In this document: positions 1-64,000 of the stretch, one piece after another
How positions within the stretch are numbered: position 1 is the stretch's first letter
Layout: each line of letters begins with the position of its first letter
Assembly: GCA_964550525.1 (NCBI GenBank)
Contig: CAZJZJ010000001.1
Location: 36,860 to 100,859, forward strand
Length of the DNA: 64,000 bases
Direction: 5' to 3'
Source of the DNA: an uncultured Methanosarcinales archaeon
GTDB lineage: Archaea; Nanobdellota; Nanobdellia; Woesearchaeales; JANQNQ01
Made by a program: the position numbers and the translations under genes
Notes under the pieces: model-generated
What the model saw: only the letters and a program-made list of their open reading frames with translations
What the model was told of the DNA's origin: nothing
Database searches by the model: none

Positions 1-331
1 CAAGCCAACAAGTAAAACTTGGAAAATAAGGGAAATTCTGGCAATCTATAACATCAAACCTTTTTTTAAATAAATGAGAAAACAATTTCAATGAAAAGAT
101 TATTGGTTGTAACAATCCGCGTCTGCCTTTATAATAAAGCCTCCTAGATCTACAAACACCATGATAGTAAACACCATACTTTTTAATCACATTATTTCCT
201 TTCCAAAACTTCATTCCAAATACATGTACTTCATGTTTCCTGGAGAGCCTATTAGCTATTTCAAATACCCTTCGTTCAGCCCCACCTTTAGTATAGGGGA
301 AGATTAGATCATATACTATAGCAATCTTCAT
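1..331 (-). CDS. Glycosyltransferase family 4 (GT-B fold), N-terminal ~110 aa only; the gene runs off the left edge of the window
   Basis: The reverse-complement translation begins MKIAIVYDLIFPYTKGGAERRVFEIANRLSRKHEVHVFG, a typical GT4 N-terminal domain. Its ATG overlaps the stop of the upstream GT2 gene (ATGA). It is absent from the ORF track because it is open to the window edge. Confidence 0.6.
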   Translation of the reverse strand, partial: MKIAIVYDLIFPYTKGGAERRVFEIANRLSRKHEVHVFGMKFWKGNNVIKKYGVYYHGVCRSRRLYYKGRRGLLQPIIFSLKLFSHLFKKRFDVIDCQNFPYFPSFTCWL

Positions 332-1455
332 TTTCTTTCTATCCCTAATACACTTAAAAAAAACGATGAAAAGATAGTCTGTGTACCTAAAAGTATTAAA
401 GTTAGGCCTACAATAGTTTTTCTAACCTCAAATAAACCTCCAAAACCTGACCCAACCCAGCTTATTAGTACTATTAGATTAAAAACAAAACCTATGCCTA
501 AGAAAAATAAACCAATTAATAATCCTCTTTCAAGGCTAATGATCTTTGTTATAAAATCAATTAACCTATCCTTTTCTTTTAATTGTGTAACTAGATATAA
601 CCTTGCATAAAGCCAGAGTATGATTAATTGATAACCTAATAAAATCAACAAAGCACCTAAGATAAGGAAATGGTAGTCAATACCAAAACCAAAAACCAAT
701 TTAGGGCCACGGTACAAATATGACATTAAAACTGTGCCAATTATGAAAAAAAGTAGGCCTGGCAACAAAAAAAGATGTCCTGGACTATATAATAACATAA
801 AACGTAGATATTTCCAACCATCATGAAATGATTTAAGTTTTGACCTTCCTCTACGTCTATAATAGGTTATTGGTATCTCTTTAATCCTTAATCTCTTTCT
901 TATTGCTTTAATAACCATTTCTGATGCAAACTCAAAACCCGTGGTGACCAATTGTAGTTTTTCCAGTGCTTTTTTCCTTATAGCTCTAAACCCAGAAAGT
1001 GAATCAGAGATTTTAGCACCAAAGAATAACCTAAGTATAAAAGACAATACAGGATTGCCAACATACCTGTGCAAAACAGGCATAGCATTCCTTACAATCC
1101 TGCCTTTTAGCCTAGTACCAATAACAAAATCATATCCCTTACTAAGCTGTTCTACAAAACGATGTAACTCTTCAAGATTATAAGTACCATCAGAATCAGC
1201 CATAATAATAAGATTTCCTTTAGCAACAGAAAAACCTTTTAGATAAGCATTACCATAGCCTTTAATTGGACACTGAACAACTTTAACATCAAGGGATCTA
1301 GCAATCTTAGCTGAGTTGTCTGTACTTCCATTATCAACCACGATAATTTCTCCATCTATCCTGTGTTTTCTAAACGCTTGTTTAGCTGATTTTATACATC
1401 CAGCTATAGTTTCCTCTTCATTTAGACATGGCAGTACTAAAGAAACTTCTGTCAT
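328..1455 (-). CDS. GT2 family glycosyltransferase, dolichyl-phosphate sugar synthase-like (DPM1/AglD-like), with C-terminal transmembrane helices
   Basis: The N-terminal catalytic domain reads LVLPCLNEEETI...VVDNGSTDNS...MADSDGT (DxD region), typical of GT2. The C-terminal ~150 aa are hydrophobic and form several TM helices. Confidence 0.75.
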   Translation of the reverse strand: MTEVSLVLPCLNEEETIAGCIKSAKQAFRKHRIDGEIIVVDNGSTDNSAKIARSLDVKVVQCPIKGYGNAYLKGFSVAKGNLIIMADSDGTYNLEELHRFVEQLSKGYDFVIGTRLKGRIVRNAMPVLHRYVGNPVLSFILRLFFGAKISDSLSGFRAIRKKALEKLQLVTTGFEFASEMVIKAIRKRLRIKEIPITYYRRRGRSKLKSFHDGWKYLRFMLLYSPGHLFLLPGLLFFIIGTVLMSYLYRGPKLVFGFGIDYHFLILGALLILLGYQLIILWLYARLYLVTQLKEKDRLIDFITKIISLERGLLIGLFFLGIGFVFNLIVLISWVGSGFGGLFEVRKTIVGLTLILLGTQTIFSSFFLSVLGIERK

Positions 1456-1499
1456 CCATTACCCCCTCACAACAAAGAAAAAGTTTAAGCTATATAAAG

Positions 1500-3128
1500 T
1501 TAATTGTGTTCAAGAGGCAATATCTCGATTTGCCCTACTTTTCGCCTTAGATCGTTACCTGCTTGTGGAATCGGGATAACTTCGCCAGAATCTGGATCAC
1601 CTACAGCAATTTTTATAGAGTACTTTCCAGGATTTATCGATTTAGCTATATTAATATTATAGGTTTCTTCAAATATTTCGCCTGCAGCCCATTTAGAGGT
1701 CTGTTTTTGCGGGGAATGATCATGGTGAAAAACAATATTGCCTTTACCATCAAGAAAATGTACAAAGAATCTGTAATCCTTATTCATCTTCTTAATAGAT
1801 TGCCATACATAAGTTATATCAAAGCTATCTCCTTGTGTAATTTTACCATTATTGGTACTATAGTTAATAAAATCTATCTCAAACAACCCCATGCCCTTAA
1901 CTAAAGGGGTAAAAACCCATTTGTTCTGTCTTTGATGTGGATAAAGGCATTTGTCTACTTGGATATAGAATAACTCGTCATTGTTTATACATTTATACAG
2001 GCTAAGGTTTTTGGGATAACCATCAAATGCAATGTACTTATGTTCATGGAAAGAGTAGTAGTTATAGAAAGCGCTTATAAGTACAGATAGGACAATTACT
2101 ACAGCAATAATAGCTTGTTTCTTTTTAGCAATAAAAACAAATAGATAATAAAGACCAATAGCAGATAAAGGCACAAAACCAAGCAATAAGTAGTAGACCA
2201 GTCTTTCGTAAGCAATAAGATATGTGTACTTCTTGATCTCAAAAAATAAAAACATGAAAATACCGACGATAAACCAGCTAACAAAGACCTTGCTGATTTT
2301 TTTCTTAAAAGAATAAAACAATCCTAAAAAAGATACTAATAAAGGTAAAACACCGTAAACAAAAAATAAGTTATAATTGATCTGCGGTTCTGTCCACCCA
2401 AACCTGAATACCATAGATTTAAGAATGAATTGCCTATTTAGATTGTGTTTAGTGAAGAAGTAAATAATAATTACAAAAACAGCTGCAGATAGAATTGAAA
2501 CAACTATAAATTTAATATTGAGTTTCCTAAGATTCTTAATTATTTTTGGTAAACTAAATAGTAAAAATACTAAAGTGACTAAAAGAACATATAATGCCGA
2601 GAATGCGTGTATATAGAGAAGTAAGATTAGTGTTATTAATGTTAATAGGATATAACGTATTTTAAAACTACCAATAGCCTGTACCATAAAGAAGGTATAT
2701 AAGTAAACAAAGACAAACGCCATTGTTAACGGTACAAAGAACCATGGCCCAAGAATGTTTGAGTTTGTTTTTAATGAAGCAAAGAATATCATTGAAAAAA
2801 GAGAAATCCAATAATTCTTTGTAGTTGATTTAACTAAGGAGAACAAAGCTAAAGATGCTAAACAAGCAAATATTGCTGGAAGAAACCTATAGAACCACAA
2901 AATATTCACAAATTTGCCCAAAAAACCAAGAAAATAGATAAACCCTATCTCTGGTTTGTAAGTTTGCCCAGTGTCATGGGTTAAAGAGTAGGATATCCTA
3001 GCCCATTCATCCCCATGAAAAGGATACTTATAACTGAAATGGGGGCTATAAACCAGAATAAATGTAGCTAACAAGACCAAAACAACCAGAATTGTCTGTA
3101 GATTCTTCTTTTTAAGCTTAAGTTTCAA
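1500..3128 (-). CDS. Polytopic membrane protein, probably a GT-C fold glycosyltransferase (ArnT/PMT-like) with a C-terminal soluble domain
   Basis: About 12 predicted TM helices lie in the first ~400 aa, with a DE/HGDEW-type acidic loop motif near the N-terminus and a C-terminal ~130-aa soluble domain. It sits beside a GT2 dolichol-phosphate-sugar synthase-like gene. The family assignment is inference. Confidence 0.45.
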   Translation of the reverse strand: MKLKLKKKNLQTILVVLVLLATFILVYSPHFSYKYPFHGDEWARISYSLTHDTGQTYKPEIGFIYFLGFLGKFVNILWFYRFLPAIFACLASLALFSLVKSTTKNYWISLFSMIFFASLKTNSNILGPWFFVPLTMAFVFVYLYTFFMVQAIGSFKIRYILLTLITLILLLYIHAFSALYVLLVTLVFLLFSLPKIIKNLRKLNIKFIVVSILSAAVFVIIIYFFTKHNLNRQFILKSMVFRFGWTEPQINYNLFFVYGVLPLLVSFLGLFYSFKKKISKVFVSWFIVGIFMFLFFEIKKYTYLIAYERLVYYLLLGFVPLSAIGLYYLFVFIAKKKQAIIAVVIVLSVLISAFYNYYSFHEHKYIAFDGYPKNLSLYKCINNDELFYIQVDKCLYPHQRQNKWVFTPLVKGMGLFEIDFINYSTNNGKITQGDSFDITYVWQSIKKMNKDYRFFVHFLDGKGNIVFHHDHSPQKQTSKWAAGEIFEETYNINIAKSINPGKYSIKIAVGDPDSGEVIPIPQAGNDLRRKVGQIEILPLEHN

Positions 3129-3265
3129 TAAAACCCCCTTTAGCAGTTATTTGTCGGAATTATTTAAATTTTTAGTTTATCCACATTAAAAACCAAAATA
3201 TTTATATACCTACTTCCCAAATATTAACATTAATTAGATGACACTATAAAAATCCGGGTGATAGC

Positions 3266-4471
3266 ATGTTTAAACATAAAAAAAGGGGACAACAAGGCGG
3301 TGGAGCTGCTGCTGTGCTTGTCGCATTAATTGGTTTATTTGTTGTGTTGTATATTATATTTCTACCACAGGCTGAGCGTGAAGACTTACTTGGTGAAGGA
3401 AATGGAGATTCTGATGATAATGGGGATTCAGATAGCAAATATAATAAAACGCTACTACTAGCACATCCAGGAAACCTGGATTATTTAAGCCAAACTGAGG
3501 TTGAGCATCGGATGCCTTCGCTGAATCTATATACAAAAAAAGAAGGTGAAGTTCTAAAAGAACTAAATTCTATGTATCTTAAACATAGTTTATTCACACA
3601 GAAATACGAGACTTTAAGATTTGATGTTGATGATCCAGCTAACACTGAGAATGCACTGATTAGTTTTCTAGTTGATGCTCATGATGGAGTGCTATCAGTT
3701 GATGTAAATGAGAATAACATATTCAATAAAGAGATTGAAACTGCAAATATAGAGCCAATCAAGATACCAGAAGAACACATTAAACAGACAAACGAAATCG
3801 TGTTTAAGGTTTCTGGTCCTGGTTTTGCATTCTGGAAAAGTAACGAATATATTCTACAAAAGGTTACTGTAACCGCAGATGTTGCTGATATAAGTGGTCA
3901 AGAAAGCACAACAACCTTTATAGTTGAAGAGAGTGAAAAGAATAACTTGAAAAAGGCTTATGTAAAATTTTTCCCAGATTGTGTGCCAGGAGAAGTAGGT
4001 AAGCTGGTTGTTAACCTCAATAACCAAAACATATTGTCTGCTGTGCCCGATTGTGGGATATTAAACTCATACGAATTTCTGCCACACCACTTAGTGGAAG
4101 GGGAGAATAGGTTAGAATTTAGGGCAGAATCAGGTAGATATCTCATTGACCAGATTAAAGTAAAGTCTGAGTTAAAACAGCCAAGGAATTATATCTATGA
4201 TTTTGAATTAGATAGTGACCAATATAGTGATATTGTATCTAAAGGAAACAAGACGCATGTTAACTTGACCATGTTGTTTGAGAATGATGATAAATACAAA
4301 GAAGCAGAGATAATAATTAATGATAGGCAAAGACATATGGAAACAAAGGATAAGATGTATTACAGGTTGATTGATGATTTTGTAAAAGAGGGTTACAATT
4401 ATATCAAGATAGTACCAAAATCGCAAATGTACATCGTTGATCTTAAAGTAGAAATCAGAAAACGAAAGTGA
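3266..4471 (+). CDS. Hypothetical membrane-anchored extracellular protein (N-terminal signal anchor, acidic Gly/Asp-rich linker)
   Basis: The N-terminus has a basic stretch followed by the hydrophobic helix AAAVLVALIGLFVVLYIIFL. The remainder is hydrophilic. I recognise no catalytic motifs. Confidence 0.5.
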   Translation: MFKHKKRGQQGGGAAAVLVALIGLFVVLYIIFLPQAEREDLLGEGNGDSDDNGDSDSKYNKTLLLAHPGNLDYLSQTEVEHRMPSLNLYTKKEGEVLKELNSMYLKHSLFTQKYETLRFDVDDPANTENALISFLVDAHDGVLSVDVNENNIFNKEIETANIEPIKIPEEHIKQTNEIVFKVSGPGFAFWKSNEYILQKVTVTADVADISGQESTTTFIVEESEKNNLKKAYVKFFPDCVPGEVGKLVVNLNNQNILSAVPDCGILNSYEFLPHHLVEGENRLEFRAESGRYLIDQIKVKSELKQPRNYIYDFELDSDQYSDIVSKGNKTHVNLTMLFENDDKYKEAEIIINDRQRHMETKDKMYYRLIDDFVKEGYNYIKIVPKSQMYIVDLKVEIRKRK

Positions 4472-4521
4472 TTGAAACCAAAAGAGGTGGATTATAGGGT
4501 TTATTCTAGTTTAGAAAGAAA

Positions 4522-6597
4522 ATGGTAAGTGAAGAGGAATTAGCAAAGGAGATAGTAACAGAGCTTCTTAAGAGATACTCCAAACATGGTATGACTAAAG
4601 AAGAAGCCAGAACTTATGGTGCTAGGTTTGAAGGTGTAACTAGATCTGAAAATGAGCATGTTAGAAGGGTCTGGTACGATAACCATCTTAAGTCTATTCT
4701 TCAAAAAGCTGCTAATTCAGGTGATAATAAGGCGCAAGCATGTTTACAGGGTAGGTTTTATGAAGAAGTAAAAGAAAAAAAGCAAGACGAAAAAACAAAA
4801 CGAAAACAGGCTAAAGCACAAGAAAAAACTGCCAAAGCCCAACTAGAGACTGCTGAAGCTGAAAAAGCTGCAGCACCCCTAAAACTATTCCCCCATGGAG
4901 CATTTGATGTTTTGATTATTGTAGGTATCATCAATCACCTCTCTGATTGGTGGTTTTGGGGTTTTCAAAAGACAGGAATGAGCTTTTTGTTTGATTTTTT
5001 GATTGCGTTTTTCACTTTTCTATTCGCATTCGGCCCATTTAATGATAAAGGTAATATCAATGTTAAAGGCGCGTCTGCCTGTATTGTTGCTTGGTTTATT
5101 GAAGTTGAATTATTTCCAATGCTAGGTAGCCGGATTATTGGTACTTCAACACCAACTCTAATAAAAGTGTTGCTAGCAAAGCATCTCTGGCCAGTATGGG
5201 TGTTTTTTGGGTTGATGTATACTGGAAAAACAGAAGGAGGATTCACTTGGATTGCAAAGTTTGCTAGATGGTGTCTTGCTGTTTTCTGGATTTTTATATT
5301 GATAACACCGATGAAAGCCTACATGATGGATGCTTATTTAGAGGATATGTCAGAAGAACAGAGAGAGGAGGTTTTTGGTGCTGTTACTGAAAGTTTTAAT
5401 GAGAGTAAAACAAGTTGGGCAGCAGTTTGGGAGTGTTGGAGGCATTCGATCTTCGGCTTGGGTGCAGGCCAAGCAGGGGCATACGAGAAATGTATTGAAG
5501 AGAAAAGGAACCCGCCTGAAAAACAAACACAGTACGAGGTTGCTAGGAGCGAGGACTCTATAATTGTTGCTCTTAAACCAATTAAGAGTAAAAAAACATT
5601 CAAAGCAGAAGAAGATATTAAAGTTAGCGCAGTATTTGAGATAAAAAGCGAATCTAAAGATGTTAAGATAGAAGGGGCTTCTTGTTCTTTCAACAAAGGT
5701 CCAAAAGGAAAAGAAGAAAAGGTCGTACAAGGTGTTGCAAAATTTGAAGGGATAGGCATAGAGGGCGGAACTTTTAGGAACAGACAATTTGATTTAACCT
5801 GTGAGTTAAACAAAGGGGCTCTTGAAGAGGGAGAGTATACACCAGTATTTAATGTTGATTTGGCTAAACTAGATAACAAAGCCACTTGGGAACTTTACTT
5901 CATGTATAAAGATACTTTAGATGAATATATTGGGCACACCAGACAACCACAAGAACTAATCAAGAAGATAAGAGCCAGTGAAGAATTTGGAGAACTTGTT
6001 GGTGGGTTGACTATTGGAAAAAGGGGAATAGTATCAACATGCGATGGTGGAGTAGTTTGCCTTAACCTTGGTAGATCTAAAGAACTTATTACACCACCCA
6101 TATATGGAATAACACCTACAAATTTCATAAAGATTTTTGCTAGGGTCAAAAACCAGAATAAAGGTAAAATAAGAAAACAAGGTAAGATTACACTAACAGT
6201 ACCAGAAGGATTTGAAGCTGTCAAAGGAGAGGGAGAAAACGATCGATGCAAGGACTTCGGTAGAGAAAGTATGACAGAAGAAGGTGATAGGCTTTATGAG
6301 TTAGAAAGTAAGATAGACCTCACATCGTTTGGTAAAGACGAGGAAGAGTATGGTAAGGAATTTGCTTCGTGCACTATTGCTGTGACAGGTTATAGAAATT
6401 TGGTTGGTGTCTCCACTGATAAGATTAAGAATGCTGAGATCGAAGTTATGTCTAACGCGCTTGGAAACATCAATGATGCGCATCCTGCTAGGTTCGGTTT
6501 AAGTGTAGATGGTTTTGAATACAGATTAACTGAACGTGCAGAACAAATTACTATAAAAGGATCTGAAAATGAAGAAGACGCGAGAGCAGTTACATAA
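4522..6597 (+). CDS. Hypothetical polytopic membrane protein with an N-terminal cytoplasmic coiled-coil and a large C-terminal extracellular domain
   Basis: A K/E/A-rich coiled coil occupies aa ~80-120, followed by roughly 5-6 TM helices (aa ~125-265) and a ~400-aa hydrophilic C-terminal region. It is encoded between other surface protein genes. Confidence 0.5.
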   Translation: MVSEEELAKEIVTELLKRYSKHGMTKEEARTYGARFEGVTRSENEHVRRVWYDNHLKSILQKAANSGDNKAQACLQGRFYEEVKEKKQDEKTKRKQAKAQEKTAKAQLETAEAEKAAAPLKLFPHGAFDVLIIVGIINHLSDWWFWGFQKTGMSFLFDFLIAFFTFLFAFGPFNDKGNINVKGASACIVAWFIEVELFPMLGSRIIGTSTPTLIKVLLAKHLWPVWVFFGLMYTGKTEGGFTWIAKFARWCLAVFWIFILITPMKAYMMDAYLEDMSEEQREEVFGAVTESFNESKTSWAAVWECWRHSIFGLGAGQAGAYEKCIEEKRNPPEKQTQYEVARSEDSIIVALKPIKSKKTFKAEEDIKVSAVFEIKSESKDVKIEGASCSFNKGPKGKEEKVVQGVAKFEGIGIEGGTFRNRQFDLTCELNKGALEEGEYTPVFNVDLAKLDNKATWELYFMYKDTLDEYIGHTRQPQELIKKIRASEEFGELVGGLTIGKRGIVSTCDGGVVCLNLGRSKELITPPIYGITPTNFIKIFARVKNQNKGKIRKQGKITLTVPEGFEAVKGEGENDRCKDFGRESMTEEGDRLYELESKIDLTSFGKDEEEYGKEFASCTIAVTGYRNLVGVSTDKIKNAEIEVMSNALGNINDAHPARFGLSVDGFEYRLTERAEQITIKGSENEEDARAVT

Positions 6598-6601
6598 AAA
6601 G

Positions 6602-7600
6602 ATGTCAAAAAGATATATAATCGGATTAGTACTAATCCTAGTATTTATTCTAGCAACAGGAGCTAAGTGTAAATCCTCTAATCTATTAAAAAAAGATCGT
6701 GGGGGTGGGGCGGCGTTGCCAACATCCAAGCAATTTAATACTGGTACAAAGGGCTTAGAGATCGAATTCTTAGAGTACATGCCGCCAGAAGATATACTTG
6801 AAGACTCAGATTTCAGGATTGGTCTAAAAGTAACTAATGCAGGTACACACGATTTAGATGATGCAGTGCTTTACATGAATATTGATGACGATTTAATAGG
6901 AATACAAGAGACTGATGAAGACATTGAATTAATACCTAGTCTAAAAGGGAAGAATCAGAATTATCCTGAAGGTGAATTCCATGATATTGAATTTGGTGCA
7001 AAGACAAAAAGAGTAAAAGCAGATAAGACCACCACTATAAAGGCCTTGGTATGTTATAAGTATACAACAAAAGCAAGTGTAGATGTCTGTATCAACCCAT
7101 ACTCATTAAAGAAGCTTAAGATAGGTGGAGAAGAAGGGTGTAAAGTAGGTGACGTTTCTTTGTCAGGTGGGCAGGGTGCGCCTGTAGCTATAGAAAAGGT
7201 TGAAGTAAAACAAACTTCGTTAGATGCTAGTTCTTTTGAGATTACTTTTATTATACATATAGATAATAGAGGTGGAACAAAGGATCATGTCAGAAAACTT
7301 GAATCCTATGACAAAGAATGTAAAGGCAAGAAATTGTTTAAGAAAGTGGAAGATGCAGATTATGTCAAGGTTAATAATGTCCAGATTTCAAAGTACAGCC
7401 TAAAAGAAGGCAGTGTAGAGTGTAAACCGTTGGAGAAAGGGCAACTCAAATTAGATGATGGTGAAGGAGAACTGGTGTGTAAAGCAAAGCTAATGAAGAA
7501 GTATGGTTCGTACCTAAGCCCGCTTAGGGTAGACTTATCCTATGGTTACATAAGTACCATAAAAGAGACTATTAAGATAGAAAACATCGCTAAGGTTTGA
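6602..7600 (+). CDS. Secreted or lipid-anchored protein, paralog 1 of 3, with two CARDB-like beta-sandwich motifs
   Basis: The track ORF begins at 6569; the likely start is the internal Met at 6602 (MSKRYIIGLVLILVFILATGAKC, a signal peptide with a Cys after the h-region). Motifs shared with the next two ORFs are GLEIEF, xVTNAGThDL, CYxYxTKA..VC, SGGQGAPV and LSYGYI. Confidence 0.6.
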   Translation: MSKRYIIGLVLILVFILATGAKCKSSNLLKKDRGGGAALPTSKQFNTGTKGLEIEFLEYMPPEDILEDSDFRIGLKVTNAGTHDLDDAVLYMNIDDDLIGIQETDEDIELIPSLKGKNQNYPEGEFHDIEFGAKTKRVKADKTTTIKALVCYKYTTKASVDVCINPYSLKKLKIGGEEGCKVGDVSLSGGQGAPVAIEKVEVKQTSLDASSFEITFIIHIDNRGGTKDHVRKLESYDKECKGKKLFKKVEDADYVKVNNVQISKYSLKEGSVECKPLEKGQLKLDDGEGELVCKAKLMKKYGSYLSPLRVDLSYGYISTIKETIKIENIAKV

Positions 7601-7647
7601 TAATTACCGAAAAACTTAAATATGCTCAAAAGAAGTATTGATTAAAA

Positions 7648-8604
7648 ATGTATTCCAACTGTAAAAAAAGGTGCATATTAGTGTTCTTACTAATAGTAGT
7701 TGTATTAATGAGTACTGGAGCTAGATGTAGCCCTAAAAAAACTATAGGCAAGGAAAAAGGCGAGAGTGCTGGTGGCAAAGTTATTGAAAGCGAGGTGTAC
7801 AAAGGTAAAAAAGGTTTGGAGATGGACTTTGTAAAGGATCTCCCGCCAAACAAGATTTATTCTACAAACGAGCTAAATCTGTTAGTTGAACTAAGGAATG
7901 TGGGTGCATATGCAGTAAAACCAAAAATCCTTATAAGTGGCTATGACCCTGATATTATCACTGGAATTGAGGCTATACAGTACCCAGAGGAACTTGAAGG
8001 AAAAAAGAGGTTTATGCCTGAAGGTGGTTATACCACAGTACAGTTTGACTCAAATGAGATAGGACTACCAGAAGGCACTGATTCTTATAAACCTAAATTT
8101 GTTGTAACTGCCTGTTATGAGTACGGTACTAAAGCGAACCCTGTAGTATGTATAGACCCTAGTTTATATGATGTGGCTGTAGAAGAAAGAGCATGCGAAG
8201 TTAGGTCTGTTTCAATGAGTGGAGGCCAGGGTGCACCTATAGAGGTTAGTAGTGTTGATGTTGATACCATAGGTAATAAAGCCCATTTTAAGATACATTT
8301 ATCTAATGTTGGTGGAGGAAGGGTTGTTGAATACATTCCTTGTCCAAACGAACTAGAATATAAAGAATTAAACATGGTAAGTTATGATGTTCTTATGTCC
8401 AGTCGTGGCCCTGATAAATGCAGTCCACATGAAGATGGTGATTATAGTGTAAGACTAGTGAACGGTAAAGCAATAATCTATTGTACCTTCACTATACCCA
8501 ACGAAAACACCAACGCTTATTCTACTCCTTTAGAGATTGAACTAAGTTATGGTTATATGCAATCAATTTCAAAGGATGTTGAGATTATTAGGATAGACGA
8601 ATAG
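7648..8604 (+). CDS. Secreted or lipid-anchored protein, paralog 2 of 3, CARDB-like
   Basis: It has the signal peptide LVFLLIVVVLMSTGARC and the shared motifs GLEMDF, ELRNVGAYAV, CYEYGTKA..VC, SGGQGAPI and LSYGYM. Confidence 0.6.
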   Translation: MYSNCKKRCILVFLLIVVVLMSTGARCSPKKTIGKEKGESAGGKVIESEVYKGKKGLEMDFVKDLPPNKIYSTNELNLLVELRNVGAYAVKPKILISGYDPDIITGIEAIQYPEELEGKKRFMPEGGYTTVQFDSNEIGLPEGTDSYKPKFVVTACYEYGTKANPVVCIDPSLYDVAVEERACEVRSVSMSGGQGAPIEVSSVDVDTIGNKAHFKIHLSNVGGGRVVEYIPCPNELEYKELNMVSYDVLMSSRGPDKCSPHEDGDYSVRLVNGKAIIYCTFTIPNENTNAYSTPLEIELSYGYMQSISKDVEIIRIDE

Positions 8605-8672
8605 AAACCTTTAAATATGCATAATAATATTATTATTAAGATAATTACAAAAACAAAGAGGAGGTTTAGAAT

Positions 8673-9656
8673 ATGAATAAAAGGATTATAAGCATAATAA
8701 TGGTTGGTTTTCTTTTAATTGCTCTTGGTTGTGGAGATAAAGATAAGGGAACTACTGCCGATGGTGGAGGTACCACTTCTAGAGGTGGTTCAACAGATTC
8801 ATTTATTGGTGGAGATGTTGGTCTAGATGTTAAGTTTATGGAAGGTGCTCCTCCTAGCGAGGTATATGACCTAGAATATAGCTTTGGTATAAATGTAAGG
8901 TTAGAAAACCAAGGTGAATATGATGTTCCAAAAGATTCAGTAACCCTAAAAATCACTGGGATAGATCCTTCTGATTTTGGTAAAAACGGTTCTGCATTAA
9001 CTAAAACAAACAGCGAAGAATTACTTGGAGCAAAGATAGATCCCCAAGGTAATGAAATTGCTGGCGGTATTGCAAATATTGATTTTGAGGGTTTACAAGC
9101 TAAACCAGTTACAGGCAATGTACAGTTTAATATCAGATCTGAAGTATGTTATCCATATGGCACAACAGCAATTGCGCAAGCATGTATACTTGAAGATTTA
9201 CTAGGAACAACCAGGAAAGCTGGTGAAGAGCCATTTTGTGAGGTTACTGGAGAGAAAACTGTGGAGAATTCTGGCGCCCCAGTACAGATAACATCATTCA
9301 GCCAATCTGCTACTGGAAAGGATAAGGTCTCTTTCACATTTGAAGTTGGCCATGTAGGGGAAGGTCTATTGTTTAAGAATGCCTCTAACTGTGAAGCTGG
9401 CCTAGCTAACAAAGATAAGGTATATGTTAAAGTTGTCAGTGATATGCCTGACTTATCTTGTAGCGGTCTAAGTGGAAGCAATGAAGGAGAAGTCTCTTTA
9501 TATGGTGAAGAAGGTGGCGAAAAGAGGTCTGTTGTATGTACACAGAAACTTGCTGCAGACAGGACAGATTCAGAAAAACAGGTAAAGATTACATTACAGT
9601 ATGCCTATAAAGAGAAGGTTGATACAGAACTACTTGTTAAACATGTAGAGGAATAG
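8673..9656 (+). CDS. Secreted or lipid-anchored protein, paralog 3 of 3, CARDB-like; preceded by a strong GAGGAGG Shine-Dalgarno sequence
   Basis: It has the signal peptide IIMVGFLLIALGCG (a lipobox-like LALGC) and the shared motifs GLDVKF, RLENQGEYDV, CYPYGTTA..AC, NSGAPV and LQYAYK. Confidence 0.6.
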   Translation: MNKRIISIIMVGFLLIALGCGDKDKGTTADGGGTTSRGGSTDSFIGGDVGLDVKFMEGAPPSEVYDLEYSFGINVRLENQGEYDVPKDSVTLKITGIDPSDFGKNGSALTKTNSEELLGAKIDPQGNEIAGGIANIDFEGLQAKPVTGNVQFNIRSEVCYPYGTTAIAQACILEDLLGTTRKAGEEPFCEVTGEKTVENSGAPVQITSFSQSATGKDKVSFTFEVGHVGEGLLFKNASNCEAGLANKDKVYVKVVSDMPDLSCSGLSGSNEGEVSLYGEEGGEKRSVVCTQKLAADRTDSEKQVKITLQYAYKEKVDTELLVKHVEE

Positions 9657-9685
9657 ATTTTTTATTCTTTCTTTTTTTATTAATT

Positions 9686-10642
9686 CTATTTTTTACTTAG
9701 AAGAACAAAGTTAGCTAGTAAGGACTCTAATTGTACAAACTCATCACTACCTTCAACCATTCTAAACTCAATTTCACCACATTTATCTACCATTTCAACC
9801 TTTTTAGTGTTATCTATGTCTAGCCCCCATACTTGTTTTTGTATTTGTTTTACAACATCCAACCCAGAAAGACCATAATTTTGCATGACATTCAAGAGTT
9901 TATTGCGTGCGTCAATAAATTTATTCTGAACAGCTAAATCGAGGATTGCCTTGATTTCCTTTGGTTGTGCCACAGAAGCCATTGAGTAGATAAGCTCTTC
10001 TGTAATGTTCTTGCTTATTGCTGCACAACTTTGAAGAACATTCTCAGCTTTCCTGCAATCTCCGCCACTGATTTCATATAATGCCTCCTTTACCTTATTG
10101 TCTACCTTAAGTTTTTCTTTTGTAATAATGTTATCTATTACAGAAACCAAGTCCTCTTTGCCTAAAGGCTTAAACTTAAACACTGCGCATCTTGATTGGA
10201 TTGGGTCTATAATTTTTGAAGAGAAATTGCAACTTAAGATAAACCTACATGTTTGAGTAAAGTTCTCCATTGTTCTTCTTAAAGCTTGTTGGGCTTCTTT
10301 TGTAAGCGCATCACATTCATCAAGATAGATTATTTTGAAAGGCACATCCCCTATTGCTTTGGTTCTTGCAAAATCCTTAACCTTATTCCTGATTATATCA
10401 ATACCTCGTTCATCTGATGCGTTTAGTTCTAAAAAATTGTTTCTCCAACCAGAATCAAATATGCTCTTTGCTATTACAAGGGCTAAAGTAGTCTTACCAA
10501 CACCAGCAGGACCAGAAAACATCAAATGAGGCATGTTCTTTTGTTCAACAAAGGCCTTGACTTTACTTACAACATCGTTCTGGCCTTTAATATCTGCAAA
10601 CATCTGTGGCCTATACTTTTCTGTCCATATAAGTTCACTCAT
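9686..10642 (-). CDS. rfcS: Replication factor C small subunit (clamp loader AAA+ ATPase)
   Basis: It carries the Walker A motif GPAGVGKTT, a DEAD-type box in YLDECDALT, SRC in IQSRCAVFKF, and the N-terminal WTEKYRP motif. Its length, 318 aa, is typical for an intein-free RfcS. Confidence 0.9.
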   Translation of the reverse strand: MSELIWTEKYRPQMFADIKGQNDVVSKVKAFVEQKNMPHLMFSGPAGVGKTTLALVIAKSIFDSGWRNNFLELNASDERGIDIIRNKVKDFARTKAIGDVPFKIIYLDECDALTKEAQQALRRTMENFTQTCRFILSCNFSSKIIDPIQSRCAVFKFKPLGKEDLVSVIDNIITKEKLKVDNKVKEALYEISGGDCRKAENVLQSCAAISKNITEELIYSMASVAQPKEIKAILDLAVQNKFIDARNKLLNVMQNYGLSGLDVVKQIQKQVWGLDIDNTKKVEMVDKCGEIEFRMVEGSDEFVQLESLLANFVLLSKK

Positions 10643-10718
10643 ATAATCGCCCCACGTACAAGAAAAGACTATTCTATTTATATTTTGTGATTACAGATCA
10701 ATAAAAAGAAAAAGAAAT

Positions 10719-10982
10719 CTAGATAATGTCTTCTTCAGCAATGACCATGAAATCTCCAATAGCCAGTACTGCGCTAAAAGGGATAAGTATATTACTCGCT
10801 TTATCCTTCTCCAGTTCCAATTTCTCAGTGTATGATGTTGGACTTGTAAGTACAATGTGGATTAATTCTCCAGAACGTGTTTCAAAGATAATATCCCCTA
10901 CTTCACCAAACCTTTTGCCGGTTTTACTAACTACTGTTTTACCAATAAGTTGCCTAGAAAATTTTTTTTCATCGTCTGCCAT
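10719..10982 (-). CDS. PRC-barrel domain protein
   Basis: This 87-aa protein shows the pattern LIGKTVVSKTGKRFGEVGDIIFETRSGELIHIVL, typical of archaeal PRC-barrel proteins. Confidence 0.55.
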   Translation of the reverse strand: MADDEKKFSRQLIGKTVVSKTGKRFGEVGDIIFETRSGELIHIVLTSPTSYTEKLELEKDKASNILIPFSAVLAIGDFMVIAEEDII

Positions 10983-11178
10983 TTACAATCCCCTCTCCTT
11001 TGATTATGATTCAAACTATGTTCAATGATTAGTGTAAGTAATATTTAAATGTTTCTATTTTCCGATAAAATGAACCTACGCAAGAGTGGATGCAAATTTT
11101 TTCGTTTTTATGACTGTGGTCAAGTGACGCTTTTTTTAAAGAAACATTTTTATACCAAAACCATATTTTTTAGGATAG

Positions 11179-12267
11179 GTGGTTAGTTTGGACATTGAAA
11201 CAAAAATCGATCTTATAAAACAAGTTGGTGAAGAGATTATCACTGAAAAAGATCTAAGAACGCTTCTTGAGACTAAAGCTCACCCAGTTGCTTACGATGG
11301 ATTTGAACCTTCTGGTTATACTGTACATATTGCACAAGGCTTGCTTAGAGCAATAAATGTTAATAAGATGATTAAGGTTGGTATTAAGTTTTACATGCTT
11401 GCTAGTGAATGGACAGCATGGGCTAACAACAAGTTGGGCGGCGATTTTGAAAAGATTAGAAAAGCCGGGGATTTTCTTATTGAAGTCTGGAAAGTTTCTG
11501 GGATGCAAGTTGATAAAGTTAATTTCATAAGAAGCACTGAAATAGTAAAAAAGGATACATATTGGAAAACTGTAATGAGAATAGCAAAGAGTGCAACAGT
11601 AAAAAGGATGATAAGATGTGCGCAAATAATGGGTAGATCTGAAAGTGAATCTCTACAAGCTTCACAAATAATTTATCCTTGTATACAGGCTGCTGATCTT
11701 TTTGAGTTAAAAGCAGATATGTCACAGCTAGGAATGGATCAAAGGAAGGTATACATGTTATGTAGAGAAATTGGCCCAAAATTGGGGTTTTGGAAACCAG
11801 TGATAGTAAGCCACCACATGCTAATGGGATTAGGAAAACCAGTATCGAAAGAGAAGGATGCTGTTGAACGAGCCATTGACCTTAAGATGAGTAAATCCAA
11901 ACCAGACACTGCAATATTCATGATAGATGCTGAACAAGACATAAAAAGAAAAATCAATAAGGCCTATTGTCCAGAGAAAATAATCCAAGACAACCCAATC
12001 CTTGAATACTGTAGATACATCATATTTGAGAAGTTTAAAAAATTTAAGATTGAACGCCCTGCCAAATGGGGTGGTGATCTTGAGTTTGCTTGTTACGCTG
12101 AATTAGAGAAAACGTTTGCTAAAGGTAATCTTCATCCTGCAGATTTGAAACAAGCTGTAAGCGGATATATTAATGAATTGATTAAGCCAGTAAGAACCCA
12201 TTTTGAAAAGAACAAAAAAGCAAAAGCCTTGTTAAAAGAGGTACAAAGTTATAAAATAACTAGATAA
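11179..12267 (+). CDS. tyrS: Tyrosyl-tRNA synthetase (class I, archaeal type), GTG start
   Basis: It has a KMSKS motif (LKMSKSKP) and an archaeal TyrRS-like C-terminus (KAYCP...RPAKWGGDLEF...LHPADLKQAV). The GFEPSG block upstream of the HIGH-region equivalent is present, but the motif itself is degenerate (HIAQ). Confidence 0.8.
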   Translation: MVSLDIETKIDLIKQVGEEIITEKDLRTLLETKAHPVAYDGFEPSGYTVHIAQGLLRAINVNKMIKVGIKFYMLASEWTAWANNKLGGDFEKIRKAGDFLIEVWKVSGMQVDKVNFIRSTEIVKKDTYWKTVMRIAKSATVKRMIRCAQIMGRSESESLQASQIIYPCIQAADLFELKADMSQLGMDQRKVYMLCREIGPKLGFWKPVIVSHHMLMGLGKPVSKEKDAVERAIDLKMSKSKPDTAIFMIDAEQDIKRKINKAYCPEKIIQDNPILEYCRYIIFEKFKKFKIERPAKWGGDLEFACYAELEKTFAKGNLHPADLKQAVSGYINELIKPVRTHFEKNKKAKALLKEVQSYKITR

Positions 12268-12275
12268 CTTCTAAA

Positions 12276-13634
12276 ATGTACAGTAAAATAGCAAAGTTGG
12301 CCGATAAAGATAAGAATATTAAATATTGGGATTATAGAGAGGGCACTGTTAACAGCACAAATGTTTCTGCATGGAACAATCAAGTAAAAGAGATTAGTTC
12401 AACAAAGAACAGAGGTTATTCTTTTCGTGTTTTGTATAAGGGCGGTTGGGGTTTTTCTTATTCTGATATTCCAGATATAAAAAGACTAGTTAAAAACTCT
12501 GTTAATGCTGCAAAAAAAACAAGCCAATATATTAAAAAAACTAAGAGTGTTGCATCTTGGGAAAAGACAGTAAAAAATAAAAAAAGCGTGTTCAAGATTA
12601 ACCCGTTAGATGTATCTCTCAAAGAAAAAAAAGATTTAGTTGTAAAAGCCTCTAAAATAACACACAAAAGAGTTAAGAATAAGCAGATAAATTATGTGGA
12701 TATTACAAAAGATTCTGTTTTTATAAATTGTGAAGAGAGTCATATCAAACAAAGATTAACTTATTGTTATTGTAGTGCAAATGTAACCGCCAGTGGGAAA
12801 ACACTTGAGAAATCAAGAAAGTCTATTGGCGGCCTTAAGGGGTTTGAGGTTGTGTCAGGATTGAATTCTACAGTTAAGTATGCTAAAGAAAGAGCTATTG
12901 AGTTATCCAATGCCGAGGTACCAAAAGGAGGCATGTTTCCTGTAGTCTGCGATGGTGTGCTTACTGATGTTTTCATTCATGAAGCATTGGGGCATGCTGC
13001 AGAAGCCGACATAGTGATATATGATAATAGTTGCTTAAAAGAGTTAGTAGGCAAAAGAATAGCACCAGAGCATGTAAGTGTGATTGATGATGCTACAATA
13101 AAAAAAGAATGGGGTAGTTTTTTCTATGACGATGAAGGTATACCTGCGCAGAAAACTGCAATTATAAAACAAGGTGTACTAAACTCATTTTTACATACGA
13201 GAGAAACAGCTAGTATACTGAGCACAAAACCTACAGGTAACAGCAGAGCACAAAACACTGCTTCTTTCCCACAAGCAAGAATGAGCAACACTTACTTAGA
13301 AAAAGGCAAGTACAAGTTTGAAGAACTTATTGAAAGCATTAAAAAGGGATTTTTTCTAAAAGGCAGCATAGGTGGCCAGGTTGATCCTACTAAAGGAAAT
13401 TTTCATTTCTCTGCTGCAGAAGGTTACATTATAAAAAACGGTCAACTTAATAAGCCAGTAAGAGGTGTTTCTTTAGCAGGCAACAGTTTAAAGACCCTAC
13501 ATGACATAAAAATGATCAGTAACAAGTACGAATACGGTTTTCCGGGCCATTGTGGTAAAGGCGGTCAGTTCGTGCCTGTAATGGGAAATTGCCCATCAAT
13601 AAAGATCAGTAAAGCTAGGGTTGGAGGAAAATAA
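12276..13634 (+). CDS. tldD: TldD family metallopeptidase
   Basis: It has the HExxxGH motif (HEALGHAAE) and the conserved TldD block GNSRAQNTASFPQARMSNTYLE. It forms a pair with the downstream PmbA-like gene through an ATAATG overlap. Confidence 0.85.
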   Translation: MYSKIAKLADKDKNIKYWDYREGTVNSTNVSAWNNQVKEISSTKNRGYSFRVLYKGGWGFSYSDIPDIKRLVKNSVNAAKKTSQYIKKTKSVASWEKTVKNKKSVFKINPLDVSLKEKKDLVVKASKITHKRVKNKQINYVDITKDSVFINCEESHIKQRLTYCYCSANVTASGKTLEKSRKSIGGLKGFEVVSGLNSTVKYAKERAIELSNAEVPKGGMFPVVCDGVLTDVFIHEALGHAAEADIVIYDNSCLKELVGKRIAPEHVSVIDDATIKKEWGSFFYDDEGIPAQKTAIIKQGVLNSFLHTRETASILSTKPTGNSRAQNTASFPQARMSNTYLEKGKYKFEELIESIKKGFFLKGSIGGQVDPTKGNFHFSAAEGYIIKNGQLNKPVRGVSLAGNSLKTLHDIKMISNKYEYGFPGHCGKGGQFVPVMGNCPSIKISKARVGGK

Positions 13635-14896
13635 TGTCATATGGAGATGCTTGTAATAAGATACTGAAATTTGCAGACAAACAATGCGATTACGTACAAG
13701 TAAATCTATCTCAAACAAACCAAAAGAGTGTAGATTCCAAAAAAGAAGAGTTACATTGCCTTGACAATACTGTTACTGCTTCTGTTAGTGTAGATGTGTG
13801 GATTAAAGGAAAGAAAGGGTCATCAAGTTCAAATATTGTAGATCTAGAAGTAGCTAAACAAGCCATTAAAATCGCTAAAACCAATAAGAAAGAGGAATAT
13901 TTTTATGGTATACCAGAAAAGTCCAAGTATCCTAAGCTAAATGTTTATGATAAAAAAGTGGCTGGATTAAAAGATGTGGATATCCTAGATGTTTCAAAGC
14001 AGATTATAGAGGAGATTAAGAGTAACAAGACTATTGCTTCTCAAGCAGGTGTAAATTGTTCTGTTGATAGAGAGTTACTACTAAATTCCAACGGAATTGT
14101 TGCTAAAGAGAAAACAACGAATTATTCAATGTATGCTGTTGCAATCACAAAAAAAGGGAAGGTATCTACATACTGGGACTCTAAAGAAAACCCGTTTTAT
14201 TTTGAATTAGGTAGTTTTGCGAAAAACATAAAACAAAAGACTATTGAATTTGCAAACGCCAAAAAGATCAAGCAAAAACCTGGCGTTGTTGTGTTTAATA
14301 TTAAACCACTAGCCGAAATCCTAAAATTTGCATTGTTAAGCAATTTTAATGGGAAGATTGTAGAAAAAGGCAGGTCTGTGTTTACAGGAAGTCTTAATAA
14401 GAAGATATTTTCAGATGACATATCTGTAATCGACAATGGAATTATGGAAAAAGGTATAAATTCGTACAGGTTTGACGATGAAGGTTCACCTGCTCAGAAA
14501 ACTGTTTTAGTAGATAAAGGCGTATTAAAGAATTTTTTATATGACTTCAATACAGGCAAACATAACAATGCAAGATCTACAGGGAATGCAGCTGGCAAAG
14601 GTATCGTATGTTCGAATATAGTGATTAAAGGTAAACAAAATAAGATAAAGAACGCTTTGATTGTTGAAGCGATTATAGGTGCGCACACATCTAACCCAGT
14701 AACAACTGCGTTTTCTGTTAAGATAGAGCAAGGATACTTATTACAAAATGGCAAGAAAGTGCCTGTGAAGGACGCAATGTTGTTTGGTAAGGTCACTGAA
14801 ATGCTGAAACAGGTTGTATCCATAGAAAAGAAAAAACAAGAGCATTCTGGGATATATTCAGGTAGTCTAGCGTGTAAAGGTGTAAAGATCATATGA
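13634..14896 (+). CDS. pmbA: PmbA/TldE family protein (TldD partner)
   Basis: It shows TldD/PmbA-fold similarity (GSPAQKTVLVDKGVLKNFLYD, NAAGKG) without an HExxxGH motif, and it is translationally coupled to tldD. Confidence 0.75.
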   Translation: MSYGDACNKILKFADKQCDYVQVNLSQTNQKSVDSKKEELHCLDNTVTASVSVDVWIKGKKGSSSSNIVDLEVAKQAIKIAKTNKKEEYFYGIPEKSKYPKLNVYDKKVAGLKDVDILDVSKQIIEEIKSNKTIASQAGVNCSVDRELLLNSNGIVAKEKTTNYSMYAVAITKKGKVSTYWDSKENPFYFELGSFAKNIKQKTIEFANAKKIKQKPGVVVFNIKPLAEILKFALLSNFNGKIVEKGRSVFTGSLNKKIFSDDISVIDNGIMEKGINSYRFDDEGSPAQKTVLVDKGVLKNFLYDFNTGKHNNARSTGNAAGKGIVCSNIVIKGKQNKIKNALIVEAIIGAHTSNPVTTAFSVKIEQGYLLQNGKKVPVKDAMLFGKVTEMLKQVVSIEKKKQEHSGIYSGSLACKGVKII

Positions 14897-15963
14897 ACCT
14901 GAATAAAATAATGAAAAAGGAGAAACTCGATGTTGTTGTATTATTAAATCTTAATTCTAGTGAAACTAATAGCAATGTGTTTTATTTTACTGAGTACCAA
15001 GGTGTTGGTTGTTTGATCATTACCAAAACAGCAAAAAAAGTGTTGGTTGTACCTGAGATGGAATATGAACGCGCAAAAAAGACTTTTAATGGTAAGATTA
15101 TTAACTGGAATAAGGGTAGGTTTTATCCGTTTCTGGGTAGGGTTATAACAAGAATGCAAATCAAAATAAAAAAAGCAGGGCTTGACATGGGTAGTTTAAA
15201 CAAAAGACAAAGTTCTGCTCTTAAAAGGAATCTTAAGATAAATAAAACAAAAGACATCTCAAAACAACTTAGACAAATTAGATCAATCAAATCAGAAAAA
15301 GAGATTCAAAATATAAAAAAAGCATGCCGCTTGTGTGATAAAATTTTCAAAAAGATAATTAGTAATTTCAAATTCAAAACAGAAGCAGAGATTATGGGAT
15401 TTATAATGTCGGAGATGTATAAAAACGGCTATGAACATGCATTTAAGCCAGTAGTAGCATCAGGAAACAATGCTAGTCAACCACACCATGATGCAGACAA
15501 CAGAAAATTGAAAAAAGGGTTTTGTATAATCGATTTTGGAGCAAGATATAGGGGGTATTGTTCAGATGTGACAAGAACAATATACTTAGATAAACCAAGT
15601 AAGAAAGAAATTGAGTTATATAACCGACTTCTCAAAATTCAAAAAAATACAGTAAAACACATTAAACTAGGGATGAAATGTCACCAGATCAACGCTTTTT
15701 GTAGAAAAGAGATGGGTAAACTGAGTGAAAACTTTATTCATGGCCTAGGTCACGGTATTGGATTAGATATTCATGAGCTTCCTAATCTAAAAAAAAGAAG
15801 TAAAGATATTATAAAAAACAACATGGTATTTACTATAGAACCAGGGATTTATTTTGAAAACAAGATAGGCATAAGAATAGAAGATACTGTCTTATTTAAC
15901 AAAAAACCAATTATATTGACAAAAAGCCAGAAAAGCCTAGTTATTATAAGAAGATTTAAATAA
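14893..15963 (+). CDS. M24 family metallopeptidase (Xaa-Pro aminopeptidase/prolidase-like)
   Basis: The pita-bread fold metal ligands are present: DFGARYRGYCSDVTRT, HGLGHGIGLDIHELP and VFTIEPGIYF...IRIED. Confidence 0.85.
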   Translation: MNLNKIMKKEKLDVVVLLNLNSSETNSNVFYFTEYQGVGCLIITKTAKKVLVVPEMEYERAKKTFNGKIINWNKGRFYPFLGRVITRMQIKIKKAGLDMGSLNKRQSSALKRNLKINKTKDISKQLRQIRSIKSEKEIQNIKKACRLCDKIFKKIISNFKFKTEAEIMGFIMSEMYKNGYEHAFKPVVASGNNASQPHHDADNRKLKKGFCIIDFGARYRGYCSDVTRTIYLDKPSKKEIELYNRLLKIQKNTVKHIKLGMKCHQINAFCRKEMGKLSENFIHGLGHGIGLDIHELPNLKKRSKDIIKNNMVFTIEPGIYFENKIGIRIEDTVLFNKKPIILTKSQKSLVIIRRFK

Positions 15964-15976
15964 CCTAACCTTATAG

Positions 15977-17749
15977 GTGATTTGTATGAAATATGACGAA
16001 GAAAGATTTATTCTAGCAGTAAACCAGTATCAAAAAAAGCTTGAGAAGATTAAAGGGAATAGTGTACTGATTATTGTGAACATTAACAACAAAAATGCTT
16101 TTTTCTCCTTAGCACCGTTAACAAGAGCAATCCACAATGTGGGAAAAGATGTACATATAATGTGTAAAGACATTAATCTTGAGGTACTAAATGATATATG
16201 GGCAGTACAGTGCGATATTAAGAAGAAGATTGAAAGCGATAAATGCCATACTATGAAAGATTTTATAAAAAGTGTTGACGATAGGACAGAAAAAAAGTTT
16301 AGTAAACTCTTTATAATACCAGAAGTTGTTATTGAGGCTAAACGCAAGGGGTTTGAAGGAAGCCTATCTTTAGATTATATGCCTAGCTGGTTTAAGAAAT
16401 ATAGATGGAACGAGTTACTACAGACCTGTAATAATATACTTAAGAATTGTTATGCTATTAAGAAAAAAGAAGTACTTAATCTTGTTTTCGAGACTATACC
16501 AAAAGAAGAAAACCTAGATATGCCTCTAGATGACTACTTTGATAACTATGCTATTGCATGGGCTATGCTTACTGCTGCTAAAAAGAAGTGTAGAGTAAAG
16601 TTAAGTGCGTCTTCTCCAAGATGGTCTTTACTTGATCCTGTTGAAAGGGTTGCAGACCTAAAATCTACTTTAATTGGTTGTGAGATGACTAAAAATGTTA
16701 AAGAAGATATTTTTATTAAATATAAAGATTTTTCAGATGCACTTGGTTTAGATAGATTAGAAATAAGTGATGCTGTTTTTGCTATACGTGGTAAGGGTTA
16801 TGCAGGTAAACACATGTTTGGCAATGCAATAGGATATCCTTCTCCAAATAAAAAAACAAGGTGGTCTTCAGCTGGTTCAATGTTATATAAATTTGATTGG
16901 TATCCACAAACAAAACTAGATGATAGAGAACCACAGACAAGGTTAGGGTTTACTTCCACATTACCAATAAATGTATTTATCAAGTCATGCAACATAAATT
17001 ATGCTACTATGCGTAAAAGAAATAAAAAGATTCAAGAGATATTAGATAAATGTAAATCTGTTAGGGTTGTTGGTGAAGAGGTCTCTGGTTACAAAAGTGA
17101 TTTTGATGTTTCTCTGGTAAGGAGAAATGGTAAGCACCGCATAGTTAAGCGTTCTGATTCAGATGTAAGATATAAAACACACCCTTATTTTTTGAAGAAA
17201 TACAAGACTAAAGCAGGGATGATGGCTAATATCCCTGGGGGAGAAGCCTTTGTAACCCCTGAAAAGGTTGTTGGTAGGATAATTGGAGATGTGGTTATAA
17301 GCGTTGATAGGAGTTATAGGATAGATGAGAAAAAGCCACTAATAGTTGATGCAGATAAGAAAGGGTATAAGATTCTTAAAGGCCAAAAAAAGATTATAGC
17401 AGCATTAAAAAAGAAAAAAGAAGAATGTTGGGAACGTATACTTGAATATCAAAAAAACAAGAGTATGCCACAAAAGATTATAAACACCTCTATTAAAAAC
17501 TTTGAGAATATAGGTGAATTTTCAATAAACACCAATCCAAAAGCAAAACTTTGTGATTATCTGATTGTAAATGAGAAAATTGCAGGCATGTTACATGTTG
17601 CACTTGGTTCAGGATATGAACCAGATAAAAACACAGAGTACCATGTAGATATTGTGATTAACTCTCCAAGACAAAAATTGGATGTATATGGAATTACATC
17701 TAATGGCAAAAAGAAATGGATTATAAAAAAAGGTGGCTTTGTAGTATGA
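15977..17749 (+). CDS. M29 (aminopeptidase T/PepS)-like protein with a long N-terminal extension
   Basis: The C-terminal region GEFSINTNPKAKLCDYLIVNEKIAGMLHVALGSGYEP...HVDIVI is paralogous to the next ORF and matches the M29 family pattern. The N-terminal ~250 aa has no recognisable motif. Confidence 0.5.
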   Translation: MICMKYDEERFILAVNQYQKKLEKIKGNSVLIIVNINNKNAFFSLAPLTRAIHNVGKDVHIMCKDINLEVLNDIWAVQCDIKKKIESDKCHTMKDFIKSVDDRTEKKFSKLFIIPEVVIEAKRKGFEGSLSLDYMPSWFKKYRWNELLQTCNNILKNCYAIKKKEVLNLVFETIPKEENLDMPLDDYFDNYAIAWAMLTAAKKKCRVKLSASSPRWSLLDPVERVADLKSTLIGCEMTKNVKEDIFIKYKDFSDALGLDRLEISDAVFAIRGKGYAGKHMFGNAIGYPSPNKKTRWSSAGSMLYKFDWYPQTKLDDREPQTRLGFTSTLPINVFIKSCNINYATMRKRNKKIQEILDKCKSVRVVGEEVSGYKSDFDVSLVRRNGKHRIVKRSDSDVRYKTHPYFLKKYKTKAGMMANIPGGEAFVTPEKVVGRIIGDVVISVDRSYRIDEKKPLIVDADKKGYKILKGQKKIIAALKKKKEECWERILEYQKNKSMPQKIINTSIKNFENIGEFSINTNPKAKLCDYLIVNEKIAGMLHVALGSGYEPDKNTEYHVDIVINSPRQKLDVYGITSNGKKKWIIKKGGFVV

Positions 17750-18699
17750 GTTTAGAAACCTCTTCTGAGATTATAATTAACATCTGTATGCATGTAAAGA
17801 AAGGAGAGAAAGTTCTTGTTTTATATGATAAAAATAAAAAAAAGATAGCTAAACACATTGCAGAAGCAGCAAAAAAAGTTACAGAGAATACAAAGTTGTT
17901 TGAGATGCCCACAATGCAACGTAATGGTCAAGAACCTCCTACTAAGGTAGCTAAAAAAATGCTAGGGTTCGATGTAGTGATCATGACTACAACAAAATCA
18001 TTATCTCACACCAATGCAAGAAAGAATGCAAGTAAAAAAGGCACAAGAATTGCTTCTATGCCAGGAATCACAGAAGAAATAATGGAAAGAACTATGTTAG
18101 CTGATTATGAAAAAATTAAGAAATTAACCAATAGGCTAGCAGACCGTATTGATAAGGCAAGTAAAGTTAGAGTAATCACAGATAAAGGTACAGATATTTC
18201 AATGGATATTAAAGGTAAGAAATGTCATGGAAGAAGCGGAGGTATCTTTATTAAAAAGGGTGAATGGGGGAACCTACCTGAAGGAGAAGCATGTCTTGCT
18301 CCAAATGAAGGGACAACTAATGGTGTTTTCGTTGTAGATGCTTCTATCTTAAATTCTAAAGTAAAGAAGCCATTAAAGGTTATTGTAAAAGGTGGTTATG
18401 CTGTTTCTTTTGAAGGAGAGCAAAGTGATATTAAGAGATTAAAAGGAATCTTAGAGCCATTAGGTAGGGATGCATTTAATATCGCAGAATTGGGTGTAGG
18501 GACCAATCCAAAAGCAAAGATCACTGGGAACGTGCTTGAAGATGAAAAGGTGTTTGGTACAGCACATATAGCGCTTGGAAATAATACTGCTTTTGAAGGA
18601 AAAGTGGATGTTCCAGTACATGTTGATGGTGTTTTTACTAAACCCACTATTTTTCTTGATAAAAAGAAGATTATAGAGAAAGGAGTATTTCTTTTCTAG
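17746..18699 (+). CDS. M29 family aminopeptidase (AmpS/PepS-like)
   Basis: It carries the block ELGVGTNPKAKITGNVLEDEKVFGTAHIALGNN...HVDGVF. The likely start is the Met at 17746 (MSLETSSEII), which overlaps the upstream stop with ATGA; the track ORF starts at 17716. Confidence 0.65.
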   Translation: MSLETSSEIIINICMHVKKGEKVLVLYDKNKKKIAKHIAEAAKKVTENTKLFEMPTMQRNGQEPPTKVAKKMLGFDVVIMTTTKSLSHTNARKNASKKGTRIASMPGITEEIMERTMLADYEKIKKLTNRLADRIDKASKVRVITDKGTDISMDIKGKKCHGRSGGIFIKKGEWGNLPEGEACLAPNEGTTNGVFVVDASILNSKVKKPLKVIVKGGYAVSFEGEQSDIKRLKGILEPLGRDAFNIAELGVGTNPKAKITGNVLEDEKVFGTAHIALGNNTAFEGKVDVPVHVDGVFTKPTIFLDKKKIIEKGVFLF

Positions 18700-18786
18700 A
18701 GTATAGAATAAGGAATTAGTACTTTTTCAACATACCACATTAGGGAGAGTAATATTTATAAAGAGATTAACGCTTACCAACATAAT

Positions 18787-19929
18787 ATGGCAACTAAAGA
18801 TCAGCTGGATAAGGTAATTTATAGTTATACTGCACAGTCTAATGCGTTAGATGAAGAGAATAAGTTACTTAAACAGACAATAAACCAATTAAGAAGTGAG
18901 TTAGATAAGTTTAGGCAACCACCATTGATGATTTGTGAAGTAAAAGATTTTAAAGAGGATAAAGTTATAATAAGGACACCAAACGGTAACCAGTTTTTAG
19001 TTAACATGGCTTCTAATTGTAAAAAACCCAGTATAGGCCATTCTGTGGTTGTTGAACAAAAGAACCTTACTATTGTTGAAAGCCTTACAAAATCTAAGTC
19101 TTTTGATGTCGAGAAATTTGTGATTATTGATAAGCCTAAGATGGGTTGGGATGTAGTTGGTGGATTAAATGAACAAATAAATGAGATTAGAGAGGTTGTA
19201 GAGTTACCACTTAAAAAACCACATTTGTTTAAGAATGTAGGAATACAACCTCCAAAAGGGATTCTGCTTTACGGTCCACCTGGAACAGGTAAGACCCTAC
19301 TTGCAAAAGCAGTTGCAGCGTCAACAAAATCAACTTTTATTGAGATTGTAGGTTCTGAGCTTGTACAGAAGTTTATAGGTGAAGGTGCAAGACTGGTTAA
19401 AGAGGTTTTTGAACTTGCTAGAGAGAAAGCTCCAGCAATTGTTTTCATAGACGAGATTGATGCGCTTGCTGCTAAAAGGATTGAGATAGGTACTAGTGGT
19501 GAAAGAGAAGTACAAAGAACTTTTATGCAATTGTTAGCAGAGCTAGACGGATTTAAGCCATTAGGTAATGTAAAGATTATTGGAGCTACAAACAGAAAAG
19601 ATATCCTAGATCCAGCTGTAGTAAGACCGGGTAGATTGGATAGACTTATTCATGTACCATACCCTACATTTGAGAGTAAAATAGAGATCCTGAAGATTCA
19701 CACAAGGAAGATGAAACTTGCGAAAAGTGTAGATTTAAATAAGATATCTAAGCTTATGCCAGAGAACTTTTCAGGAGCAGAGATTAAAGCCACATGTACT
19801 GAAGCAGGTTATTTTGCTATAAGACGTAACAAACGTATGGTTCGGGCTGATGATTTCAAACGAGCTATTCAAAAGGTCAAGAGACATGAAGAGCTAGAAG
19901 GTAAGGATTATCTAAATATGTTCGGTTAA
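18787..19929 (+). CDS. pan: Proteasome-activating nucleotidase (PAN; 26S Rpt-like AAA ATPase)
   Basis: It has an N-terminal coiled coil, an OB region, then an AAA+ module with Walker A GPPGTGKTLLAKA, Walker B IVFIDEIDA and the second region of homology GATNRKDILDPAVVRPGRLDR. Confidence 0.9.
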   Translation: MATKDQLDKVIYSYTAQSNALDEENKLLKQTINQLRSELDKFRQPPLMICEVKDFKEDKVIIRTPNGNQFLVNMASNCKKPSIGHSVVVEQKNLTIVESLTKSKSFDVEKFVIIDKPKMGWDVVGGLNEQINEIREVVELPLKKPHLFKNVGIQPPKGILLYGPPGTGKTLLAKAVAASTKSTFIEIVGSELVQKFIGEGARLVKEVFELAREKAPAIVFIDEIDALAAKRIEIGTSGEREVQRTFMQLLAELDGFKPLGNVKIIGATNRKDILDPAVVRPGRLDRLIHVPYPTFESKIEILKIHTRKMKLAKSVDLNKISKLMPENFSGAEIKATCTEAGYFAIRRNKRMVRADDFKRAIQKVKRHEELEGKDYLNMFG

Positions 19930-19962
19930 AAGCCGAACGACCAAAGAACCAAAGGTTCTTTG
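19920..19962 (+). terminator. Two consecutive stem-loops overlapping and following the PAN stop codon (GTTCGG-N7-CCGAAC; CAAAGAACC-AAA-GGTTCTTTG), with a T-run at ~19983-19990
   Basis: Both inverted repeats are perfect and readable directly in the sequence, within the convergent intergenic region between pan and trm5. An oligo-T tract follows, as is usual for archaeal terminators. Confidence 0.45.
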
Positions 19963-20138
19963 AGTATGTTTGGTTAATCCAATTATTTTTTTCTGGTTTT
20001 ATATAAAAATAAGTGGCGTGTGTTCATAAGTTACTTCCGTTAATCATCTTCTCTTTCGAGAATCTTAGGGTGTTCACTAAATCATCACACACGCCGATAT
20101 AAAGGAGAAAAAGAGTCTTTTTAATGTTTTCTAATCTA

Positions 20139-21167
20139 TTAGCTAACCCGGAAATCTATACATATCCTGAATACATATGGGGCATGGTGCCCACATTTAT
20201 TATACCCCAGAATTTTGTACTTCTTTTTTGCTTTTTTACATGCCATATCGATTTTTGCTATAGCAACATGTGGTATCTCCCTTTCGTTTAAAAAGTCATA
20301 GAAATGGATTACACCATTCTTTTTTACAGTTGATAGGGCAATATCAAGGAAATCTTCAGCCCCCTTAGGTAAAGGCATTAAAACCCGATCAAATTTTTTC
20401 TTTAGTTTAGGAACAACCTTACGCACATCGCCATTGAAGAACTTAACATTATTAAACCCGTTGATAGAAAGATTTTCTAAAGCATATTTTTGTGCAACAG
20501 GATTTATCTCGATAGCACATATCTCTTTTGGAAAAGCGTTTTTAGCTATAACAAACGCGTAAACACCGCAACCAGAAAACATTACAAGAACAGATTCTTT
20601 TTTTTTTGTTAGCCCAGATATACGTTTGCGTTCTGTAGCAAGGCGTGGAGAGAAGTAAACTTTTTCTACATCTAGTTTAACTTTAATACTGTTTTCAACA
20701 TGGATGGATTCCTTTGTTTTTTTTCCTGCTAGATATTTTAATTTTTGTGTTCTAAAAACTCCTGTATGAATCCCGGATTTTCTTAAGACTGTCTTAATGT
20801 TTTTGTTTGTCTCTAAAAGAGTCTTTGCAATTAATTTTTCTTTTTTCTTTAATATGTCATCAACCTCGAGGATCGCTATTGACCCTACAGTATCAAAGGC
20901 AGTTTTAAGATGTTTAAGTTCTTTTTTAGATAGTTTACTCAGAAGAGCTGTTTTAAGGTCACGTGGTTCTTTTTTTAATTTCTTTAACGTTTTGTTTGAA
21001 AATTTGATAAAAGGGTATTTCTTCGGTGCCTGAAATTTTTTAATTATAGGAAAATATATGTTGTTTTTATCTTTTGCAATACAGTACTCTTTATTGAAAT
21101 TGCCTGTTTCTAATAGGTACTTCTTAACATGCTCTGCTTTCTTAAGGGGAGTTTTTAGTGTTAACAT
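20139..21167 (-). CDS. trm5: tRNA (guanine37-N1)-methyltransferase Trm5 / TYW2-like class I SAM methyltransferase
   Basis: The SAM-binding motif VLVMFSGCGVYAFVIA is followed by ICAIEINPVAQKYA and the NVKFFNGDVRK...FDRVLMPLP pattern, characteristic of the Trm5/Met-10 family. Confidence 0.7.
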   Translation of the reverse strand: MLTLKTPLKKAEHVKKYLLETGNFNKEYCIAKDKNNIYFPIIKKFQAPKKYPFIKFSNKTLKKLKKEPRDLKTALLSKLSKKELKHLKTAFDTVGSIAILEVDDILKKKEKLIAKTLLETNKNIKTVLRKSGIHTGVFRTQKLKYLAGKKTKESIHVENSIKVKLDVEKVYFSPRLATERKRISGLTKKKESVLVMFSGCGVYAFVIAKNAFPKEICAIEINPVAQKYALENLSINGFNNVKFFNGDVRKVVPKLKKKFDRVLMPLPKGAEDFLDIALSTVKKNGVIHFYDFLNEREIPHVAIAKIDMACKKAKKKYKILGYNKCGHHAPYVFRICIDFRVS

Positions 21168-21206
21168 ATTAGGAATAAAAAAACAACCTACTTAATAAGC
21201 TTTTTG

Positions 21207-22241
21207 TTAGAAAAAGTCACCAAGTCCTTTTTGATTTTTCTTTTTCTGCTCTGCCAGGATTTTTTTAAGACTATTTTCAACCCTTTCTAAAGAGAAATCA
21301 TGTTTTTCTACAAGCAAATCCTTGATTTTTTCTGCGTCTGGGTTAGTCCACTTAAGACCGTAATCTGAGGTTATTGGCATGTTCTTTATTGTGTTAAAGA
21401 TTTTTTCCCAAGAAATATCAAAATGCTCGTCCCATTTTACTTCTTTAAACAACGAATTAAAATCTTTACCGAATTTAGTTACATGTTGAAGCGCTTTTTT
21501 AGGCCCTATACCTTTGATACCTTTGTTGTTGTAGTCAGTACCAATTAACATACCAAGAGCGATTAATTGGTCTCCATCTATACCTAACGAATTTAATACT
21601 TTATCCAACTCGATTAATTCAGGTTTAACAATAGTATAACTTAACGCCCCAGTTTTCTTTCTTTTGCCTGTTACAGAAAGGTTTTTTACTAGCCTAGATG
21701 CGCCAAACATAAAACAGTCTGCATCTTGACTACCCACTGCGTAAGCATCTCCTTTTTTGACAATATGTGCTGCTTGTGCTTCACCTTCTGATGGGGCCTG
21801 TATCACAGGTACTCCGAATGCTTTTAGAAGTTCCATAGACTCAGTGATATGCTCTTTAGTTAATCGGGTTGTTCTTGAAGCGTATTTCTTCATACCGTCA
21901 ATATCTCCAACAAGTTCTGCTTGTTTATAGTTCCTTTCTGCTTCTTTTTTGATTGCTGCACGTTTCTCTCGTTCCTCTTTTTTTAGTAAGGGGGGTTTTC
22001 CGTCAAAAACAAAACAGGGTCTGATACCAACTTTAAGGAAATTTGTGAGTCTGCTAAATAGCCCAGTAAGATGGGAAGTAACATTACCATTAGAATCCAT
22101 TAACAACGAACCATCTCTCTGCCTTATTGTAGTTAGAAACTGGTAAAGGATTAGTGGCGCGTCTATAGCAACTACTTTGTCTTTTAAGTCCTTTAACTCA
22201 ATCTCTTTTGTAGGGATGAGTTCGAATATTTTTACACCCAT
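21207..22241 (-). CDS. fen: Flap endonuclease 1 (FEN-1)
   Basis: It has the N-terminal MGVKIFELIP...VVAIDAPLILYQFL block, the acidic active-site residues of the XPG N and I domains, and a C-terminal PIP box QKGLGDFF. Confidence 0.9.
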   Translation of the reverse strand: MGVKIFELIPTKEIELKDLKDKVVAIDAPLILYQFLTTIRQRDGSLLMDSNGNVTSHLTGLFSRLTNFLKVGIRPCFVFDGKPPLLKKEEREKRAAIKKEAERNYKQAELVGDIDGMKKYASRTTRLTKEHITESMELLKAFGVPVIQAPSEGEAQAAHIVKKGDAYAVGSQDADCFMFGASRLVKNLSVTGKRKKTGALSYTIVKPELIELDKVLNSLGIDGDQLIALGMLIGTDYNNKGIKGIGPKKALQHVTKFGKDFNSLFKEVKWDEHFDISWEKIFNTIKNMPITSDYGLKWTNPDAEKIKDLLVEKHDFSLERVENSLKKILAEQKKKNQKGLGDFF

Positions 22242-22244
22242 TTT

Positions 22245-23393
22245 TTATCCGAATTTTTGAAATATTATATTCTTAAAATCTGTTGAAAGCTGTTCAGAAG
22301 CACGTTTAGTAAGCTCTCCAGGGGTCAAAAACACTACTGGAAGTTTCTTCGTTTGCCCTTTAACAAAAGCAGCTGATAAATCACCTTCATTACACCTCTT
22401 TTTCTTTTTTGCTTTACAATAATACTCAACCTTACCGACTGCAGAAGGCACAGAAATGATTAAATCAATCTCAGATTTTTTCCGTATAATCTCAAATTCT
22501 TTGATTTCTATATCTTTCTTGTTGAAGAAGGTTTTTATTTGTGTTAAGAAAGGATCGTTGATTCCTTTTACTGTTGGTTTTGGTTTAGCTTCGACAAGTT
22601 TCTCCTGTTTATCTTCTACCTCTTTTTCTAGTTGTGGTTTTGGTTTAGCTTCATGGAGCTTCTCGATCTTTTTACGTTCTTCTTCTATTTTTTTTCTCTC
22701 TTTCTCCAGCCCAAGTTTTTCTTTTTCTAGTTTTGAAAGAATATCTTCGTACTTTTTCAATTCGTCTTCGAACTGTTTCTTTTTTTCTTCTTTTACTTCT
22801 TCTTTAGGTTGTTTTGGAGTAAGCTCTTTCACTGGTTGTACTGGTTTTATTTCTTTTTTTGGTTGTTCAACACTTAAGGAAGGTTCTTCTGTAAAGGTCT
22901 GTTGCTGTTGTAAAAATTTGCCAATATCATCATTAGGTAACATATACCATTTCCAGAATTTGTGTGCATTGCCATTTAATTTGATTGTCAACGGGATTGC
23001 AAAATCCTTTAGATTATTTAATGAAGCTTTTTGAAAAGGTGTAAGATCCTGATCCTTTAATAGCTTCTTTTCTTTAAGAATGTTAAAGGTCTGTTGATCT
23101 TTTGGGTTAAGATGCGGGTAGAGCACGTTTTGTAGTTTTGTTTCTTGCCCTTTAATGTAATAAACAGGGCTACTGCCAATACGTTTATTAGACATAAAGA
23201 GTTTGCCAGAAGAAACTAATTGAGACAAAAACGCGCCAGCAAAGGTTAGACTAACCTGTGCTTCTTTTGTTAGTTGCGCTGGAAGGACTGGTCCCCTACG
23301 CTGTACTGCTCTTAAAATCTTTTCTGAAACATTCGCATCCATGTGAAATAGAATAAGATAAGAATATAAAAATTTTGTTATGGTCTCATCCAC
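22245..23393 (-). CDS. Hypothetical protein with an N-terminal winged-helix-like domain, a central K/E-rich repeat (coiled-coil) region, and a C-terminal minimal PD-(D/E)xK-like domain
   Basis: The likely start is the internal MDANVSEKILRAVQRRGPV (wH-like). The central region carries repeated EAKPKP units; a direct DNA repeat of tggttttggtttagcttc appears at ~22575 and ~22632. The C-terminus reads EIDLIISVPSAVGKVEYYCKAKKKK, which resembles the D...E.K signature of Hjc/NucS-type nucleases. The 3' end overlaps endA by 16 nt. Confidence 0.4.
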   Translation of the reverse strand: MDETITKFLYSYLILFHMDANVSEKILRAVQRRGPVLPAQLTKEAQVSLTFAGAFLSQLVSSGKLFMSNKRIGSSPVYYIKGQETKLQNVLYPHLNPKDQQTFNILKEKKLLKDQDLTPFQKASLNNLKDFAIPLTIKLNGNAHKFWKWYMLPNDDIGKFLQQQQTFTEEPSLSVEQPKKEIKPVQPVKELTPKQPKEEVKEEKKKQFEDELKKYEDILSKLEKEKLGLEKERKKIEEERKKIEKLHEAKPKPQLEKEVEDKQEKLVEAKPKPTVKGINDPFLTQIKTFFNKKDIEIKEFEIIRKKSEIDLIISVPSAVGKVEYYCKAKKKKRCNEGDLSAAFVKGQTKKLPVVFLTPGELTKRASEQLSTDFKNIIFQKFG

Positions 23394-23974
23394 TTAATCT
23401 CCCAATAGGTAACATCTGCTTCTTCGTCAACTACACCAATAAGAAGCCTCTTACGAGTAGAATGTGCAACCCTATTTTTAGCAGCAAACTCATACCAAGT
23501 CAGTGTCTCGCCTTCATGCACAGGGTAGATAATCCATCTTGCGTGGTCTTCACCTGGCTTAACACCTCTATCATATACCCTAAAATCTGCACCGAATTTT
23601 AAGGCTGTTTTGACAATATAGCCTCTATTTCGCATATCTTTGAAAACACAGTAACGTATCCAGAAATTTGGTTCTATTTTTCGTGCTTTTTTAATTAGTT
23701 TTTCAGGTTTTATTGGTTTGTTACGTCCGTCTAAAACCCTAATCTTCCCTTTTTCAAGCAAATAAAGGGCTTCTATAAGTGAAAGTTGAACCTTTTTATT
23801 GTCTAGGATTGCCCCAAACCTACTTTGATTATAGAGTTCTCTAGCTAAATCTGAATCCTCTGTTATCACCCGTTCTCTGGTGAATACTGTATCAATTGGT
23901 TTTGCCTTACCCATATTAGACTTCTGGAACAACCCATGTTTATTAATCTTTCTTTTTAAAACAAGCTTGACCAA
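23378..23974 (-). CDS. endA: tRNA-splicing (intron) endonuclease catalytic subunit
   Basis: The catalytic-domain signature RYCVFKDMRNRGYIVKTALKFGADFRVYDRG...H...K is present, in a 198-aa protein. Confidence 0.8.
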   Translation of the reverse strand: MVKLVLKRKINKHGLFQKSNMGKAKPIDTVFTRERVITEDSDLARELYNQSRFGAILDNKKVQLSLIEALYLLEKGKIRVLDGRNKPIKPEKLIKKARKIEPNFWIRYCVFKDMRNRGYIVKTALKFGADFRVYDRGVKPGEDHARWIIYPVHEGETLTWYEFAAKNRVAHSTRKRLLIGVVDEEADVTYWEIKWMRP

Positions 23975-24049
23975 GCAGATTTATTTTCCATATAGAAGAT
24001 AAAAAACAAAACAAAAAGCATTAAATACTTTACCCACACCCCAAAATAC

Positions 24050-24943
24050 ATGATAGAAATAATTTTCCTTGGTACATCTTGCATGCAACCAACTAAAGAA
24101 AGAAACCATTCCGGTATTTTGATTAGATTCGGCCCTGAAAATATACTTATGGATTGTGGTGAAGGTATCCAAAGGCAGCTTAAGATAGCAGGCATAAAAC
24201 CTGCAAAAATCACTAAAGTGTTAATAAGTCACTGGCACGGTGATCATGTTTTAGGTTTACCTGGACTTATCCAAACCATGGGTGCAAACGAGTATAGTAA
24301 AAAACTATTGATATACGGCCCAGAGAACTCAAAAAACTATATGCAACACATGATGAAAGCTTTTTTCTCTAAAGGCTCGATCCAATTTGAATTAAAAGAA
24401 ATTAACGAAGGTGTATTCTTTGAAAACAATACGTTCAAACTTACGTCTATGCCTCTAAAACACGGCATAAAAACAGTTGGGTTTAGTTTTATAGAGAAAG
24501 ACAGGCGTAGGATTAAGGTTAGTCATATAAAAAAACTAGGTATCCCTGATGGACCGCTATTAGGCAAGCTCCAGCGTGGACAAAAGATTAAGTGGAAAGG
24601 TAAAGAGATTAAAGCAGATGATGTAACCTATGTTGTTAAGGGTAAAAAAATAGCATATATTGCAGACACACTATCATGTAATAATGCAGTTAAACTCGCT
24701 GAAAACGCTGATTTGTTAATAAGTGAGGCTTCGTTTATAACAGAACATCTTGAAAAAGCAGAAGGCTATAAGCACCTAACTGCTAAGGATGCTGCTTTGA
24801 TAGCAAACAGTGCAGGTGCAAAGAAACTGATCCTAACCCACTTTTCTCAACGTTACAAAGAAACTAAAGACATAGAAGAGGAAGCAAAGGATTATTTTAA
24901 CGATGTTACTTGTGCTTACGACTTTATGAAAATTAAGGTGTAA
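24050..24943 (+). CDS. rnz: Ribonuclease Z (tRNA 3'-processing endonuclease, metallo-beta-lactamase fold)
   Basis: It has the HxHxDH motif (ISHWHGDHVLGLPGL) and an N-terminus IIFLGTSCMQPTKERN typical of RNase Z, in 297 aa. Confidence 0.85.
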   Translation: MIEIIFLGTSCMQPTKERNHSGILIRFGPENILMDCGEGIQRQLKIAGIKPAKITKVLISHWHGDHVLGLPGLIQTMGANEYSKKLLIYGPENSKNYMQHMMKAFFSKGSIQFELKEINEGVFFENNTFKLTSMPLKHGIKTVGFSFIEKDRRRIKVSHIKKLGIPDGPLLGKLQRGQKIKWKGKEIKADDVTYVVKGKKIAYIADTLSCNNAVKLAENADLLISEASFITEHLEKAEGYKHLTAKDAALIANSAGAKKLILTHFSQRYKETKDIEEEAKDYFNDVTCAYDFMKIKV

Positions 24944-24950
24944 TAAGATA

Positions 24951-25340
24951 ATGTCTCGTAAATCTAAGGGCATAAACGCTGAACGTGAACTAATACACTT
25001 ATTTTGGCAAACAAAGGATTGGTCTGCTTGTAGGGTAGCTGGTTCTGGTTCAATTAAATACCCTTCCCCAGATATCCTTGCAGGGAATAGGATTCGTAAG
25101 CTTGCAATAGAGTGTAAGGTGTCAAACAATAGGAGTAAGTACTTTTCTAAAGAAGAAATAGGTCAACTAAAGGGTTTTGCAAACCGGTTTGGAGCTGAAC
25201 CATGGGTTGCTATTAAATTTAGCAAGAACCAATGGTATTTTCTAAATATCGAGGATTTAAAGAAAACACCAGCCGGATATGCTCTTTCAAAAGGTATTGC
25301 GAAGAGCAAAGGCCTTATTTTTGAAGAGTTGTTGGGATAG
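24951..25340 (+). CDS. hjc: Holliday junction resolvase Hjc
   Basis: The Hjc signature reads GINAERELIHLFWQTKDWSACRVAGSG...PDILAGN...LAIECKVS, in 129 aa. Confidence 0.8.
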   Translation: MSRKSKGINAERELIHLFWQTKDWSACRVAGSGSIKYPSPDILAGNRIRKLAIECKVSNNRSKYFSKEEIGQLKGFANRFGAEPWVAIKFSKNQWYFLNIEDLKKTPAGYALSKGIAKSKGLIFEELLG

Positions 25341-25568
25341 GTGGGCGTTTGTTATCCGGAAGTAGTCATTACCTGCTTTTTAAGCGTTTCTAGCCAAAAT
25401 ACCTTTTTTCCCGCCTTTTTTAGCAAGTAAAAGGCTTTTTTTTGCTGTTTTGCCCAGTAAGAGCCGTTGTGTTTAAGAATAACCAAGAAAAAGGCCGAAA
25501 ACCGCTATTTGAAAAACGAAAGATTTATAAAGGTTACTATCTTAAATTAACACATATCTGGGGCAAAG

Positions 25569-26075
25569 ATGAAGCTTTCAAACAAGATTATTGAACAAGT
25601 AGTAAGTGAGGCTGCTGGCCAAGATGTGATTGCTTTAGTCAAATTCCTAAAAAACAGGAAGAACATTTCTGAGTTCAAGATTGCTGATGCATTGGGAGAA
25701 GAGATAAACACAGTAAGAAACATGTTGTATCGCTTACTAGATGTAAATTTGGTGAGTTTTACTAGGAAAAAGGATAAGAAGAAAGGATGGTACATCTACT
25801 ACTGGACATTTAATACAAAAAGAATAAAGTATTTGGCTGTTAGCTTAAAAAAGAGGCGGTTAGATAAACTAAAAGACAGGCTATCCAGAGAGGTTGGTGG
25901 ACATTTTTACCTCTGCCCCCAGGGCTGTATTAGGCTTGATTTTGAACAGGCGATTAACTTCGAATTCAAATGCCCAGAATGCGGTAGTTTAACCACCCAA
26001 CAGGACAATGATGCAGTTGTAGCCAATATAGAGAAAGAAATAGCAACCTTAGAAACAGAATTAAAAAAGCCCTAA
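25569..26075 (+). CDS. tfe: Transcription factor E (TFE alpha; TFIIE-alpha homolog)
   Basis: It combines an N-terminal winged helix (IADALGEEINTVRNMLYRLLDVNLV...KKKGWYIYYW) with a C-terminal zinc ribbon (CPQGC...CPECG). Confidence 0.8.
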   Translation: MKLSNKIIEQVVSEAAGQDVIALVKFLKNRKNISEFKIADALGEEINTVRNMLYRLLDVNLVSFTRKKDKKKGWYIYYWTFNTKRIKYLAVSLKKRRLDKLKDRLSREVGGHFYLCPQGCIRLDFEQAINFEFKCPECGSLTTQQDNDAVVANIEKEIATLETELKKP

Positions 26076-26221
26076 GATACCCAATTCCGATGTTTTCTTA
26101 TTTCCCCCACAAGAGTGTTTGGTTTAGATATACCTAATCTAGGGGTAATGCTCATAATACGTGCCACTATATCCTCAAAAATTTGGCAAAAAGTTGTATT
26201 ATTAAAAAACAAAAAGAAAAA

Positions 26222-26452
26222 TTATTTTCTTTTCTTGACTCTTTTTGGTTTGCTTAATCTCTTTAGGATTGCTTTTTCCTGTTTTTCTATCCTTACTTCC
26301 TCTTTAACCATTTTCAGAGCAATCTTTTCGAGATTCTCGTCAATACGTTCCATCTTTCTGTCCATCAGAACAAGTATCCTTAAGCTATAAACAATAGCGG
26401 CAAGCGTACCAATAATTATGCTAAGTGTTACCTCTTCAATTGCAAGCGTCAT
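26222..26452 (-). CDS. Small single-pass membrane protein with a basic C-terminal tail (hypothetical)
   Basis: One TM helix (LSIIIGTLAAIVYSLRILVL) is followed by a K/E-rich tail. I preferred it over the overlapping plus-strand ORF 26115..26390, which has a low-complexity composition. Confidence 0.35.
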   Translation of the reverse strand: MTLAIEEVTLSIIIGTLAAIVYSLRILVLMDRKMERIDENLEKIALKMVKEEVRIEKQEKAILKRLSKPKRVKKRK

Positions 26453-26551
26453 ACGAAAGCACCTCTTTTGTTTTGTTGAATATATTTAAAGCAATGCTTA
26501 TATATAAAGCTTTTTATTAGAAAAGAATATGCCATTAAAAACTGCGTATAT

Positions 26552-27346
26552 TTATTGTGCGCTTGACCAGGTAGAATCAAACATTTTTTTAAGTGCCGAA
26601 GAAAAATAAGGGGAATTTACCCAAACGCCCACATCATAATTTGGGTGCACGTCGCTGTCGCTTAACAACATAAAGAAGGTTTCTTTGCCATCTACAATAC
26701 ACATCCTGGCGTCGACATCTTTAACAACCCTAACATCTGTTCCCTGCTTAGTTAGTTCCCCAAGGAAGCCGGGGTCTGTTTTTGTTAAAGAGGCAATAAC
26801 CCTTGTTTTGACGCCTTTTTTTGATGCTGTGTTCAACAGCTTAGCAAACTTAGTTTTGCCAGCTACCTCCTCATTACCGATAACCAAAGAAAGATGTTTT
26901 TTAGCAGATTTAAACATAAGCCCAAGTTGATCCATAATATTACTCCTGCCCTTAATGCTGCCAACAAGCTCGTTTGGTTCAATTTGATCTTGGCCTTGCG
27001 AATGCAATAGATTGAGTTCACTCAAAAGCTTACCTTTTTTCAGTTCTTCAACAAGTCTTTCATTCTCTTTTGCTTGTTTTTCAATCTTGTTTTTTATTCT
27101 TTCTAAAACATCCACAGGAGAGACAGCAACATATTTAATAGGTTTACCTGGTTTAGTAATAATAAACCCTTTTCGTTCAAGACTTTCTAACACATCATAA
27201 CTCCTAGAACGGGGGACATTAGCAATATCTGAGAGCTCGCCAGCTGTGCTGGTTCCTCTAGACAACAAAGCAGCCCAGAGCCTACTTTCATACGTATTCA
27301 AACCAAAATCCCTTAATTTTAATAAAAACGCCTTTTCTACGACCAT
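26552..27346 (-). CDS. TrmB family transcriptional regulator
   Basis: It has an N-terminal wHTH (LRDFGLNTYESRLWAALLSRGTSTAGELSDIANVPRSRSYDVLESLERKGFI), a coiled-coil linker and a C-terminal TrmB effector-like domain. The likely start is the Met at 27346 rather than the track start at 27394. It is transcribed divergently from orc1/cdc6. Confidence 0.7.
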   Translation of the reverse strand: MVVEKAFLLKLRDFGLNTYESRLWAALLSRGTSTAGELSDIANVPRSRSYDVLESLERKGFIITKPGKPIKYVAVSPVDVLERIKNKIEKQAKENERLVEELKKGKLLSELNLLHSQGQDQIEPNELVGSIKGRSNIMDQLGLMFKSAKKHLSLVIGNEEVAGKTKFAKLLNTASKKGVKTRVIASLTKTDPGFLGELTKQGTDVRVVKDVDARMCIVDGKETFFMLLSDSDVHPNYDVGVWVNSPYFSSALKKMFDSTWSSAQ

Positions 27347-27499
27347 TGAATCACAACCAGTAGTTTTTAAGGATTTTTTGCTGAAAAAGACCAATTAGCG
27401 CCGATTCAACAAAAAACAACCAATTAAACCAGGTTAAACACATTATAAACCGGTAGTTGAACACCTATTTAAATGTTTTCTTTTTGTTGCTATTAAAGA

Positions 27500-27800
27500 G
27501 TAATTAAAGAGTCACACCTTCCAAACGAAATTTCCAGTTTATTACACGCCCTTTTGGTATCTGACACCTTTGTTTCCTTTGGAGATATCTTGTTTTGTTT
27601 TTTTGTTTTTTTGTTTTTTGTTTTCTATATAGAAAATAATAATAAAAGAAAAAAGTCGACGACAAAAAAATACAAAAAACAAAAGAAAAAACTTAAACAA
27701 CAACTAAAAACAAAGAAGAACCACAATTACACAGGAAACAAAAGGGTAGCAGACAAAAAACAAAAACTTTAAATACCTCCCTTTCGTTTGCAGATTGGAA
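27500..27800. other. oriC: Putative chromosomal replication origin (oriC): inverted ORB-like elements flanking a long T-run/A-run duplex-unwinding element, immediately upstream of orc1/cdc6
   Basis: Four ORB-like boxes are visible. At 27567-27584 the minus strand reads CTCCAAAGGAAACAAAGG. At 27734-27746 the plus strand reads GGAAACAAAAGGG. At 27776-27799 the minus strand reads TCCAATCTGCAAACGAAAGGGAGG. At 27517-27537 the plus strand reads TTCCAAACGAAATTTCCAG. A (T)n-rich stretch at 27590-27625 switches to an (A)n-rich stretch at 27640-27765. The orc1/cdc6, DP1, DP2 gene order follows downstream, as at the Pyrococcus oriC. Confidence 0.55.
27767..27776 (+). promoter_or_regulatory. TATA-box-like element (TTTAAATA) ~27 nt upstream of the orc1/cdc6 ATG, overlapping an ORB-like box
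   Basis: The sequence ctttaaatacc sits at the expected archaeal TATA distance from ATG 27802. Confidence 0.4.
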
Positions 27801-27801
27801 A

Positions 27802-29013
27802 ATGAAAACCGGGGGTTTAGTTAACTTATTTGAAAAATTCTTAGACAGACAACCGCTTTTTAGAAACAAAAGCATCCTGCAATCAGATTATGCACCAAAC
27901 AACATCATACACAGAGACCAACCAATAAAACAACTAGCAAACATACTTATGCCTTCTCTCAGATTAGATAAACCATCCAATGTTTTTGTGTATGGAAAAA
28001 CAGGGACAGGCAAAACATGTGTTGTTAATTACGTAACTGAACAGATGGTTGGTGTAGCCAATAAAAAAAACATTCCATTAAAAATCTTGTATCTGAACTG
28101 TAAATTAAAAAGAGTGGCTGACACCGAATATAGATTAATTGCGCAACTAACAAGGCAGCTTGGTAAAGAGGTTCCACCAACTGGTTTGCCTACAGATGAG
28201 ATATATAAAATCTTCTTTAAAACAATCGACTCAAAAAAACATCTTTATATTATTGTACTAGATGAAATAGACCAACTAATAAAAAAAGCAGGCGACGAGA
28301 TTCTATACAACCTGACTCGGATAAACACTGCGCTAGAGAACTCACAAGTATCTATTGTTGGTGTGTCTAATGATCTCTTTTTTACCCAAAACATTGATCC
28401 TAGAGTAAAGTCGTCTCTATCTGAAGAAGAGATTGTTTTTCGACCCTACAACGCCTTACAGCTGCAAGATATATTAAGACAACGAGTTTTGGATGCCTTT
28501 AAGGAAGGTACAGTCTCAACTGGTGTAGTAGAAAAATGTGCAGCCTATGCTGCAAGGGAGCACGGTGACGCTAGACGGGCTATAGAGCTTATGCGTGTCG
28601 CAGGGGAAATTGCAGAAAGGGAAAACAAGGAAAACGTTGATCTTGAACACATAGACAAAGCAGAAGAAAAAATTGAACGTGATAGGACCATAGACACAAT
28701 AAGTGTGCAACCCAAACAATACCAGGCAATTTTATATGGTGTGGTGTTGCTTTCAGCACAGCAAAGGAAAGAGGGAATTTCAACTGGTGAAGTTTATACA
28801 ATTTATCAAAATCTATGCACAAAGTGCGGCCTGAGACCTCTTACTCAGCGTAGAGTTACAGATATAATCGGGGAGTTTGATATGCAGGGCATAATAAATG
28901 CGAAAACTGTTTCAAAAGGAAGATATGGCAGGACAAGAGAGATTTCTTTGGCAGTGTTAGAAACAACAGTGCCGAAAATAAAGAAAATTATTGAAGCCTC
29001 GCTTAACCTTTGA
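27802..29013 (+). CDS. cdc6: Orc1/Cdc6 replication initiator
   Basis: It has an AAA+ module (Walker A YGKTGTGKTCVV, Walker B IIVLDEIDQL, sensor motifs) and a C-terminal winged helix, in 403 aa. Confidence 0.9.
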   Translation: MKTGGLVNLFEKFLDRQPLFRNKSILQSDYAPNNIIHRDQPIKQLANILMPSLRLDKPSNVFVYGKTGTGKTCVVNYVTEQMVGVANKKNIPLKILYLNCKLKRVADTEYRLIAQLTRQLGKEVPPTGLPTDEIYKIFFKTIDSKKHLYIIVLDEIDQLIKKAGDEILYNLTRINTALENSQVSIVGVSNDLFFTQNIDPRVKSSLSEEEIVFRPYNALQLQDILRQRVLDAFKEGTVSTGVVEKCAAYAAREHGDARRAIELMRVAGEIAERENKENVDLEHIDKAEEKIERDRTIDTISVQPKQYQAILYGVVLLSAQQRKEGISTGEVYTIYQNLCTKCGLRPLTQRRVTDIIGEFDMQGIINAKTVSKGRYGRTREISLAVLETTVPKIKKIIEASLNL

Positions 29014-29028
29014 TCAGAACTTCTGCAT

Positions 29029-30657
29029 GTGTATGTATATAAAATGTTGGATTTAAAAACAGAGCAAAAAAGGAAAGAAATAATCAGGTTTTTCATCAAG
29101 AATAACCTGTTAATTAGTCAGGATTTTCTTGATGACTTAAGCGAGGCAGATATCTTGGAATCTAATCAGGGGTTGTTAGATTTAGCAAAACAAAAAGATG
29201 CTCTGGTTTTAGACAAAGCCCTAAGAAGTAACTTTAGTAAGAATTCTGGTGCCGGGGTTTGTTGGAGAGAGCTTGAAAAATCAAAAACATACAAAGATCT
29301 TGGAAGAGATAACAAATCATATAGCCATTTTGTTGATTATTTGCTTGAACATCAAGATACACAGGCAGTTCATGGTGACATAGAAAATATTGAGCAAAAC
29401 AAGAAGGTCCAAATTATCTCCTCTTACGAAGGAAAAAGTAGGAAAATTGGTGTGCAAGATTTTGTTCAACATTTAAACCTTAGATATAGGTTTTTAGAGG
29501 GGGTCCTTTCAAAAAGACAAGAACTAACAAATATTCTTTCTGTCTCGCGCGTTTTACAAAAAAAAGAAAGAGAAACAGTTTCAATAATTGGCGTGGTAGA
29601 AAGTATGCAATATACTAAAAACAACAACATCATTTTGAACCTAGAAGACCCCACAGGTAAGATTAAGGTATTGGTCAACCAAAATAAACCAGAACTATTT
29701 GAACAAGCGCAAACAATTGTGCCTGATGAGGTTATAGCTGTTATAGGGGTAAATGGCGATAATATCGTCTTTTCTAACAATATTCTTTGGCCAGAGGTAC
29801 CCTTAAATCGTGAACTTAAGAAGTCACCTGAAGAAGAATATGCCTTGTTTTTATCAGATCTGCATATTGGGTCAAACAATTTCTTACCCAGGGAATTTGA
29901 TAAGTTTATTAGCTGGATGAACCAGACGGTTGGCAATGAAACACAAAGAGAAATATCTAAAAAAGTAAAATACGTCTTTATTGTTGGAGATCTTGTTGAT
30001 GGTGTTGGCATTTATCCTGGGCAAGAAGAAGAGCTTGTTATTAACGATGTTAAACAGCAGTACGCAGAATGTGCGAGATATCTAAAACAGATTCCCTCAG
30101 ATGTTGCGATTATCATCTGCCCTGGCAACCATGATGCGCAAAGAATATCAGAACCACAGCCGGCGTTAAGAAAAGAGTTTGTAGAACCTTTGTTAGAATT
30201 ACCGAACGTTACTCTTGTAAGCAACCCAGCCTATGTTTGTATAGGAAAAACAGAAGATTTCTCTGGTTTTGTTGTTTTGTTGTATCATGGTTTTTCATTT
30301 GACTATTATGTTGCAAATGTGGATTATATCAGGGCACATGGTGGTTATGATCGAGCAGACGTTATCATGAAATTTCTTTTACGAAAAAGGCACCTTGCAC
30401 CTACACACACGTCTAGTTTATATCAACCAGACCTTACATCAGATAATCTTGTGATCACTCAGATTCCCGATTTTTTTGTCACAGGACATATACATAAGTC
30501 CGTTATTTCACACTACCGTAATATCACTTTAATCTCTGGCTCATGTTGGCAAAGTAAAACATCTTTCCAACAAAAAGTAGGGCATAACCCTGAGCCCGCA
30601 AGAGTTCCTTTAGTAAACCTACAAACAAGAGAAGCCAAAATATTACGGTTCGGTTAA
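29029..30657 (+). CDS. polB: DNA polymerase II (PolD) small subunit DP1 (calcineurin-like phosphoesterase/exonuclease)
   Basis: The MPP-fold motifs are present: LFLSDLHIGSN, FIVGDLVDGVG, ICPGNHDA and GHIHK. It lies immediately downstream of cdc6. Confidence 0.85.
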   Translation: MYVYKMLDLKTEQKRKEIIRFFIKNNLLISQDFLDDLSEADILESNQGLLDLAKQKDALVLDKALRSNFSKNSGAGVCWRELEKSKTYKDLGRDNKSYSHFVDYLLEHQDTQAVHGDIENIEQNKKVQIISSYEGKSRKIGVQDFVQHLNLRYRFLEGVLSKRQELTNILSVSRVLQKKERETVSIIGVVESMQYTKNNNIILNLEDPTGKIKVLVNQNKPELFEQAQTIVPDEVIAVIGVNGDNIVFSNNILWPEVPLNRELKKSPEEEYALFLSDLHIGSNNFLPREFDKFISWMNQTVGNETQREISKKVKYVFIVGDLVDGVGIYPGQEEELVINDVKQQYAECARYLKQIPSDVAIIICPGNHDAQRISEPQPALRKEFVEPLLELPNVTLVSNPAYVCIGKTEDFSGFVVLLYHGFSFDYYVANVDYIRAHGGYDRADVIMKFLLRKRHLAPTHTSSLYQPDLTSDNLVITQIPDFFVTGHIHKSVISHYRNITLISGSCWQSKTSFQQKVGHNPEPARVPLVNLQTREAKILRFG

Positions 30658-30663
30658 GAGAAG

Positions 30664-33600
30664 ATGGCAGCAGAATCAAAAAAACTTAGCAATTATTTCT
30701 TATCCTTAGATGCAGAACTAAAAAAAGCATATAAAATTGCGTCTGCAGCAAGAAAAAAAGGCCTAGACCCTGAAGACAAAGTTGATGTACCTCTTGCTAG
30801 GAACATGGCACAAAGAGTTGAGGGTCTTGTTTCAGATATGATCCCACAACTAGTCAACACAGGTATGACTAAACGCATAGGCGAACTGGAAAAAGCGTAT
30901 AGCAAACTAGATTGGAGAGTTGCACTCAAAATTGCAGAAGAGGTAGCTAAAGGTAAATTCTGTAAATTTAAAGATAAAAAAGAAGCCATGGAAGCAGGTA
31001 TAAGAACCGGTTTCTCTTACATGACTCAAGGCATAGTGTCTGCACCGCTTGAAGGTTTTATTGGTCTTGAAATAAAAAAACGTAGAGATAGTAAGGGGCA
31101 GTACCTATCAGCTTGTTATGCTGGTCCAATAAGGGGTGCAGGTGGAACAGGTGCAGCATTTTCTATTGTACTAACTGATTATATCCGTTCAGTTATGGGC
31201 TATAGTAGGTATGATCCTTCTGAGCATGAAATAAAAAGGTTTGTTTCCGAGATCTACGACTATCATGAACGTGTAACAAACCTACAATACCTACCAACAC
31301 CAGAAGAAATAGAATTCCTAAGTCAAAAACTTCCTGTTGAAGTGAGTGGAGATCCGACAGAAGAGATTGAAGTTTCAAACTATAAGGATCTGCCTAGGGT
31401 TAAAACCAACCGGATTCGTGGGGGCATGTGTCTTGTAATGGCAGAAGGGCTTGCACAGAAAGCACCAAAATTATGGAAACGGTTGGTCAAATGGGGCAAA
31501 GAATATGGTTTAGATTGGTCATTTTTAGAGGCTTTCTTGATTTTACAAAAAAAGATTAAAGCAAAAAGTGATAAAACAGTGGAAGGAGAAACTAAGATAA
31601 CTCCGAACTATACTTTTATTAAAGACATTGTTGCGGGTAGGCCTGTATTAACACACCCTATGGCCCTTGGCGGGTTTAGGTTAAGGTATGGCCGTAATAG
31701 GTTATCTGGTTTTTCTGCTGCCTCAATCCATCCAAATACAATGAGGGTATTAAACAGCTATATTGCTACAGGCACACAATTAAAAATTGAAAGGCCAGGA
31801 AAAGGAGCAGCACTTACTCCATGCGATACAATAGAACCGCCTATAGTCAAATTAAATGATGGTAGCGTCATTAAATTAGATTCAGAACAAAAGCTTAGAG
31901 ACAACAAAAAAAAGATTAAAGAGATTTTATTCCTAGGAGATATCTTATTTAATTATGGAGATTTTTCAGAGAATGGGCAACGGCTTGCCCCTGCAGGGTA
32001 TTGTAAGGAATGGTGGGTTCAGGAGCTGGAAAAGTCAATAGTAACCACCTTTGGCAGCCTTGACCTAGAAAAAACATCAGGGTTTGCTGGGGTGGAAACA
32101 AAAGTTGTTCAAGACGTAATAGACCACCCATTAACCCACAACATTGGATCTAAGCAGGCTTTTGCGATCTCTACTAAGATGGGTTTGCCATTACACCCCT
32201 TACACACATACTACTGGAACTCTATACAAATAAAACAACTGGGTTCTTTATTAAACTGGTTTAGTAAAGCAAATCTGGTTGATGAGAAAGCCACCAATAT
32301 AAAACTGATCTTGCCCTTGGATAGAGAGCCTAAGCGCATACTTGAGCTTGTAGGAGTCCCGCATTTAGTGGTTTCTTCAGAATATATTGTTATTCTAGGG
32401 GAGGCCCTAATGTCTTTATTATTCAATCTCGGTTTTGAATCTGGGATTGCGGTTAAAGCTGCGATTGAAAAAGTTGCAAAACTAGATGGTAACCAGAAAA
32501 CCATTAATGCAATTAATCTGTTGGCAAATGTAAAGGTCAATGATCTATGTGGAACTTTTGTTGGGGCCAGAATGGGTAGACCTGAAAAAGCAAAAATGCG
32601 GAAACTTACAGGCAACCCGCAGGTTCTTTTCCCTGTTGGTGATCAAGGAGGTAGACTAAGGAGTTTTCAAGCAGCGATGGAAACAGGCAAGATCAAAGCA
32701 GATTTTCCGCTTTTTCGTTGTGATAAATGCAATAAGGATACAATATACAAAACATGTGAACATTGTGGGAAGAAAGCAAAACCAAAATTTTTCTGCCCAA
32801 TATGTGGGATAATTGACTCTGAAACCTGCCCCAAACATGGTAAAACAAAAACGCACGCCAGACAAGAGATAGATATTAAATATTATTTCAATTCTGCATT
32901 AGGTAAATTAGGTATGAATACCTATCCAGATTTAATAAAGGGTGTGAGGGGTACATCAAATAAGGACCATATCCCGGAAAACCTAACAAAAGGCATACTG
33001 CGTGCAAAACATAGTGTGTACGTGAACAAAGACGGTACAACAAGGTATGATATGTCAGAATTACCAATAACTCATTTCAAACCAAAAGAGATTGGTACAC
33101 CTTTAGATAGGTTAAAACAACTTGGTTATACTCACGATATTAATAATAAACCACTTATTGACGTAGAGCAGATTCTTGAGATCTTCCCTCAGGATGTAAT
33201 TCTTCCATCAGGTACACAGACCACAGATGAATCTGCAGATGTGGTTTTGTTGCGTGTTGCAGCGTTATAGATGAGTTACTTGTAAAGCATTATAATCTAC
33301 AGCCATATTATGGGATAAAAAATAAGTCTGATCTTGTTGGACAAGTTATACTTGGTCTAGCACCACATATCTCTGCAGCAACTGTTGGAAGGATAATTGG
33401 TTTTTCAGAAACACAAGGCTGTTTTGCACACCCCCTTTGGCATGCAGCCTTAAGAAGAGACTGTGATGGCGACGAGTGCAGTGTGATTTTGTTAATGGAT
33501 ACTTTACTTAATTTTTCTAGACAATACTTACCTGATAAACGTGGTGGGAGGACAATGGACAGCCCATTGGTACTAACTTCCAAGGTTGTGCCATCCGAAG

Positions 33601-34214
33601 TAGATGACCAGGTTCTTGGTTTAGATGTAACTTGGAAATATTCTTTGGATTTTTACCAAGCCACATTAAACAAAAAGTTTCCATGGGAGATAAAGGTCGA
33701 ACAACTTAATTCAAGAGTTGATACAGAAAAACAGTACGAGAAGATTGGTTTTACCCACGATACTAGCAATGTAAACTCAGGCATTAATTGTTCAGCATAT
33801 AAGACTTTACCAAGTATGAGAGAAAAACTCGAAGGGCAGATGGAGATAGCAACAAGAATTCGAGCCGTTGACGAAAAAGATGTAGCCAGGTTGGTTATAG
33901 AAAAACATTTTCTAAGAGATATTAAAGGCAACCTACGGAAGTTTTCTCAGCAGAAGTTTCGTTGTGTAAAATGTAATGAAAAGTATCGTAGACCACCACT
34001 TATTGGAAAATGTACTGCTTGTGGCGGTAAGATTATTTTTACTATCTCAAAAGGCTCTATTGAGAAGTACCTCGGACCAAGTATTGAGCTTGCTGAAAAA
34101 TTTGATCTGCCACCTTACCTTAAACAAACGTTAGAGCTTACTAAAACCAGGATAGAAGGGGTATTTGGTAAGGAAAAGGAAGTGCAAAGCGGTTTAGGTG
34201 CGTGGTGTGGTTAG
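30664..34214 (+). CDS. polC: DNA polymerase II (PolD) large subunit DP2, encoded in two frames and interrupted by an apparent -1 frameshift at ~33265-33270 (868-aa N-part in frame 1; C-part continues in the -1 frame)
   Basis: The N-part (30664..33270) has DP2-like sequence throughout and ends ...DVVLLRVAAL*. The -1 frame is open from 33231 and reads SVIDELLVKHYNLQPYYGIKNKSDLVGQVILGLAPHISAATVGRIIGFSETQGCFAHPLWHAALRRDCDGDECSVILLMD, which is the conserved DP2 catalytic segment with the Asp triad motif. A single-base slip at TTA|TAG restores an uninterrupted ~1183-aa DP2 of normal length. Confidence 0.85.
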
Positions 34215-34220
34215 TGGGTT

Positions 34221-34493
34221 TTAATATCTAATCTCAAAACAAGAGAATTCTTTTTTGTATTCTTGTTTTTTAGTACTTATACCATCTACCATTGCATGTT
34301 CTGGACCGTGTTCACAGAATTTAATTAGTTTTCGTAATTTGTCCTCTGATCCTTCTGCAACAACCTCAACTTTGCCATCCATTGTATTTTTAACAAAACC
34401 ATGAAGTCCTAATTTCTTAGCAATCTTGTCTACATTATATCTAAAAAATACTCCTTGTACTTTACCAGAAATAAGTAGGTGTACTCGTTTCAT
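34221..34493 (-). CDS. acyP: Acylphosphatase
   Basis: The acylphosphatase signature ISGKVQGVFFR is followed by GFVKNTMDGKVEVVAEG, in 90 aa. Confidence 0.8.
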   Translation of the reverse strand: MKRVHLLISGKVQGVFFRYNVDKIAKKLGLHGFVKNTMDGKVEVVAEGSEDKLRKLIKFCEHGPEHAMVDGISTKKQEYKKEFSCFEIRY

Positions 34494-34507
34494 TTTCTGT
34501 TTTTAAT

Positions 34508-34810
34508 TTAACTTTCTTTGACAATAACAATCTGGATGTGCGGTATACCTGCGATCTTTATTACTCTATCTTTATCAACCAAACCTCGTTTTTCGCAAAA
34601 AGCAACACTCTCTTTTCCAACAACATTTAATGCATTTGCATTTTTGATTATTTCTTCTAATTCTGCTTCAGTGGTTTTTTCTCCATTATAAAAAGAAGAC
34701 GTAAGGTCTAACTGCAGTTTACCTTTTTCAAACTTTTTACCCAAAAGATCATCATCGCAGATAGCAATAATGATTTTACCTTCAATGCTTTTATGTCTTT
34801 TAGCAATCAA
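34508..34810 (-). CDS. Conserved small archaeal protein (DUF424/COG2412-like), function unknown
   Basis: This 100-aa protein has the pattern IIIAICDDDLLGKKF typical of a small conserved archaeal family. The family name is from memory and not certain. Confidence 0.35.
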   Translation of the reverse strand: MIAKRHKSIEGKIIIAICDDDLLGKKFEKGKLQLDLTSSFYNGEKTTEAELEEIIKNANALNVVGKESVAFCEKRGLVDKDRVIKIAGIPHIQIVIVKES

Positions 34811-34825
34811 TGTGTATCCCGGGTT

Positions 34826-35236
34826 TTAGATTTTAGATTTTAAGCTGTGTCTAGCACCACAAGCATGACATTTAATAAATGTAAGATTACTCTCTTTAAT
34901 AATTTTAGTATCAGGTTTTCCGCATTCTGGACACAGGACATATTGTCTTGCATACAATCTAATCTTATCGTTTATCTTTGACGCTGATACTTTAGTACCA
35001 ATAATCACGCTACCACTCTTTTTTATTTCGCCAGGTGCAGCAAGCTCTTTTAGAATAAACTTTAACATATGCTCTGCTGGTCTGCGTAGTTTCGTAGCTA
35101 TTTGTAAAAAGTTGCTCAATATGGTTCTGTTTCCTTGGAGATGTCCCATTACTTTAGGTATTTCAAACCTTTCAGAAGTGAATACTGCTTTTGGGAGATT
35201 CTTCCTTCCATCTTCTAACATCTTCTTATAATCCAT
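34826..35236 (-). CDS. eif2b: Translation initiation factor 2 beta subunit (aIF2-beta)
   Basis: It has the eIF2-beta/eIF5 domain and a C-terminal C4 zinc ribbon (CPECGKPDT...CHACGA), in 136 aa. Confidence 0.8.
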   Translation of the reverse strand: MDYKKMLEDGRKNLPKAVFTSERFEIPKVMGHLQGNRTILSNFLQIATKLRRPAEHMLKFILKELAAPGEIKKSGSVIIGTKVSASKINDKIRLYARQYVLCPECGKPDTKIIKESNLTFIKCHACGARHSLKSKI

Positions 35237-35333
35237 TTTAGTGAGTGTAATTTTAGAAGGTATTTAAACTCTTCGTTTTTTAATATTGTCTTTTTCAAAA
35301 AGTATTTAAATACAGAAACCCAGAATCAGGTAT

Positions 35334-36185
35334 ATGGTATTAGAATCATTACTAAATCCGGTCAAAGCAGAGAAAAGACCATGGGATGCTTTTTTCTTAG
35401 GTTTGCTATACTCAACTATTGCCATATTCCTATCGTTGTGGGTATTTCCTGACCAAGCTAGTTTAATTTCAGTTTTTCTTATAGTATTAGGAAGTGTACC
35501 ATTGGTCTTGGGAACAATTAGGTTAGAAGAAAAGAAAGATCTGGTGATAGAAAGCGAAAGAGCTATATTAAAAGAACATAGTAAAGCACTATTTTTCTTA
35601 ATTATCTTGTTTCTCGGATTTACAGTTGCATTTGCGTTCTGGTATACGGTTTTGCCTCAGAAAACAGTTAGTCTAGTATATAGTGTACAAGAGCGTACTA
35701 TCCTTAGTATAAACAATCGTGTCTCAGGACAACCAGTGTTTCTTTTTAATTCGTTTACTGCTATACTTATGAATAATCTCAGGGTACTTACATTTTGCGT
35801 GTTGTTTGCCTTTTTGTATGGGGTTGGTGCAATATTTATTCTAACATGGAATGCGTCTGTGGTGGGTGCAGCTATAGGTAACTTTATTCGCACTAAATTA
35901 AGCTATTACACTCAGAGTGTAGGCGCTTTATCCTTAGGGCACTATTTCCAAGCAACTACCCTAGGTTTGTTACGTTATATAGTGCATGGTTTGCCTGAGA
36001 TGCTAGCTTATTTTGTAGGTGGCTTAGCAGGAGGAATAATTTCCATTGCAATAATTAGACATGATTTTAGAACAAGGAAGTTTGAAAAAATACTTTTTGA
36101 TTCATCTGAGTTAGTATTGTTGGCAATCGTTATCCTTGTAATTGCTGCAACAATCGAAGTATATGTTACACCTCTTTTATTCTAG
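35334..36185 (+). CDS. DUF95/SpoIIM-like polytopic membrane protein
   Basis: About 6 TM helices are predicted, with an N-terminal RPWDAFFLGLLYSTIAIFLS pattern typical of SpoIIM-family membrane proteins. Confidence 0.5.
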   Translation: MVLESLLNPVKAEKRPWDAFFLGLLYSTIAIFLSLWVFPDQASLISVFLIVLGSVPLVLGTIRLEEKKDLVIESERAILKEHSKALFFLIILFLGFTVAFAFWYTVLPQKTVSLVYSVQERTILSINNRVSGQPVFLFNSFTAILMNNLRVLTFCVLFAFLYGVGAIFILTWNASVVGAAIGNFIRTKLSYYTQSVGALSLGHYFQATTLGLLRYIVHGLPEMLAYFVGGLAGGIISIAIIRHDFRTRKFEKILFDSSELVLLAIVILVIAATIEVYVTPLLF

Positions 36186-36881
36186 AATCTTTACTCTACC
36201 TGGGCGTATTGTAAACAGGTCTCCTCGTTTCAAGAGCATATCCAATACTTCTTCAGAATTAGTAACATCGCTCCCCTTCTTAACCTCTTCAATATCAGCA
36301 CCATCCCCTGAATCAAGTTCTTTAATAGTCTGAATTACCTTTTCAATACTAGTTGTTTCAACCTTCTCATTAGTATCATCTGTAATTATTTCCTCTTTTG
36401 AAGCATCTAACAGGGCATTGTCCTGATGTTGTACATTAATCTCTTCTTGGTTTATTCTCGGGAGTTTACTATATATCTTCATGTGCTCAAGCTTTCTTAC
36501 TTCAATCCATTTTTTATCTTTTATCTGTTTTATTATCTCCGGTACAATATACTTCTCTGAACCATACTCTCTTGGTCTACCAATAACCGCGATCATATCT
36601 CCTATTTGTAATATGCTTAACATCTTATTCTCTTCAAAAGATCTTAACCCAATTTTACCAGAACCATCATCAATTATTACTGTTTCCTGTTTACCAGCTT
36701 CACCTGTTTGTATTTTCTCTAAAACAACGCCCACTAAATTAACTCTAGAAACTCTTAGATTGTATGGTGTAATAACATAATTTGGTTTCCACCCATCTTC
36801 AACAACATAGTTGCCTTCAAGCAAATCCTTAATCTTAATCTTATAAGCAGTTTGTCTTTTATTATTCTCTGGCATAGTCAT
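36177..36881 (-). CDS. OB-fold protein with a C-terminal winged helix, RPA32-like ssDNA-binding candidate; immediately downstream of mcm on the same strand (6-nt spacer)
   Basis: The N-terminal ~120 aa has an OB-fold-like beta pattern (LVGVVLEKIQTGEAG..VIIDDGSGKIGLRSFEE..IGDMIAVIGRPREYG). An acidic linker follows, then a C-terminal wH-like segment EEVLDMLLKRGDLFTIRPGRVKIL. The architecture matches RPA2/RPA32. This call is inference. Confidence 0.4.
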   Translation of the reverse strand: MTMPENNKRQTAYKIKIKDLLEGNYVVEDGWKPNYVITPYNLRVSRVNLVGVVLEKIQTGEAGKQETVIIDDGSGKIGLRSFEENKMLSILQIGDMIAVIGRPREYGSEKYIVPEIIKQIKDKKWIEVRKLEHMKIYSKLPRINQEEINVQHQDNALLDASKEEIITDDTNEKVETTSIEKVIQTIKELDSGDGADIEEVKKGSDVTNSEEVLDMLLKRGDLFTIRPGRVKILE

Positions 36882-36887
36882 TCCCTC

Positions 36888-38906
36888 TCAAATCCTTTGT
36901 ACAAACCCTGATTTTGGTTCGAATATATCACCGCTTCTTTTTAATTTTTCTATTGCATCTTCAACCTTGTCTTCTTCAATGCCTCTTTCACCTGCTTCCT
37001 TTAATATGTCGTCTATTGGGATGGTTTTACCTATCTTGTTTTCTAAATCGGCTATTATGTCTTTGACAACAATAATCTTACTACGTTGTGATGCAGGGAT
37101 CCCTGTAGATATCTTATCTATGTCAATCTTACCTGTCTCCATATCAGTTGCAACCTGGGCCAAACAAAAATTTAACAACTCAGTCGCCCTTTTAGCATCT
37201 TTCTTACCTACTTTCTTAGCTAACCTTAATTTAGCAGTACCCTCAGCTAACCTGATCAATGCTTCAAGTTGCCTTGGTGATATAGGTACAGATTTAATCC
37301 CACCCTCTTCACTACCTGAAGCCCTCATCTTTAGATAATAATTCTTAATCTCTTCAATTGCGCCATCTGTTAGTACAGGGAAACAAGTCTGCCTAGCATA
37401 AGCAACGTATTTCTTGAGTAAGGTTGTATCAATATCAGGATGTATGTCTTCTGGCTTTTGGTGTAATAATAGTATATGTTTAGCCATACGCTCATCTTTT
37501 TTCTCGTCAGGCAAATCTTTTACAGGAAATATTAAATCAAACCTATTAATCAAAGCTGGCGGCAGGTTTATTTGTTTAGCAATTATGTCGTATGGGTCAA
37601 ACCTGCCAAACTTAGGGTTAGCAGCAGCCAGTACAGTAGTCTCACATCTTAATGTTGCTTGAATATTTGCTTTACTTATGCTAACTGTCTGTTGTTCAAG
37701 TGCTTCATGCATTGCAGCTCTATCTTCTGGGGTCATCTTATCCATCTCATCAATACATACTAGCCCCCTGTTTGCAAGAACTAATGCACCTGCTTCCAGA
37801 GCCCATCCTTTCAAAAACTCGTCTTTAACAACTGCAGCAGTCAAACCTGCGCCACTTACACCTTTACCACTAACATACCTTGCTTTTGGTGCAACCGTTG
37901 ATGCCCTTTTCAACAACTGAGATTTACCTGCACCAGGATCTCCTATTAATAGAACATGCATATCCCCCCTAGTAATCATGCCATCTGGACGTTCCTTTTT
38001 CACACCACCAACTAACTGAAGCAACAATGCTTCTTTTACTTTACCATAACCAAATATAGATGGCGCAACAGATTTAATAAGCTTAGAATATACCTTTGGG
38101 TCGTTTGATAATTTTCTTATTTGTTCTACCTCTTTTTCATTAATCTCCAATTCTAGATAATCTTCTTGCATGGTCTCAACATGGTTTGCTTCAACTAATA
38201 GGTCAAACCTAGTAGACTGAACTCCGCTGTGAAGAGTGATAGGCACTTCTTTGATTATTCCACTTACCTGGATTCTGCTTCCCGGATTGGTTTTTTTATC
38301 AGAAATAGGGCTGACTAGGTCCTCTTTAAGAAATATGTTCATTCTTTTAGGCTGTTCACCGCCTTCAAGATCCTCTGGTGATTCTTCAAGCACTATACCT
38401 TGTACATCTATTAGCTCTTTTCCTATCAATCTAAATTTGCCTTTTCTACCGCAACCACATGTAGCTGGTTCTTTAAACTTTTTATCTACTTGCAAAACAG
38501 AGATAATATTTCCGCAACTTGGGCATTCAAATCTTGCAGATGTAACTTGAGGGCGTACATCAGATTTTTGTCTAACTACTCCCTCTAAAACAAGAAATTT
38601 GTTGATATGTTCACTTCTAATATTCCTAACCATTATCTTTTGTGATTCTGGTAGGTTTGAAACCCTAATCTTAACATCTTTAGCAGCTTTAGGCAGGTCA
38701 AATTGTTCAATTGCTAGTTCTGCAGCTTTGATTAGATCCTCTGGTTGGTCTAGCATTAGATCAGCTAGTTTTGGGTTGAACTTTGATAACTCTGTAAAAT
38801 CTATAACTAGGTAATAAAGAGATTTTCTGAGATTCTTTTGTAGAATAGCTAAATAATTGGTTTCTATAAATTCTTGGAATAGTTTTATTTGTTCGGCTGT
38901 ATTCAT
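36888..38906 (-). CDS. mcm: MCM replicative helicase
   Basis: It has an N-terminal Zn-finger region (CPSCGN...CGCG), Walker A LLIGDPGAGKSQLL, Walker B CIDEMDKM, an arginine finger and a C-terminal wH. The probable start is MNTAEQ at 38906, with a TATA-like tatttaaact ~25 nt upstream. The track ORF extends to 38984 through ORB-like repeats. Confidence 0.9.
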   Translation of the reverse strand: MNTAEQIKLFQEFIETNYLAILQKNLRKSLYYLVIDFTELSKFNPKLADLMLDQPEDLIKAAELAIEQFDLPKAAKDVKIRVSNLPESQKIMVRNIRSEHINKFLVLEGVVRQKSDVRPQVTSARFECPSCGNIISVLQVDKKFKEPATCGCGRKGKFRLIGKELIDVQGIVLEESPEDLEGGEQPKRMNIFLKEDLVSPISDKKTNPGSRIQVSGIIKEVPITLHSGVQSTRFDLLVEANHVETMQEDYLELEINEKEVEQIRKLSNDPKVYSKLIKSVAPSIFGYGKVKEALLLQLVGGVKKERPDGMITRGDMHVLLIGDPGAGKSQLLKRASTVAPKARYVSGKGVSGAGLTAAVVKDEFLKGWALEAGALVLANRGLVCIDEMDKMTPEDRAAMHEALEQQTVSISKANIQATLRCETTVLAAANPKFGRFDPYDIIAKQINLPPALINRFDLIFPVKDLPDEKKDERMAKHILLLHQKPEDIHPDIDTTLLKKYVAYARQTCFPVLTDGAIEEIKNYYLKMRASGSEEGGIKSVPISPRQLEALIRLAEGTAKLRLAKKVGKKDAKRATELLNFCLAQVATDMETGKIDIDKISTGIPASQRSKIIVVKDIIADLENKIGKTIPIDDILKEAGERGIEEDKVEDAIEKLKRSGDIFEPKSGFVQRI

Positions 38907-38949
38907 ATTATTAACACTTCTTTTATAGTTTAAATACCTCACGCGTACA

Positions 38950-39052
38950 CATGTCCAGTGTCCAGTGGCTCCCCCAAACGCCAAAAAACAGATAGCTCAA
39001 GCTATAATAACGCAGTTTTCCACTGGACACCCTGCTTTGTCCAGTGGCTCTA
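38950..39052. repeat. Cluster of ORB-like TCCAGTGG dyad elements between TBP (stop 39058) and the mcm promoter
   Basis: 38954-38975 reads TCCAGTGTCCAGTGGCTCCCCC. At 39015-39030 the minus strand reads GTGTCCAGTGGAAAAC, which matches the ORB core TCCAGTGGAAAC. 39040-39050 reads GTCCAGTGGCTC. All are read directly from the sequence. Confidence 0.5.
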
Positions 39053-39057
39053 GAATT

Positions 39058-39600
39058 TTACGTTTTGATCTTCTTTAGGTTTTTAATTAGCTTGTCTAGT
39101 GCTTCTTTCACAGCAGATTCGCTTTTTGTACCTGTACAAACTACTTTTCCGTTACTGAATAAAAGGAAAGTTGCCCTAGCTTCTGTAAGCTTATACACTA
39201 AACCTGGGAACTGTTCTGGTTCGTACTCTGTATTGTGTAGCTTCATTGCAAGGATATTCAGGTTAAGATCCATACCAACACTACCAGAAGCTACAATGTT
39301 CTGTATGTTTACTTTTGGTTGTATCTTAATGTTGATTCCTATCTTTTTTAGACTCTTTATAATCTTCTTGATAGACTCGTGTACCTTGTCTATGGTCCTT
39401 GCACCAGTGCATACAACCTTTCCTGAACTAAATATTAAAGCAGATGTTTTAGGCTCTTTAATCCTAATAACAAGCCCAGGGAATTGTTCTGGGTTGTATT
39501 CAGTGTTACTGAGCGTTGCTGCCATCTTTTCAAGAGGTATAGCATGCTCTAAATCAGTTGAAACCACGATATTTACTACTTTTATGTTTTTTTCAGCCAT
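39058..39600 (-). CDS. tbp: TATA-box binding protein
   Basis: Two direct TBP repeats are present (NIVVSTDL...FPGLVIRIKEPKTSALIFSSGKVVCTGA and NIVASGSV...FPGLVYKLTEARATFLLFSNGKVVCTGT), in 180 aa. Confidence 0.9.
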   Translation of the reverse strand: MAEKNIKVVNIVVSTDLEHAIPLEKMAATLSNTEYNPEQFPGLVIRIKEPKTSALIFSSGKVVCTGARTIDKVHESIKKIIKSLKKIGINIKIQPKVNIQNIVASGSVGMDLNLNILAMKLHNTEYEPEQFPGLVYKLTEARATFLLFSNGKVVCTGTKSESAVKEALDKLIKNLKKIKT

Positions 39601-39951
39601 AATATCGCCCCCATAAGCGTTTTATTTATAAGGGTTTAAAAAGCAAGCTTATTTATAAATACTTTGGTTTTTAAATGAAACCATTCTAAACTAAATGATG
39701 CATTTGGTATGCCCCTTTGATTTCATTTGTAATATTTCTGGTATTAAGCCTTAAAATAGCTGTTTTTGCCTGTTTCAGAAAGTGTTCAAGATGTAACGCC
39801 CCTGGTTTTCCATTGGAAAAACAAGCACCTCAGGCCCTTAAGCAATAAGTTACAAAAATGGTTGCTGCAAAATACATATTCCAAAACAATGGTATGCCTA
39901 TATAATATAACCACAAAATTTAAATATTCTACCTTAACTATCGTTAAGTTC

Positions 39952-40317
39952 ATGAAATTAATGCCACAAGAGATTGAGGTTTGGTATATCCTGCCTGCTA
40001 TTAGGAAAGAGATTGCCATTGAAATGAAAAAGCTTGGCTTGAAACAGAATGAAATAGCTCAAAAGCTTGGTCTGACAGAAGCTGCAGTTAGCCAATACCT
40101 TAAAGGTAAACGCGGTAATGATGTTGATCTGGATAAAGAGATCAAAACCAGGATAAAAGAGATCACAAAAAAACTGATTAAAGACCAGACCTGTTTAATT
40201 AAAGAAATAAACGAGTTATGCAAAAGGGCAAAAAAATGTTTGTTGTTGTGTAAAGTACACAGGAAGCATGATCATGGGCTTTCAAAGGACTGTAGCGCTT
40301 GTTTAGAACAATACTAG
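39952..40317 (+). CDS. Small HTH (XRE-like) transcriptional regulator with a C-terminal Cys/His-rich putative metal or Fe-S binding tail
   Basis: The likely start is MKLMPQE at 39952, with a TATA-like tttaaata at 39919-39926. The HTH reads NEIAQKLGLTEAAVSQYLKGKRG. The tail reads QTC..ELC..KKC..LLC..HRKHDH..DCSAC. The 3' end overlaps the iscS start. Confidence 0.5.
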   Translation: MKLMPQEIEVWYILPAIRKEIAIEMKKLGLKQNEIAQKLGLTEAAVSQYLKGKRGNDVDLDKEIKTRIKEITKKLIKDQTCLIKEINELCKRAKKCLLLCKVHRKHDHGLSKDCSACLEQY

Positions 40318-41465
40318 GTGATAATATGGAAGTATATCTTGATAATGGAGCAACCACAAGAGTGGATCCAGAAGTAGTTAAAGAAATGCAACCCTTTTTT
40401 TCAGATAAATATGGCAATGCATCTTCTCTGCACAAGTTTGGTAGAGAAGCTAAAGAGGCACTTGAGAATGCACGCGAAACAATAGCTATTTCGATTGGTG
40501 CAGAACCAAAAGAGATTATATTTACATCTGGAGGTACAGAATCAGATAACATGGCTCTACGCGGTGCAATATTCTGTGGCGAAAGAAAAGGTAAAAACAT
40601 AATTACAACCAAGATTGAACACCCAGCTATACTTAATACGTGCAAATGCCTTGAACAACAGGGAGTAAAGGTACATTATCTTGATGTAGATAAAAATGGT
40701 GTAGTGGATCTAGAACAAGTAAAAAAGCTTATTGACAAAAACACCCTACTTGTTTCAATCATGCATGCTAATAATGAGGTTGGTACAATCCAACCAATCA
40801 AGCAAGCGGCAAAGATAGCTCATGACAATGGTACTTTGTTTCATACAGACGCAGTGCAAAGTTTTACTAAAACAAAGTTTGATGTAAAGGAACTAGGTGT
40901 AGATTATGCAAGTTTTTCTGGGCACAAAATCCATGGACCTAAAGGCGTAGGTTTCCTTTACAAAAGTAAAAAAGCTCCACTCTGCCCAATGGTATATGGC
41001 GGTGGGCACGAGTTTAGTTTAAGAGCAGGTACAGAGAATGTCCCAGCAATAGTGGGCTTAGCAAAAGCAGTAAGCCTAGATACCAAATCTGATTACATCA
41101 GAAAACTTAGAGATAGATTGATTAAAGGTCTTGAGACAATACCTGATGTGAAGCTTAATGGACCAAGAAAACAGCGTCTAGTCAATAATGTCAACATGTC
41201 GTTTGCTTTTGTTGAAGGCGAAGCAATGTTGTTGCACTTAGATGAAAAAGGCATAGCTGTTTCAACAGGTTCAGCATGTTCTTCACATAGCTTAAAACCA
41301 AGCCATGTTTTGGAAGCTATAGGTGTACCCCCTGATATGATGCATGGTTCATTACGTTTTACATTATCTAGATTTAATACAGAGAAGGAGATTGACTATA
41401 CAATTAAATCTGTAAAAGAAGTAGTAGAAAAACTTAGAAAAATTAGCCCGTTTGGCAAAAGGTGA
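40299..41465 (+). CDS. iscS: Cysteine desulfurase (IscS/NifS, class V aminotransferase)
   Basis: It has the PLP-lysine region FSGHKIHGPKGVGFLY and the catalytic Cys loop STGSACSS. The probable true start is MEVYLDNGATT at ~40326. Confidence 0.85.
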   Translation: MFRTILGDNMEVYLDNGATTRVDPEVVKEMQPFFSDKYGNASSLHKFGREAKEALENARETIAISIGAEPKEIIFTSGGTESDNMALRGAIFCGERKGKNIITTKIEHPAILNTCKCLEQQGVKVHYLDVDKNGVVDLEQVKKLIDKNTLLVSIMHANNEVGTIQPIKQAAKIAHDNGTLFHTDAVQSFTKTKFDVKELGVDYASFSGHKIHGPKGVGFLYKSKKAPLCPMVYGGGHEFSLRAGTENVPAIVGLAKAVSLDTKSDYIRKLRDRLIKGLETIPDVKLNGPRKQRLVNNVNMSFAFVEGEAMLLHLDEKGIAVSTGSACSSHSLKPSHVLEAIGVPPDMMHGSLRFTLSRFNTEKEIDYTIKSVKEVVEKLRKISPFGKR

Positions 41466-41959
41466 TAACTATGTATTCAAAAAAGGTAATGGAACATTTC
41501 CGGAACCCACACAATCAAGGTAAAATCAAAGATGCAGACGGTATAGGTAAGGTTGGCAATATTAGTTGTGGAGATGTAATGTGGATCTACATCAAGGTAA
41601 AGGATGATGTTATTGTAGACATTAAATTCTCAACCTTTGGTTGCGCAGCTGCAATAGCTACAAGTTCAATGATAACAGATTTGGTTAAAGGCAAAACCGT
41701 CAAAGAAGCACTTAAGATAACTAACAAAGATGTAGCAGATTCTTTGGATGGGTTACCTCCAATAAAAATTCACTGTTCAACACTTGCAGAAGAAGGTCTT
41801 AATGAAGCTATCTATGATTACTTAACTAAAAACAAACTACCTATTCCTAAAAGTGTTGAAGAGAAACACAAAAGAATACAGGCAGAACTTGAAAAAATAA
41901 AAGAGAAATACAAGGATTTCAAAGAATTTGAAGAAGAGTTAATGAAAAACAGCAAATGA
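41462..41959 (+). CDS. iscU: Fe-S cluster scaffold protein IscU/NifU-like
   Basis: It carries the three conserved Cys (ISCGDV, FSTFGCAAAIATSS, IHCSTLAEEGL). Confidence 0.85.
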   Translation: MITMYSKKVMEHFRNPHNQGKIKDADGIGKVGNISCGDVMWIYIKVKDDVIVDIKFSTFGCAAAIATSSMITDLVKGKTVKEALKITNKDVADSLDGLPPIKIHCSTLAEEGLNEAIYDYLTKNKLPIPKSVEEKHKRIQAELEKIKEKYKDFKEFEEELMKNSK

Positions 41960-42789
41960 TACTTGTACGTTACGCAGAACTTGCTTTGAAAGGCGGAAAC
42001 AGAAATTATTTTGAAAAACGTTTAGTTAGGAATCTAAAGGATTGTCTGAAAAAAAACAAAGTTTCTTTTGAAAAGATCGAGCGTTTGCCAGGCAGGATAC
42101 TTATTCATACAGATAATTCTTGTAAACAATTAAAAAATGTTTTCGGAGTGCACTCTTACAGCAACTGTGTTGTTGCCAAGCTTGATATTGTGGAGATTAA
42201 GAAAGCAGCATTACCTTTAATTAAGAGTTTGGATAATAAAAAAACATTTAGGGTAAGTGCACATAGATGTGACAAAAGCATAAAACTCAAATCTGCGCAA
42301 ATTAATCAAGAGTTAGGGCAGTTTATTGTCGAGAAAACATGTGCAAAAGTTAGTCTTAAGGATTTTGATTTTGAACTTGGTGTAGAACTTATTAGTGGCA
42401 ATGCATATATCTTTAACGAACGTGTTAAATGTCTTGGCGGGTTGCCTTTAGGTGTAGAAGGTAGAGTGATTGCTTTAATTGAAAACAAGAAAGACCAGCT
42501 TGCTGCATTACTTATGATGAAACGTGGTTGCGCTGTTATACCAGTTGGACTTAGAAAAGTGGATATTTCTCTACTTAAAGTGTATTCCTACGGAACAAAA
42601 CTAGAACTTGAACTAGTTAAAGATTTAAAAGAATTAGGTGTGCTAGCAAAAAAATATTGTGTTGAACTTTTTGTAACTGGCCAAACACTTAAAGATTTTA
42701 AAGAACTTGGATTAGATATGGTACATCTAATGCCTTTAATTGCATTTGATGAGAATGAAATAAAACAGAAACTTGAAGAATTAAAATGA
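41956..42789 (+). CDS. ThiI-like THUMP-domain protein with a degenerate, truncated PP-loop (probable pseudo-enzyme or tRNA-binding partner)
   Basis: The N-terminus ILVRYAELALKGGNRNYFEKRL matches ThiI ferredoxin-like plus THUMP. The ThiI block GLPLGVEGRVIALI-ENKKDQ-LAALLMMKRGCAVIPV at 42481-42498 has ENKKDQ in place of the SGGxDS PP-loop. Only ~90 aa follow it. It is ATGA-coupled to the next gene. Confidence 0.6.
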   Translation: MILVRYAELALKGGNRNYFEKRLVRNLKDCLKKNKVSFEKIERLPGRILIHTDNSCKQLKNVFGVHSYSNCVVAKLDIVEIKKAALPLIKSLDNKKTFRVSAHRCDKSIKLKSAQINQELGQFIVEKTCAKVSLKDFDFELGVELISGNAYIFNERVKCLGGLPLGVEGRVIALIENKKDQLAALLMMKRGCAVIPVGLRKVDISLLKVYSYGTKLELELVKDLKELGVLAKKYCVELFVTGQTLKDFKELGLDMVHLMPLIAFDENEIKQKLEELK

Positions 42790-43640
42790 CTAATATGTTT
42801 ATTAAAAAAATCGAGAATAAAGTTAAGAAAACTATAAAAGATTACAAACTTTGTAATAAAAAAGAAAAGATACTTGTAGCTTGTAGTGGTGGTAAAGATA
42901 GTACAACCATTCTTTATATTTTAAAGAAACTTGGCTATAATGTAGAAGCTATAACAGTCAATGCTGTTATTGGTAATTATTCACAAAAAAGCCTTGACAA
43001 TCTGGTTGCTTTTTGTAAAAAACATTCTGTTGTACTACATCTTCTTTCTTTCAGAGATGAGTTTGGTTACTCTTTATGTTATCTTAGAAAAGTTATTAAT
43101 TCTAAAGGGCATAAACTAAAATCCTGTACAATCTGCGGTGTATTAAGAAGATATCTTTTGAACCGTAAAGTAAGAAAGTTAAAGGCTAGCAAAATTGTAA
43201 CTGGCCATAACCTTGATGATGAAGCGCAAGCAGTAATGATGAATTTCCTAAGAGGCAGCCTAGAACTTAATGCGCGTATGGGTCCTATGACAGGCATAGT
43301 TAGACACAGTAGTTTTGTACCAAGGATAAAACCCTTGTATTTCTGTACAGAAAACGAGGTTGAAAGATATTCAAAACTAATGAAATTTCCCGTCTCTTAC
43401 AAAGAATGCCCTTGTAGAACAGATGTATACCGTAATATGGTTAGAAAAGAACTTAACAAGTTAGAGAAAACAGATGCGGATGTTAAAGCAAACATTATTA
43501 AATCATACCTGAAACTACTTCCTAAGCTAAAAAAACATTTTAAAGCTGTAAAAGAACCAAACAACTGTAACATGTGCGGTGAGCCTGCTAAAAAAGAGGT
43601 TTGCCAATCTTGTAATATTTTGGGTTTAGTGAAAAAATGA
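42786..43640 (+). CDS. PP-loop ATP pyrophosphatase of the TtuA/NcsA/Ctu1 tRNA thiolation family
   Basis: An intact PP-loop SGGKDS sits at 42885-42902. Cys clusters include CNKKEK...CS, CTICG, CPCRTD and CNMCGEP...CQSCN, as Zn-finger or Fe-S ligands. It is co-operonic with iscS and iscU. Confidence 0.65.
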   Translation: MTNMFIKKIENKVKKTIKDYKLCNKKEKILVACSGGKDSTTILYILKKLGYNVEAITVNAVIGNYSQKSLDNLVAFCKKHSVVLHLLSFRDEFGYSLCYLRKVINSKGHKLKSCTICGVLRRYLLNRKVRKLKASKIVTGHNLDDEAQAVMMNFLRGSLELNARMGPMTGIVRHSSFVPRIKPLYFCTENEVERYSKLMKFPVSYKECPCRTDVYRNMVRKELNKLEKTDADVKANIIKSYLKLLPKLKKHFKAVKEPNNCNMCGEPAKKEVCQSCNILGLVKK

Positions 43641-44221
43641 GAGATATTGTGTTCCCAAAGAACAATGAGAAAGAGTTTATTTCATTAGCTGAAAAACTAG
43701 GCTACAATGAACTTATTTTTGTTTATGATCAGAAAAACCTCAAAAAACAAATATTCAAAACAAAAATTAAAATCATATTTGGTGTAAAAACAAACCCAAA
43801 ACAAATCCAGAAAGCAAGAAACAAATCAGATTTTGTAATTGTAGAAGCAGATGAACATTCTAGAATGGCTTTTGAAAACAAGCATGTTTCTTTAATTTAC
43901 GCTCTTGAAAAACTTGAAAAACATGATCATATGCATTTTCGTAAATCTGGCCTTAACCAAGTACTATGTAGTCTTGCTTGTAAAAAAGACATAATTGTTG
44001 GTTTTAGTTTCAACTCAATATTGAATTCTTCAGAAAAATGGAGATCTAGATTACTCGGCAGGATGATGCAGAATGTCAAACTTTGCAGAAAGTACAAGGT
44101 TAAAACAACAATTGCTTCTTTTGCAACAAAACCAATGGAAATGCGTTCACCAGCTGAACTAAAAAGTTTTGGCATAATTCTAGGCATGCACGCTAAGAAA
44201 GCTAGAGAAAGTCTGCACTAA
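43637..44221 (+). CDS. rnp3: RNase P protein component 3 (Rpp30)
   Basis: The block IIVGFSFNSILNSSEKWRSRLLGRMMQNVKLCRKYKVKTTIASFATKPMEMRSPAELKSFGIILGM aligns well with archaeal Rpp30, as recalled from Pyrococcus Rpp30. Confidence 0.7.
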   Translation: MRDIVFPKNNEKEFISLAEKLGYNELIFVYDQKNLKKQIFKTKIKIIFGVKTNPKQIQKARNKSDFVIVEADEHSRMAFENKHVSLIYALEKLEKHDHMHFRKSGLNQVLCSLACKKDIIVGFSFNSILNSSEKWRSRLLGRMMQNVKLCRKYKVKTTIASFATKPMEMRSPAELKSFGIILGMHAKKARESLH

Positions 44222-44295
44222 TTACGTAGAAACATTTATATATAAGTCTGCCATAAAATAACTCATCCTAGATAATAATATAAAAAGAGGGAAAC

Positions 44296-47200
44296 GTGGT
44301 GAAAAATAAGTTAGCGATTTTATTACTCTTTATTATCATTAGTTTAGTTTCTGTTAGTTTTGTGAGTGCACGTGCGTGTGATAATATATGGAAATGGCGA
44401 AATCATTGGTGTCCTATTGTACCTACTTCAGAAGATTTCCGAGAAGTTTCAATGGATGATGATTTTAATTTCCAGGTATTAAGTATTTGTTATGATGAGA
44501 CCAATACGGGCGTTTATTATACTTATTTTTATCTGGATGAAGATAAAGATGTAAAGTTTTATTTGACTAGTACAGGTTCTGCAGGTGTTAAATTATCTAT
44601 TGATGGCAAAAAAGTAGCTACACACGGGAAAGAAGCAGAAGTCGTTCTTGAAAAGGGATGGCATTATGCAGAGATTGTTATCCGAAGATGGGGGCATATT
44701 AATTTTGATGTAAGCCTTGAAGTAAACGATGGAACATTATCAAAAATAGCCACAAAAGCAGGTACAATGGAAGGATGTGAATGGGACGAAGATAAGGATG
44801 GTTTTGTTGAAGGAGACGATTATACTGAGGATGATTGTGATGATTCTGATCCAACTATCTACCCTTTTAGAATTTTTGAAGAAGAGCCATGCGATGGGAT
44901 ACTTCACGATTGTAAGAATAGGCAAAGATTTGAAATTGATGGCGAGTCTAGAGAAGCTGTCTATAACGAAATCTGTGAGGGTGATGATAATCTTGCAACA
45001 TGTGAAAGCCGTTGTGGTGAGTGGGGTGAAACAATAACACCTGACACGAACAGATGTTGTGGTGATGATAGCATCAGTGAATTTGGTTTAATACAAGAAA
45101 AGAATGATGATGAAACGATTTGTAAAAAAGGCGAAGATTCGTGTGATTGGGGATGGCTAACCACATCAGAGGCAGGTTCAGGTAAGATACTTACTGTAAG
45201 AAGAGATATTGTAAAAAATGAAGACATTATAATGGATAAAAACCGGGAAATAATCAAACAACAAGGCAAAACAAAATTTGTACCCTGTGGTAATTTTTCA
45301 GCCGTAGTTGAGAAATATGGCCCCAATAATTGTACTGTTAATGTAGATTTTGGTGCAATTATATGTGAAAATCCGCCACTCTCAACAGAACTTGTAGAAC
45401 TGGGCGGTCCAAATAAGGATAACTTATCTATAGAAAATGAAGATGGCGTTTACCAAAAAAAGATTGATTTTTATATCTATTTAAATGAAGATATAACAGC
45501 AACAAAGACTGCAAAGATTTCTGCTAAAGCTGACAACAAATTAACATACTTACTTGATGGTAAACAAATCTTTAGTTTTACAAAAGAAGATCTTGCAGTG
45601 TGGGATCAGGAACCAGAAGTCTTTGAAACAGAATTTAAATATGGTAGCCGTGCTGGTTGGCGACACATTAGTTTACTTCTTGATAACTGGGGTGCTTATG
45701 GTGGCCTTGAAGTCTGGCACGAAATAGAGGGTTTTGAGACCCCTATTACAGATGTAGATACTGCAGGAGAATGCGATAATATTATTCCTTTAAGCGAGGC
45801 AGAACCAGTTACTGTACCAGACCCAGACATCAAATCAACAATCTATGATGTTATCCCTTTCAATAAAAAATGGTATGTGTGTGATCCAGAGGGAACTATT
45901 AGGTTGGATCCTGGTTATGGGACGAATATATTGGATGAATTTGATACACCACAGGTAGAGACCTCTACTGCTCTTCAATCAACTATCTCTTTGGATAGCC
46001 AGGGTGCTGGCGATACTGATTCTTATATTGGAGATGGGATTGATATTGATGCTGTTGCAATTGAAGATGCTTTAGAGGGGTTTAGTATTGGAGGTAGTCC
46101 TGTATCTGCCTCTTTAGGGAGTAGTGGTACTCCAGGGAGCAGGAGCAGTACTGAAATTGAGTATGATGCTTTTATGTGTTACAAAGAAGGTGATATGGGG
46201 TCAATTGGAGAATGTTGTGGCAATGATTTAGGTATCTGTTTTAACAAAGGAATATTAGGGCTACCAAAAGTAAGGCGTATGGGGGAGCCGTTATCCTATA
46301 TCGTCGAAGTCCATGATTTAAACAAGAAGAAACACAACACAGTTCTTCAGATACCTGTAAAACATAAAGCACGTGAAGATATTCCACCCTATACCTATTC
46401 GATTCCCGGTGGCGATGTGCCAATTTTACATTATACAAATTGGAAAGGGTTCAAGGCGCTTGAATTCTATTTTGCTTCTTTACGTCCAGCTTTAGTTAGA
46501 CTGATCATTAAAGATACAAATGAAAAAGAACATGATTTTGGTCCAATCCTAAAATACGCTATTGAAAATAAAAGAATAACTGAAGACGGTGAACTAGCAC
46601 CCTCGCAACAGATGCGACACATTTATATTCCTATTGATGGCGAACTCGGGGAAGTAGATAAAGGCAATATCTCTGAGATAATATTTACAGCAAGGAAGCA
46701 AGATCTACCAGCGGACTACATTGAAACAAAGATTATAGACAAAATGGATCGTGAAAGCTACAATGTATGGGTTTTCGATAGAATGCATCTTACCTATGAT
46801 TATGAGACAGAATCTGAAAAAAATAAGTACTGTTCCTTTACAAAGGAATGGGTTTATGACTTTGATGTAGAAGATAATGAAGCAAACCCCATCTGTAACC
46901 AGATACCTTCATTCACTTGGACAGGTACACAATGTTGTGGTGATGATATCGTATATACAGATGAAACATACGAGGATGAAAGCGGTGGCTGCTGGAAAGG
47001 CAACTTTATTGCAGATGATACAACATTGATGGAGATAGAATTTGAACATGATACCTATAACGGAAAACACACAGATATCTGTAGAGGTACAAGATGCGAA
47101 TACCCTATTTTATATCAAGATTGGCCTTCTGAAGTAACTGAGATAGGCGATGTAAGTACAGATTCTGATTTTTATAATGTTAGGATAACAAACACAGAGG

Positions 47201-49101
47201 ATGCAAAAGAAGCAACCATCTCTGTAGAGTACGTACCGCAACAAATCTTGTTTTTCGGTGGTGCGTTTAGAGGCTGTGCTGCAGATGGTTTTGAAGATAT
47301 TATCGATGCTGAACATGAATATGGTTATTGTAAAGTGATTTCAGGCAGCAACCATTTCTGTTCTTATGGAAGTAAGTTTGCTGGTGCTTTTAATAATGGT
47401 AAACCATATTGGAGTTCTGAATCTTCTGGCACAGCTCCTTCTTACCTAAGGAATAATAGCAAAGAGTTACCTGGAGATAACACAGATGATCATTTTGGTA
47501 CAACTGAGATTAATCCAGATCATAATGATAAAGGTTGTTGTCCAGCTGATTATTGTTGGAACGGGACTGTTTGTGTAGAAGGGATAGAAGAACCTTTTAG
47601 TATAAGCAACTATGAATCTAGCCCAGAAGCATTCACAAAAAAGTTTAGTTACAATAATCCAACTGCAGATTTTGACATGTATGTTTGTTACAAAGAAGAT
47701 GCTGTAGCTAACTGGAACAAAACACATTACAAAGAAGATTGGTATGATTCAGCAGATACAGCTGGCAGACGTATAGGTAGAGGTTATTGTATGGATGGTA
47801 GCCAGTGTTGGACAAGTGCTGGTTGTAAAGATAACGGCTGGTATACTAATGAAGAAAGAGGTTATTTCTCTGTAGGCAATGAGATGACTGACCGTTTCTG
47901 TGAAAATGGTAATTGGTCAACCAGGACAAAGCTGATAGCATTAGAGTTACTAAATTTTGTTAAAGATAAAGGGGATTACACCTTGTTTTGTGATACAAAC
48001 AAGAATGCACTTAATTTTTATACAGATTCCTGGAAACCCATAAATGAAGATACTAATAATTTCTGCGTGCTTGTATACAAAGAAAACAATGATGCTGATG
48101 TTGAGAAGAAAGTAGCTGTAGGTACATCATTGAATAAGCCTATAGAGGCGATAAAGCAGGTATTGTTGAACGAAGGCGTATTAAAAGGGGACACAACTCT
48201 TAGTATTTGTACAGATGCACCTGCCACAGAGGACAGTGTCTATGGGACTTATGTAAATTGTGACGGGAGCACCGATGTTGAAGAACAAAAACTCTGGTAC
48301 AATGCAAAAACAGAATCCCTGATCTATAGTGCACATGGTATAAATTTGCAATCTACAACAATCGTTTTTGCAGATTTCATGAACCTGCTTTTCAATCCTA
48401 TCATGGCTTTCACAGACATTGTCATAAATATTATTAGGCCCCAAACGACAGAGAGTCCAACTAATATACCTGTACCTGTTGAATACTGGGATCTATTCCA
48501 GTCAAAGGATTTCAAGACAGTTTATCTGGAAGAAAGCGGCGATATGACTGTAAGGGGTATAATCGAGCAAACAACTAGGGGCAAGAAATATCTTGCTATT
48601 GATTATGAGAATTCTCCAGTGGATATCTGCTCAGCAATCAGCCTGTACAATAAAAAGATAGGTGGGGAGTTTACTTGCCAACCTACAATAAACAATTCAG
48701 TATTAACATATAGGATTGCTTCTGAAACCACAGACATGATAGTCGGTTTCAAGGTATGGAAAGAAATCACTGCAAAGATTAGGTCAATAGATTTTGGAAG
48801 CGAATTAGGTGATACCGGTCCAGGAGCAGTAGTTAAAGATCTAGAAGAAAGCCATTATGCAAGAAAATACATTAAATTTGAAGCTGAAGAAAACGAAGAA
48901 GTTCTTTCTTATTATTGGGATCTAAATGTTACATCGACTGAGGAAGCAATTAACGGAGAAAGGTTTGGCAGGAAGATCACACACTACTATGAAGGGCCAG
49001 GAGATTATACAGTCACCTTAATTACAATAGGTAATGACGGTTCTTACTCAACTGATTCAATAGATATCGAAGTTACTGAAGAACCCGTAACAACTGGTTA
49101 A
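44296..49101 (+). CDS. Giant secreted Cys-rich surface protein 1 (1601 aa) with a cleavable signal peptide, a MopE-like acidic Cys motif, CCGDD motifs and a C-terminal PKD domain
   Basis: It has a GTG start and a GAGGG Shine-Dalgarno sequence at ~44286. The signal peptide is LAILLLFIIISLVSVSFVSARAC. The block CEWDEDKDGFVEGDDYTEDDCDDSDPTIYP lies at ~44776-44865. The motifs RCCGDD and QCCGDD are present. The C-terminal segment YYWDLNVTS...HYYEGPGDYTVTLITIGNDG is a PKD fold motif at ~48830-49098. Confidence 0.7.
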   Translation: MVKNKLAILLLFIIISLVSVSFVSARACDNIWKWRNHWCPIVPTSEDFREVSMDDDFNFQVLSICYDETNTGVYYTYFYLDEDKDVKFYLTSTGSAGVKLSIDGKKVATHGKEAEVVLEKGWHYAEIVIRRWGHINFDVSLEVNDGTLSKIATKAGTMEGCEWDEDKDGFVEGDDYTEDDCDDSDPTIYPFRIFEEEPCDGILHDCKNRQRFEIDGESREAVYNEICEGDDNLATCESRCGEWGETITPDTNRCCGDDSISEFGLIQEKNDDETICKKGEDSCDWGWLTTSEAGSGKILTVRRDIVKNEDIIMDKNREIIKQQGKTKFVPCGNFSAVVEKYGPNNCTVNVDFGAIICENPPLSTELVELGGPNKDNLSIENEDGVYQKKIDFYIYLNEDITATKTAKISAKADNKLTYLLDGKQIFSFTKEDLAVWDQEPEVFETEFKYGSRAGWRHISLLLDNWGAYGGLEVWHEIEGFETPITDVDTAGECDNIIPLSEAEPVTVPDPDIKSTIYDVIPFNKKWYVCDPEGTIRLDPGYGTNILDEFDTPQVETSTALQSTISLDSQGAGDTDSYIGDGIDIDAVAIEDALEGFSIGGSPVSASLGSSGTPGSRSSTEIEYDAFMCYKEGDMGSIGECCGNDLGICFNKGILGLPKVRRMGEPLSYIVEVHDLNKKKHNTVLQIPVKHKAREDIPPYTYSIPGGDVPILHYTNWKGFKALEFYFASLRPALVRLIIKDTNEKEHDFGPILKYAIENKRITEDGELAPSQQMRHIYIPIDGELGEVDKGNISEIIFTARKQDLPADYIETKIIDKMDRESYNVWVFDRMHLTYDYETESEKNKYCSFTKEWVYDFDVEDNEANPICNQIPSFTWTGTQCCGDDIVYTDETYEDESGGCWKGNFIADDTTLMEIEFEHDTYNGKHTDICRGTRCEYPILYQDWPSEVTEIGDVSTDSDFYNVRITNTEDAKEATISVEYVPQQILFFGGAFRGCAADGFEDIIDAEHEYGYCKVISGSNHFCSYGSKFAGAFNNGKPYWSSESSGTAPSYLRNNSKELPGDNTDDHFGTTEINPDHNDKGCCPADYCWNGTVCVEGIEEPFSISNYESSPEAFTKKFSYNNPTADFDMYVCYKEDAVANWNKTHYKEDWYDSADTAGRRIGRGYCMDGSQCWTSAGCKDNGWYTNEERGYFSVGNEMTDRFCENGNWSTRTKLIALELLNFVKDKGDYTLFCDTNKNALNFYTDSWKPINEDTNNFCVLVYKENNDADVEKKVAVGTSLNKPIEAIKQVLLNEGVLKGDTTLSICTDAPATEDSVYGTYVNCDGSTDVEEQKLWYNAKTESLIYSAHGINLQSTTIVFADFMNLLFNPIMAFTDIVINIIRPQTTESPTNIPVPVEYWDLFQSKDFKTVYLEESGDMTVRGIIEQTTRGKKYLAIDYENSPVDICSAISLYNKKIGGEFTCQPTINNSVLTYRIASETTDMIVGFKVWKEITAKIRSIDFGSELGDTGPGAVVKDLEESHYARKYIKFEAEENEEVLSYYWDLNVTSTEEAINGERFGRKITHYYEGPGDYTVTLITIGNDGSYSTDSIDIEVTEEPVTTG

Positions 49102-49172
49102 TTCTTTATCCACATAAAAAACACTATATTTATATATTCTTTAACTTAATTTAAAACTTAAAAGAGGGGAAA

Positions 49173-52100
49173 ATGGTAAAGAGGTCTCAGATTACTATGT
49201 TTATGCTACTTGGGATAGTATTGTTAGTCATATTTGGGTTCTTATTCTTCACATCGCAGGTTGTTAATAAGATGAGAATCCAAAAACGTGTTGAGCAGAT
49301 CAGCACAGATATTTCACAGACCTCTGTAGTAAAAGATTATGTGACCCTTTGTTTAGATAAAGCAGCAAAAGAAGGATTAATACTTCTCGGCGGCCAAGGT
49401 GGCTCAATCTATGCACATCAAGGCGGCACAATCAATAAAGATGAAGCAATACCTTTCAGACTTCAACATTACGGTACAGAAAGAGATTTTGAAGTTGATT
49501 TAAACATTAAGAAACCTGTTGCAGGTGAATCACCTTGGATCTTTCCACCTGATTATCCTGTAGCTTATAGGTTGTTGGCTGTGGATCATAGGTCTTTATC
49601 TGTAATTGACAGCCTTTATAGCAGCCGCAGCTTGTATGGTAATCTTAGTTTATCTCAATTGTGTGATCGTGAAGGTCCAAACAAATTTGGTGGCAGATTA
49701 TCAACATGTCATGAAAATTTTTACGATCGTGTAGGACAAATCATATCTATTCAAGAACAGCTTTCATATTTCATTGCAAACTATACTGAAATGTGTGCAG
49801 ATTTCTCTACATTCGCAACATTGTTTGGTTATAATGTAAGTTTGGATCTTAGTGCAGGTGATGTAAAATCGACTGTGACACTTGGAGAAAAAGATGTTGC
49901 TATAGATCTTTTGTTTCCGCTTGTTGTAAGGGTTGAAAACTATGTTCCTGTAACTAAAACAATCTCATTTACAACCAGAGTACCTGTAAGACTAAAAAGA
50001 ATCTATGGTTTGGTTTACTTTATTACTCAATTCGATTCAAGAAGCATATTCTTTAACGCAACATCTAGACATAACATATCTCTGATTGGAGCACTGTGTA
50101 AAGATGCAGATGACAAACCTGTAGATTGTCTAGACCAATCAATGTCTATTGTAAAATATAAAACCGTCTGCAGACTTTGTGAAAAGAATTATACAGATGT
50201 AATCCAGATTATTGATAGAGCTTCAAACCTTGCAGGAAACCCTTATATTTTCCAATTTGCAGTAGAAAACAGGAACCCTGCTTTGGATTACATCGGCCAG
50301 GCAGTAACAGACGAAGAATTAGCTAAAGATTATGACGTGTTTTATTCTTACAAACGTCCGATCGAACTAACACCTAAAGCAGAAGACCCTGACGAAGATA
50401 CAACATTTTTTAGTTATCATGGTTGGAAAGCAGATTATGAAGAACAATGGGGAGTTACAGCAGATAATAGTGTAGAGATTATCAAAACCCCTCTTACTCC
50501 ACCAGACCAAAACCAATGGCATGCTTCAGATCCATATCAAAACACAAGAAGAGATGCAACCATACAATTGACAGATAAGGACATTGGCCCTCATAATGTA
50601 ACTATAATGGTTAAAGATGATGAAGGCTTGTGGGATTCTCAAAAGATCCGTATGGTTATATACGATGATCCAGATCTACATAGCAATGGTACAAACATGT
50701 ATGATGATATAGATGATGACCGTGGATCTATTGAAGATCCTTACGTCTTAGATGCGCGAAGAGCCGGTACTATACTTGGCCAGATAATTTCTAATTTTAG
50801 GGTTGATTATGAATGGAAGGATCTTTTTGAAGGCGTACAGCATGGTCCTGTAAGTACTCCACGATACATCCTACCATCTGATGCTCCTGATATTATTACC
50901 ATCCCTCTTGAGTCTTTCAAAAGAGATTTCTTCGAAGAAAAATTAGCAACCACACCTGCTCCTCAGAAACATGAGATCTTGCTTAATAGTCTTTTGTTTG
51001 GTCAAGGTGGCGCAGTTGCACAAGAAAAGGTGGAAGTTGATGTATACAAATGCCTTCCGCATAGAAACTCAAGCTACTCTTATCCTTTCCATCTTTATTT
51101 TAAGCAAATGGACCCGTTCCAAGCTAACCATACTTGTTGTAAAGATGGGATAGATTCATGGGGTACAATCGTTGGAAAAAACGAGAATAAAGAATGTTTT
51201 AGATTAGAAGAAAGCATGGATGGGTACTATATGTGTGGTAGACCTATTCAAGATACTTTTTATCCTCCTGCAAAAGAAGGAGCATATGCATTAAAGAATA
51301 CTTCGGCCGAATTCAAAAGAGACGAGAGCAACTACCCAAGTGGTTCTGCTGGACAGAATGATGTTTATAAAAGAGAATTCACTGTAATGTGTGGTGGTGA
51401 AAGAGGTAATATCTGTAACGGTACTTCAAAAGATATATGGGAGATTGTGAATCCAACTGGGTGCACAGATCTTGTTGACGGTGGCCAGGATGAACGTTGT
51501 AAAGGTTGTGACAGATATGGGTTAAGCAACCCCAGAGCCGGATGTACTGTATATCCGCCAGGCAAAACATTTGAATCTGTAAATAAAGATGCACTAGGTT
51601 TGACTGGCACAAGAGCAGACGGTATATGCAACAACCATTGGAAATGTACAGATAACGTAGATGGGAAATATTATGATCGAACACAAGACACAGAAGAAGT
51701 AGAATTCATAGCACAAGCATTTTGTAAGGATGGTGTTTGTAAATTTGTAAAACACCCTTCTGAAACACATAACGGAAATATTGTAACCCAATCCTGTGAT
51801 TCGTTTGATAAGTATGAGGCACTAGGTAGTCCACCTTACACTAAACGTGCAACTACTTATTGTGTAGAAAAATCAACGATACCACCTGGTTCACTTACAG
51901 ATAGCTCCATTAAACCAGAAACATTCTACGTAACCAGAGATTATTATTGTTCAGCTAATTCAGATGCAAACCAAGACGATAAATGTGCTTTTAGGTACGT
52001 AGACCTAGAATCACTTGATGGTACACGGAAGTGGTGTGGTGCTTGCGCTAGTAAGGGTGTTGAACTTATTAAAGCAGGTGAAACTGGTTTAGGTGGTTAT

Positions 52101-53345
52101 GTTGATGTAAACTTAAATATAAAAGCATGTTGTGGTGATGATATAAATGAAAATGTTATTTTAGAAGAACAAACAGGTGAAAATTTTTGCTGTAACAAAG
52201 AAGATGATTGTGTGGATGATAGCGAATGTTTTGACGATGCTACTTCCAGGAATATAGGCGAAACAGCAGGTTTAACATCCAATAGAGCAGATTACGAGAT
52301 CTGTCATACAAACAAATGGTATGATCAGGATTCAGTAAATGTACCTGATGGAATCGGTGGTCAATTATCAGATGGTGCATTGTGTTTAAAAGCATTAGAT
52401 GGATCATCACTAGAAAACGCATGTAACCTTGGAAGTTGTTGGGTTGAAGAAGGAGAAACTGTTTCTTTTGGCGGTTACTACCACTTAAACCAGAACGATG
52501 TAACTGCTGGCTGCTGCGGTGATGATGAAAACGAAAACTTTGTTACGAGAGGTATAGGTACTAAAGCTTGCTGTAAATCTGGCTTGCCAAACATCTGCGT
52601 AGATTCTGGTAATGACTGCAGAGACGAGTATCCAGAAGAACAAACCTGTAATGATGGACTTGACAATGATTGCGATGGGGAAGTAGATTGTGAAGATGAT
52701 GATTGTTTAGGTAAAACTTGTGATTCAGGTGCTGTTTGTATTCAGAACGAATTATGTGTAACTGAATACTGCCAGGATTCAAATGGTAATAATTATCCTG
52801 GTTGTAGTGATTCAAGATGCGCAACCAATGACTTTTGTGATACAACACCTAGTACAACAGATATGGATGGTAGATGTATATTGGATGTATGTTGTACGAA
52901 AAGCCAAGCAGCTTCAGATGGTTCAAATGTGGTTTGTAGTAATGATCCTAACGCAAATTGCGTGGGTAATGATGGCTGGAAATGTGGCAACCTTGGGGCC
53001 ACTGATGGTTGGGAACCTGACAGTACACCGATTACAAGATGTGATGGTAGTACTGGTAGTTGTGTGATATGTGCTGAGCCAAATATAGAAGGTGACTACT
53101 GCGAAAGCGGTTGCGGCGCACCTTTAGAATGCGATGAAGCACAAAAAAGTTTAACTTATGATTTCCTATATGCAACTTCATCAAAACTTTGTATAAATGC
53201 TTGTTCAAACGCTTGCACTACCGTTTCCAAAGTAGGCTCATCATATGTTTGTGGTTGTGTTGATGGTAGTAGCCAATGTTGGAAATTAGATCATAACAAT
53301 AATATTGTAGAAGGAAACTGCAATGGGTTAGTTTGTGAAACATAA
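49173..53345 (+). CDS. Giant Cys-rich surface protein 2 (1390 aa) with an N-terminal signal anchor and a C-terminal MopE-like, EGF-like Cys-dense region
   Basis: It has a GAGGGG Shine-Dalgarno sequence at ~49163. The N-terminal TM helix is ITMFMLLGIVLLVIFGFLFF. The C-terminal 300 aa is extremely Cys-rich, with CNDGLDNDCDGEVDCEDDDC at ~52646-52710 and ACCGDD and GCCGDD motifs. Confidence 0.7.
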   Translation: MVKRSQITMFMLLGIVLLVIFGFLFFTSQVVNKMRIQKRVEQISTDISQTSVVKDYVTLCLDKAAKEGLILLGGQGGSIYAHQGGTINKDEAIPFRLQHYGTERDFEVDLNIKKPVAGESPWIFPPDYPVAYRLLAVDHRSLSVIDSLYSSRSLYGNLSLSQLCDREGPNKFGGRLSTCHENFYDRVGQIISIQEQLSYFIANYTEMCADFSTFATLFGYNVSLDLSAGDVKSTVTLGEKDVAIDLLFPLVVRVENYVPVTKTISFTTRVPVRLKRIYGLVYFITQFDSRSIFFNATSRHNISLIGALCKDADDKPVDCLDQSMSIVKYKTVCRLCEKNYTDVIQIIDRASNLAGNPYIFQFAVENRNPALDYIGQAVTDEELAKDYDVFYSYKRPIELTPKAEDPDEDTTFFSYHGWKADYEEQWGVTADNSVEIIKTPLTPPDQNQWHASDPYQNTRRDATIQLTDKDIGPHNVTIMVKDDEGLWDSQKIRMVIYDDPDLHSNGTNMYDDIDDDRGSIEDPYVLDARRAGTILGQIISNFRVDYEWKDLFEGVQHGPVSTPRYILPSDAPDIITIPLESFKRDFFEEKLATTPAPQKHEILLNSLLFGQGGAVAQEKVEVDVYKCLPHRNSSYSYPFHLYFKQMDPFQANHTCCKDGIDSWGTIVGKNENKECFRLEESMDGYYMCGRPIQDTFYPPAKEGAYALKNTSAEFKRDESNYPSGSAGQNDVYKREFTVMCGGERGNICNGTSKDIWEIVNPTGCTDLVDGGQDERCKGCDRYGLSNPRAGCTVYPPGKTFESVNKDALGLTGTRADGICNNHWKCTDNVDGKYYDRTQDTEEVEFIAQAFCKDGVCKFVKHPSETHNGNIVTQSCDSFDKYEALGSPPYTKRATTYCVEKSTIPPGSLTDSSIKPETFYVTRDYYCSANSDANQDDKCAFRYVDLESLDGTRKWCGACASKGVELIKAGETGLGGYVDVNLNIKACCGDDINENVILEEQTGENFCCNKEDDCVDDSECFDDATSRNIGETAGLTSNRADYEICHTNKWYDQDSVNVPDGIGGQLSDGALCLKALDGSSLENACNLGSCWVEEGETVSFGGYYHLNQNDVTAGCCGDDENENFVTRGIGTKACCKSGLPNICVDSGNDCRDEYPEEQTCNDGLDNDCDGEVDCEDDDCLGKTCDSGAVCIQNELCVTEYCQDSNGNNYPGCSDSRCATNDFCDTTPSTTDMDGRCILDVCCTKSQAASDGSNVVCSNDPNANCVGNDGWKCGNLGATDGWEPDSTPITRCDGSTGSCVICAEPNIEGDYCESGCGAPLECDEAQKSLTYDFLYATSSKLCINACSNACTTVSKVGSSYVCGCVDGSSQCWKLDHNNNIVEGNCNGLVCET

Positions 53346-53348
53346 AAA

Positions 53349-53972
53349 ATGGCAAAAAAACAAATCGTGGATTACATTCAGGAAAACTGGGATAAAGGTT
53401 GCGATATTAAGGAGATTAAAGAGAAGCTAGTTAATTCTGGCTACTCTGATGATAATATTCATGAGGCAATCGATCATATGTTTAAGACAAAGAAACCTAG
53501 ACGTAAAGTATCTTACAAAAGGATTTTTTTAGTGTTGTTCTTAATTGTTTTAGTTGTTTTTATCTCTTATTTTTCTATAGGTTTCTTTAGGAACATGGTT
53601 ACACAGACAAAGCAACCAACAATGTTACCTGCAGAGTGTGAACTTGAAGATATTAAACAAAAAACAGAGTGTTTTATTGATTCAACTATAGAAAACGGAA
53701 ATCCGGAACTATGTACTGCATTGGAAAAAACAAAAAACATCTGTCTTCTTGCTTTTGTAGAAGAAACCTTGGATAGCTCTGTTTGTAGTATGATGGATAT
53801 GGAATATTATGAAGTAACATGCAAGGCTATAATCAAAAAAGACCCCTCTATCTGCGATAAACTAGAGAAAGCAGACGCATGTTACCTTAAAATGGCGGAA
53901 TTCTTGGAAAATCCCTTACTTTGTTCTAAAACTGGTGTTTTTGAAGAGCATTGTAAAAAAACATTGGGTTAA
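53349..53972 (+). CDS. Small bitopic membrane protein: N-terminal cytoplasmic domain, one TM helix, extracellular Cys-rich (10 Cys) domain
   Basis: It reads MAKKQIVDYIQENWDKGCDIKEIKEKL..., then TM IFLVLFLIVLVVFISYFSIGFF, then a C-terminal domain with regularly spaced Cys. It is embedded between the giant genes on the same strand, 4 nt after the stop of giant 2. Confidence 0.5.
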   Translation: MAKKQIVDYIQENWDKGCDIKEIKEKLVNSGYSDDNIHEAIDHMFKTKKPRRKVSYKRIFLVLFLIVLVVFISYFSIGFFRNMVTQTKQPTMLPAECELEDIKQKTECFIDSTIENGNPELCTALEKTKNICLLAFVEETLDSSVCSMMDMEYYEVTCKAIIKKDPSICDKLEKADACYLKMAEFLENPLLCSKTGVFEEHCKKTLG

Positions 53973-54114
53973 ACCAAAAAGCTTATAAATGCAAACCCCT
54001 ATTTTCAATTAAAAAAAGGTGTAGGGTGTATTTGGTTTTTATAGACGTGAGTTGCCTCACTTAGTTATCATTTTCATTAATGAACAGTAATGTAAATAGA
54101 AAAGGGGAATATTA

Positions 54115-57100
54115 ATGCCTAAAAAGAGGTTTTTGTTACTTGGAATAATAATGTTGGTTCTTCTTTCTATTTCTGTGTATGTAGTTGGTGAAGGTTGTTG
54201 CGCTAGCCCTGAAGAAGGATGTGTTATGGTTGTAAGCTCTAATGATTGTTCTGGAACCTATAACGATGGGAAAGCCTGTTTTGATGTTGATGTTTGTGAT
54301 GAGGGCTGTTGTGCGTATATGCTTAATGGAGAAAAAGAAGGATACCCAGCTATGGAGAAAATTAGTTGTGAACAAGAGTACAGTGGAACATTCTATCCAA
54401 TAAGTGAGTTTGATCCTGGCGATATAGTATTTGGAGCTATCACTAGTGATGCTTGTAAAGCTAAAGCAGGTGTAGCCCCTGATACAGCAACTGCTTGTAC
54501 AAAGACTGGATGTAATGACGCAGAACCTGGTTGTTGGTGTGGCAACCGTAAAACAGAAGATGATTTTGCTTATTGTTGTGCTAATAATACACTTGGTTTT
54601 ACTACAACCTTTAAGACAAAAGAAGAATGCCAAGCTGCATGTAATCTTGTTTCAACAGTTTACTCTGTCTCAGGCAAGGTAAAAAGGAAAAGCGATGGGA
54701 CAGTTCTACGTAATGCTCTTGTTACAGATGGCACAAAGCTGGTTAAAACTGATGCAAGCGGAAATTATAAAATATACGGATTGTCTGCAGGAACACCTAG
54801 TCTCAAGGCTTCTAAAGAGACATTTGCAGATGTTACTCAAAGTGTTACAATCTCTAATACTGATCTTGAAAATATAGATTTTGAACTAGTACCTCAAAGA
54901 TGTGACGCTGAAAAACCTAGAGCAGAATCTGATTGCGACTGTAGTGGTAATGGTGTATTTGACACATTAGTTGGTTGGTATTGTTGCCAGTATCCAGATG
55001 GAAGGAGTGTTGTTTCTCAGACTAAGCCTTGCGAGAATTGCACTAATCGTATTGATGATGATGAAGATGGGAACATTGATTGTGACGATCCAAAATGCAC
55101 AAAACCAGTTTCGTCAGTACAATGTAAAGAGTATGTATGTAAAGCTGAAAAACCTTGGGAACTGGAAACAGTTGGTGATGGTTGTTTACAGGATACAGAT
55201 TGCACAGGTAACAAGGTTTGCCAAAGTTGTAATTGTGTAGATCCAGGCGAAGAACCACCTACAGGAACAGTTGAGATTTGTACAGATGGGACAGAAGATG
55301 AGGATGGTGATGGGAAGGTTGATTGTCTAGATCCTGATTGTTTTGGTAAAGCCTGTAAGCTTCTTACTGATGGTTGCTGTGGTTATTCAGATCAAACAGG
55401 GGAACAAGCATTAGGTATATGTTGTCCAGATAACCAATACTGTAGTATTGATAAAACTGGGACAGGTGGTAATCCTGATGGTAATCCTGATACATGTTGC
55501 CAGTATGCTCCAGACCAGGTCCAGGATTGTGATGATCCTCAGGACGGGTTCAAAGAAACCTGTGCTCTATCTTGTAATGAATGTGAATACCGTTCTTGTA
55601 AAGTGGATAACTCTGAACATTTTGGTGAAGGTGTAGATTCATGCTTATGTACACCTGGGTATTCTGCAACAAAAGAAAACCCGTTTTGTTGTAGGATACA
55701 AAGTGGACAATCTGCTTTTGAGAATAGTTCTGAATGTTATCTGCAGACTTTATGTGATCCTGATTGTCGTTGGGATAATGTACGCAGTATTGAATATTTC
55801 TTAGATGAGATGAATTATGATAAATGTGTTTGTCAAGGTTCAACAAGAACTCAGGGGTTTTGTTGTAAGAATGGTTTGCATTCTAATACAGCAGATGGGT
55901 GTGCAGTTGAAGAAGGTAAGTATACCATCTCAGGTAAAGTGACAAAGCAAGGAACAAACAGCCCTGTTTATGGTGCTGTAGTCACACTAACGAGTAAAGG
56001 TAGATCTTATCAATCTTTACCTACATCAACGAGCGGCACATATGCAATTTCAGCTGTAGAGCCAGGAAAATACTCTGTTTCTGTTGCAGCTTGGTGTTAT
56101 GAAGAAAAAAATCTAGAAACAAATATCTACAGGAACGAGGAAATTAATTTTGAGATTAAACAAATGCAAAACTTCCCTGTAACCGGGTTTGTTACAGATA
56201 AAGAAACAGGTGATGCAATCAAAGATGCAACAGTAACTTTTGGAGATAGCTTTTCTATAAAAACAAATAATCAAGGTAAGTTTACTAAATCTGCGGTCTG
56301 TGAAGGTGAGTACCAAGTTAAAGCCTCTGCAGAAGGATACGGTACTAATAGAACTAATGTGCGTGTAACTCAAAGAACCACAGTAACTTTTGAACTTTCA
56401 AAGGTACAATGTTATTATCCAGACCTCAGACCTTCACCAACATTGCTTGATGTAGCTCATGCAAGAGCTGAAAAACTTACTATCACCTGGGAAAACGATT
56501 GTGAACCAGAGGATTTCACCATCTACAGATGTGAAGGTGAAGATTGTAACAGTGATTACGATCCAGTCTCTGGTAAACTAAGCCCAGATACTACAGAATT
56601 CGAAGATACAACTGTCAAACCAAACACGCATTACTGTTATGTTGTTAGTGCGTTTTATTTACAAGACGAGGATCTGTTTGGTTCTGGTATTCATAATTCT
56701 CAGAAGAAATGTATGGCAACAGGTGATGAGCTTTGCATGAAAACAGATACAGAACAATTCTGTGTTACAGGAGATAATGATGTAAGTTGGGTTTCAAGCT
56801 GTAACGCAGATAATGAGGTTGAGAAGGAGATAAATTGTCGAGAAGATGAACCTTATGGTGAGGATTTTGTATGCATGGGGCCTGATGATTTTGGTGATGC
56901 ACATTGTAGATATAAAAGTAAATGCGTACAGTGCGGTACACCTTTTAGTATGTTTTCAACAAAGTCATTTGGTTCAGTCCCTTATGGTAAACGAGATATA
57001 CCACAAGTGTGCCAACAGATACCTTATTGTTATTATGATTACTCTGATACTACTGCTGATCAATTCTATGAATGCCAAGGTATAGAATCCTGTTATGATT

Positions 57101-60100
57101 ACAGATCGCAGAAAGCTTGCGAAGAAGATGATACTGCCGAGACTATACAGAACAACAAATGTTTGAACAGGAATTGTACCTGGAATCCAGATCCAAGGTA
57201 TGGTGCACTCGGTGTAGGTATTTGCGCAGAAAAGGATGAAGAATTTCAGAACTGTAGTCTTTGTGACAATGAAGATGGATCAAATATGTTCAGGAAATGT
57301 GATAGGACAACCTGTGATTTGTACGGTGATTGCTATTATGATGCTAGTGAACCAACTTGCAGAAACAAACGCGATATGGCATGTATTTATTATGCTACTA
57401 AAAATGATTGTATAGGTGACCAAGAGGTTGTTATAAACGTCCTGGTTGATGGTGATCAACCAAGCCTTGAATACAGTGAACCGCAAAATTCTGTTCACAA
57501 AGAAAGCCATGACTTAAAGCACCTAGGCAAGTGTAAGTGGCAGGTAGCAGATATTTCAGCTGGAGGTTATTGTTATAAGGATGCTGACAATAATTCAGAG
57601 GAGGATTGTGAGGAAATTGGAAAAGGCATCATTAATACAATCTGTGAAAAAGATAATGAACCACCAGTAACTTCAATCCTACCAAAAATTCCTGTTTTAA
57701 AGGATGCAGTGTTCAATGTAACTGTAGAAGACAATAATCCAGATGCAGAAATAGAAACATATTTCTGTAATGTCTCTGGTAGTTGTGATAATGTATGTTA
57801 CCCAGATATCTTGGCAACTGAAAATCAAATCTACAAAGAACTCCAGGATGGTCAACAATGTATCTACTATTATTCTAAGGATGATGCAAATAATCTAGAG
57901 GTTGCACAGAATATTGGTTTTAAACTAGACAGTACACCTCCAAATATCACTTACGAGGATTCTCATAGAATCTATAAGATAGTTAAACAAGATGGAGAAG
58001 ATGAGTATTTGACAGACTTAACAGTTGCGATAAATATCTTAGATGAAGAAGAGGATGTTTCTTGTGATTTTGTACTTAAAAACACCAATGATGAACCTAC
58101 AGATACACCTGCTTACGAAGAATTTAAGTCGGTTGGTTTTGAGTTCTCTTTTACTAAAGAAAGGTTAGCAGACGGTTTTTATGACCTTTTAATAACATGT
58201 ACAGACCACCTGGGCAATGTTGCAGAAGAACAAGGCTTAATAAGAACAAGTTCAGATAATAGGCTCTTTGATCCGCTTCCTTCAGATACACGCAGTGAAA
58301 ATACAGGTATACTTTTATCAGTACATACCCAAAACTCAGCAGAATGTAGATGGGATACAGAAGATAAAGAATTCTCAGAGATGGAGTTAGCCAGCGAGGT
58401 ATTTGATATGGAGGGAAAAGCAGATACTGATTATCTACATACCTATACTCTTGATTTACCAGATGAGATTGCAAAGACCATTATTCTTTTTGTTAAGTGT
58501 AAATTCACAGAAACAGGAGAGATTGTAGGTAATGATGGAGATATCATCAGATTTACAATAGATATGCAAGAGCCTGAGTCTTTCTTATTGAAACGAAAAA
58601 TTGATGAAGAGGATTATGATACAGAGCAATGGTTGAAACCAACAAACCAGGTTCCGTTTAAGATAAGGTGTAGAGATAAAAAAATACTGGATCCTCCTGG
58701 AGAGTTTAAATGTAATGCAAATAGTGTTCATTATTGCGAAGGTTATGGTTGTACCCCTTTGCCTAAACAAGGCACAGTAACAGGGAAGATAACAGACTAC
58801 ACTCCATCTAAAACAGAGAACCTGCCAATCTATGCATGTTATTATTCCAAGGATGCAGGAGGTAACCCTGAACAACCCACTTCAACCTGTTTCTTGCAAA
58901 GGCTTGATGGTGCCAGCCCTCTTGTAGAAAACCTAGAAGTGGATGTAGTGGGCGACCTTTCTATTAAACAAACTATAGGAGCAATTGAATATGATGTACC
59001 TATAACAAATCAAAATTCAGTAGATGTTAGCGGAGAAGTAGAGAACGTGGTTATCTATGATACTAAAGATGGAGAACTTGCTCCAGGTAAACTATATGAT
59101 CTAAGCCTTTCTAATTATAAGGTTAAACTTGCTTTTGAGATTGAATATGCAGGTACAGTTAATAGACATTACGAATTAGTGCGTTTTGGTTACCATGGGA
59201 AGAATGGTGAGTATTATAAACTTATTCTAGATAGATCAGGAGAACCTAAATTACGTCTTAGGAGCTCTGATCCAGATGCAGTTGGTTGGGAAGAAGTGGC
59301 ATTATTCACTTTTGGTCCTGGCAGTTACGTGTTAACAATTGCACAGCAAGGTAAGGCTATAGGGTTTGATCTTGATAGCGAAACTAGTAGCGGGTCAGTT
59401 AACTTTGTAAATTTCAAGCAAGCACAATCCCACAGTAAAATAGGTATACCTCCTACAGACAGCCCAGAACATGGAACAGGTTTGAGTGTAACCTATGATA
59501 CCATTAAAATCATTGCTGATGATCTTTCTTCACCAATTACAACAACAGTATTAAAACTTAATGGTGAAAATATCCCTGCAGATATTACCTTAACTAACAA
59601 TCAATTTACTCACCAAGGGCTTACATTAGAGCAAGAAGGCCGCAACATAGTTTCCTTAGAGGTAGTTGATGAAGCAGGCAACTCACATTTGGAATCAACC
59701 TATGTTATACGAGATACAACAGGGCCAGTGTTTAGTAGGAAGGAACTTGTACAGGATGAATGTAGTGTAAAAAGAGCTTATCTTAAAGATGGTGATGACC
59801 TTGGTGGAGATCATATAAAACTCGAATACAGTTGCCCTGCTAAACTTACAGTAGAAGCTGAAGACACAGAATGGACAAATGAAGTCAAGAAGATTCAAGT
59901 TAATCTTGAATGTTTAGAAAACTGTTCTGCTGACATTAACCTAGGAGATATGACTAAAGCTGAAGGCTCTTTTAGTGTAGATGTTGATAACATTGATGCA
60001 GGAAGATACAAAGCAGTAATACATGCTTTCGACGCTTTAGATAATCTAGGTGAAACAAACTTTACTTTTGTAGCAGTGGATTCAATTGAACCAGCGTTTA

Positions 60101-62487
60101 ACATATCTATAGTCTATCCAGAAGGTTATCCTTATGAAGGTGTTCTTGTGCACAAGTATAATGGGCAGACACCTATGGAATACGAAGTTATTATTGAATC
60201 CAATGAAAAGTTAAGTGAAACTCTTCCTAAACTAACTTATTCCTGGGGAACATCTATGGACGAGGTAACCGGGTTAGTAAAAGAAGATGATAACACTTAC
60301 ACGGGTAAGATAACTATCGGCCGTAAAGGGCTACTTTATTTTGAGATTGATAATAAACCAGCAGAATTTAGTATTGAATGCTTTGATAAGCAAGGAACTA
60401 AAGGTACAAGGATTGATGAAGGTAAGGACTTTATCATCGATACTAAAGGCCCAGAAGCCCCTGTTAAGGATTATCCAACAGATACAATCATATTTACACA
60501 GAACCCTGTTTTGATAGCAGGCCATGAGATAGTAAAGATGCCTAATTACAAGATCTATATCTATGCTAATGACGAAGTTGTTGATTCTAATGATCTGCAG
60601 CGCTTTGATTCTTGGTCTTATGATGATCATTATGAACTCAAAAGCGGAAATGTGTCAGGGATACATAATGACAAAACTTTTGTAGCTCGTGATTATACTG
60701 CTAATGAAGGAGATAAACAAGAAATTATCTTTAAGCCACAAGTTAGTTCGTTTGGCCAGGGTTTGTTTAAGCATATTGAATTTGAGAATCATCCTTCTCC
60801 AGATGTTCTGTATTATAATATCACAAGTGACCTTGTGCAGGATCCGACCCACGAAGAAACAAAACTAGAAATAACTCCTGCATTAAAAACAGATATCCCA
60901 GCTGGAACCAAGGTTTTCTTGCATAATACCACAAAACCTCAGGGATATTTCCACCAGCAGATAGATCCGCCTGGTCCAGAAAAAACAATGCACCTCTATT
61001 TCCAGGCAGAGGACGAACATGGTTTAAAAGGTGATGTTTCTGAAAACCTTCTGACAATTGTGTTTGACCAGGTTCCACCATTTGTTGAAGAATTTGTACC
61101 TGCAGATGGTTCAGTAAGCAGTGATGATGTGGAAAAAGTGACAGCCAAAATCAAGGATGCTTATTCTGGTATTGATACAGGTACTGTAATACTTTCAATC
61201 AATGATACTGCATACAAATGCGGAGCTGGGATTACTTGTAAATATGTTGGTACAAGTAACAGAATAGTTACTTTGGAGCTAACTAAGGATCATGATCGGG
61301 GCGACTATAACTGTTCATTAGAATTTCATGATAAAGCTGGCAATTACTTCAAACACACATCATCGTTTGAGGTTTCCGATGAGGTACCTGCACACCCCAC
61401 AATTACTCTATCAGGTGGTGTAGAAGCCTATAACACTGGAAAAGGTGAACCATATTATCTTTATACTTCAACAAAAACACCAACCATTACACTTAATTTT
61501 GAACGTGGTGAGTTGGATAAAAAGATTCAAGTAGTCAAAGCCGAGATAGTGGATAGCTCTAATATTAAACAGCCTGCTTTAACTATAGAAAGGAAAGGTG
61601 ATAGGGAGTTTGAGTTAAGCAACATAGACCTAGATGAAGGTGTTTATACTCTACATCTAGAAGCTAAAAAAGAAAAAGCAGACGGGGTTTACTGGGACAA
61701 ACTTGGTATACTGACTGCTACCATTTTTATCGATACAACCACTCCTGAAATAACTCCAGACGCAATTATCACAAGCGAAATAGAAGATATAAAAATAACT
61801 GGATCATATGTTGAAGCAAATCTAGAGGGGATAAATCTAAGCTCTCCTACTACAGGCGAGGGGCTTCTTGGTGATGGAACAGTACCTTGGGTTCCTATAG
61901 AGAATACAGGTAAGTTTGAGATAATAACAGATTTTGCAGGATCTGATTCACATGGCACAAGAACCCTGGAATATACTATATTTGATAAAGCAGGCCATAC
62001 TAAATCTACAACTGTAACAGCAACAGTAGATAAGAAAGGGCCTGGTTTAACTATAGCTGATGTTACTGCAGATTATCCCGAGGGCAGTGTTAAGAAGATA
62101 TCTGAATTGAAATATACAACTGGCGGTAACGTTACTATTAGAGCAAATTATTCAGATGAAACAAATGCAAAAAGTGTAGATATCTTAGATACAGATACAA
62201 CCTTGGAACTTGGAGATAAAAAAGGTGAATTTAGTATTGGCATTAAAGTTACAGCAAACAAGAATGTTACTTTTGTAATTAAAGATTCAGCAGATAACTC
62301 TATAAATCACACAGTTGAACTTATTTTTGATACAATTGGTCCAGAAATAATTGGGGAAGATGTTACAATATCTGGTGGCGGTGGTTCAGCAGTATTATCA
62401 AATGAAGAATCAAGAATGTTATCTACAGCAAGGATTATAGGAAATGAAGATATTCAGAGCAAACTTCAAGATGCTTTAAATAGATAA
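54115..62487 (+). CDS. Giant Cys-rich surface protein 3 (2790 aa), with multiple beta-sandwich domains (carboxypeptidase-regulatory-like x3, FN3-like, LamG/ConA-like, Ig-like) and MopE-like motifs
   Basis: It has a signal sequence or anchor LLLGIIMLVLLSISVYVVG and a dense run of CC dicysteine motifs (GCCASP, GCCAY, YCCANN, YCCQYPDG, GCCGYSD, ICCPDNQYC, TCCQY, FCCRIQ, FCCKNG). Three repeats follow of the type SGKVxxxxDGTxLxxAxVT...GxYxIxxLxxGxYxL. MopE-like blocks CENCTNRIDDDEDGNIDCDDPKC and CTDGTEDEDGDGKVDCLDPDC lie at ~55027-55341. Confidence 0.7.
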   Translation: MPKKRFLLLGIIMLVLLSISVYVVGEGCCASPEEGCVMVVSSNDCSGTYNDGKACFDVDVCDEGCCAYMLNGEKEGYPAMEKISCEQEYSGTFYPISEFDPGDIVFGAITSDACKAKAGVAPDTATACTKTGCNDAEPGCWCGNRKTEDDFAYCCANNTLGFTTTFKTKEECQAACNLVSTVYSVSGKVKRKSDGTVLRNALVTDGTKLVKTDASGNYKIYGLSAGTPSLKASKETFADVTQSVTISNTDLENIDFELVPQRCDAEKPRAESDCDCSGNGVFDTLVGWYCCQYPDGRSVVSQTKPCENCTNRIDDDEDGNIDCDDPKCTKPVSSVQCKEYVCKAEKPWELETVGDGCLQDTDCTGNKVCQSCNCVDPGEEPPTGTVEICTDGTEDEDGDGKVDCLDPDCFGKACKLLTDGCCGYSDQTGEQALGICCPDNQYCSIDKTGTGGNPDGNPDTCCQYAPDQVQDCDDPQDGFKETCALSCNECEYRSCKVDNSEHFGEGVDSCLCTPGYSATKENPFCCRIQSGQSAFENSSECYLQTLCDPDCRWDNVRSIEYFLDEMNYDKCVCQGSTRTQGFCCKNGLHSNTADGCAVEEGKYTISGKVTKQGTNSPVYGAVVTLTSKGRSYQSLPTSTSGTYAISAVEPGKYSVSVAAWCYEEKNLETNIYRNEEINFEIKQMQNFPVTGFVTDKETGDAIKDATVTFGDSFSIKTNNQGKFTKSAVCEGEYQVKASAEGYGTNRTNVRVTQRTTVTFELSKVQCYYPDLRPSPTLLDVAHARAEKLTITWENDCEPEDFTIYRCEGEDCNSDYDPVSGKLSPDTTEFEDTTVKPNTHYCYVVSAFYLQDEDLFGSGIHNSQKKCMATGDELCMKTDTEQFCVTGDNDVSWVSSCNADNEVEKEINCREDEPYGEDFVCMGPDDFGDAHCRYKSKCVQCGTPFSMFSTKSFGSVPYGKRDIPQVCQQIPYCYYDYSDTTADQFYECQGIESCYDYRSQKACEEDDTAETIQNNKCLNRNCTWNPDPRYGALGVGICAEKDEEFQNCSLCDNEDGSNMFRKCDRTTCDLYGDCYYDASEPTCRNKRDMACIYYATKNDCIGDQEVVINVLVDGDQPSLEYSEPQNSVHKESHDLKHLGKCKWQVADISAGGYCYKDADNNSEEDCEEIGKGIINTICEKDNEPPVTSILPKIPVLKDAVFNVTVEDNNPDAEIETYFCNVSGSCDNVCYPDILATENQIYKELQDGQQCIYYYSKDDANNLEVAQNIGFKLDSTPPNITYEDSHRIYKIVKQDGEDEYLTDLTVAINILDEEEDVSCDFVLKNTNDEPTDTPAYEEFKSVGFEFSFTKERLADGFYDLLITCTDHLGNVAEEQGLIRTSSDNRLFDPLPSDTRSENTGILLSVHTQNSAECRWDTEDKEFSEMELASEVFDMEGKADTDYLHTYTLDLPDEIAKTIILFVKCKFTETGEIVGNDGDIIRFTIDMQEPESFLLKRKIDEEDYDTEQWLKPTNQVPFKIRCRDKKILDPPGEFKCNANSVHYCEGYGCTPLPKQGTVTGKITDYTPSKTENLPIYACYYSKDAGGNPEQPTSTCFLQRLDGASPLVENLEVDVVGDLSIKQTIGAIEYDVPITNQNSVDVSGEVENVVIYDTKDGELAPGKLYDLSLSNYKVKLAFEIEYAGTVNRHYELVRFGYHGKNGEYYKLILDRSGEPKLRLRSSDPDAVGWEEVALFTFGPGSYVLTIAQQGKAIGFDLDSETSSGSVNFVNFKQAQSHSKIGIPPTDSPEHGTGLSVTYDTIKIIADDLSSPITTTVLKLNGENIPADITLTNNQFTHQGLTLEQEGRNIVSLEVVDEAGNSHLESTYVIRDTTGPVFSRKELVQDECSVKRAYLKDGDDLGGDHIKLEYSCPAKLTVEAEDTEWTNEVKKIQVNLECLENCSADINLGDMTKAEGSFSVDVDNIDAGRYKAVIHAFDALDNLGETNFTFVAVDSIEPAFNISIVYPEGYPYEGVLVHKYNGQTPMEYEVIIESNEKLSETLPKLTYSWGTSMDEVTGLVKEDDNTYTGKITIGRKGLLYFEIDNKPAEFSIECFDKQGTKGTRIDEGKDFIIDTKGPEAPVKDYPTDTIIFTQNPVLIAGHEIVKMPNYKIYIYANDEVVDSNDLQRFDSWSYDDHYELKSGNVSGIHNDKTFVARDYTANEGDKQEIIFKPQVSSFGQGLFKHIEFENHPSPDVLYYNITSDLVQDPTHEETKLEITPALKTDIPAGTKVFLHNTTKPQGYFHQQIDPPGPEKTMHLYFQAEDEHGLKGDVSENLLTIVFDQVPPFVEEFVPADGSVSSDDVEKVTAKIKDAYSGIDTGTVILSINDTAYKCGAGITCKYVGTSNRIVTLELTKDHDRGDYNCSLEFHDKAGNYFKHTSSFEVSDEVPAHPTITLSGGVEAYNTGKGEPYYLYTSTKTPTITLNFERGELDKKIQVVKAEIVDSSNIKQPALTIERKGDREFELSNIDLDEGVYTLHLEAKKEKADGVYWDKLGILTATIFIDTTTPEITPDAIITSEIEDIKITGSYVEANLEGINLSSPTTGEGLLGDGTVPWVPIENTGKFEIITDFAGSDSHGTRTLEYTIFDKAGHTKSTTVTATVDKKGPGLTIADVTADYPEGSVKKISELKYTTGGNVTIRANYSDETNAKSVDILDTDTTLELGDKKGEFSIGIKVTANKNVTFVIKDSADNSINHTVELIFDTIGPEIIGEDVTISGGGGSAVLSNEESRMLSTARIIGNEDIQSKLQDALNR

Positions 62488-62490
62488 AAA

Positions 62491-64000
62491 ATGAAAAAAA
62501 AGAGGTTAATCTTATTTTTTGTACTAATTTTATTAGCTTCAATCCCTGTATATTCTTGGTTACGTACACATGAAATAAGACCCAAGATTACTGTACCTTT
62601 TACAGAAGAAGCAACTATCATGAGTCCAGATACATTAATCTTTGATCACCAAACAGAAGAGCTTATTGCTGTTGTGTATGAACCAGAGTCAGGCCTTTCA
62701 AGAGAGTTTAATTTCACTTTAGCTGCTAACGAGGAAGCTCTTTCTGACGGTTTCTATACGCTTTTTGTTAAAGCAAAAGATGAGTTGGGCAATATCCTGA
62801 CTGATGAGATTGTTTTTGAAATTGATACAAGTGCACCTGGACTCGATAGGGTTATACTTATCCCTACAGAATTACATCCAGATACAATTATTCTATCAAC
62901 CCAAGTGAGCCGCTCTATCTTTAATTCAGATTTTAGTATAGATCTACTTTTTAACGAAACTGTAAATCTGACAGAGGTTTCTATACAGGGTGGAAGCGAT
63001 CCTCAAATTCTTACAACAGCCTTCAAAACGAAATCAGGCGGTGCAGGAGTTATGACTACACTTGAAGAAATAGATGATGGGAAACAAATACTCTTTGTGA
63101 AAGCAGCAGACCTGGCTGGCAACATTGTCTCAAAGAGATACGAATTTTTTGTGAATTCAGAACCAATCAAGATAAAAATTGTAACTCCAAGACACGGTGT
63201 AGCTATAACAGATACATACAACGTGACAATTGAGGTTGATGAAGATGGTGCAAAATGCAGGTATTCTTTCTTACCTCCACAAACATTTATAGAAATGGAA
63301 GAATTTGGAAATGTCCCTGGTAGTAATAGGAGGTTCAATAAATCGGGGATTACAGGTTCATCTCCATTCTATGTGTGGTGTAACGATTCTATGGGTTCAA
63401 TCAATAATGCAACTTTTGATTTTGTTGTTGATAAAGAAGCACCAATAGTTAACTTAATCCTAGATCCAGCAGATTACAGTTCTGGTTCACCTATAGTAAC
63501 AGAAAAAACCCTTACTACAAACCTTAAAGTTTCTACAGATGATAAAACCATCTGTAAATATAGTTCAACTACAGCAAACTACTCTAAAATGCAACCCATC
63601 ACACCCTATGACCCAGATGATGCTGAAGCTTTCAAAACCCAGCATACCCAACAACTTAGTGATCTTGAAAATGGTAAAACCTATACTTACTTTGTTGTAT
63701 GCGAACATCTTGGTGGTTTGTTATCCAGTGCGAAATCTGTAACATTTAAAGTTGATATTACAGCAGGTCCGCAGATTCTTATTAATGCACCTAAAGGAAC
63801 AACCAATAATAAAAATATTTACTTTAACATAACCACAAACAAAGATACAACATGTACTTATTGGATAAATGAAAGCGATGTTAAATCTGATGGTACATTT
63901 AATGCTGAAGGGAAACATCACGTAAGCGCGAAAAACACGGTCAAAGAAGGCAGTTACAAATATTTTATTCAATGCATTTTTCTTAAAGAAGGCGCAATAA
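62491..64000 (+). CDS. Secreted protein 4 (more than 503 aa; runs off the right edge of the window) with tandem Ig-like beta-sandwich repeats, each carrying a conserved C-x-Y
   Basis: It is not in the ORF track because it has no in-window stop. A manual translation from ATG 62491 shows no stops to 64000. The signal peptide is MKKKRLILFFVLILLASIPVYSW. Repeat units of ~95 aa carry KCRYSF, ICKYSS and TCTYWI. It starts 3 nt after the giant 3 stop. Confidence 0.6.
   Translation, partial: MKKKRLILFFVLILLASIPVYSWLRTHEIRPKITVPFTEEATIMSPDTLIFDHQTEELIAVVYEPESGLSREFNFTLAANEEALSDGFYTLFVKAKDELGNILTDEIVFEIDTSAPGLDRVILIPTELHPDTIILSTQVSRSIFNSDFSIDLLFNETVNLTEVSIQGGSDPQILTTAFKTKSGGAGVMTTLEEIDDGKQILFVKAADLAGNIVSKRYEFFVNSEPIKIKIVTPRHGVAITDTYNVTIEVDEDGAKCRYSFLPPQTFIEMEEFGNVPGSNRRFNKSGITGSSPFYVWCNDSMGSINNATFDFVVDKEAPIVNLILDPADYSSGSPIVTEKTLTTNLKVSTDDKTICKYSSTTANYSKMQPITPYDPDDAEAFKTQHTQQLSDLENGKTYTYFVVCEHLGGLLSSAKSVTFKVDITAGPQILINAPKGTTNNKNIYFNITTNKDTTCTYWINESDVKSDGTFNAEGKHHVSAKNTVKEGSYKYFIQCIFLKEGAI

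Follow-up and report, generated by a model that had tools for sequence, protein, structure and literature searches.

Organization of the gene cluster

The window, i.e. the whole 64-kb stretch of DNA that we analysed, carries a compact gene cluster with the following features:

39766..40317, forward strand: HTH_3 regulator-like gene with a Cys/His-rich C-terminal tail (Pfam HTH_3, residues 86-116)
40299..41465, forward strand: iscS, cysteine desulfurase of the NifS/IscS type (Aminotran_5, E 4e-92; TIGR03402 NifS, 530.5 bits, E 2e-159)
41462..41959, forward strand: iscU, Fe-S scaffold of the NifU/IscU type (NifU_N, E 1e-47; TIGR03419, 200.8 bits, above its cut-off; NifU, E 7e-60)
41956..42789, forward strand: PH1313-type ThiI-like protein of 277 aa, predicted to be non-catalytic (Pfam, TIGR00342, phmmer, alignments, AF2/Foldseek)
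42481..42498, forward strand: ENKKDQ (aa 176-181) at the position of the PP-loop SGGxDS in the ThiI-like protein (alignment columns)
42786..43640, forward strand: PP-loop thiolase of the TtuA/NcsA family, 284 aa, predicted to be [4Fe-4S]-dependent (profile, PDB, alignment, AF2/Foldseek)
42885..42902, forward strand: intact PP-loop SGGKDS of the TtuA-like protein (sequence; invariant among aligned homologues)
43637..44221, forward strand: RNase P protein subunit Rpp30 (component 3; RNase_P_p30, E 3e-15; NF046111, E 1.5e-24)

The HTH_3 regulator-like gene is the first of the cluster. Its actual start probably lies inside the open reading frame listed, given that its homologues are 105-146 aa long, and the same gene is also located 5′ of iscS in five other loci (L005, L010, L020, L031 and L165). 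From iscS onwards, neighbouring genes overlap by 4 nt. The stop of iscU and the start of the ThiI-like gene share an ATGA at 41956-41959, as do the stop of the ThiI-like gene and the start of the TtuA-like gene at 42786-42789 (both read directly); iscS overlaps iscU, and the TtuA-like gene overlaps that for Rpp30, the final gene joined in this manner. A sequence-only reading of this DNA had described the ATGA overlap between the ThiI-like and TtuA-like genes as well as the position of the module behind iscS and iscU, and we confirm both. Rpp30 recurs 3′ of the ThiI-like or the TtuA-like gene in most DPANN loci. Judging by the names of its homologues, the DNA would come from the Woesearchaeota/Nanoarchaeota (DPANN). 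In the literature searched, we found no description of a DPANN operon of the order iscS-iscU-ThiI-like-TtuA-like.

Within the 64-kb window, we detected neither a second PP-loop enzyme nor a canonical ThiI, and a search for a ubiquitin-like sulfur carrier (TtuB/SAMP) revealed no open reading frame of 55-120 aa ending in GG. Near 33230-33270, the same assembly has a frameshift in the essential gene for PolD DP2.

A ThiI-derived protein without catalytic elements

The ThiI-like protein consists of an NFLD (aa 1-70), a THUMP domain (aa 71-160) and a remnant of the PPase domain (aa 161-277). Pfam detects ThiI_fer at residues 1-69 (E 1e-18) and THUMP at residues 77-153 (E 4e-11); its ThiI PP-loop domain matches residues 166-199 only, below threshold. 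TIGR00342 reaches 141.1 bits at a cut-off of 264.5 and covers model positions 1-204 of 373. The similarity to ThiI thus extends, as had been claimed, from the N-terminus through the THUMP domain into the start of the adenylation domain. In a MAFFT alignment of 120 homologues, ENKKDQ (E176 to Q181) falls into the PP-loop columns, where canonical rows read S-GGID-SPVAAW and short rows E-NKN-SLLA. An L-INS-i alignment with canonical ThiI agrees, so that the placement which the sequence-only reading had proposed and wanted checked by alignment is correct.

The same L-INS-i comparison with canonical archaeal and bacterial ThiI showed that the CxxC segment, the GxxxGQVASQT loop and the C-terminal region with the catalytic Cys are also missing; in particular, the CxxCK segment of the canonical archaeal rows (L017, L025, L055, L065) is deleted. 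The adenylation domain had been described as truncated. It has indeed lost its C-terminal part, but this is not a simple truncation, since internal deletions are present as well and the terminal RPL..EI helix is kept. Canonical ThiI/TtuI proteins (T. maritima 4KR6 and B. anthracis 2C5S, as well as the [4Fe-4S] class of M. maripaludis and P. furiosus) have a homologous NFLD and THUMP domain with conserved RNA contacts. The PPase domain of canonical ThiI, the tRNA U8 4-sulfurtransferase, is homologous at its beginning (GGLPxGxxG linker, beta1 and MKRG helix) and at its end (RPL..EI). However, canonical ThiI possesses SGGxDS, the CxxC+C ligands, the GQVASQT DI-loop, the Arg264 region and the Cys344 loop, all of which are absent from the ThiI-like protein, which is therefore predicted to be incapable of adenylating or thiolating. 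The roles of the DI-loop, which binds the phosphate and ribose of ATP, and of the catalytic Cys (Cys344 as numbered in E. coli and T. maritima) are taken from work on T. maritima ThiI (PMC4041423), and the [4Fe-4S] class of archaeal ThiI/TtuI, with CxxC + C ligands in the catalytic domain, has been defined previously (PMC9825150). As judged from these comparisons, the product of 41956-42789 is a non-catalytic, ThiI-derived member of the PH1313 family that lacks every element for adenylation and sulfur transfer. The lineage of its remnant domain is that of the ThiI PP-loop and not of TtcA/TilS, and a ThiI-like dimer interface with TtuA is therefore not guaranteed.

The NFLD/THUMP module, in contrast to the catalytic elements, is apparently still functional as a tRNA-binding unit. 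The equivalents of the RNA contacts listed for T. maritima ThiI (PMC4041423) are strongly conserved among 43 aligned sequences: R5 in 42, K12 in 43, R16 in 40, R47 in 43, R or K at position 99 in 42 and G121 in 42. The ThiI-like protein would thus be expected to bind RNA.

An old and widespread family with a known structure

The sequence-only reading had spoken of a ThiI “remnant”, but the protein is not a local oddity. Among the 715 homologues found, the top ~106 are forms of 245-310 aa with the same losses, and the PP-loop motif is missing from all short-form homologues. The family alignment contains 12 invariant and 22 nearly invariant columns. The best-conserved stretch of the protein lies in the remnant domain (residues 161-200, 51% mean pairwise identity), and the MKRG and RPL motifs of this domain show little or no variation. 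With the family alignment as input, AF2 gave a model with a pLDDT of 95.2, and its best Foldseek match is 1vbk_A over the full length (TM 0.91, rmsd 2.8 Å, 32% identity); the ThiI structures 4kr7 and 2c5s match with a TM of about 0.8.

[quoted passage not shown] PH1313 shows the same arrangement of NFLD, THUMP and shrunken PPase-like domain, is somewhat longer (307 versus 277 aa) and aligns with residues 2-227 in phmmer (E 1e-38). The PP-loop is missing from both proteins: PH1313 reads ILHDELSALA, with HDELSA at the motif position, and the ThiI-like protein reads IENKKDQLAA. According to a 2023 review of THUMP proteins, PH1313 is a ThiI-like protein without the conserved ThiI residues whose activity has never been confirmed (PMC9957541). 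The protein described here is thus new only as a member of this known family, which, based on the homologues collected, is old and widespread. A neighbour-joining tree of short and canonical ThiI (N-terminal 200 residues) had a shallow signal and some badly trimmed rows and is unreliable as a guide to a single origin of the DPANN, Thermoplasmata and Pyrococcus short forms.

A decaying pseudogene or an assembly artefact without function might be suspected from the loss of all catalytic motifs and from the assembly frameshift in PolD DP2. The family-wide conservation effectively refutes this: the open reading frame is unbroken, over its full length it aligns collinearly with more than 100 homologues of equal length from independent assemblies, it encodes the invariant residues and a confidently predicted fold, and its architecture is common to the crystallised Pyrococcus protein.

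The TtuA-like thiolase

The neighbouring gene had been proposed to encode an intact PP-loop thiolase of the TtuA type, which our data bear out. Apart from its SGGKDS motif, no frame of the window contains an S[GST]GxDS. This motif is invariant in 32 homologues, as are the predicted cluster ligands C114, C117 and C208, which align to C128, C131 and C220/222 of PH0300, and the C-terminal zinc finger C261/C264/C273/C276 (TIGR00269, 66.1 bits, above the cut-off of 62.75). TtuA PH0300 is also the best PDB match (E 4e-47). In the AF2 model (pLDDT 90.6), the fold is nearer to TtuA (5mkp, TM 0.87; 5ztb, TM 0.90) than to NcsA (6scy, TM 0.78). The protein therefore has its PP-loop, three cluster cysteines, C-terminal zinc finger and fold in common with TtuA of P. 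horikoshii and T. thermophilus and with NcsA of M. maripaludis. Nevertheless, it stays below both equivalog cut-offs (NF049949 for TtuA, 191.8 versus 450; NF047749 for NcsA, 156.7 versus 500), and the residue following CxxC is an Arg, as in Ncs6, and not the Lys used for TtuB conjugation. Moreover, no Cys pair precedes the PP-loop and the alignment begins at PH0300 residue 27, i.e. the N-terminal zinc finger (CxxC ... CxxH) is missing. This holds for 111 of the 120 best homologues; about nine keep such a finger, and P0220 at L002 has a decayed copy. By its similarity to TtuA, the enzyme might modify U54, with U8 and U34 as further candidates. N. equitans, a DPANN archaeon, is documented to have both a TtuA homologue and m5s2U54 (PMC7337903).

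Gene neighbourhoods of ThiI-like and TtuA-like genes

A TtuA-like gene lies within 6 kb in 23 of the 33 DPANN loci with a catalytically dead ThiI, and in 10 of these 23 the two genes overlap on the same strand or are at most 60 nt apart, often with iscS-iscU upstream. The arrangement recurs in many Woesearchaeota/Nanoarchaeota, including L165 with the same operon. Canonical ThiI loci in the same scan never had a TtuA-like neighbour (0/39). Seen from the other side, the association is much weaker: of 37 TtuA-like loci for which each flank extends 1.5 kb or more, only five (about 13%) have a dead ThiI nearby.

Tight coupling correlates with the loss of the N-terminal zinc finger of the thiolase. 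As raw gene counts that ignore kinship, 12-13 tightly coupled TtuA-like genes lack the finger and one has it, compared to five without and 15 with it among loosely linked genes. Furthermore, 17 of 19 finger-less TtuA-like genes have no dead ThiI nearby.

The short ThiI-like genes also have other partners. Genes for MtaB-type radical-SAM methylthiotransferases overlap them in three DPANN loci (L006, L008 and L021), and the gene for the ketopantoate reductase PanE does so in all eight Thermoplasmata loci. Further neighbours are genes for DeoC, Orn/Arg decarboxylase, UbiA and ribosomal proteins, and some family members stand alone. The partnership of ThiI-like and TtuA-like genes is therefore neither specific nor obligatory. 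No fusion of THUMP and TtuA was found among the top 120 matches of a chimeric query of both proteins against 5.8 billion proteins, all of which were TtuA-like proteins with about 50% coverage; with 8000 candidates scored, this negative result is weak. Likewise, none of the top 120 TtuA-like homologues contains a THUMP domain.

This variety of contexts, many of them without TtuA, raises the real possibility that the ThiI-like protein is an autonomous tRNA-binding protein whose function is independent of the TtuA-like enzyme. It could then act as a tRNA chaperone, as a sensor of the mature CCA end, as a partner of some canonical ThiI whose gene lies elsewhere or as a general multi-enzyme adaptor, and its adjacency to TtuA would be inherited from an iscS-thiI operon and a tRNA-maturation cluster including Rpp30. 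An MCM-TBP-ThiI-like-Rpp30 backbone occurs without a TtuA-like gene or iscSU, as does the link of ThiI or ThiI-like genes to Rpp30 without TtuA, so inherited synteny may explain part of the linkage. The position behind iscS appears to be ancestral, since iscS also typically lies directly upstream in canonical bacterial ThiI loci (L051-L079). In addition, the syntenic position ahead of Rpp30 is occupied by a canonical ThiI in one Woesearchaeal genome (L025), another genome (L012) encodes a longer, PP-loop-less intermediate, and Pyrococcus has several ThiI homologues, canonical ThiI/TtuI proteins as well as PH1313 (PMC9957541). However, start/stop overlaps with the TtuA-like gene are found across at least 10 divergent genomes, with only 35-50% identity between their ThiI-like proteins. 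After rearrangement, too, the two genes stay neighbours (in L113-117 and L127 they are convergent, and in L167 they are dispersed over no more than 4 kb), and tight coupling correlates with zinc-finger loss.

We consider it improbable that the dead ThiI primarily serves as an adaptor for sulfur or Fe-S delivery, which would bridge IscS/IscU to TtuA-like and MtaB-like enzymes and be kept from an ancestral IscS-ThiI interaction, tRNA presentation being secondary. Such a role would fit a ThiI-like gene that sits between iscU and the client gene and overlaps both, as well as the finding that different DPANN lineages couple it to two [4Fe-4S]-dependent enzymes of tRNA sulfur insertion that are unrelated to each other. 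It could also draw on the strong conservation of residues 161-200 with Cys192, which is part of an MKRGC motif and present in 32 of 43 sequences. However, Cys192 is replaced by V, L or I in 10 of the 43, MKRGC occurs in canonical ThiI too, the invariant residues correspond to RNA contacts, and many family members have neither iscSU nor an Fe-S client gene nearby.

The coupling to PanE and a 2-hydroxyacid dehydrogenase in Thermoplasmata does not suit a role in tRNA thiolation and, together with the conserved MKRG and RPL motifs, might indicate that the remnant Rossmann-like domain has gained another ligand or chemistry, which would make the protein a different kind of enzyme or sensor rather than a mere adaptor. 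This appears very unlikely to us: positions 177-181 at the former active site are variable, without any new conserved polar or catalytic motif among the aligned homologues, deletions have removed all the ATP-contacting elements known from T. maritima ThiI, and the 2023 review still listed the activity of PH1313 as unconfirmed 18 years after release of its structure (PMC9957541).

A possible tRNA-binding helper of an Fe-S thiolase

The operon suggests that the dead ThiI-like protein is a tRNA-binding helper of the TtuA-like thiolase. More specifically, it might act in trans as an adaptor that presents the tRNA to the coupled enzyme or sets its specificity, a reading to which we assign a probability of roughly 40%. 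The cysteine desulfurase, the Fe-S scaffold, the ThiI-like protein and the [4Fe-4S]-type TtuA-like thiolase would be produced from one polycistronic, translationally coupled message. IscS and IscU would build the cluster of the thiolase and supply sulfur, the TtuA-like subunit would adenylate and thiolate the tRNA uridine, and the ThiI-like subunit, possibly in a physical complex with it, would present the tRNA or define the specificity in trans. The sequence-only reading had already suggested such a split system, of which the catalytically dead ThiI derivative, the intact thiolase next to it and the recurrence of the pair stand, while the other couplings and the few paired TtuA-like loci (5/37) speak against a fixed pair. 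Since the partner is not obligatory and no fusion was found, the split-enzyme mechanism stays a reasonable hypothesis and not a finding.

Ncs2 (Ctu2), the PP-loop-related, non-catalytic subunit of a eukaryotic thiolase, is a degenerate paralogue of Ncs6 of the TtcA family. The candidate partner here, in contrast, comes from the ThiI family and not from the thiolase's own family, and it brings a THUMP domain. In s2U34 formation, Ncs6 (Ctu1), an active PP-loop thiolase of the TtuA/Ncs6 family, forms a heterodimer with this second subunit (PMC3980101). An in trans arrangement is also known for ThiI itself, where, within the homodimer, each THUMP module works for the active site of the partner subunit (PMC4041423), and Pus10 uses its THUMP domain to direct catalysis at U54/U55 (PMC9957541). 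Our functional model is Tan1/THUMPD1, a non-catalytic protein with a THUMP domain (and NFLD) that is required by a separate tRNA-modifying enzyme, Kre33/NAT10 (PMC9957541). The ThiI-like protein resembles it in having a THUMP domain but no catalytic capacity, all catalytic elements of the parent enzyme being absent. It differs in lineage, with best matches to ThiI_fer and TIGR00342 and no Tan1-type model reported, and in its remnant PPase domain, which Tan1 does not have. Moreover, the partner of Tan1 is an acetyltransferase whereas the candidate partner here is a thiolase, and the Tan1-Kre33 complex is experimentally supported whereas the pair described here is known from gene neighbourhood.

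An extension of the adaptor reading to the whole family is tentative and, in our view, rather unlikely. PH1313-type proteins might be subunits dedicated to presenting tRNA within heteromeric, [4Fe-4S]-dependent enzymes of tRNA sulfur insertion, TtuA-like in most Woesearchaeota and MtaB-like in others, in which the THUMP “CCA ruler” would replace the lost N-terminal zinc finger of the thiolase and set the modified position. Such an arrangement would be a prokaryotic counterpart, in thiolation, of Tan1-Kre33 and Ncs2-Ncs6, and it would provide a role for a structural-genomics orphan unexplained since 2005.

The operon provides a concrete context for a family with a solved structure and an orphan function, in which the protein would serve an Fe-S tRNA thiolase as a non-catalytic THUMP adaptor. 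If the adaptor role is true, the principle known from Tan1-Kre33 in acetylation and Ncs6-Ncs2 in eukaryotic U34 thiolation would extend to archaeal thiolation. It would further imply that archaea with reduced genomes put a dead enzyme to new use as a specificity module. If it is false, a correction of annotation remains. Among the homologues found, family genes commonly carry the label “thiamine biosynthesis protein ThiI” or “tRNA uracil 4-sulfurtransferase”; the dead ThiI-like proteins should be unable to catalyse either reaction, and the presence of such a gene is therefore not evidence for s4U8 synthesis.

A chained gene cluster in a DPANN archaeon

The window is an archaeal sequence of low GC content (~36%), and its genes include those for MCM, TBP, Cdc6, PolD, RFC, FEN1, Hjc, TFE, a tRNA splicing endonuclease and Trm5. 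Since close homologues of both proteins considered here, one ThiI-like and one TtuA-like, are named Woesearchaeota or Nanoarchaeota, we assign the sequence to a DPANN archaeon. The two genes lie in the following cluster:

39766-40317, +, HTH gene; heads the cluster; its ORF extends past the start of iscS
40299-41465, +, iscS/nifS; 4-nt overlap with iscU
41462-41959, +, iscU/nifU; 4-nt overlap with the ThiI-like gene
41956-42789, +, ThiI-like gene; 4-nt overlap with the TtuA-like gene
42786-43640, +, TtuA-like gene; 4-nt overlap with Rpp30
43637-44221, +, RNase P subunit Rpp30; last of five genes chained by 4-nt overlaps

Both junctions flanking the ThiI-like gene were read directly in the sequence as ATGA. 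The coupled gene pair behind iscS and iscU, which the sequence-only reading had described, is therefore real, and the arrangement recurs in other DPANN loci.

The HTH_3 protein at the head of the cluster is small and carries a Cys/His-rich C-terminal tail, CKRAKKCLLLCKVHRKHDHGLSKDCSAC. Genes of this kind are found repeatedly 5′ of iscS in DPANN operons (the window and the relatives' loci L005, L010, L020, L031 and L165). As a candidate regulator of the cluster, the protein would sense Fe-S or redox state; in function it would resemble IscR, to which it has no kinship.

A ThiI-like protein of the PH1313 family, predicted to be non-catalytic

Pfam assigns residues 1-69 of the 277-aa ThiI-like protein to ThiI_fer and residues 77-153 to THUMP; the match to the ThiI PP-loop domain model is confined to residues 166-199 and stays below threshold. 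Likewise, TIGR00342 covers model positions 1-204 of 373, and its 141 bits fall short of the cut-off of 264.5. In a MAFFT alignment of 120 homologues, the PP-loop columns read S-GGID-SPVAAW in canonical rows and E-NKN-SLLA, one residue shorter, in the short forms; in the window protein they are occupied by E176-NKKDQ181, as had been proposed from the sequence alone. The loss goes beyond the PP-loop. A second, more careful L-INS-i alignment with canonical archaeal and bacterial ThiI revealed three further deletions: the segment in which archaeal enzymes of the [4Fe-4S] class carry their CxxC, the GxxxGQVASQT loop and the C-terminal loop bearing the catalytic cysteine. The GGLPxGxxG linker, beta1 and the MKRG helix are kept, as is the terminal RPL..EI helix. 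In Thermotoga maritima ThiI, the PP-loop, the DI-loop and Arg264 bind the ribose and phosphates of ATP, and Cys344 sits in an element that is deleted here (PMC4041423). Because the missing parts correspond to these ATP-binding elements and to the carrier of Cys344, the protein is predicted to be unable to adenylate or thiolate.

The closest solved relative is Pyrococcus horikoshii PH1313 (PDB 1VBK; E 1e-38), termed a truncated TtuI (PMC9825150), in which the PP-loop is likewise replaced (HDELSA there, ENKKDQ here). With the family alignment as input, AF2 gave a model (pLDDT 95.2, pTM 0.91) that superimposes on 1VBK over its full length with a TM-score of 0.91 at 32% identity (Foldseek), followed by canonical ThiI structures at ~0.8. 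A search at E ≤ 1e-5 returned 715 homologues, the best ~106 of which are 245-310 aa long and share the same losses. [quoted passage not shown] T. maritima ThiI contacts RNA through the NFLD loop Arg10-Lys19, Arg21 and Trp44-Arg46, through Lys104 in the CCA-groove strand and through the helix at Gly126 (PMC4041423). The equivalent residues are near-invariant in the family (R5 42/43, K12 43/43, R16 40/43, R47 43/43, R/K99 42/43, G121 42/43), so the best-supported description is that of a non-catalytic protein which would still bind the tRNA acceptor stem and CCA end; we infer this binding from sequence. The protein is thus neither a relic nor a new protein type: it adds a member to a known family that has a structure and no assigned function, and the idea that it is a functionless remnant is highly improbable. 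The database labels "thiamine biosynthesis protein ThiI" and "tRNA uracil 4-sulfurtransferase" are wrong for these genes.

The TtuA-like neighbour

The adjoining 284-aa protein carries the only SGGKDS motif in all frames of the 64-kb window, and its three cluster cysteines and C-terminal zinc finger are invariant in 32 homologues, in agreement with the intact PP-loop and Cys clusters noted before. It matches P. horikoshii TtuA (PH0300) with an E-value of 4e-47, and its AF2 model (pLDDT 90.6) fits TtuA structures (TM 0.87-0.90) better than NcsA (0.78; Foldseek). Three additional cysteines, C77, C98 and C210, distinct from the known cluster and zinc-finger ligands, are also invariant across the family alignment of DPANN TtuA-like proteins; in a pairwise alignment, PH0300 has a cysteine at the position of C77 and other residues at those of C98 and C210.

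Association of the two genes across loci

Our locus scan covered 80 loci, one genome per species, with neighbours annotated by local phmmer. A TtuA-like gene lies within 6 kb of the dead ThiI in 23 of 33 DPANN loci; ten of these genes overlap it or are at most 60 nt away on the same strand, and another four are its immediate neighbours at a distance of 190-270 nt. At canonical ThiI loci in the same scan, no TtuA-like neighbour was found (0/39). Paired DPANN loci often have iscS-iscU upstream and Rpp30 downstream, and bacterial canonical ThiI loci have iscS/nifZ upstream. An additional look-up showed an operon identical to that of the window at L165; at L167 the genes are rearranged yet still clustered, as are the convergent pairs at L113-117 and L127. 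Tight coupling goes along with loss of the N-terminal zinc finger of the TtuA-like protein (absent in 12 and present in none of the tightly coupled genes, absent in 5 and present in 15 of the loosely linked ones; Fisher's exact 3e-5, kinship ignored). This table leaves out L165 (finger absent) and L084 (finger present), with which the tight tally becomes 13 to 1. Loss of the finger has occurred repeatedly, since proteins that keep it are scattered among those that lack it and a decayed copy can be seen in one sequence. Such a recurrent operon of a ThiI-like gene with an Fe-S thiolase is apparently unreported in the literature searched, and it provides a testable function for the orphan PH1313-type family.

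The association is weak when TtuA-like genes are taken as the starting point. A metagenome scan gave 37 loci with 1.5 kb or more of sequence on each side; a dead ThiI lay near the TtuA-like gene in only 5 of them, and 17 of 19 finger-less TtuA-like genes had none nearby. Moreover, the window backbone SpoIIM-MCM-TBP-ThiI-like(-Rpp30) was found again without a TtuA-like gene or iscSU, and no THUMP-TtuA fusion occurred among the best 120 matches to a chimeric query or the best 120 TtuA-like homologues. At the corresponding site 5′ of Rpp30, two Woesearchaeal loci carry related genes: a canonical 394-aa ThiI with STGIDS (L025, 5950-7134) and a 365-aa form without the PP-loop motif that keeps more of the PPase domain (L012, 5894-6991), possibly an intermediate in degeneration. 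Since both occupy this site, they suggest that the dead ThiI arose by in-situ decay within an ancestral iscS-thiI operon. The protein might then bind tRNA autonomously, its adjacency to the TtuA-like gene being inherited from that operon, an alternative that we consider possible if doubtful. At L095 (4063-7000), two tandem TtuA-like genes precede an overlapping canonical 397-aa ThiI with a PP-loop, which shows that tRNA-thiolation genes cluster even with an intact ThiI.

The dead ThiI also has other partners. At three DPANN loci (L006, 5228-7041; L008, 5962-7996; L021, 5977-8006), the dead ThiI is even shorter (249-263 aa), and a gene for a MiaB/MtaB-type radical-SAM methylthiotransferase overlaps it; the product has UPF0004 and Radical_SAM domains, and additionally TRAM in L008 and L021. 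With the TtuA-like protein, this makes two kinds of Fe-S-dependent enzyme for tRNA sulfur insertion encoded beside the family. Coupling to two such different enzymes would fit a role in delivery from IscS/IscU to client enzymes, which we regard as unlikely. In all eight Thermoplasmata loci (L040, L043, L044 at 5989-8745, L045, L050, L058, L059 and L062), a PanE/ApbA ketopantoate reductase gene overlaps the PP-loop-less ThiI-like gene, in most followed by a D-2-hydroxyacid dehydrogenase. This conserved coupling has no obvious tie to tRNA thiolation and might point to a new ligand or chemistry for the remnant domain, a very unlikely explanation overall. Further neighbours at other loci are DeoC, Orn/Arg decarboxylase, UbiA and ribosomal-protein genes.

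A possible tRNA adaptor

The sequence-only reading had proposed a split system in which the dead ThiI supplies tRNA binding and the TtuA-like subunit catalysis. The recurrent operon with an intact Fe-S thiolase (DPANN loci) speaks for it; the sparse pairing from the TtuA side, the other partners and the missing fusion speak against it. We tentatively favour it, at a probability of roughly 0.4, as an adaptor model. Sulfur and the [4Fe-4S] cluster would come from IscS and IscU, and adenylation and thiolation of a tRNA uridine would fall to the TtuA-like protein. Translational coupling would yield the dead ThiI in stoichiometric amounts, and this protein would present the tRNA, gripping it at the acceptor stem and CCA end. 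Both the complex and the target nucleotide are putative. There are precedents: in ThiI itself, the NFLD/THUMP of one subunit acts in trans and serves the active site of the other (PMC4041423); Tan1/THUMPD1 is a non-catalytic THUMP adaptor of Kre33/NAT10, and Pus10 uses its THUMP domain to reach U54/U55, the region that TtuA modifies (PMC9957541); and Ncs6 acts as a heterodimer with Ncs2 (PMC3980101). Furthermore, the DPANN archaeon Nanoarchaeum equitans has a TtuA homologue and m5s2U54 (PMC7337903).

Other features of the window

No tRNA genes were found in the whole 64-kb window. A tRNA-maturation gene cluster lies 20 kb upstream (20139-24943):

20139-21167, -, Trm5/TYW2-type methyltransferase
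23378-23974, -, tRNA splicing endonuclease
24050-24943, +, metallo-beta-lactamase-fold protein, which could be RNase Z

The PolD large subunit DP2 (30664-34214, +) is broken by a frameshift: ORF 30664-33270 terminates in ...VVLLRVAAL*, and another frame resumes at ~33230 (RCGFVACCSVIDELLVKHYNL) into ORF 33483-34214, reflecting either an assembly error or a genuine frameshift in an essential gene. Directly 3′ of Rpp30, 44296-62487 (+) holds three very large ORFs of 1601, 1390 and 2790 aa, the first of which, being Cys-rich and starting with a hydrophobic segment at its N-terminus, is probably a surface protein.

Follow-up and report, generated by a model that had tools for sequence, protein, structure and literature searches.

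Giant surface proteins of a DPANN archaeon that are thought to mediate host contact have a precedent in the SPEARE proteins of Nanohaloarchaeota, in which adhesion domains reportedly share a polypeptide with serine protease and restriction-endonuclease domains (Hamm et al. 2019). The locus analyzed here, part of a 64-kb stretch of archaeal DNA (the window), shares the giant surface proteins, but the serine protease and restriction-endonuclease domains were not found in the proteins of the window. In the modular pilins PilB/PilC of Streptococcus sanguinis (PMC8179133) and the minor-pilin/PilY1 tip complexes of bacterial type IV pili, as in the giant protein that we call G2, a pilin-type N terminus with a short leader, a small residue at −1, and a long hydrophobic helix is fused to adhesion modules; as in our cluster, neighboring genes encode a number of small pilin-like proteins and large partners that are not pilins, and the presumed role is adhesion. 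G2 and its homologs are, however, archaeal, several-fold larger (1000–1900 aa), and carry Phe instead of Glu at position +5; neither a vWA or lectin domain nor a PilY1 beta-propeller was detected here, and assembly genes are unlinked. The bindosome of Sulfolobus consists of sugar-binding proteins with class III signals, assembled by BasABC/BasEF and thought to enter a surface structure that also contains small pilin-like proteins (PMC3047682). The common element is functional extracellular proteins bearing prepilin-type signals, and relatives of our organism attach M23, SLT, GDSL, and TPM enzymes to pilin-like N termini in like manner. The cargo here, in contrast, comprises giant adhesin-like proteins and wall hydrolases rather than solute-binding proteins, in a DPANN lineage and from other protein families, and neither an ABC transporter nor a Bas homolog was seen.

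According to Makarova et al. 2016 (PMC4858521) and bioRxiv 10.64898/2026.04.22.720090, the type IV filament loci of archaea encode class III-signal proteins with functional domains and, in addition, large adhesin-like or S-layer-like proteins rich in Ig domains and Cys. As in our locus, large secreted beta-sandwich proteins with many conserved Cys residues occur there with multiple pilins, and a C-terminal TM helix is frequent in one of the partners; those loci are, however, defined by an adjacent ATPase and platform gene, which are absent here. Text searches of both papers returned no description of the G1, G2, or G4/G5 families or of a four-giant arrangement after RNase P p30.

Five consecutive plus-strand open reading frames, G1, G2, M3, G4, and G5, occupy positions 44296 to 64000, as the preliminary description had stated, and sum to 6491 aa. 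All are intact, and a JGI metagenome contig (L038) that overlaps the window by 13,176 nt without a mismatch contains the same intact frames. Roughly 20 kb of DNA is given over to four giant Cys-rich surface proteins in a tiny symbiotic-type, Woesearchaeota-like archaeon. The Cys-rich character noted earlier is borne out by contents of 3.0% in G1, 5.5% in G2, 5.3% in M3, 4.3% in G4, and 1.2% in G5. The spacers between successive frames measure 71, 3, 142, and 3 nt, and not 3–70 nt as first given. A strong GAGG(G) Shine-Dalgarno sequence had been described before every gene; it is clear (GAGGG) only before G1 and G2, whereas G4 is preceded by AAGGGG and no Shine-Dalgarno sequence was found upstream of M3 and G5. 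A TATA-box-like element, TTTATATATAA (44235..44245, plus strand), read from the sequence ~50 nt upstream of the G1 start, is a possible archaeal promoter of the cluster.

By hydropathy, each protein as present in the window, where G5 is incomplete, has a single hydrophobic segment. This segment is N-terminal in G1, G2, G4, and G5, in agreement with the N-terminal signal peptide or anchor ascribed to every protein, but in M3 (53349..53972, plus strand) it is a TM helix at residues 52–85. M3 is a 207-aa single-pass membrane protein with a cytoplasmic N terminus of ~55 aa and a Cys-rich exterior domain containing 11 Cys; it matches no Pfam family. Homologs of M3 occur in only two of 37 loci (L007 and L023), both on the opposite strand. 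Judged by this distribution, M3 does not belong to the conserved part of the cluster, contrary to its proposed role as an embedded small membrane partner.

The gene order Rpp30-G1-(Memo-like)-G2-G4-G5 recurs, with the same housekeeping neighbors, in ~15 Woesearchaeota/Nanoarchaeota genome loci. Across these, the giants share 20–32% identity, compared with 41–67% for the housekeeping neighbors. All homologs come from Woesearchaeota/Nanoarchaeota metagenome-assembled genomes, and the source organism is, on this sequence evidence, a DPANN-type archaeon, as had been supposed. By its conserved synteny, the cluster holds a fixed chromosomal place after RNase P p30 and is inherited across the order; the idea of an island or strain-level innovation is not supported. 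Nor are the giants orphans outside any nameable family: they belong to large conserved families, and for G2 by itself more than 1000 family representatives were counted at E ≤ 1e-30.

A new feature lies at the N terminus of G2 (49173..53345, plus strand; 1390 aa) and had been missed in the preliminary description. Residues 1–31 (49173..49265, plus strand), MVKRS↓QITMFMLLGIVLLVIFGFLFFTSQ (arrow, predicted cleavage site), comprise a short basic leader ending in Ser, a Gln at +1, and ~22 hydrophobic residues, within the only Kyte-Doolittle hydrophobic segment of the protein (residues 1–34). The terminus reads MVKRS↓QITMFMLLGIVLLVIFGFLFF, against a family consensus of KK[G/A/S]↓QITxFxILGIV. It thereby shows the short, charged leader with a small residue at −1, the Gln at +1 (MVKRS↓Q), and the ~20 uninterrupted hydrophobic residues after the site that mark a class III signal. 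The exception is position +5, which is Phe both in G2 and in the family consensus QITxF; Glu at +5 is conserved in bacterial and Methanococcus pilins, is absent from Sulfolobus pilins, and is hence not universal in archaea. Archaeal pilins processed by EppA have a short leader ending in Gly and a Gln at +1 (PMC3875500).

The combination KK[G/A/S]↓Q plus ~20 hydrophobic residues is present in 133 of 150 G2-family representatives (~89%), the other 17 being mostly N-terminally truncated calls. The −1 residue of the 133 carriers is Gly in 71, Ala in 41, and Ser in 21, with a median leader of ~6 residues, and of 134 anchored family members, 133 have Gln at +1. When all six frames of the window were scanned for prepilin-type motifs, just two matches were returned, one of them G2, and under a looser criterion that did not require Gln at +1, 0% of the housekeeping families of the loci were positive. 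Curated pilin, archaellin, and pseudopilin profiles (Pfam, NCBIfam) gave G2 a best match to PF13400 (Tad) at E=0.085, far below threshold. On the strength of the motif, we predict a prepilin-peptidase site after Ser5, although a [KR][GAS]Q sequence at the start of a TM segment could also be an uncleaved signal anchor.

Alignment and AlphaFold2 (AF2) modeling divide the remainder of G2 into an alpha/beta domain reaching to about residue 310, cadherin/Ig-like beta-sandwiches at ~320–625, and a Cys-dense C-terminal half. The models place a long N-terminal helix (residues 3–49 and 51–75) on the alpha/beta domain, followed by the beta-sandwiches; helix 3–49 has a pLDDT of 70–90, whereas the models overall reach 53 and 62, that is, low to moderate confidence. 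Their Foldseek matches include adhesins with cadherin/Ig domains in tandem, among them protocadherins, SiiE, and SraP. No match to G2 was found in Pfam or the PDB.

Upstream of G2 in ~20 loci lie homologs of G1 (44296..49101, plus strand), a 1601-aa Cys-rich secreted giant with a GTG start and an N-terminal signal peptide, its sole hydrophobic segment being residues 1–29. Three CCG[DN]D motifs (CCGDD/CCGND) stand at residues 254, 640, and 880, the motif WTGxxCCGDD is conserved in an alignment of 24 family members, and the conserved core spans approximately residues 620–1500. PF11617, a model for MopE-type metal-binding motifs, is significant in four of the 24 members, but not in the G1 of the window. 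The PKD domain reported at the C terminus of G1 falls under the Pfam threshold (PKD_4, E=4.7e-5, 23.8 bits against 27).

G4 (54115..62487, plus strand; 2790 aa) is a secreted giant that begins with a signal peptide and a conserved GCC motif, followed by Cys-rich modules including two acidic double-disulfide-like repeats, three CarboxypepD_reg domains, a second Cys-rich block (~860–1180), and a long C-terminal run of Ig-like domains of the Big_13 type. Two carboxypeptidase-regulatory-like (transthyretin-like) domains stand in tandem at residues 605–761 (55927..56397, plus strand; PF13620 and PF13715), and the third is near residues 187–260; PF13620 matches three stretches of G4 at E=4.6e-33 and PF13715 matches at E=2.5e-22. 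NCBIfam adds sub-threshold matches to acid_disulf_rpt and the OmpL47 barrel. G4 homologs, found downstream of G2 in ~15 genome loci, form a family with beta-sandwich modules only.

G5, of which the 5′ part lies in the window (62491..64000, open, plus strand; 503 aa), is a paralogue of the G4 rod with a signal peptide and Ig-like domains (Big_13, E=1e-12). With the sequence of contig L038, the frame reaches at least 880 aa and is still open, with four acidic repeats of the form C..DGxDNDxDG..D..DPGC. By regular expression, such acidic double-disulfide repeats number one in G2, two in G4, and four in G5; the corresponding model NF033662 scores 23.3 bits in G2 and 29.1 bits in G4, below its cut-off of 41. 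All five C-terminally complete G5 homologs (L006, L015, L016, L027, and L036) have a TM helix 150–250 aa before the C terminus, followed by a Lys-rich tail. Because of this helix, G5 is probably a type I membrane anchor, which had also escaped notice. A C-terminal TM helix is absent from G4 itself and from the homologs of G1, G2, and G4; the earlier statement that no giant has one therefore holds for these three but does not extend to G5, of which the window copy is truncated.

The mosaic of beta-sandwich modules described earlier is thus retained for the three CarboxypepD_reg domains and the Ig-like Big_13 repeats, whereas FN3 and LamG/ConA families were not detected by Pfam in the window proteins and the PKD match of G1 is sub-threshold. 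Domain searches that included homologs revealed only structural or adhesion modules of the beta-sandwich type across the giant families, and Pfam and NCBIfam identified no protease, nuclease, toxin, RHS/YD, or other catalytic family in G1, G2, M3, G4, G5, or 49 homologs. The extracellular, adhesion-type appearance of these beta-sandwich and Cys-rich proteins is therefore supported.

The second previously unnoticed link concerns what follows the giants in relatives. A G4/G5-like giant lies directly upstream of an array of genes (sP-f16-f17-n3-n4...) in 30 of the 38 metagenome loci with enough upstream DNA. The array consists of 10–14 consecutive genes after G5, each encoding a KK[GAS](Q) plus hydrophobic N terminus, and in genome loci the pilin-like genes number two to four and lie downstream of G5 or separate G1 from G2. 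The genomic association with other pilin-like genes is hence found in related loci; within the 64-kb window, which ends inside G5, no small pilin-like gene of these families occurs, and we infer that an array lies downstream of G5 in this genome as well. In one array protein (n6 of L058), the pilin-like N terminus is joined to Peptidase_M23 (3.6e-23), SLT (3.3e-19), and GDSL (2.2e-8) domains, and other n6 members retain one of these modules. Pilin HMMs matched the small proteins far below threshold (best UpsB E=0.018, GspG E=0.055). No prepilin peptidase, assembly ATPase, or platform gene was found among the ~55 window genes scanned, and none was recognized beside the arrays.

We propose, with a probability of roughly 0.55, that a conserved Woesearchaeal gene cluster, with this region as its giant-protein half, encodes a surface adhesion structure related to type IV filaments. 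The cluster would probably build a pilus-related structure for attachment to other cells. G1, G4, and G5 would be exported through ordinary signal peptides, with G5 retained in the membrane by its C-terminal TM helix. G2, made with a prepilin-type (class III) signal, would be cut by prepilin peptidase after Ser5 to expose Gln+1 and the long hydrophobic helix, which may hold it in the membrane or allow it to be raised, along with the small pilin-like proteins encoded after G5 in relatives, into a short pilus or pseudopilus. The beta-sandwich rods and the disulfide and acidic-repeat modules could form stiff, oxidation-stable stalks that turn adhesive surfaces toward a partner cell, with the four giants physically associated. 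Since the relatives' array fuses pilin-like proteins to an M23 peptidase, a lytic transglycosylase, and a GDSL esterase, the assembly may also open a bacterial cell wall. The host-interaction role suggested earlier is plausible and is strengthened by these hydrolases, which the same cluster encodes in relatives. A more specific version is offered tentatively: G1, G2, G4, and G5 plus the 10–14 pilin-like genes of relatives may make up an undescribed DPANN organelle, a pseudopilus or stalk derived from a type IV filament that displays giant disulfide-stabilized adhesins, pilin-anchored peptidoglycan hydrolases (M23, lytic transglycosylase), and an esterase, with which Woesearchaeota would attach to a bacterial host and make a local opening in its wall. 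If so, no other known pilin-like subunit would come close to G2 in size.

The fixed chromosomal place beside housekeeping genes, the order-wide inheritance, the purely structural beta-sandwich modules, and the C-terminal TM helix of G5 homologs would also suit an ordinary S-layer-like envelope, with G5 as the membrane-anchored stalk, G4, G1, and G2 as an outer canopy as in SlaB/SlaA, and the G2 N terminus as a membrane anchor only. The S-layer protein SbsB is among the Foldseek matches, and bioRxiv 10.64898/2026.04.22.720090 likens some adhesin-like TFF components to S-layer proteins. A partial match to the Kustd1514 S-layer glycoprotein model (NF052345) points the same way, but scores 63.8 bits, where the cut-off is 1400, and covers the CarboxypepD_reg region alone. 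No archaeal S-layer Pfam family was matched, four proteins of more than 6500 aa in total far exceed typical S-layer subunits, and such an envelope leaves unexplained the conserved prepilin-type motif as well as the hydrolases and the 10–14 pilin-like genes located downstream of G5 in relatives. We therefore regard it as rather unlikely, while noting that an S-layer and a filament-related structure are not mutually exclusive.

The lower identity of the giants than of their neighbors, their variable, modular domain content between homologs, and the lack of a clear match in pilin HMM and fold searches could instead reflect independent, fast-evolving adhesins or surface antigens without a common assembly, with KK[GAS]Q a mere signal anchor and gene order kept by co-regulation alone. 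That order is, however, held at 20–30% identity across many species; the motif is kept in ~89% of >130 divergent members while the remaining N-terminal region drifts, and it stands on every gene of the adjacent array but on no housekeeping family, all of which makes this reading improbable to us. It seems very improbable that the giants serve in delivery or as toxins, in the manner of polymorphic toxins/teneurins or SPEARE proteins, with a catalytic effector directed against the host. Such a role is suggested by a weak likeness of the Cys-rich repeats to the teneurin C-rich domain and to MopE/TSP3-type motifs, by a giant with a subtilase-like GHGTHCAG motif upstream of G2 in a subgroup of loci, and by the hydrolases elsewhere in the relatives' cluster, but no catalytic family was detected in the giants or in 49 homologs, and the relatives' enzymes are carried by small pilin-like proteins distinct from the giants.

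These results bear on the ways in which Woesearchaeota and other DPANN archaea attach to partner cells and exploit them; to our knowledge no member of the Woesearchaeales has been cultured with a defined host. The analysis shows that what were hypothetical giants form a defined gene module, present across the order, with concrete families, including the large G2 family, for which there is no Pfam model. It also offers a testable assembly route through prepilin peptidase and the type IV filament machinery, with G5 as the predicted membrane anchor, and a marker module for mining metagenomes for host-interaction loci. The link between this module and peptidoglycan hydrolases in relatives points to bacterial rather than archaeal partners.

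The five consecutive plus-strand genes noted in the preliminary description are all present in the ORF table: G1 (44296-49101, 1601 aa, GTG start), G2 (49173-53345, 1390 aa), M3 (53349-53972, 207 aa), G4 (54115-62487, 2790 aa) and G5, which starts at an ATG at 62491 and stays open for 503 codons to the end of the window. G1, G2, G4 and G5 are giant Cys-rich surface proteins, and M3 is a small membrane protein encoded between G2 and G4; cysteine makes up 3.0% of G1, 5.5% of G2, 5.3% of M3, 4.3% of G4 and 1.2% of G5. A single N-terminal hydrophobic segment is found in each giant, in agreement with the signal peptide or anchor proposed earlier, and M3 has one such segment at residues 52-85. The spacers measure 71, 3, 142 and 3 nt, not 3-70 nt, and a clear GAGGG precedes only G1 and G2, with AAGGGG before G4, instead of a strong GAGG(G) before every gene. 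Within the 142-nt spacer between M3 and G4 (53973-54114), a TATA-like CTTATAAAT lies at ~53983-53991 and points to a possible separate promoter for G4-G5. A JGI metagenome contig (L038), identical to the window over 13,176 nt, lengthens the G5 frame to 880 aa or more with the stop codon still not met. Looking up the exact G2 protein yielded no record, and the G4 protein led only to a JGI contig whose end falls within G5. Scanning metagenome contigs for an exact 52-mer, to reach DNA beyond this point, gave 0 matches, and the extended G5 used as a homology query brought up none, the acidic repeats having probably saturated the candidate list.

The three carboxypeptidase-regulatory-like stretches described previously are recovered by Pfam in G4 (CarboxypepD_reg x3, E=4.6e-33), together with Big_13, which also occurs in G5 (E=1e-12); neither an FN3 nor a LamG/ConA family was detected for the segments likened to them. 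The PKD domain placed at the C terminus of G1 is sub-threshold by Pfam. In G1, an extra PKD-like domain follows an internal FKVWKEITAKIRSI (residues ~1483-1497, 48742-48786). This element is the window copy of a conserved [YF]W..[LI]T...R[IML][KRQ] motif that forms the C-terminal end of many G1-family proteins, and it may represent a conserved interaction strand. Among 24 G1-family and 25 G4/G5-family members, Pfam recognised only structural or adhesion modules and no enzyme domains; the modules seen across these families are PKD, MopE-type Cys motifs, TSP3, cadherin-like, CarboxypepD_reg, Big_13, SdrD_B and SpaA. CCG[DN]D motifs are present in G1 and G2, with WTGxxCCGDD conserved in the G1 family, and acidic C..DGxDNDxDG..D..DPxC repeats, which fall below the NF033662 threshold, occur once in G2, twice in G4 and at least four times in G5. 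The literature searched contained nothing specific on CCGDD or acidic double-disulfide repeats, and PDB sequence searches with G1, a G2 profile and G4 gave nothing useful. G4 and G5 are paralogous rods of Ig-like domains. In nearly all G4-family proteins (L002-L036) a G-C-C motif directly follows the signal peptide (G4 residues 1-35, 54115-54220), with variants such as EGCCASP, GCCINP, AGCCFD and ACCLYP; the mature protein would thereby carry a Cys-Cys pair at its N terminus.

The window is archaeal chromosomal DNA, with genes for MCM, Cdc6, RFC, PolD, FEN1, tRNA-intron endonuclease, Hjc, TFE and RNase P p30, with IscS, NifU, ThiI, a PP-loop ATPase and RNase P p30 (Rpp30) directly upstream of G1. 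The PolD large subunit DP2 is divided between one ORF at 30664-33270 and another at 33483-34214. Because the frame of the latter is open from ~33231, overlapping the end of the former in a different frame, this looks like a frameshift, either real or an assembly error, and not a clean split; positions ~100 to 185 of the Pfam catalytic domain lack coverage.

Scanning a single genome for each species yielded 33 loci with G2 relatives, at 24-32% identity. All G2 relatives come from Woesearchaeota/Nanoarchaeota MAGs, some of them under auto-generated "TPA_asm" titles that disagree. BLAST of all locus ORFs found the order G1-like, G2-like, G4-like, G5-like in ~15 of the 33 (for example, L006, L008, L015, L016, L018, L021, L025, L027, L031 and L036), often with RNase P p30 immediately upstream and sometimes with a Memo-like gene between G1 and G2. 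One locus (L005) retains MCM-HTH-IscS-NifU-PP-loop-Rpp30-G2 and another (L019) ThiI-PP-loop-Rpp30-G1-G2; their housekeeping proteins are 41-67% identical to those of the window, except for ThiI, with a partial and short match (35%), and Rpp30 (29-42%), and the giants in relatives' loci reach 20-32%. A word-indexed search returned just 7-11 G2 relatives, and the size of the family emerged from an exhaustive HMM search with a G2 N-terminal profile, which matched 1023 cluster representatives at E≤1e-30 and 4572 at E≤1e-10; the best 150 matches are nearly all near full-length, in proteins of roughly 1000 aa. The giants are thus fast-evolving proteins of large families that are inherited vertically and lack a Pfam model. 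The idea of an island of lineage-specific innovation is not borne out: GC is ~36-38% across the cluster, the same as in the remaining window, and because the housekeeping context is also conserved, horizontal acquisition is rejected. Nor does M3, once regarded as an embedded small membrane partner, belong to the conserved set, since its homologues are confined to two other loci (L007 and L023), where they lie on the opposite strand.

A subgroup of loci (L013 and L014; L001/L011 and L033) has a ~2100-aa giant with a subtilase-like GHGTHCAG motif in place of G1 before G2. The C-terminal end of G2 in this subgroup carries a conserved ...DCLVxVxI motif, and a conserved secreted protein of ~400 aa follows G2 on the opposite strand. 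The upstream and downstream genes of L001 were considered as G1 and M3 homologues and rejected (E>0.1).

The best conserved short element of the G2 family alignment is N-terminal: [KR][KR][G/A/S]-Q-[ILVM]-[TS]-x-F, followed by ~20 hydrophobic residues. It is found in 133 of the 150 family representatives beginning with Met, with Gln at +1 and Gly (71), Ala (41) or Ser (21) at -1 of the predicted cleavage site, and the representatives without it are mostly gene calls that begin within the hydrophobic stretch. G2 itself begins with MVKRS, then, past the predicted cleavage site, QITMFMLLGIVLLVIFGFLFF. This matches the pattern of archaeal class III (prepilin-type) signal peptides and predicts cleavage; in Methanococcus, pilin leaders of 5-13 aa end in Gly, and a conserved +1 Gln may be needed for processing by EppA (PMC3875500). 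AlphaFold models of G2, built on only 11 sequences and with a mean pLDDT of 53 and 62, predict that residues 3-49 and 51-75 form a long helix, with an alpha/beta domain to ~residue 310 (pLDDT 75-91 in its best parts) and beta-sandwiches at residues 320-625. Pfam and NCBIfam assign no pilin family to G2 or to the small pilin-like proteins described below. The assignment of G2 as a pilin therefore leans on its motif and its gene neighbourhood rather than on kinship with an established pilin family.

A six-frame scan of the whole window gave just two class III-like matches, G2 and an ORF of 401 aa (3266-4471), whose N terminus has KKRG, then, past the predicted site, QQGGGAAAVLVALIGLFVVLYII. After it come a 691-aa ORF with no Pfam match and three paralogous secreted/lipobox-like ORFs (6569-7600, 7648-8604 and 8673-9656; 26-28% mutual identity), a trio that recurs ~8 kb upstream of G2 in L010, with 39-41% identity for two of them. 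The G2 N-terminal domain also occurs as a short stand-alone protein, as seen from a 273-aa paralogue with the pilin-like start GQVSLFFIIGLILAV upstream of the main cluster in L027 (2534-3355, minus strand).

Small proteins with a KK[GAS]Q N terminus are encoded between G1 and G2 in three genome loci (L004, L018 and L026) and directly after G5 in four others (L015, L016, L027 and L036), where the families sP, f16 and f17 stand in succession. A metagenome scan with f16 retrieved at least 169 relatives; of the 38 metagenome loci whose upstream DNA spans 3 kb or more, 30 have a G4/G5-like giant immediately before sP-f16-f17-n3-n4 and further genes. These arrays contain up to 14 consecutive plus-strand genes with pilin-like N termini under a looser rule that does not require the +1 Gln, a motif present in 88-100% of every array family versus 0% of large neighbouring housekeeping families. 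The n4 family (~100-140 aa, often multi-copy; consensus KKG, then QGLSLNTIIIAAIVLIVLVVL) looks like a major pilin. In L058, an n6 protein (10180-12549) carries Peptidase_M23 (3.6e-23), SLT (3.3e-19) and GDSL (2.2e-8) modules behind its pilin-like N terminus, which would mean that a DPANN archaeon displays peptidoglycan-degrading enzymes by means of a pilin-type anchor. Other n6 proteins keep the region of one of these modules by BLAST to L058 n6, and one n5 protein has a TPM domain. Further proteins with a pilin-like N terminus and all or one of these modules lie in the arrays downstream of G5 homologues in L078 (18686-19741), L116 (10190-11203) and L099 (19242-21074). The arrays end at housekeeping genes, NuoE/F-like and RPA-like as identified by eye from sequence; neither an ATPase nor a platform gene could be recognised next to them, and tblastn found no homologue of the small pilin-like proteins, f16 or f17 within the window.

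The absence of a C-terminal anchor helix, asserted for all the giants, holds for the homologues of G1, G2 and G4 and fails for G5: a TM helix and then a Lys-rich tail of 150-250 aa are present in each of the five G5 homologues with a complete C terminus, and the window copy ends ahead of that point. G5 is therefore probably the anchor, as a membrane protein of type I.

The most economical model, in which our confidence is roughly 0.55, is an adhesion apparatus on the cell surface with a relationship to type IV filaments (TFF). G5 would form a TM-anchored stalk, and G2 would be a giant modular pilin-like adhesin that, once cut by prepilin peptidase, either stays in the membrane or is raised by small pilins, whose array after G5 in this genome is presumed from relatives. 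G1 and G4 would be secreted partners retained through protein-protein contacts, with disulfides and the acidic repeats, probably Ca-binding, conferring rigidity and the whole presumably serving adhesion. Our confidence in this mechanism is moderate because the assignment depends on motif and context. The main alternative is an S-layer-like envelope role, which may overlap with the filament-related model. Readings of the giants as independent adhesins or as toxin-like are less likely. The filament-related model agrees with archaeal TFF loci, which often contain large Ig-rich, Cys-rich adhesin-like or S-layer-like proteins alongside class III-signal proteins with functional domains (PMC4858521; bioRxiv 10.64898/2026.04.22.720090), with the bindosome, which likewise involves class III-signal proteins with functional domains (PMC3047682), and with the modular pilins of S. 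sanguinis (PMC8179133).

Large adhesin-like proteins associated with TFF, and fusion proteins that carry class III signals, are a known concept. The literature searched, including that on Woesearchaeota/DPANN, gave no description of the order-wide four-giant module, of the G2 family of 1000-1900-aa pilin-like proteins or, for Woesearchaeota, of an array of 10-14 pilin-like genes that includes wall hydrolases. The hydrolase-bearing pilin-like proteins of relatives suggest that the structure may act on bacterial peptidoglycan, and the module is of clear interest to DPANN host-interaction biology.
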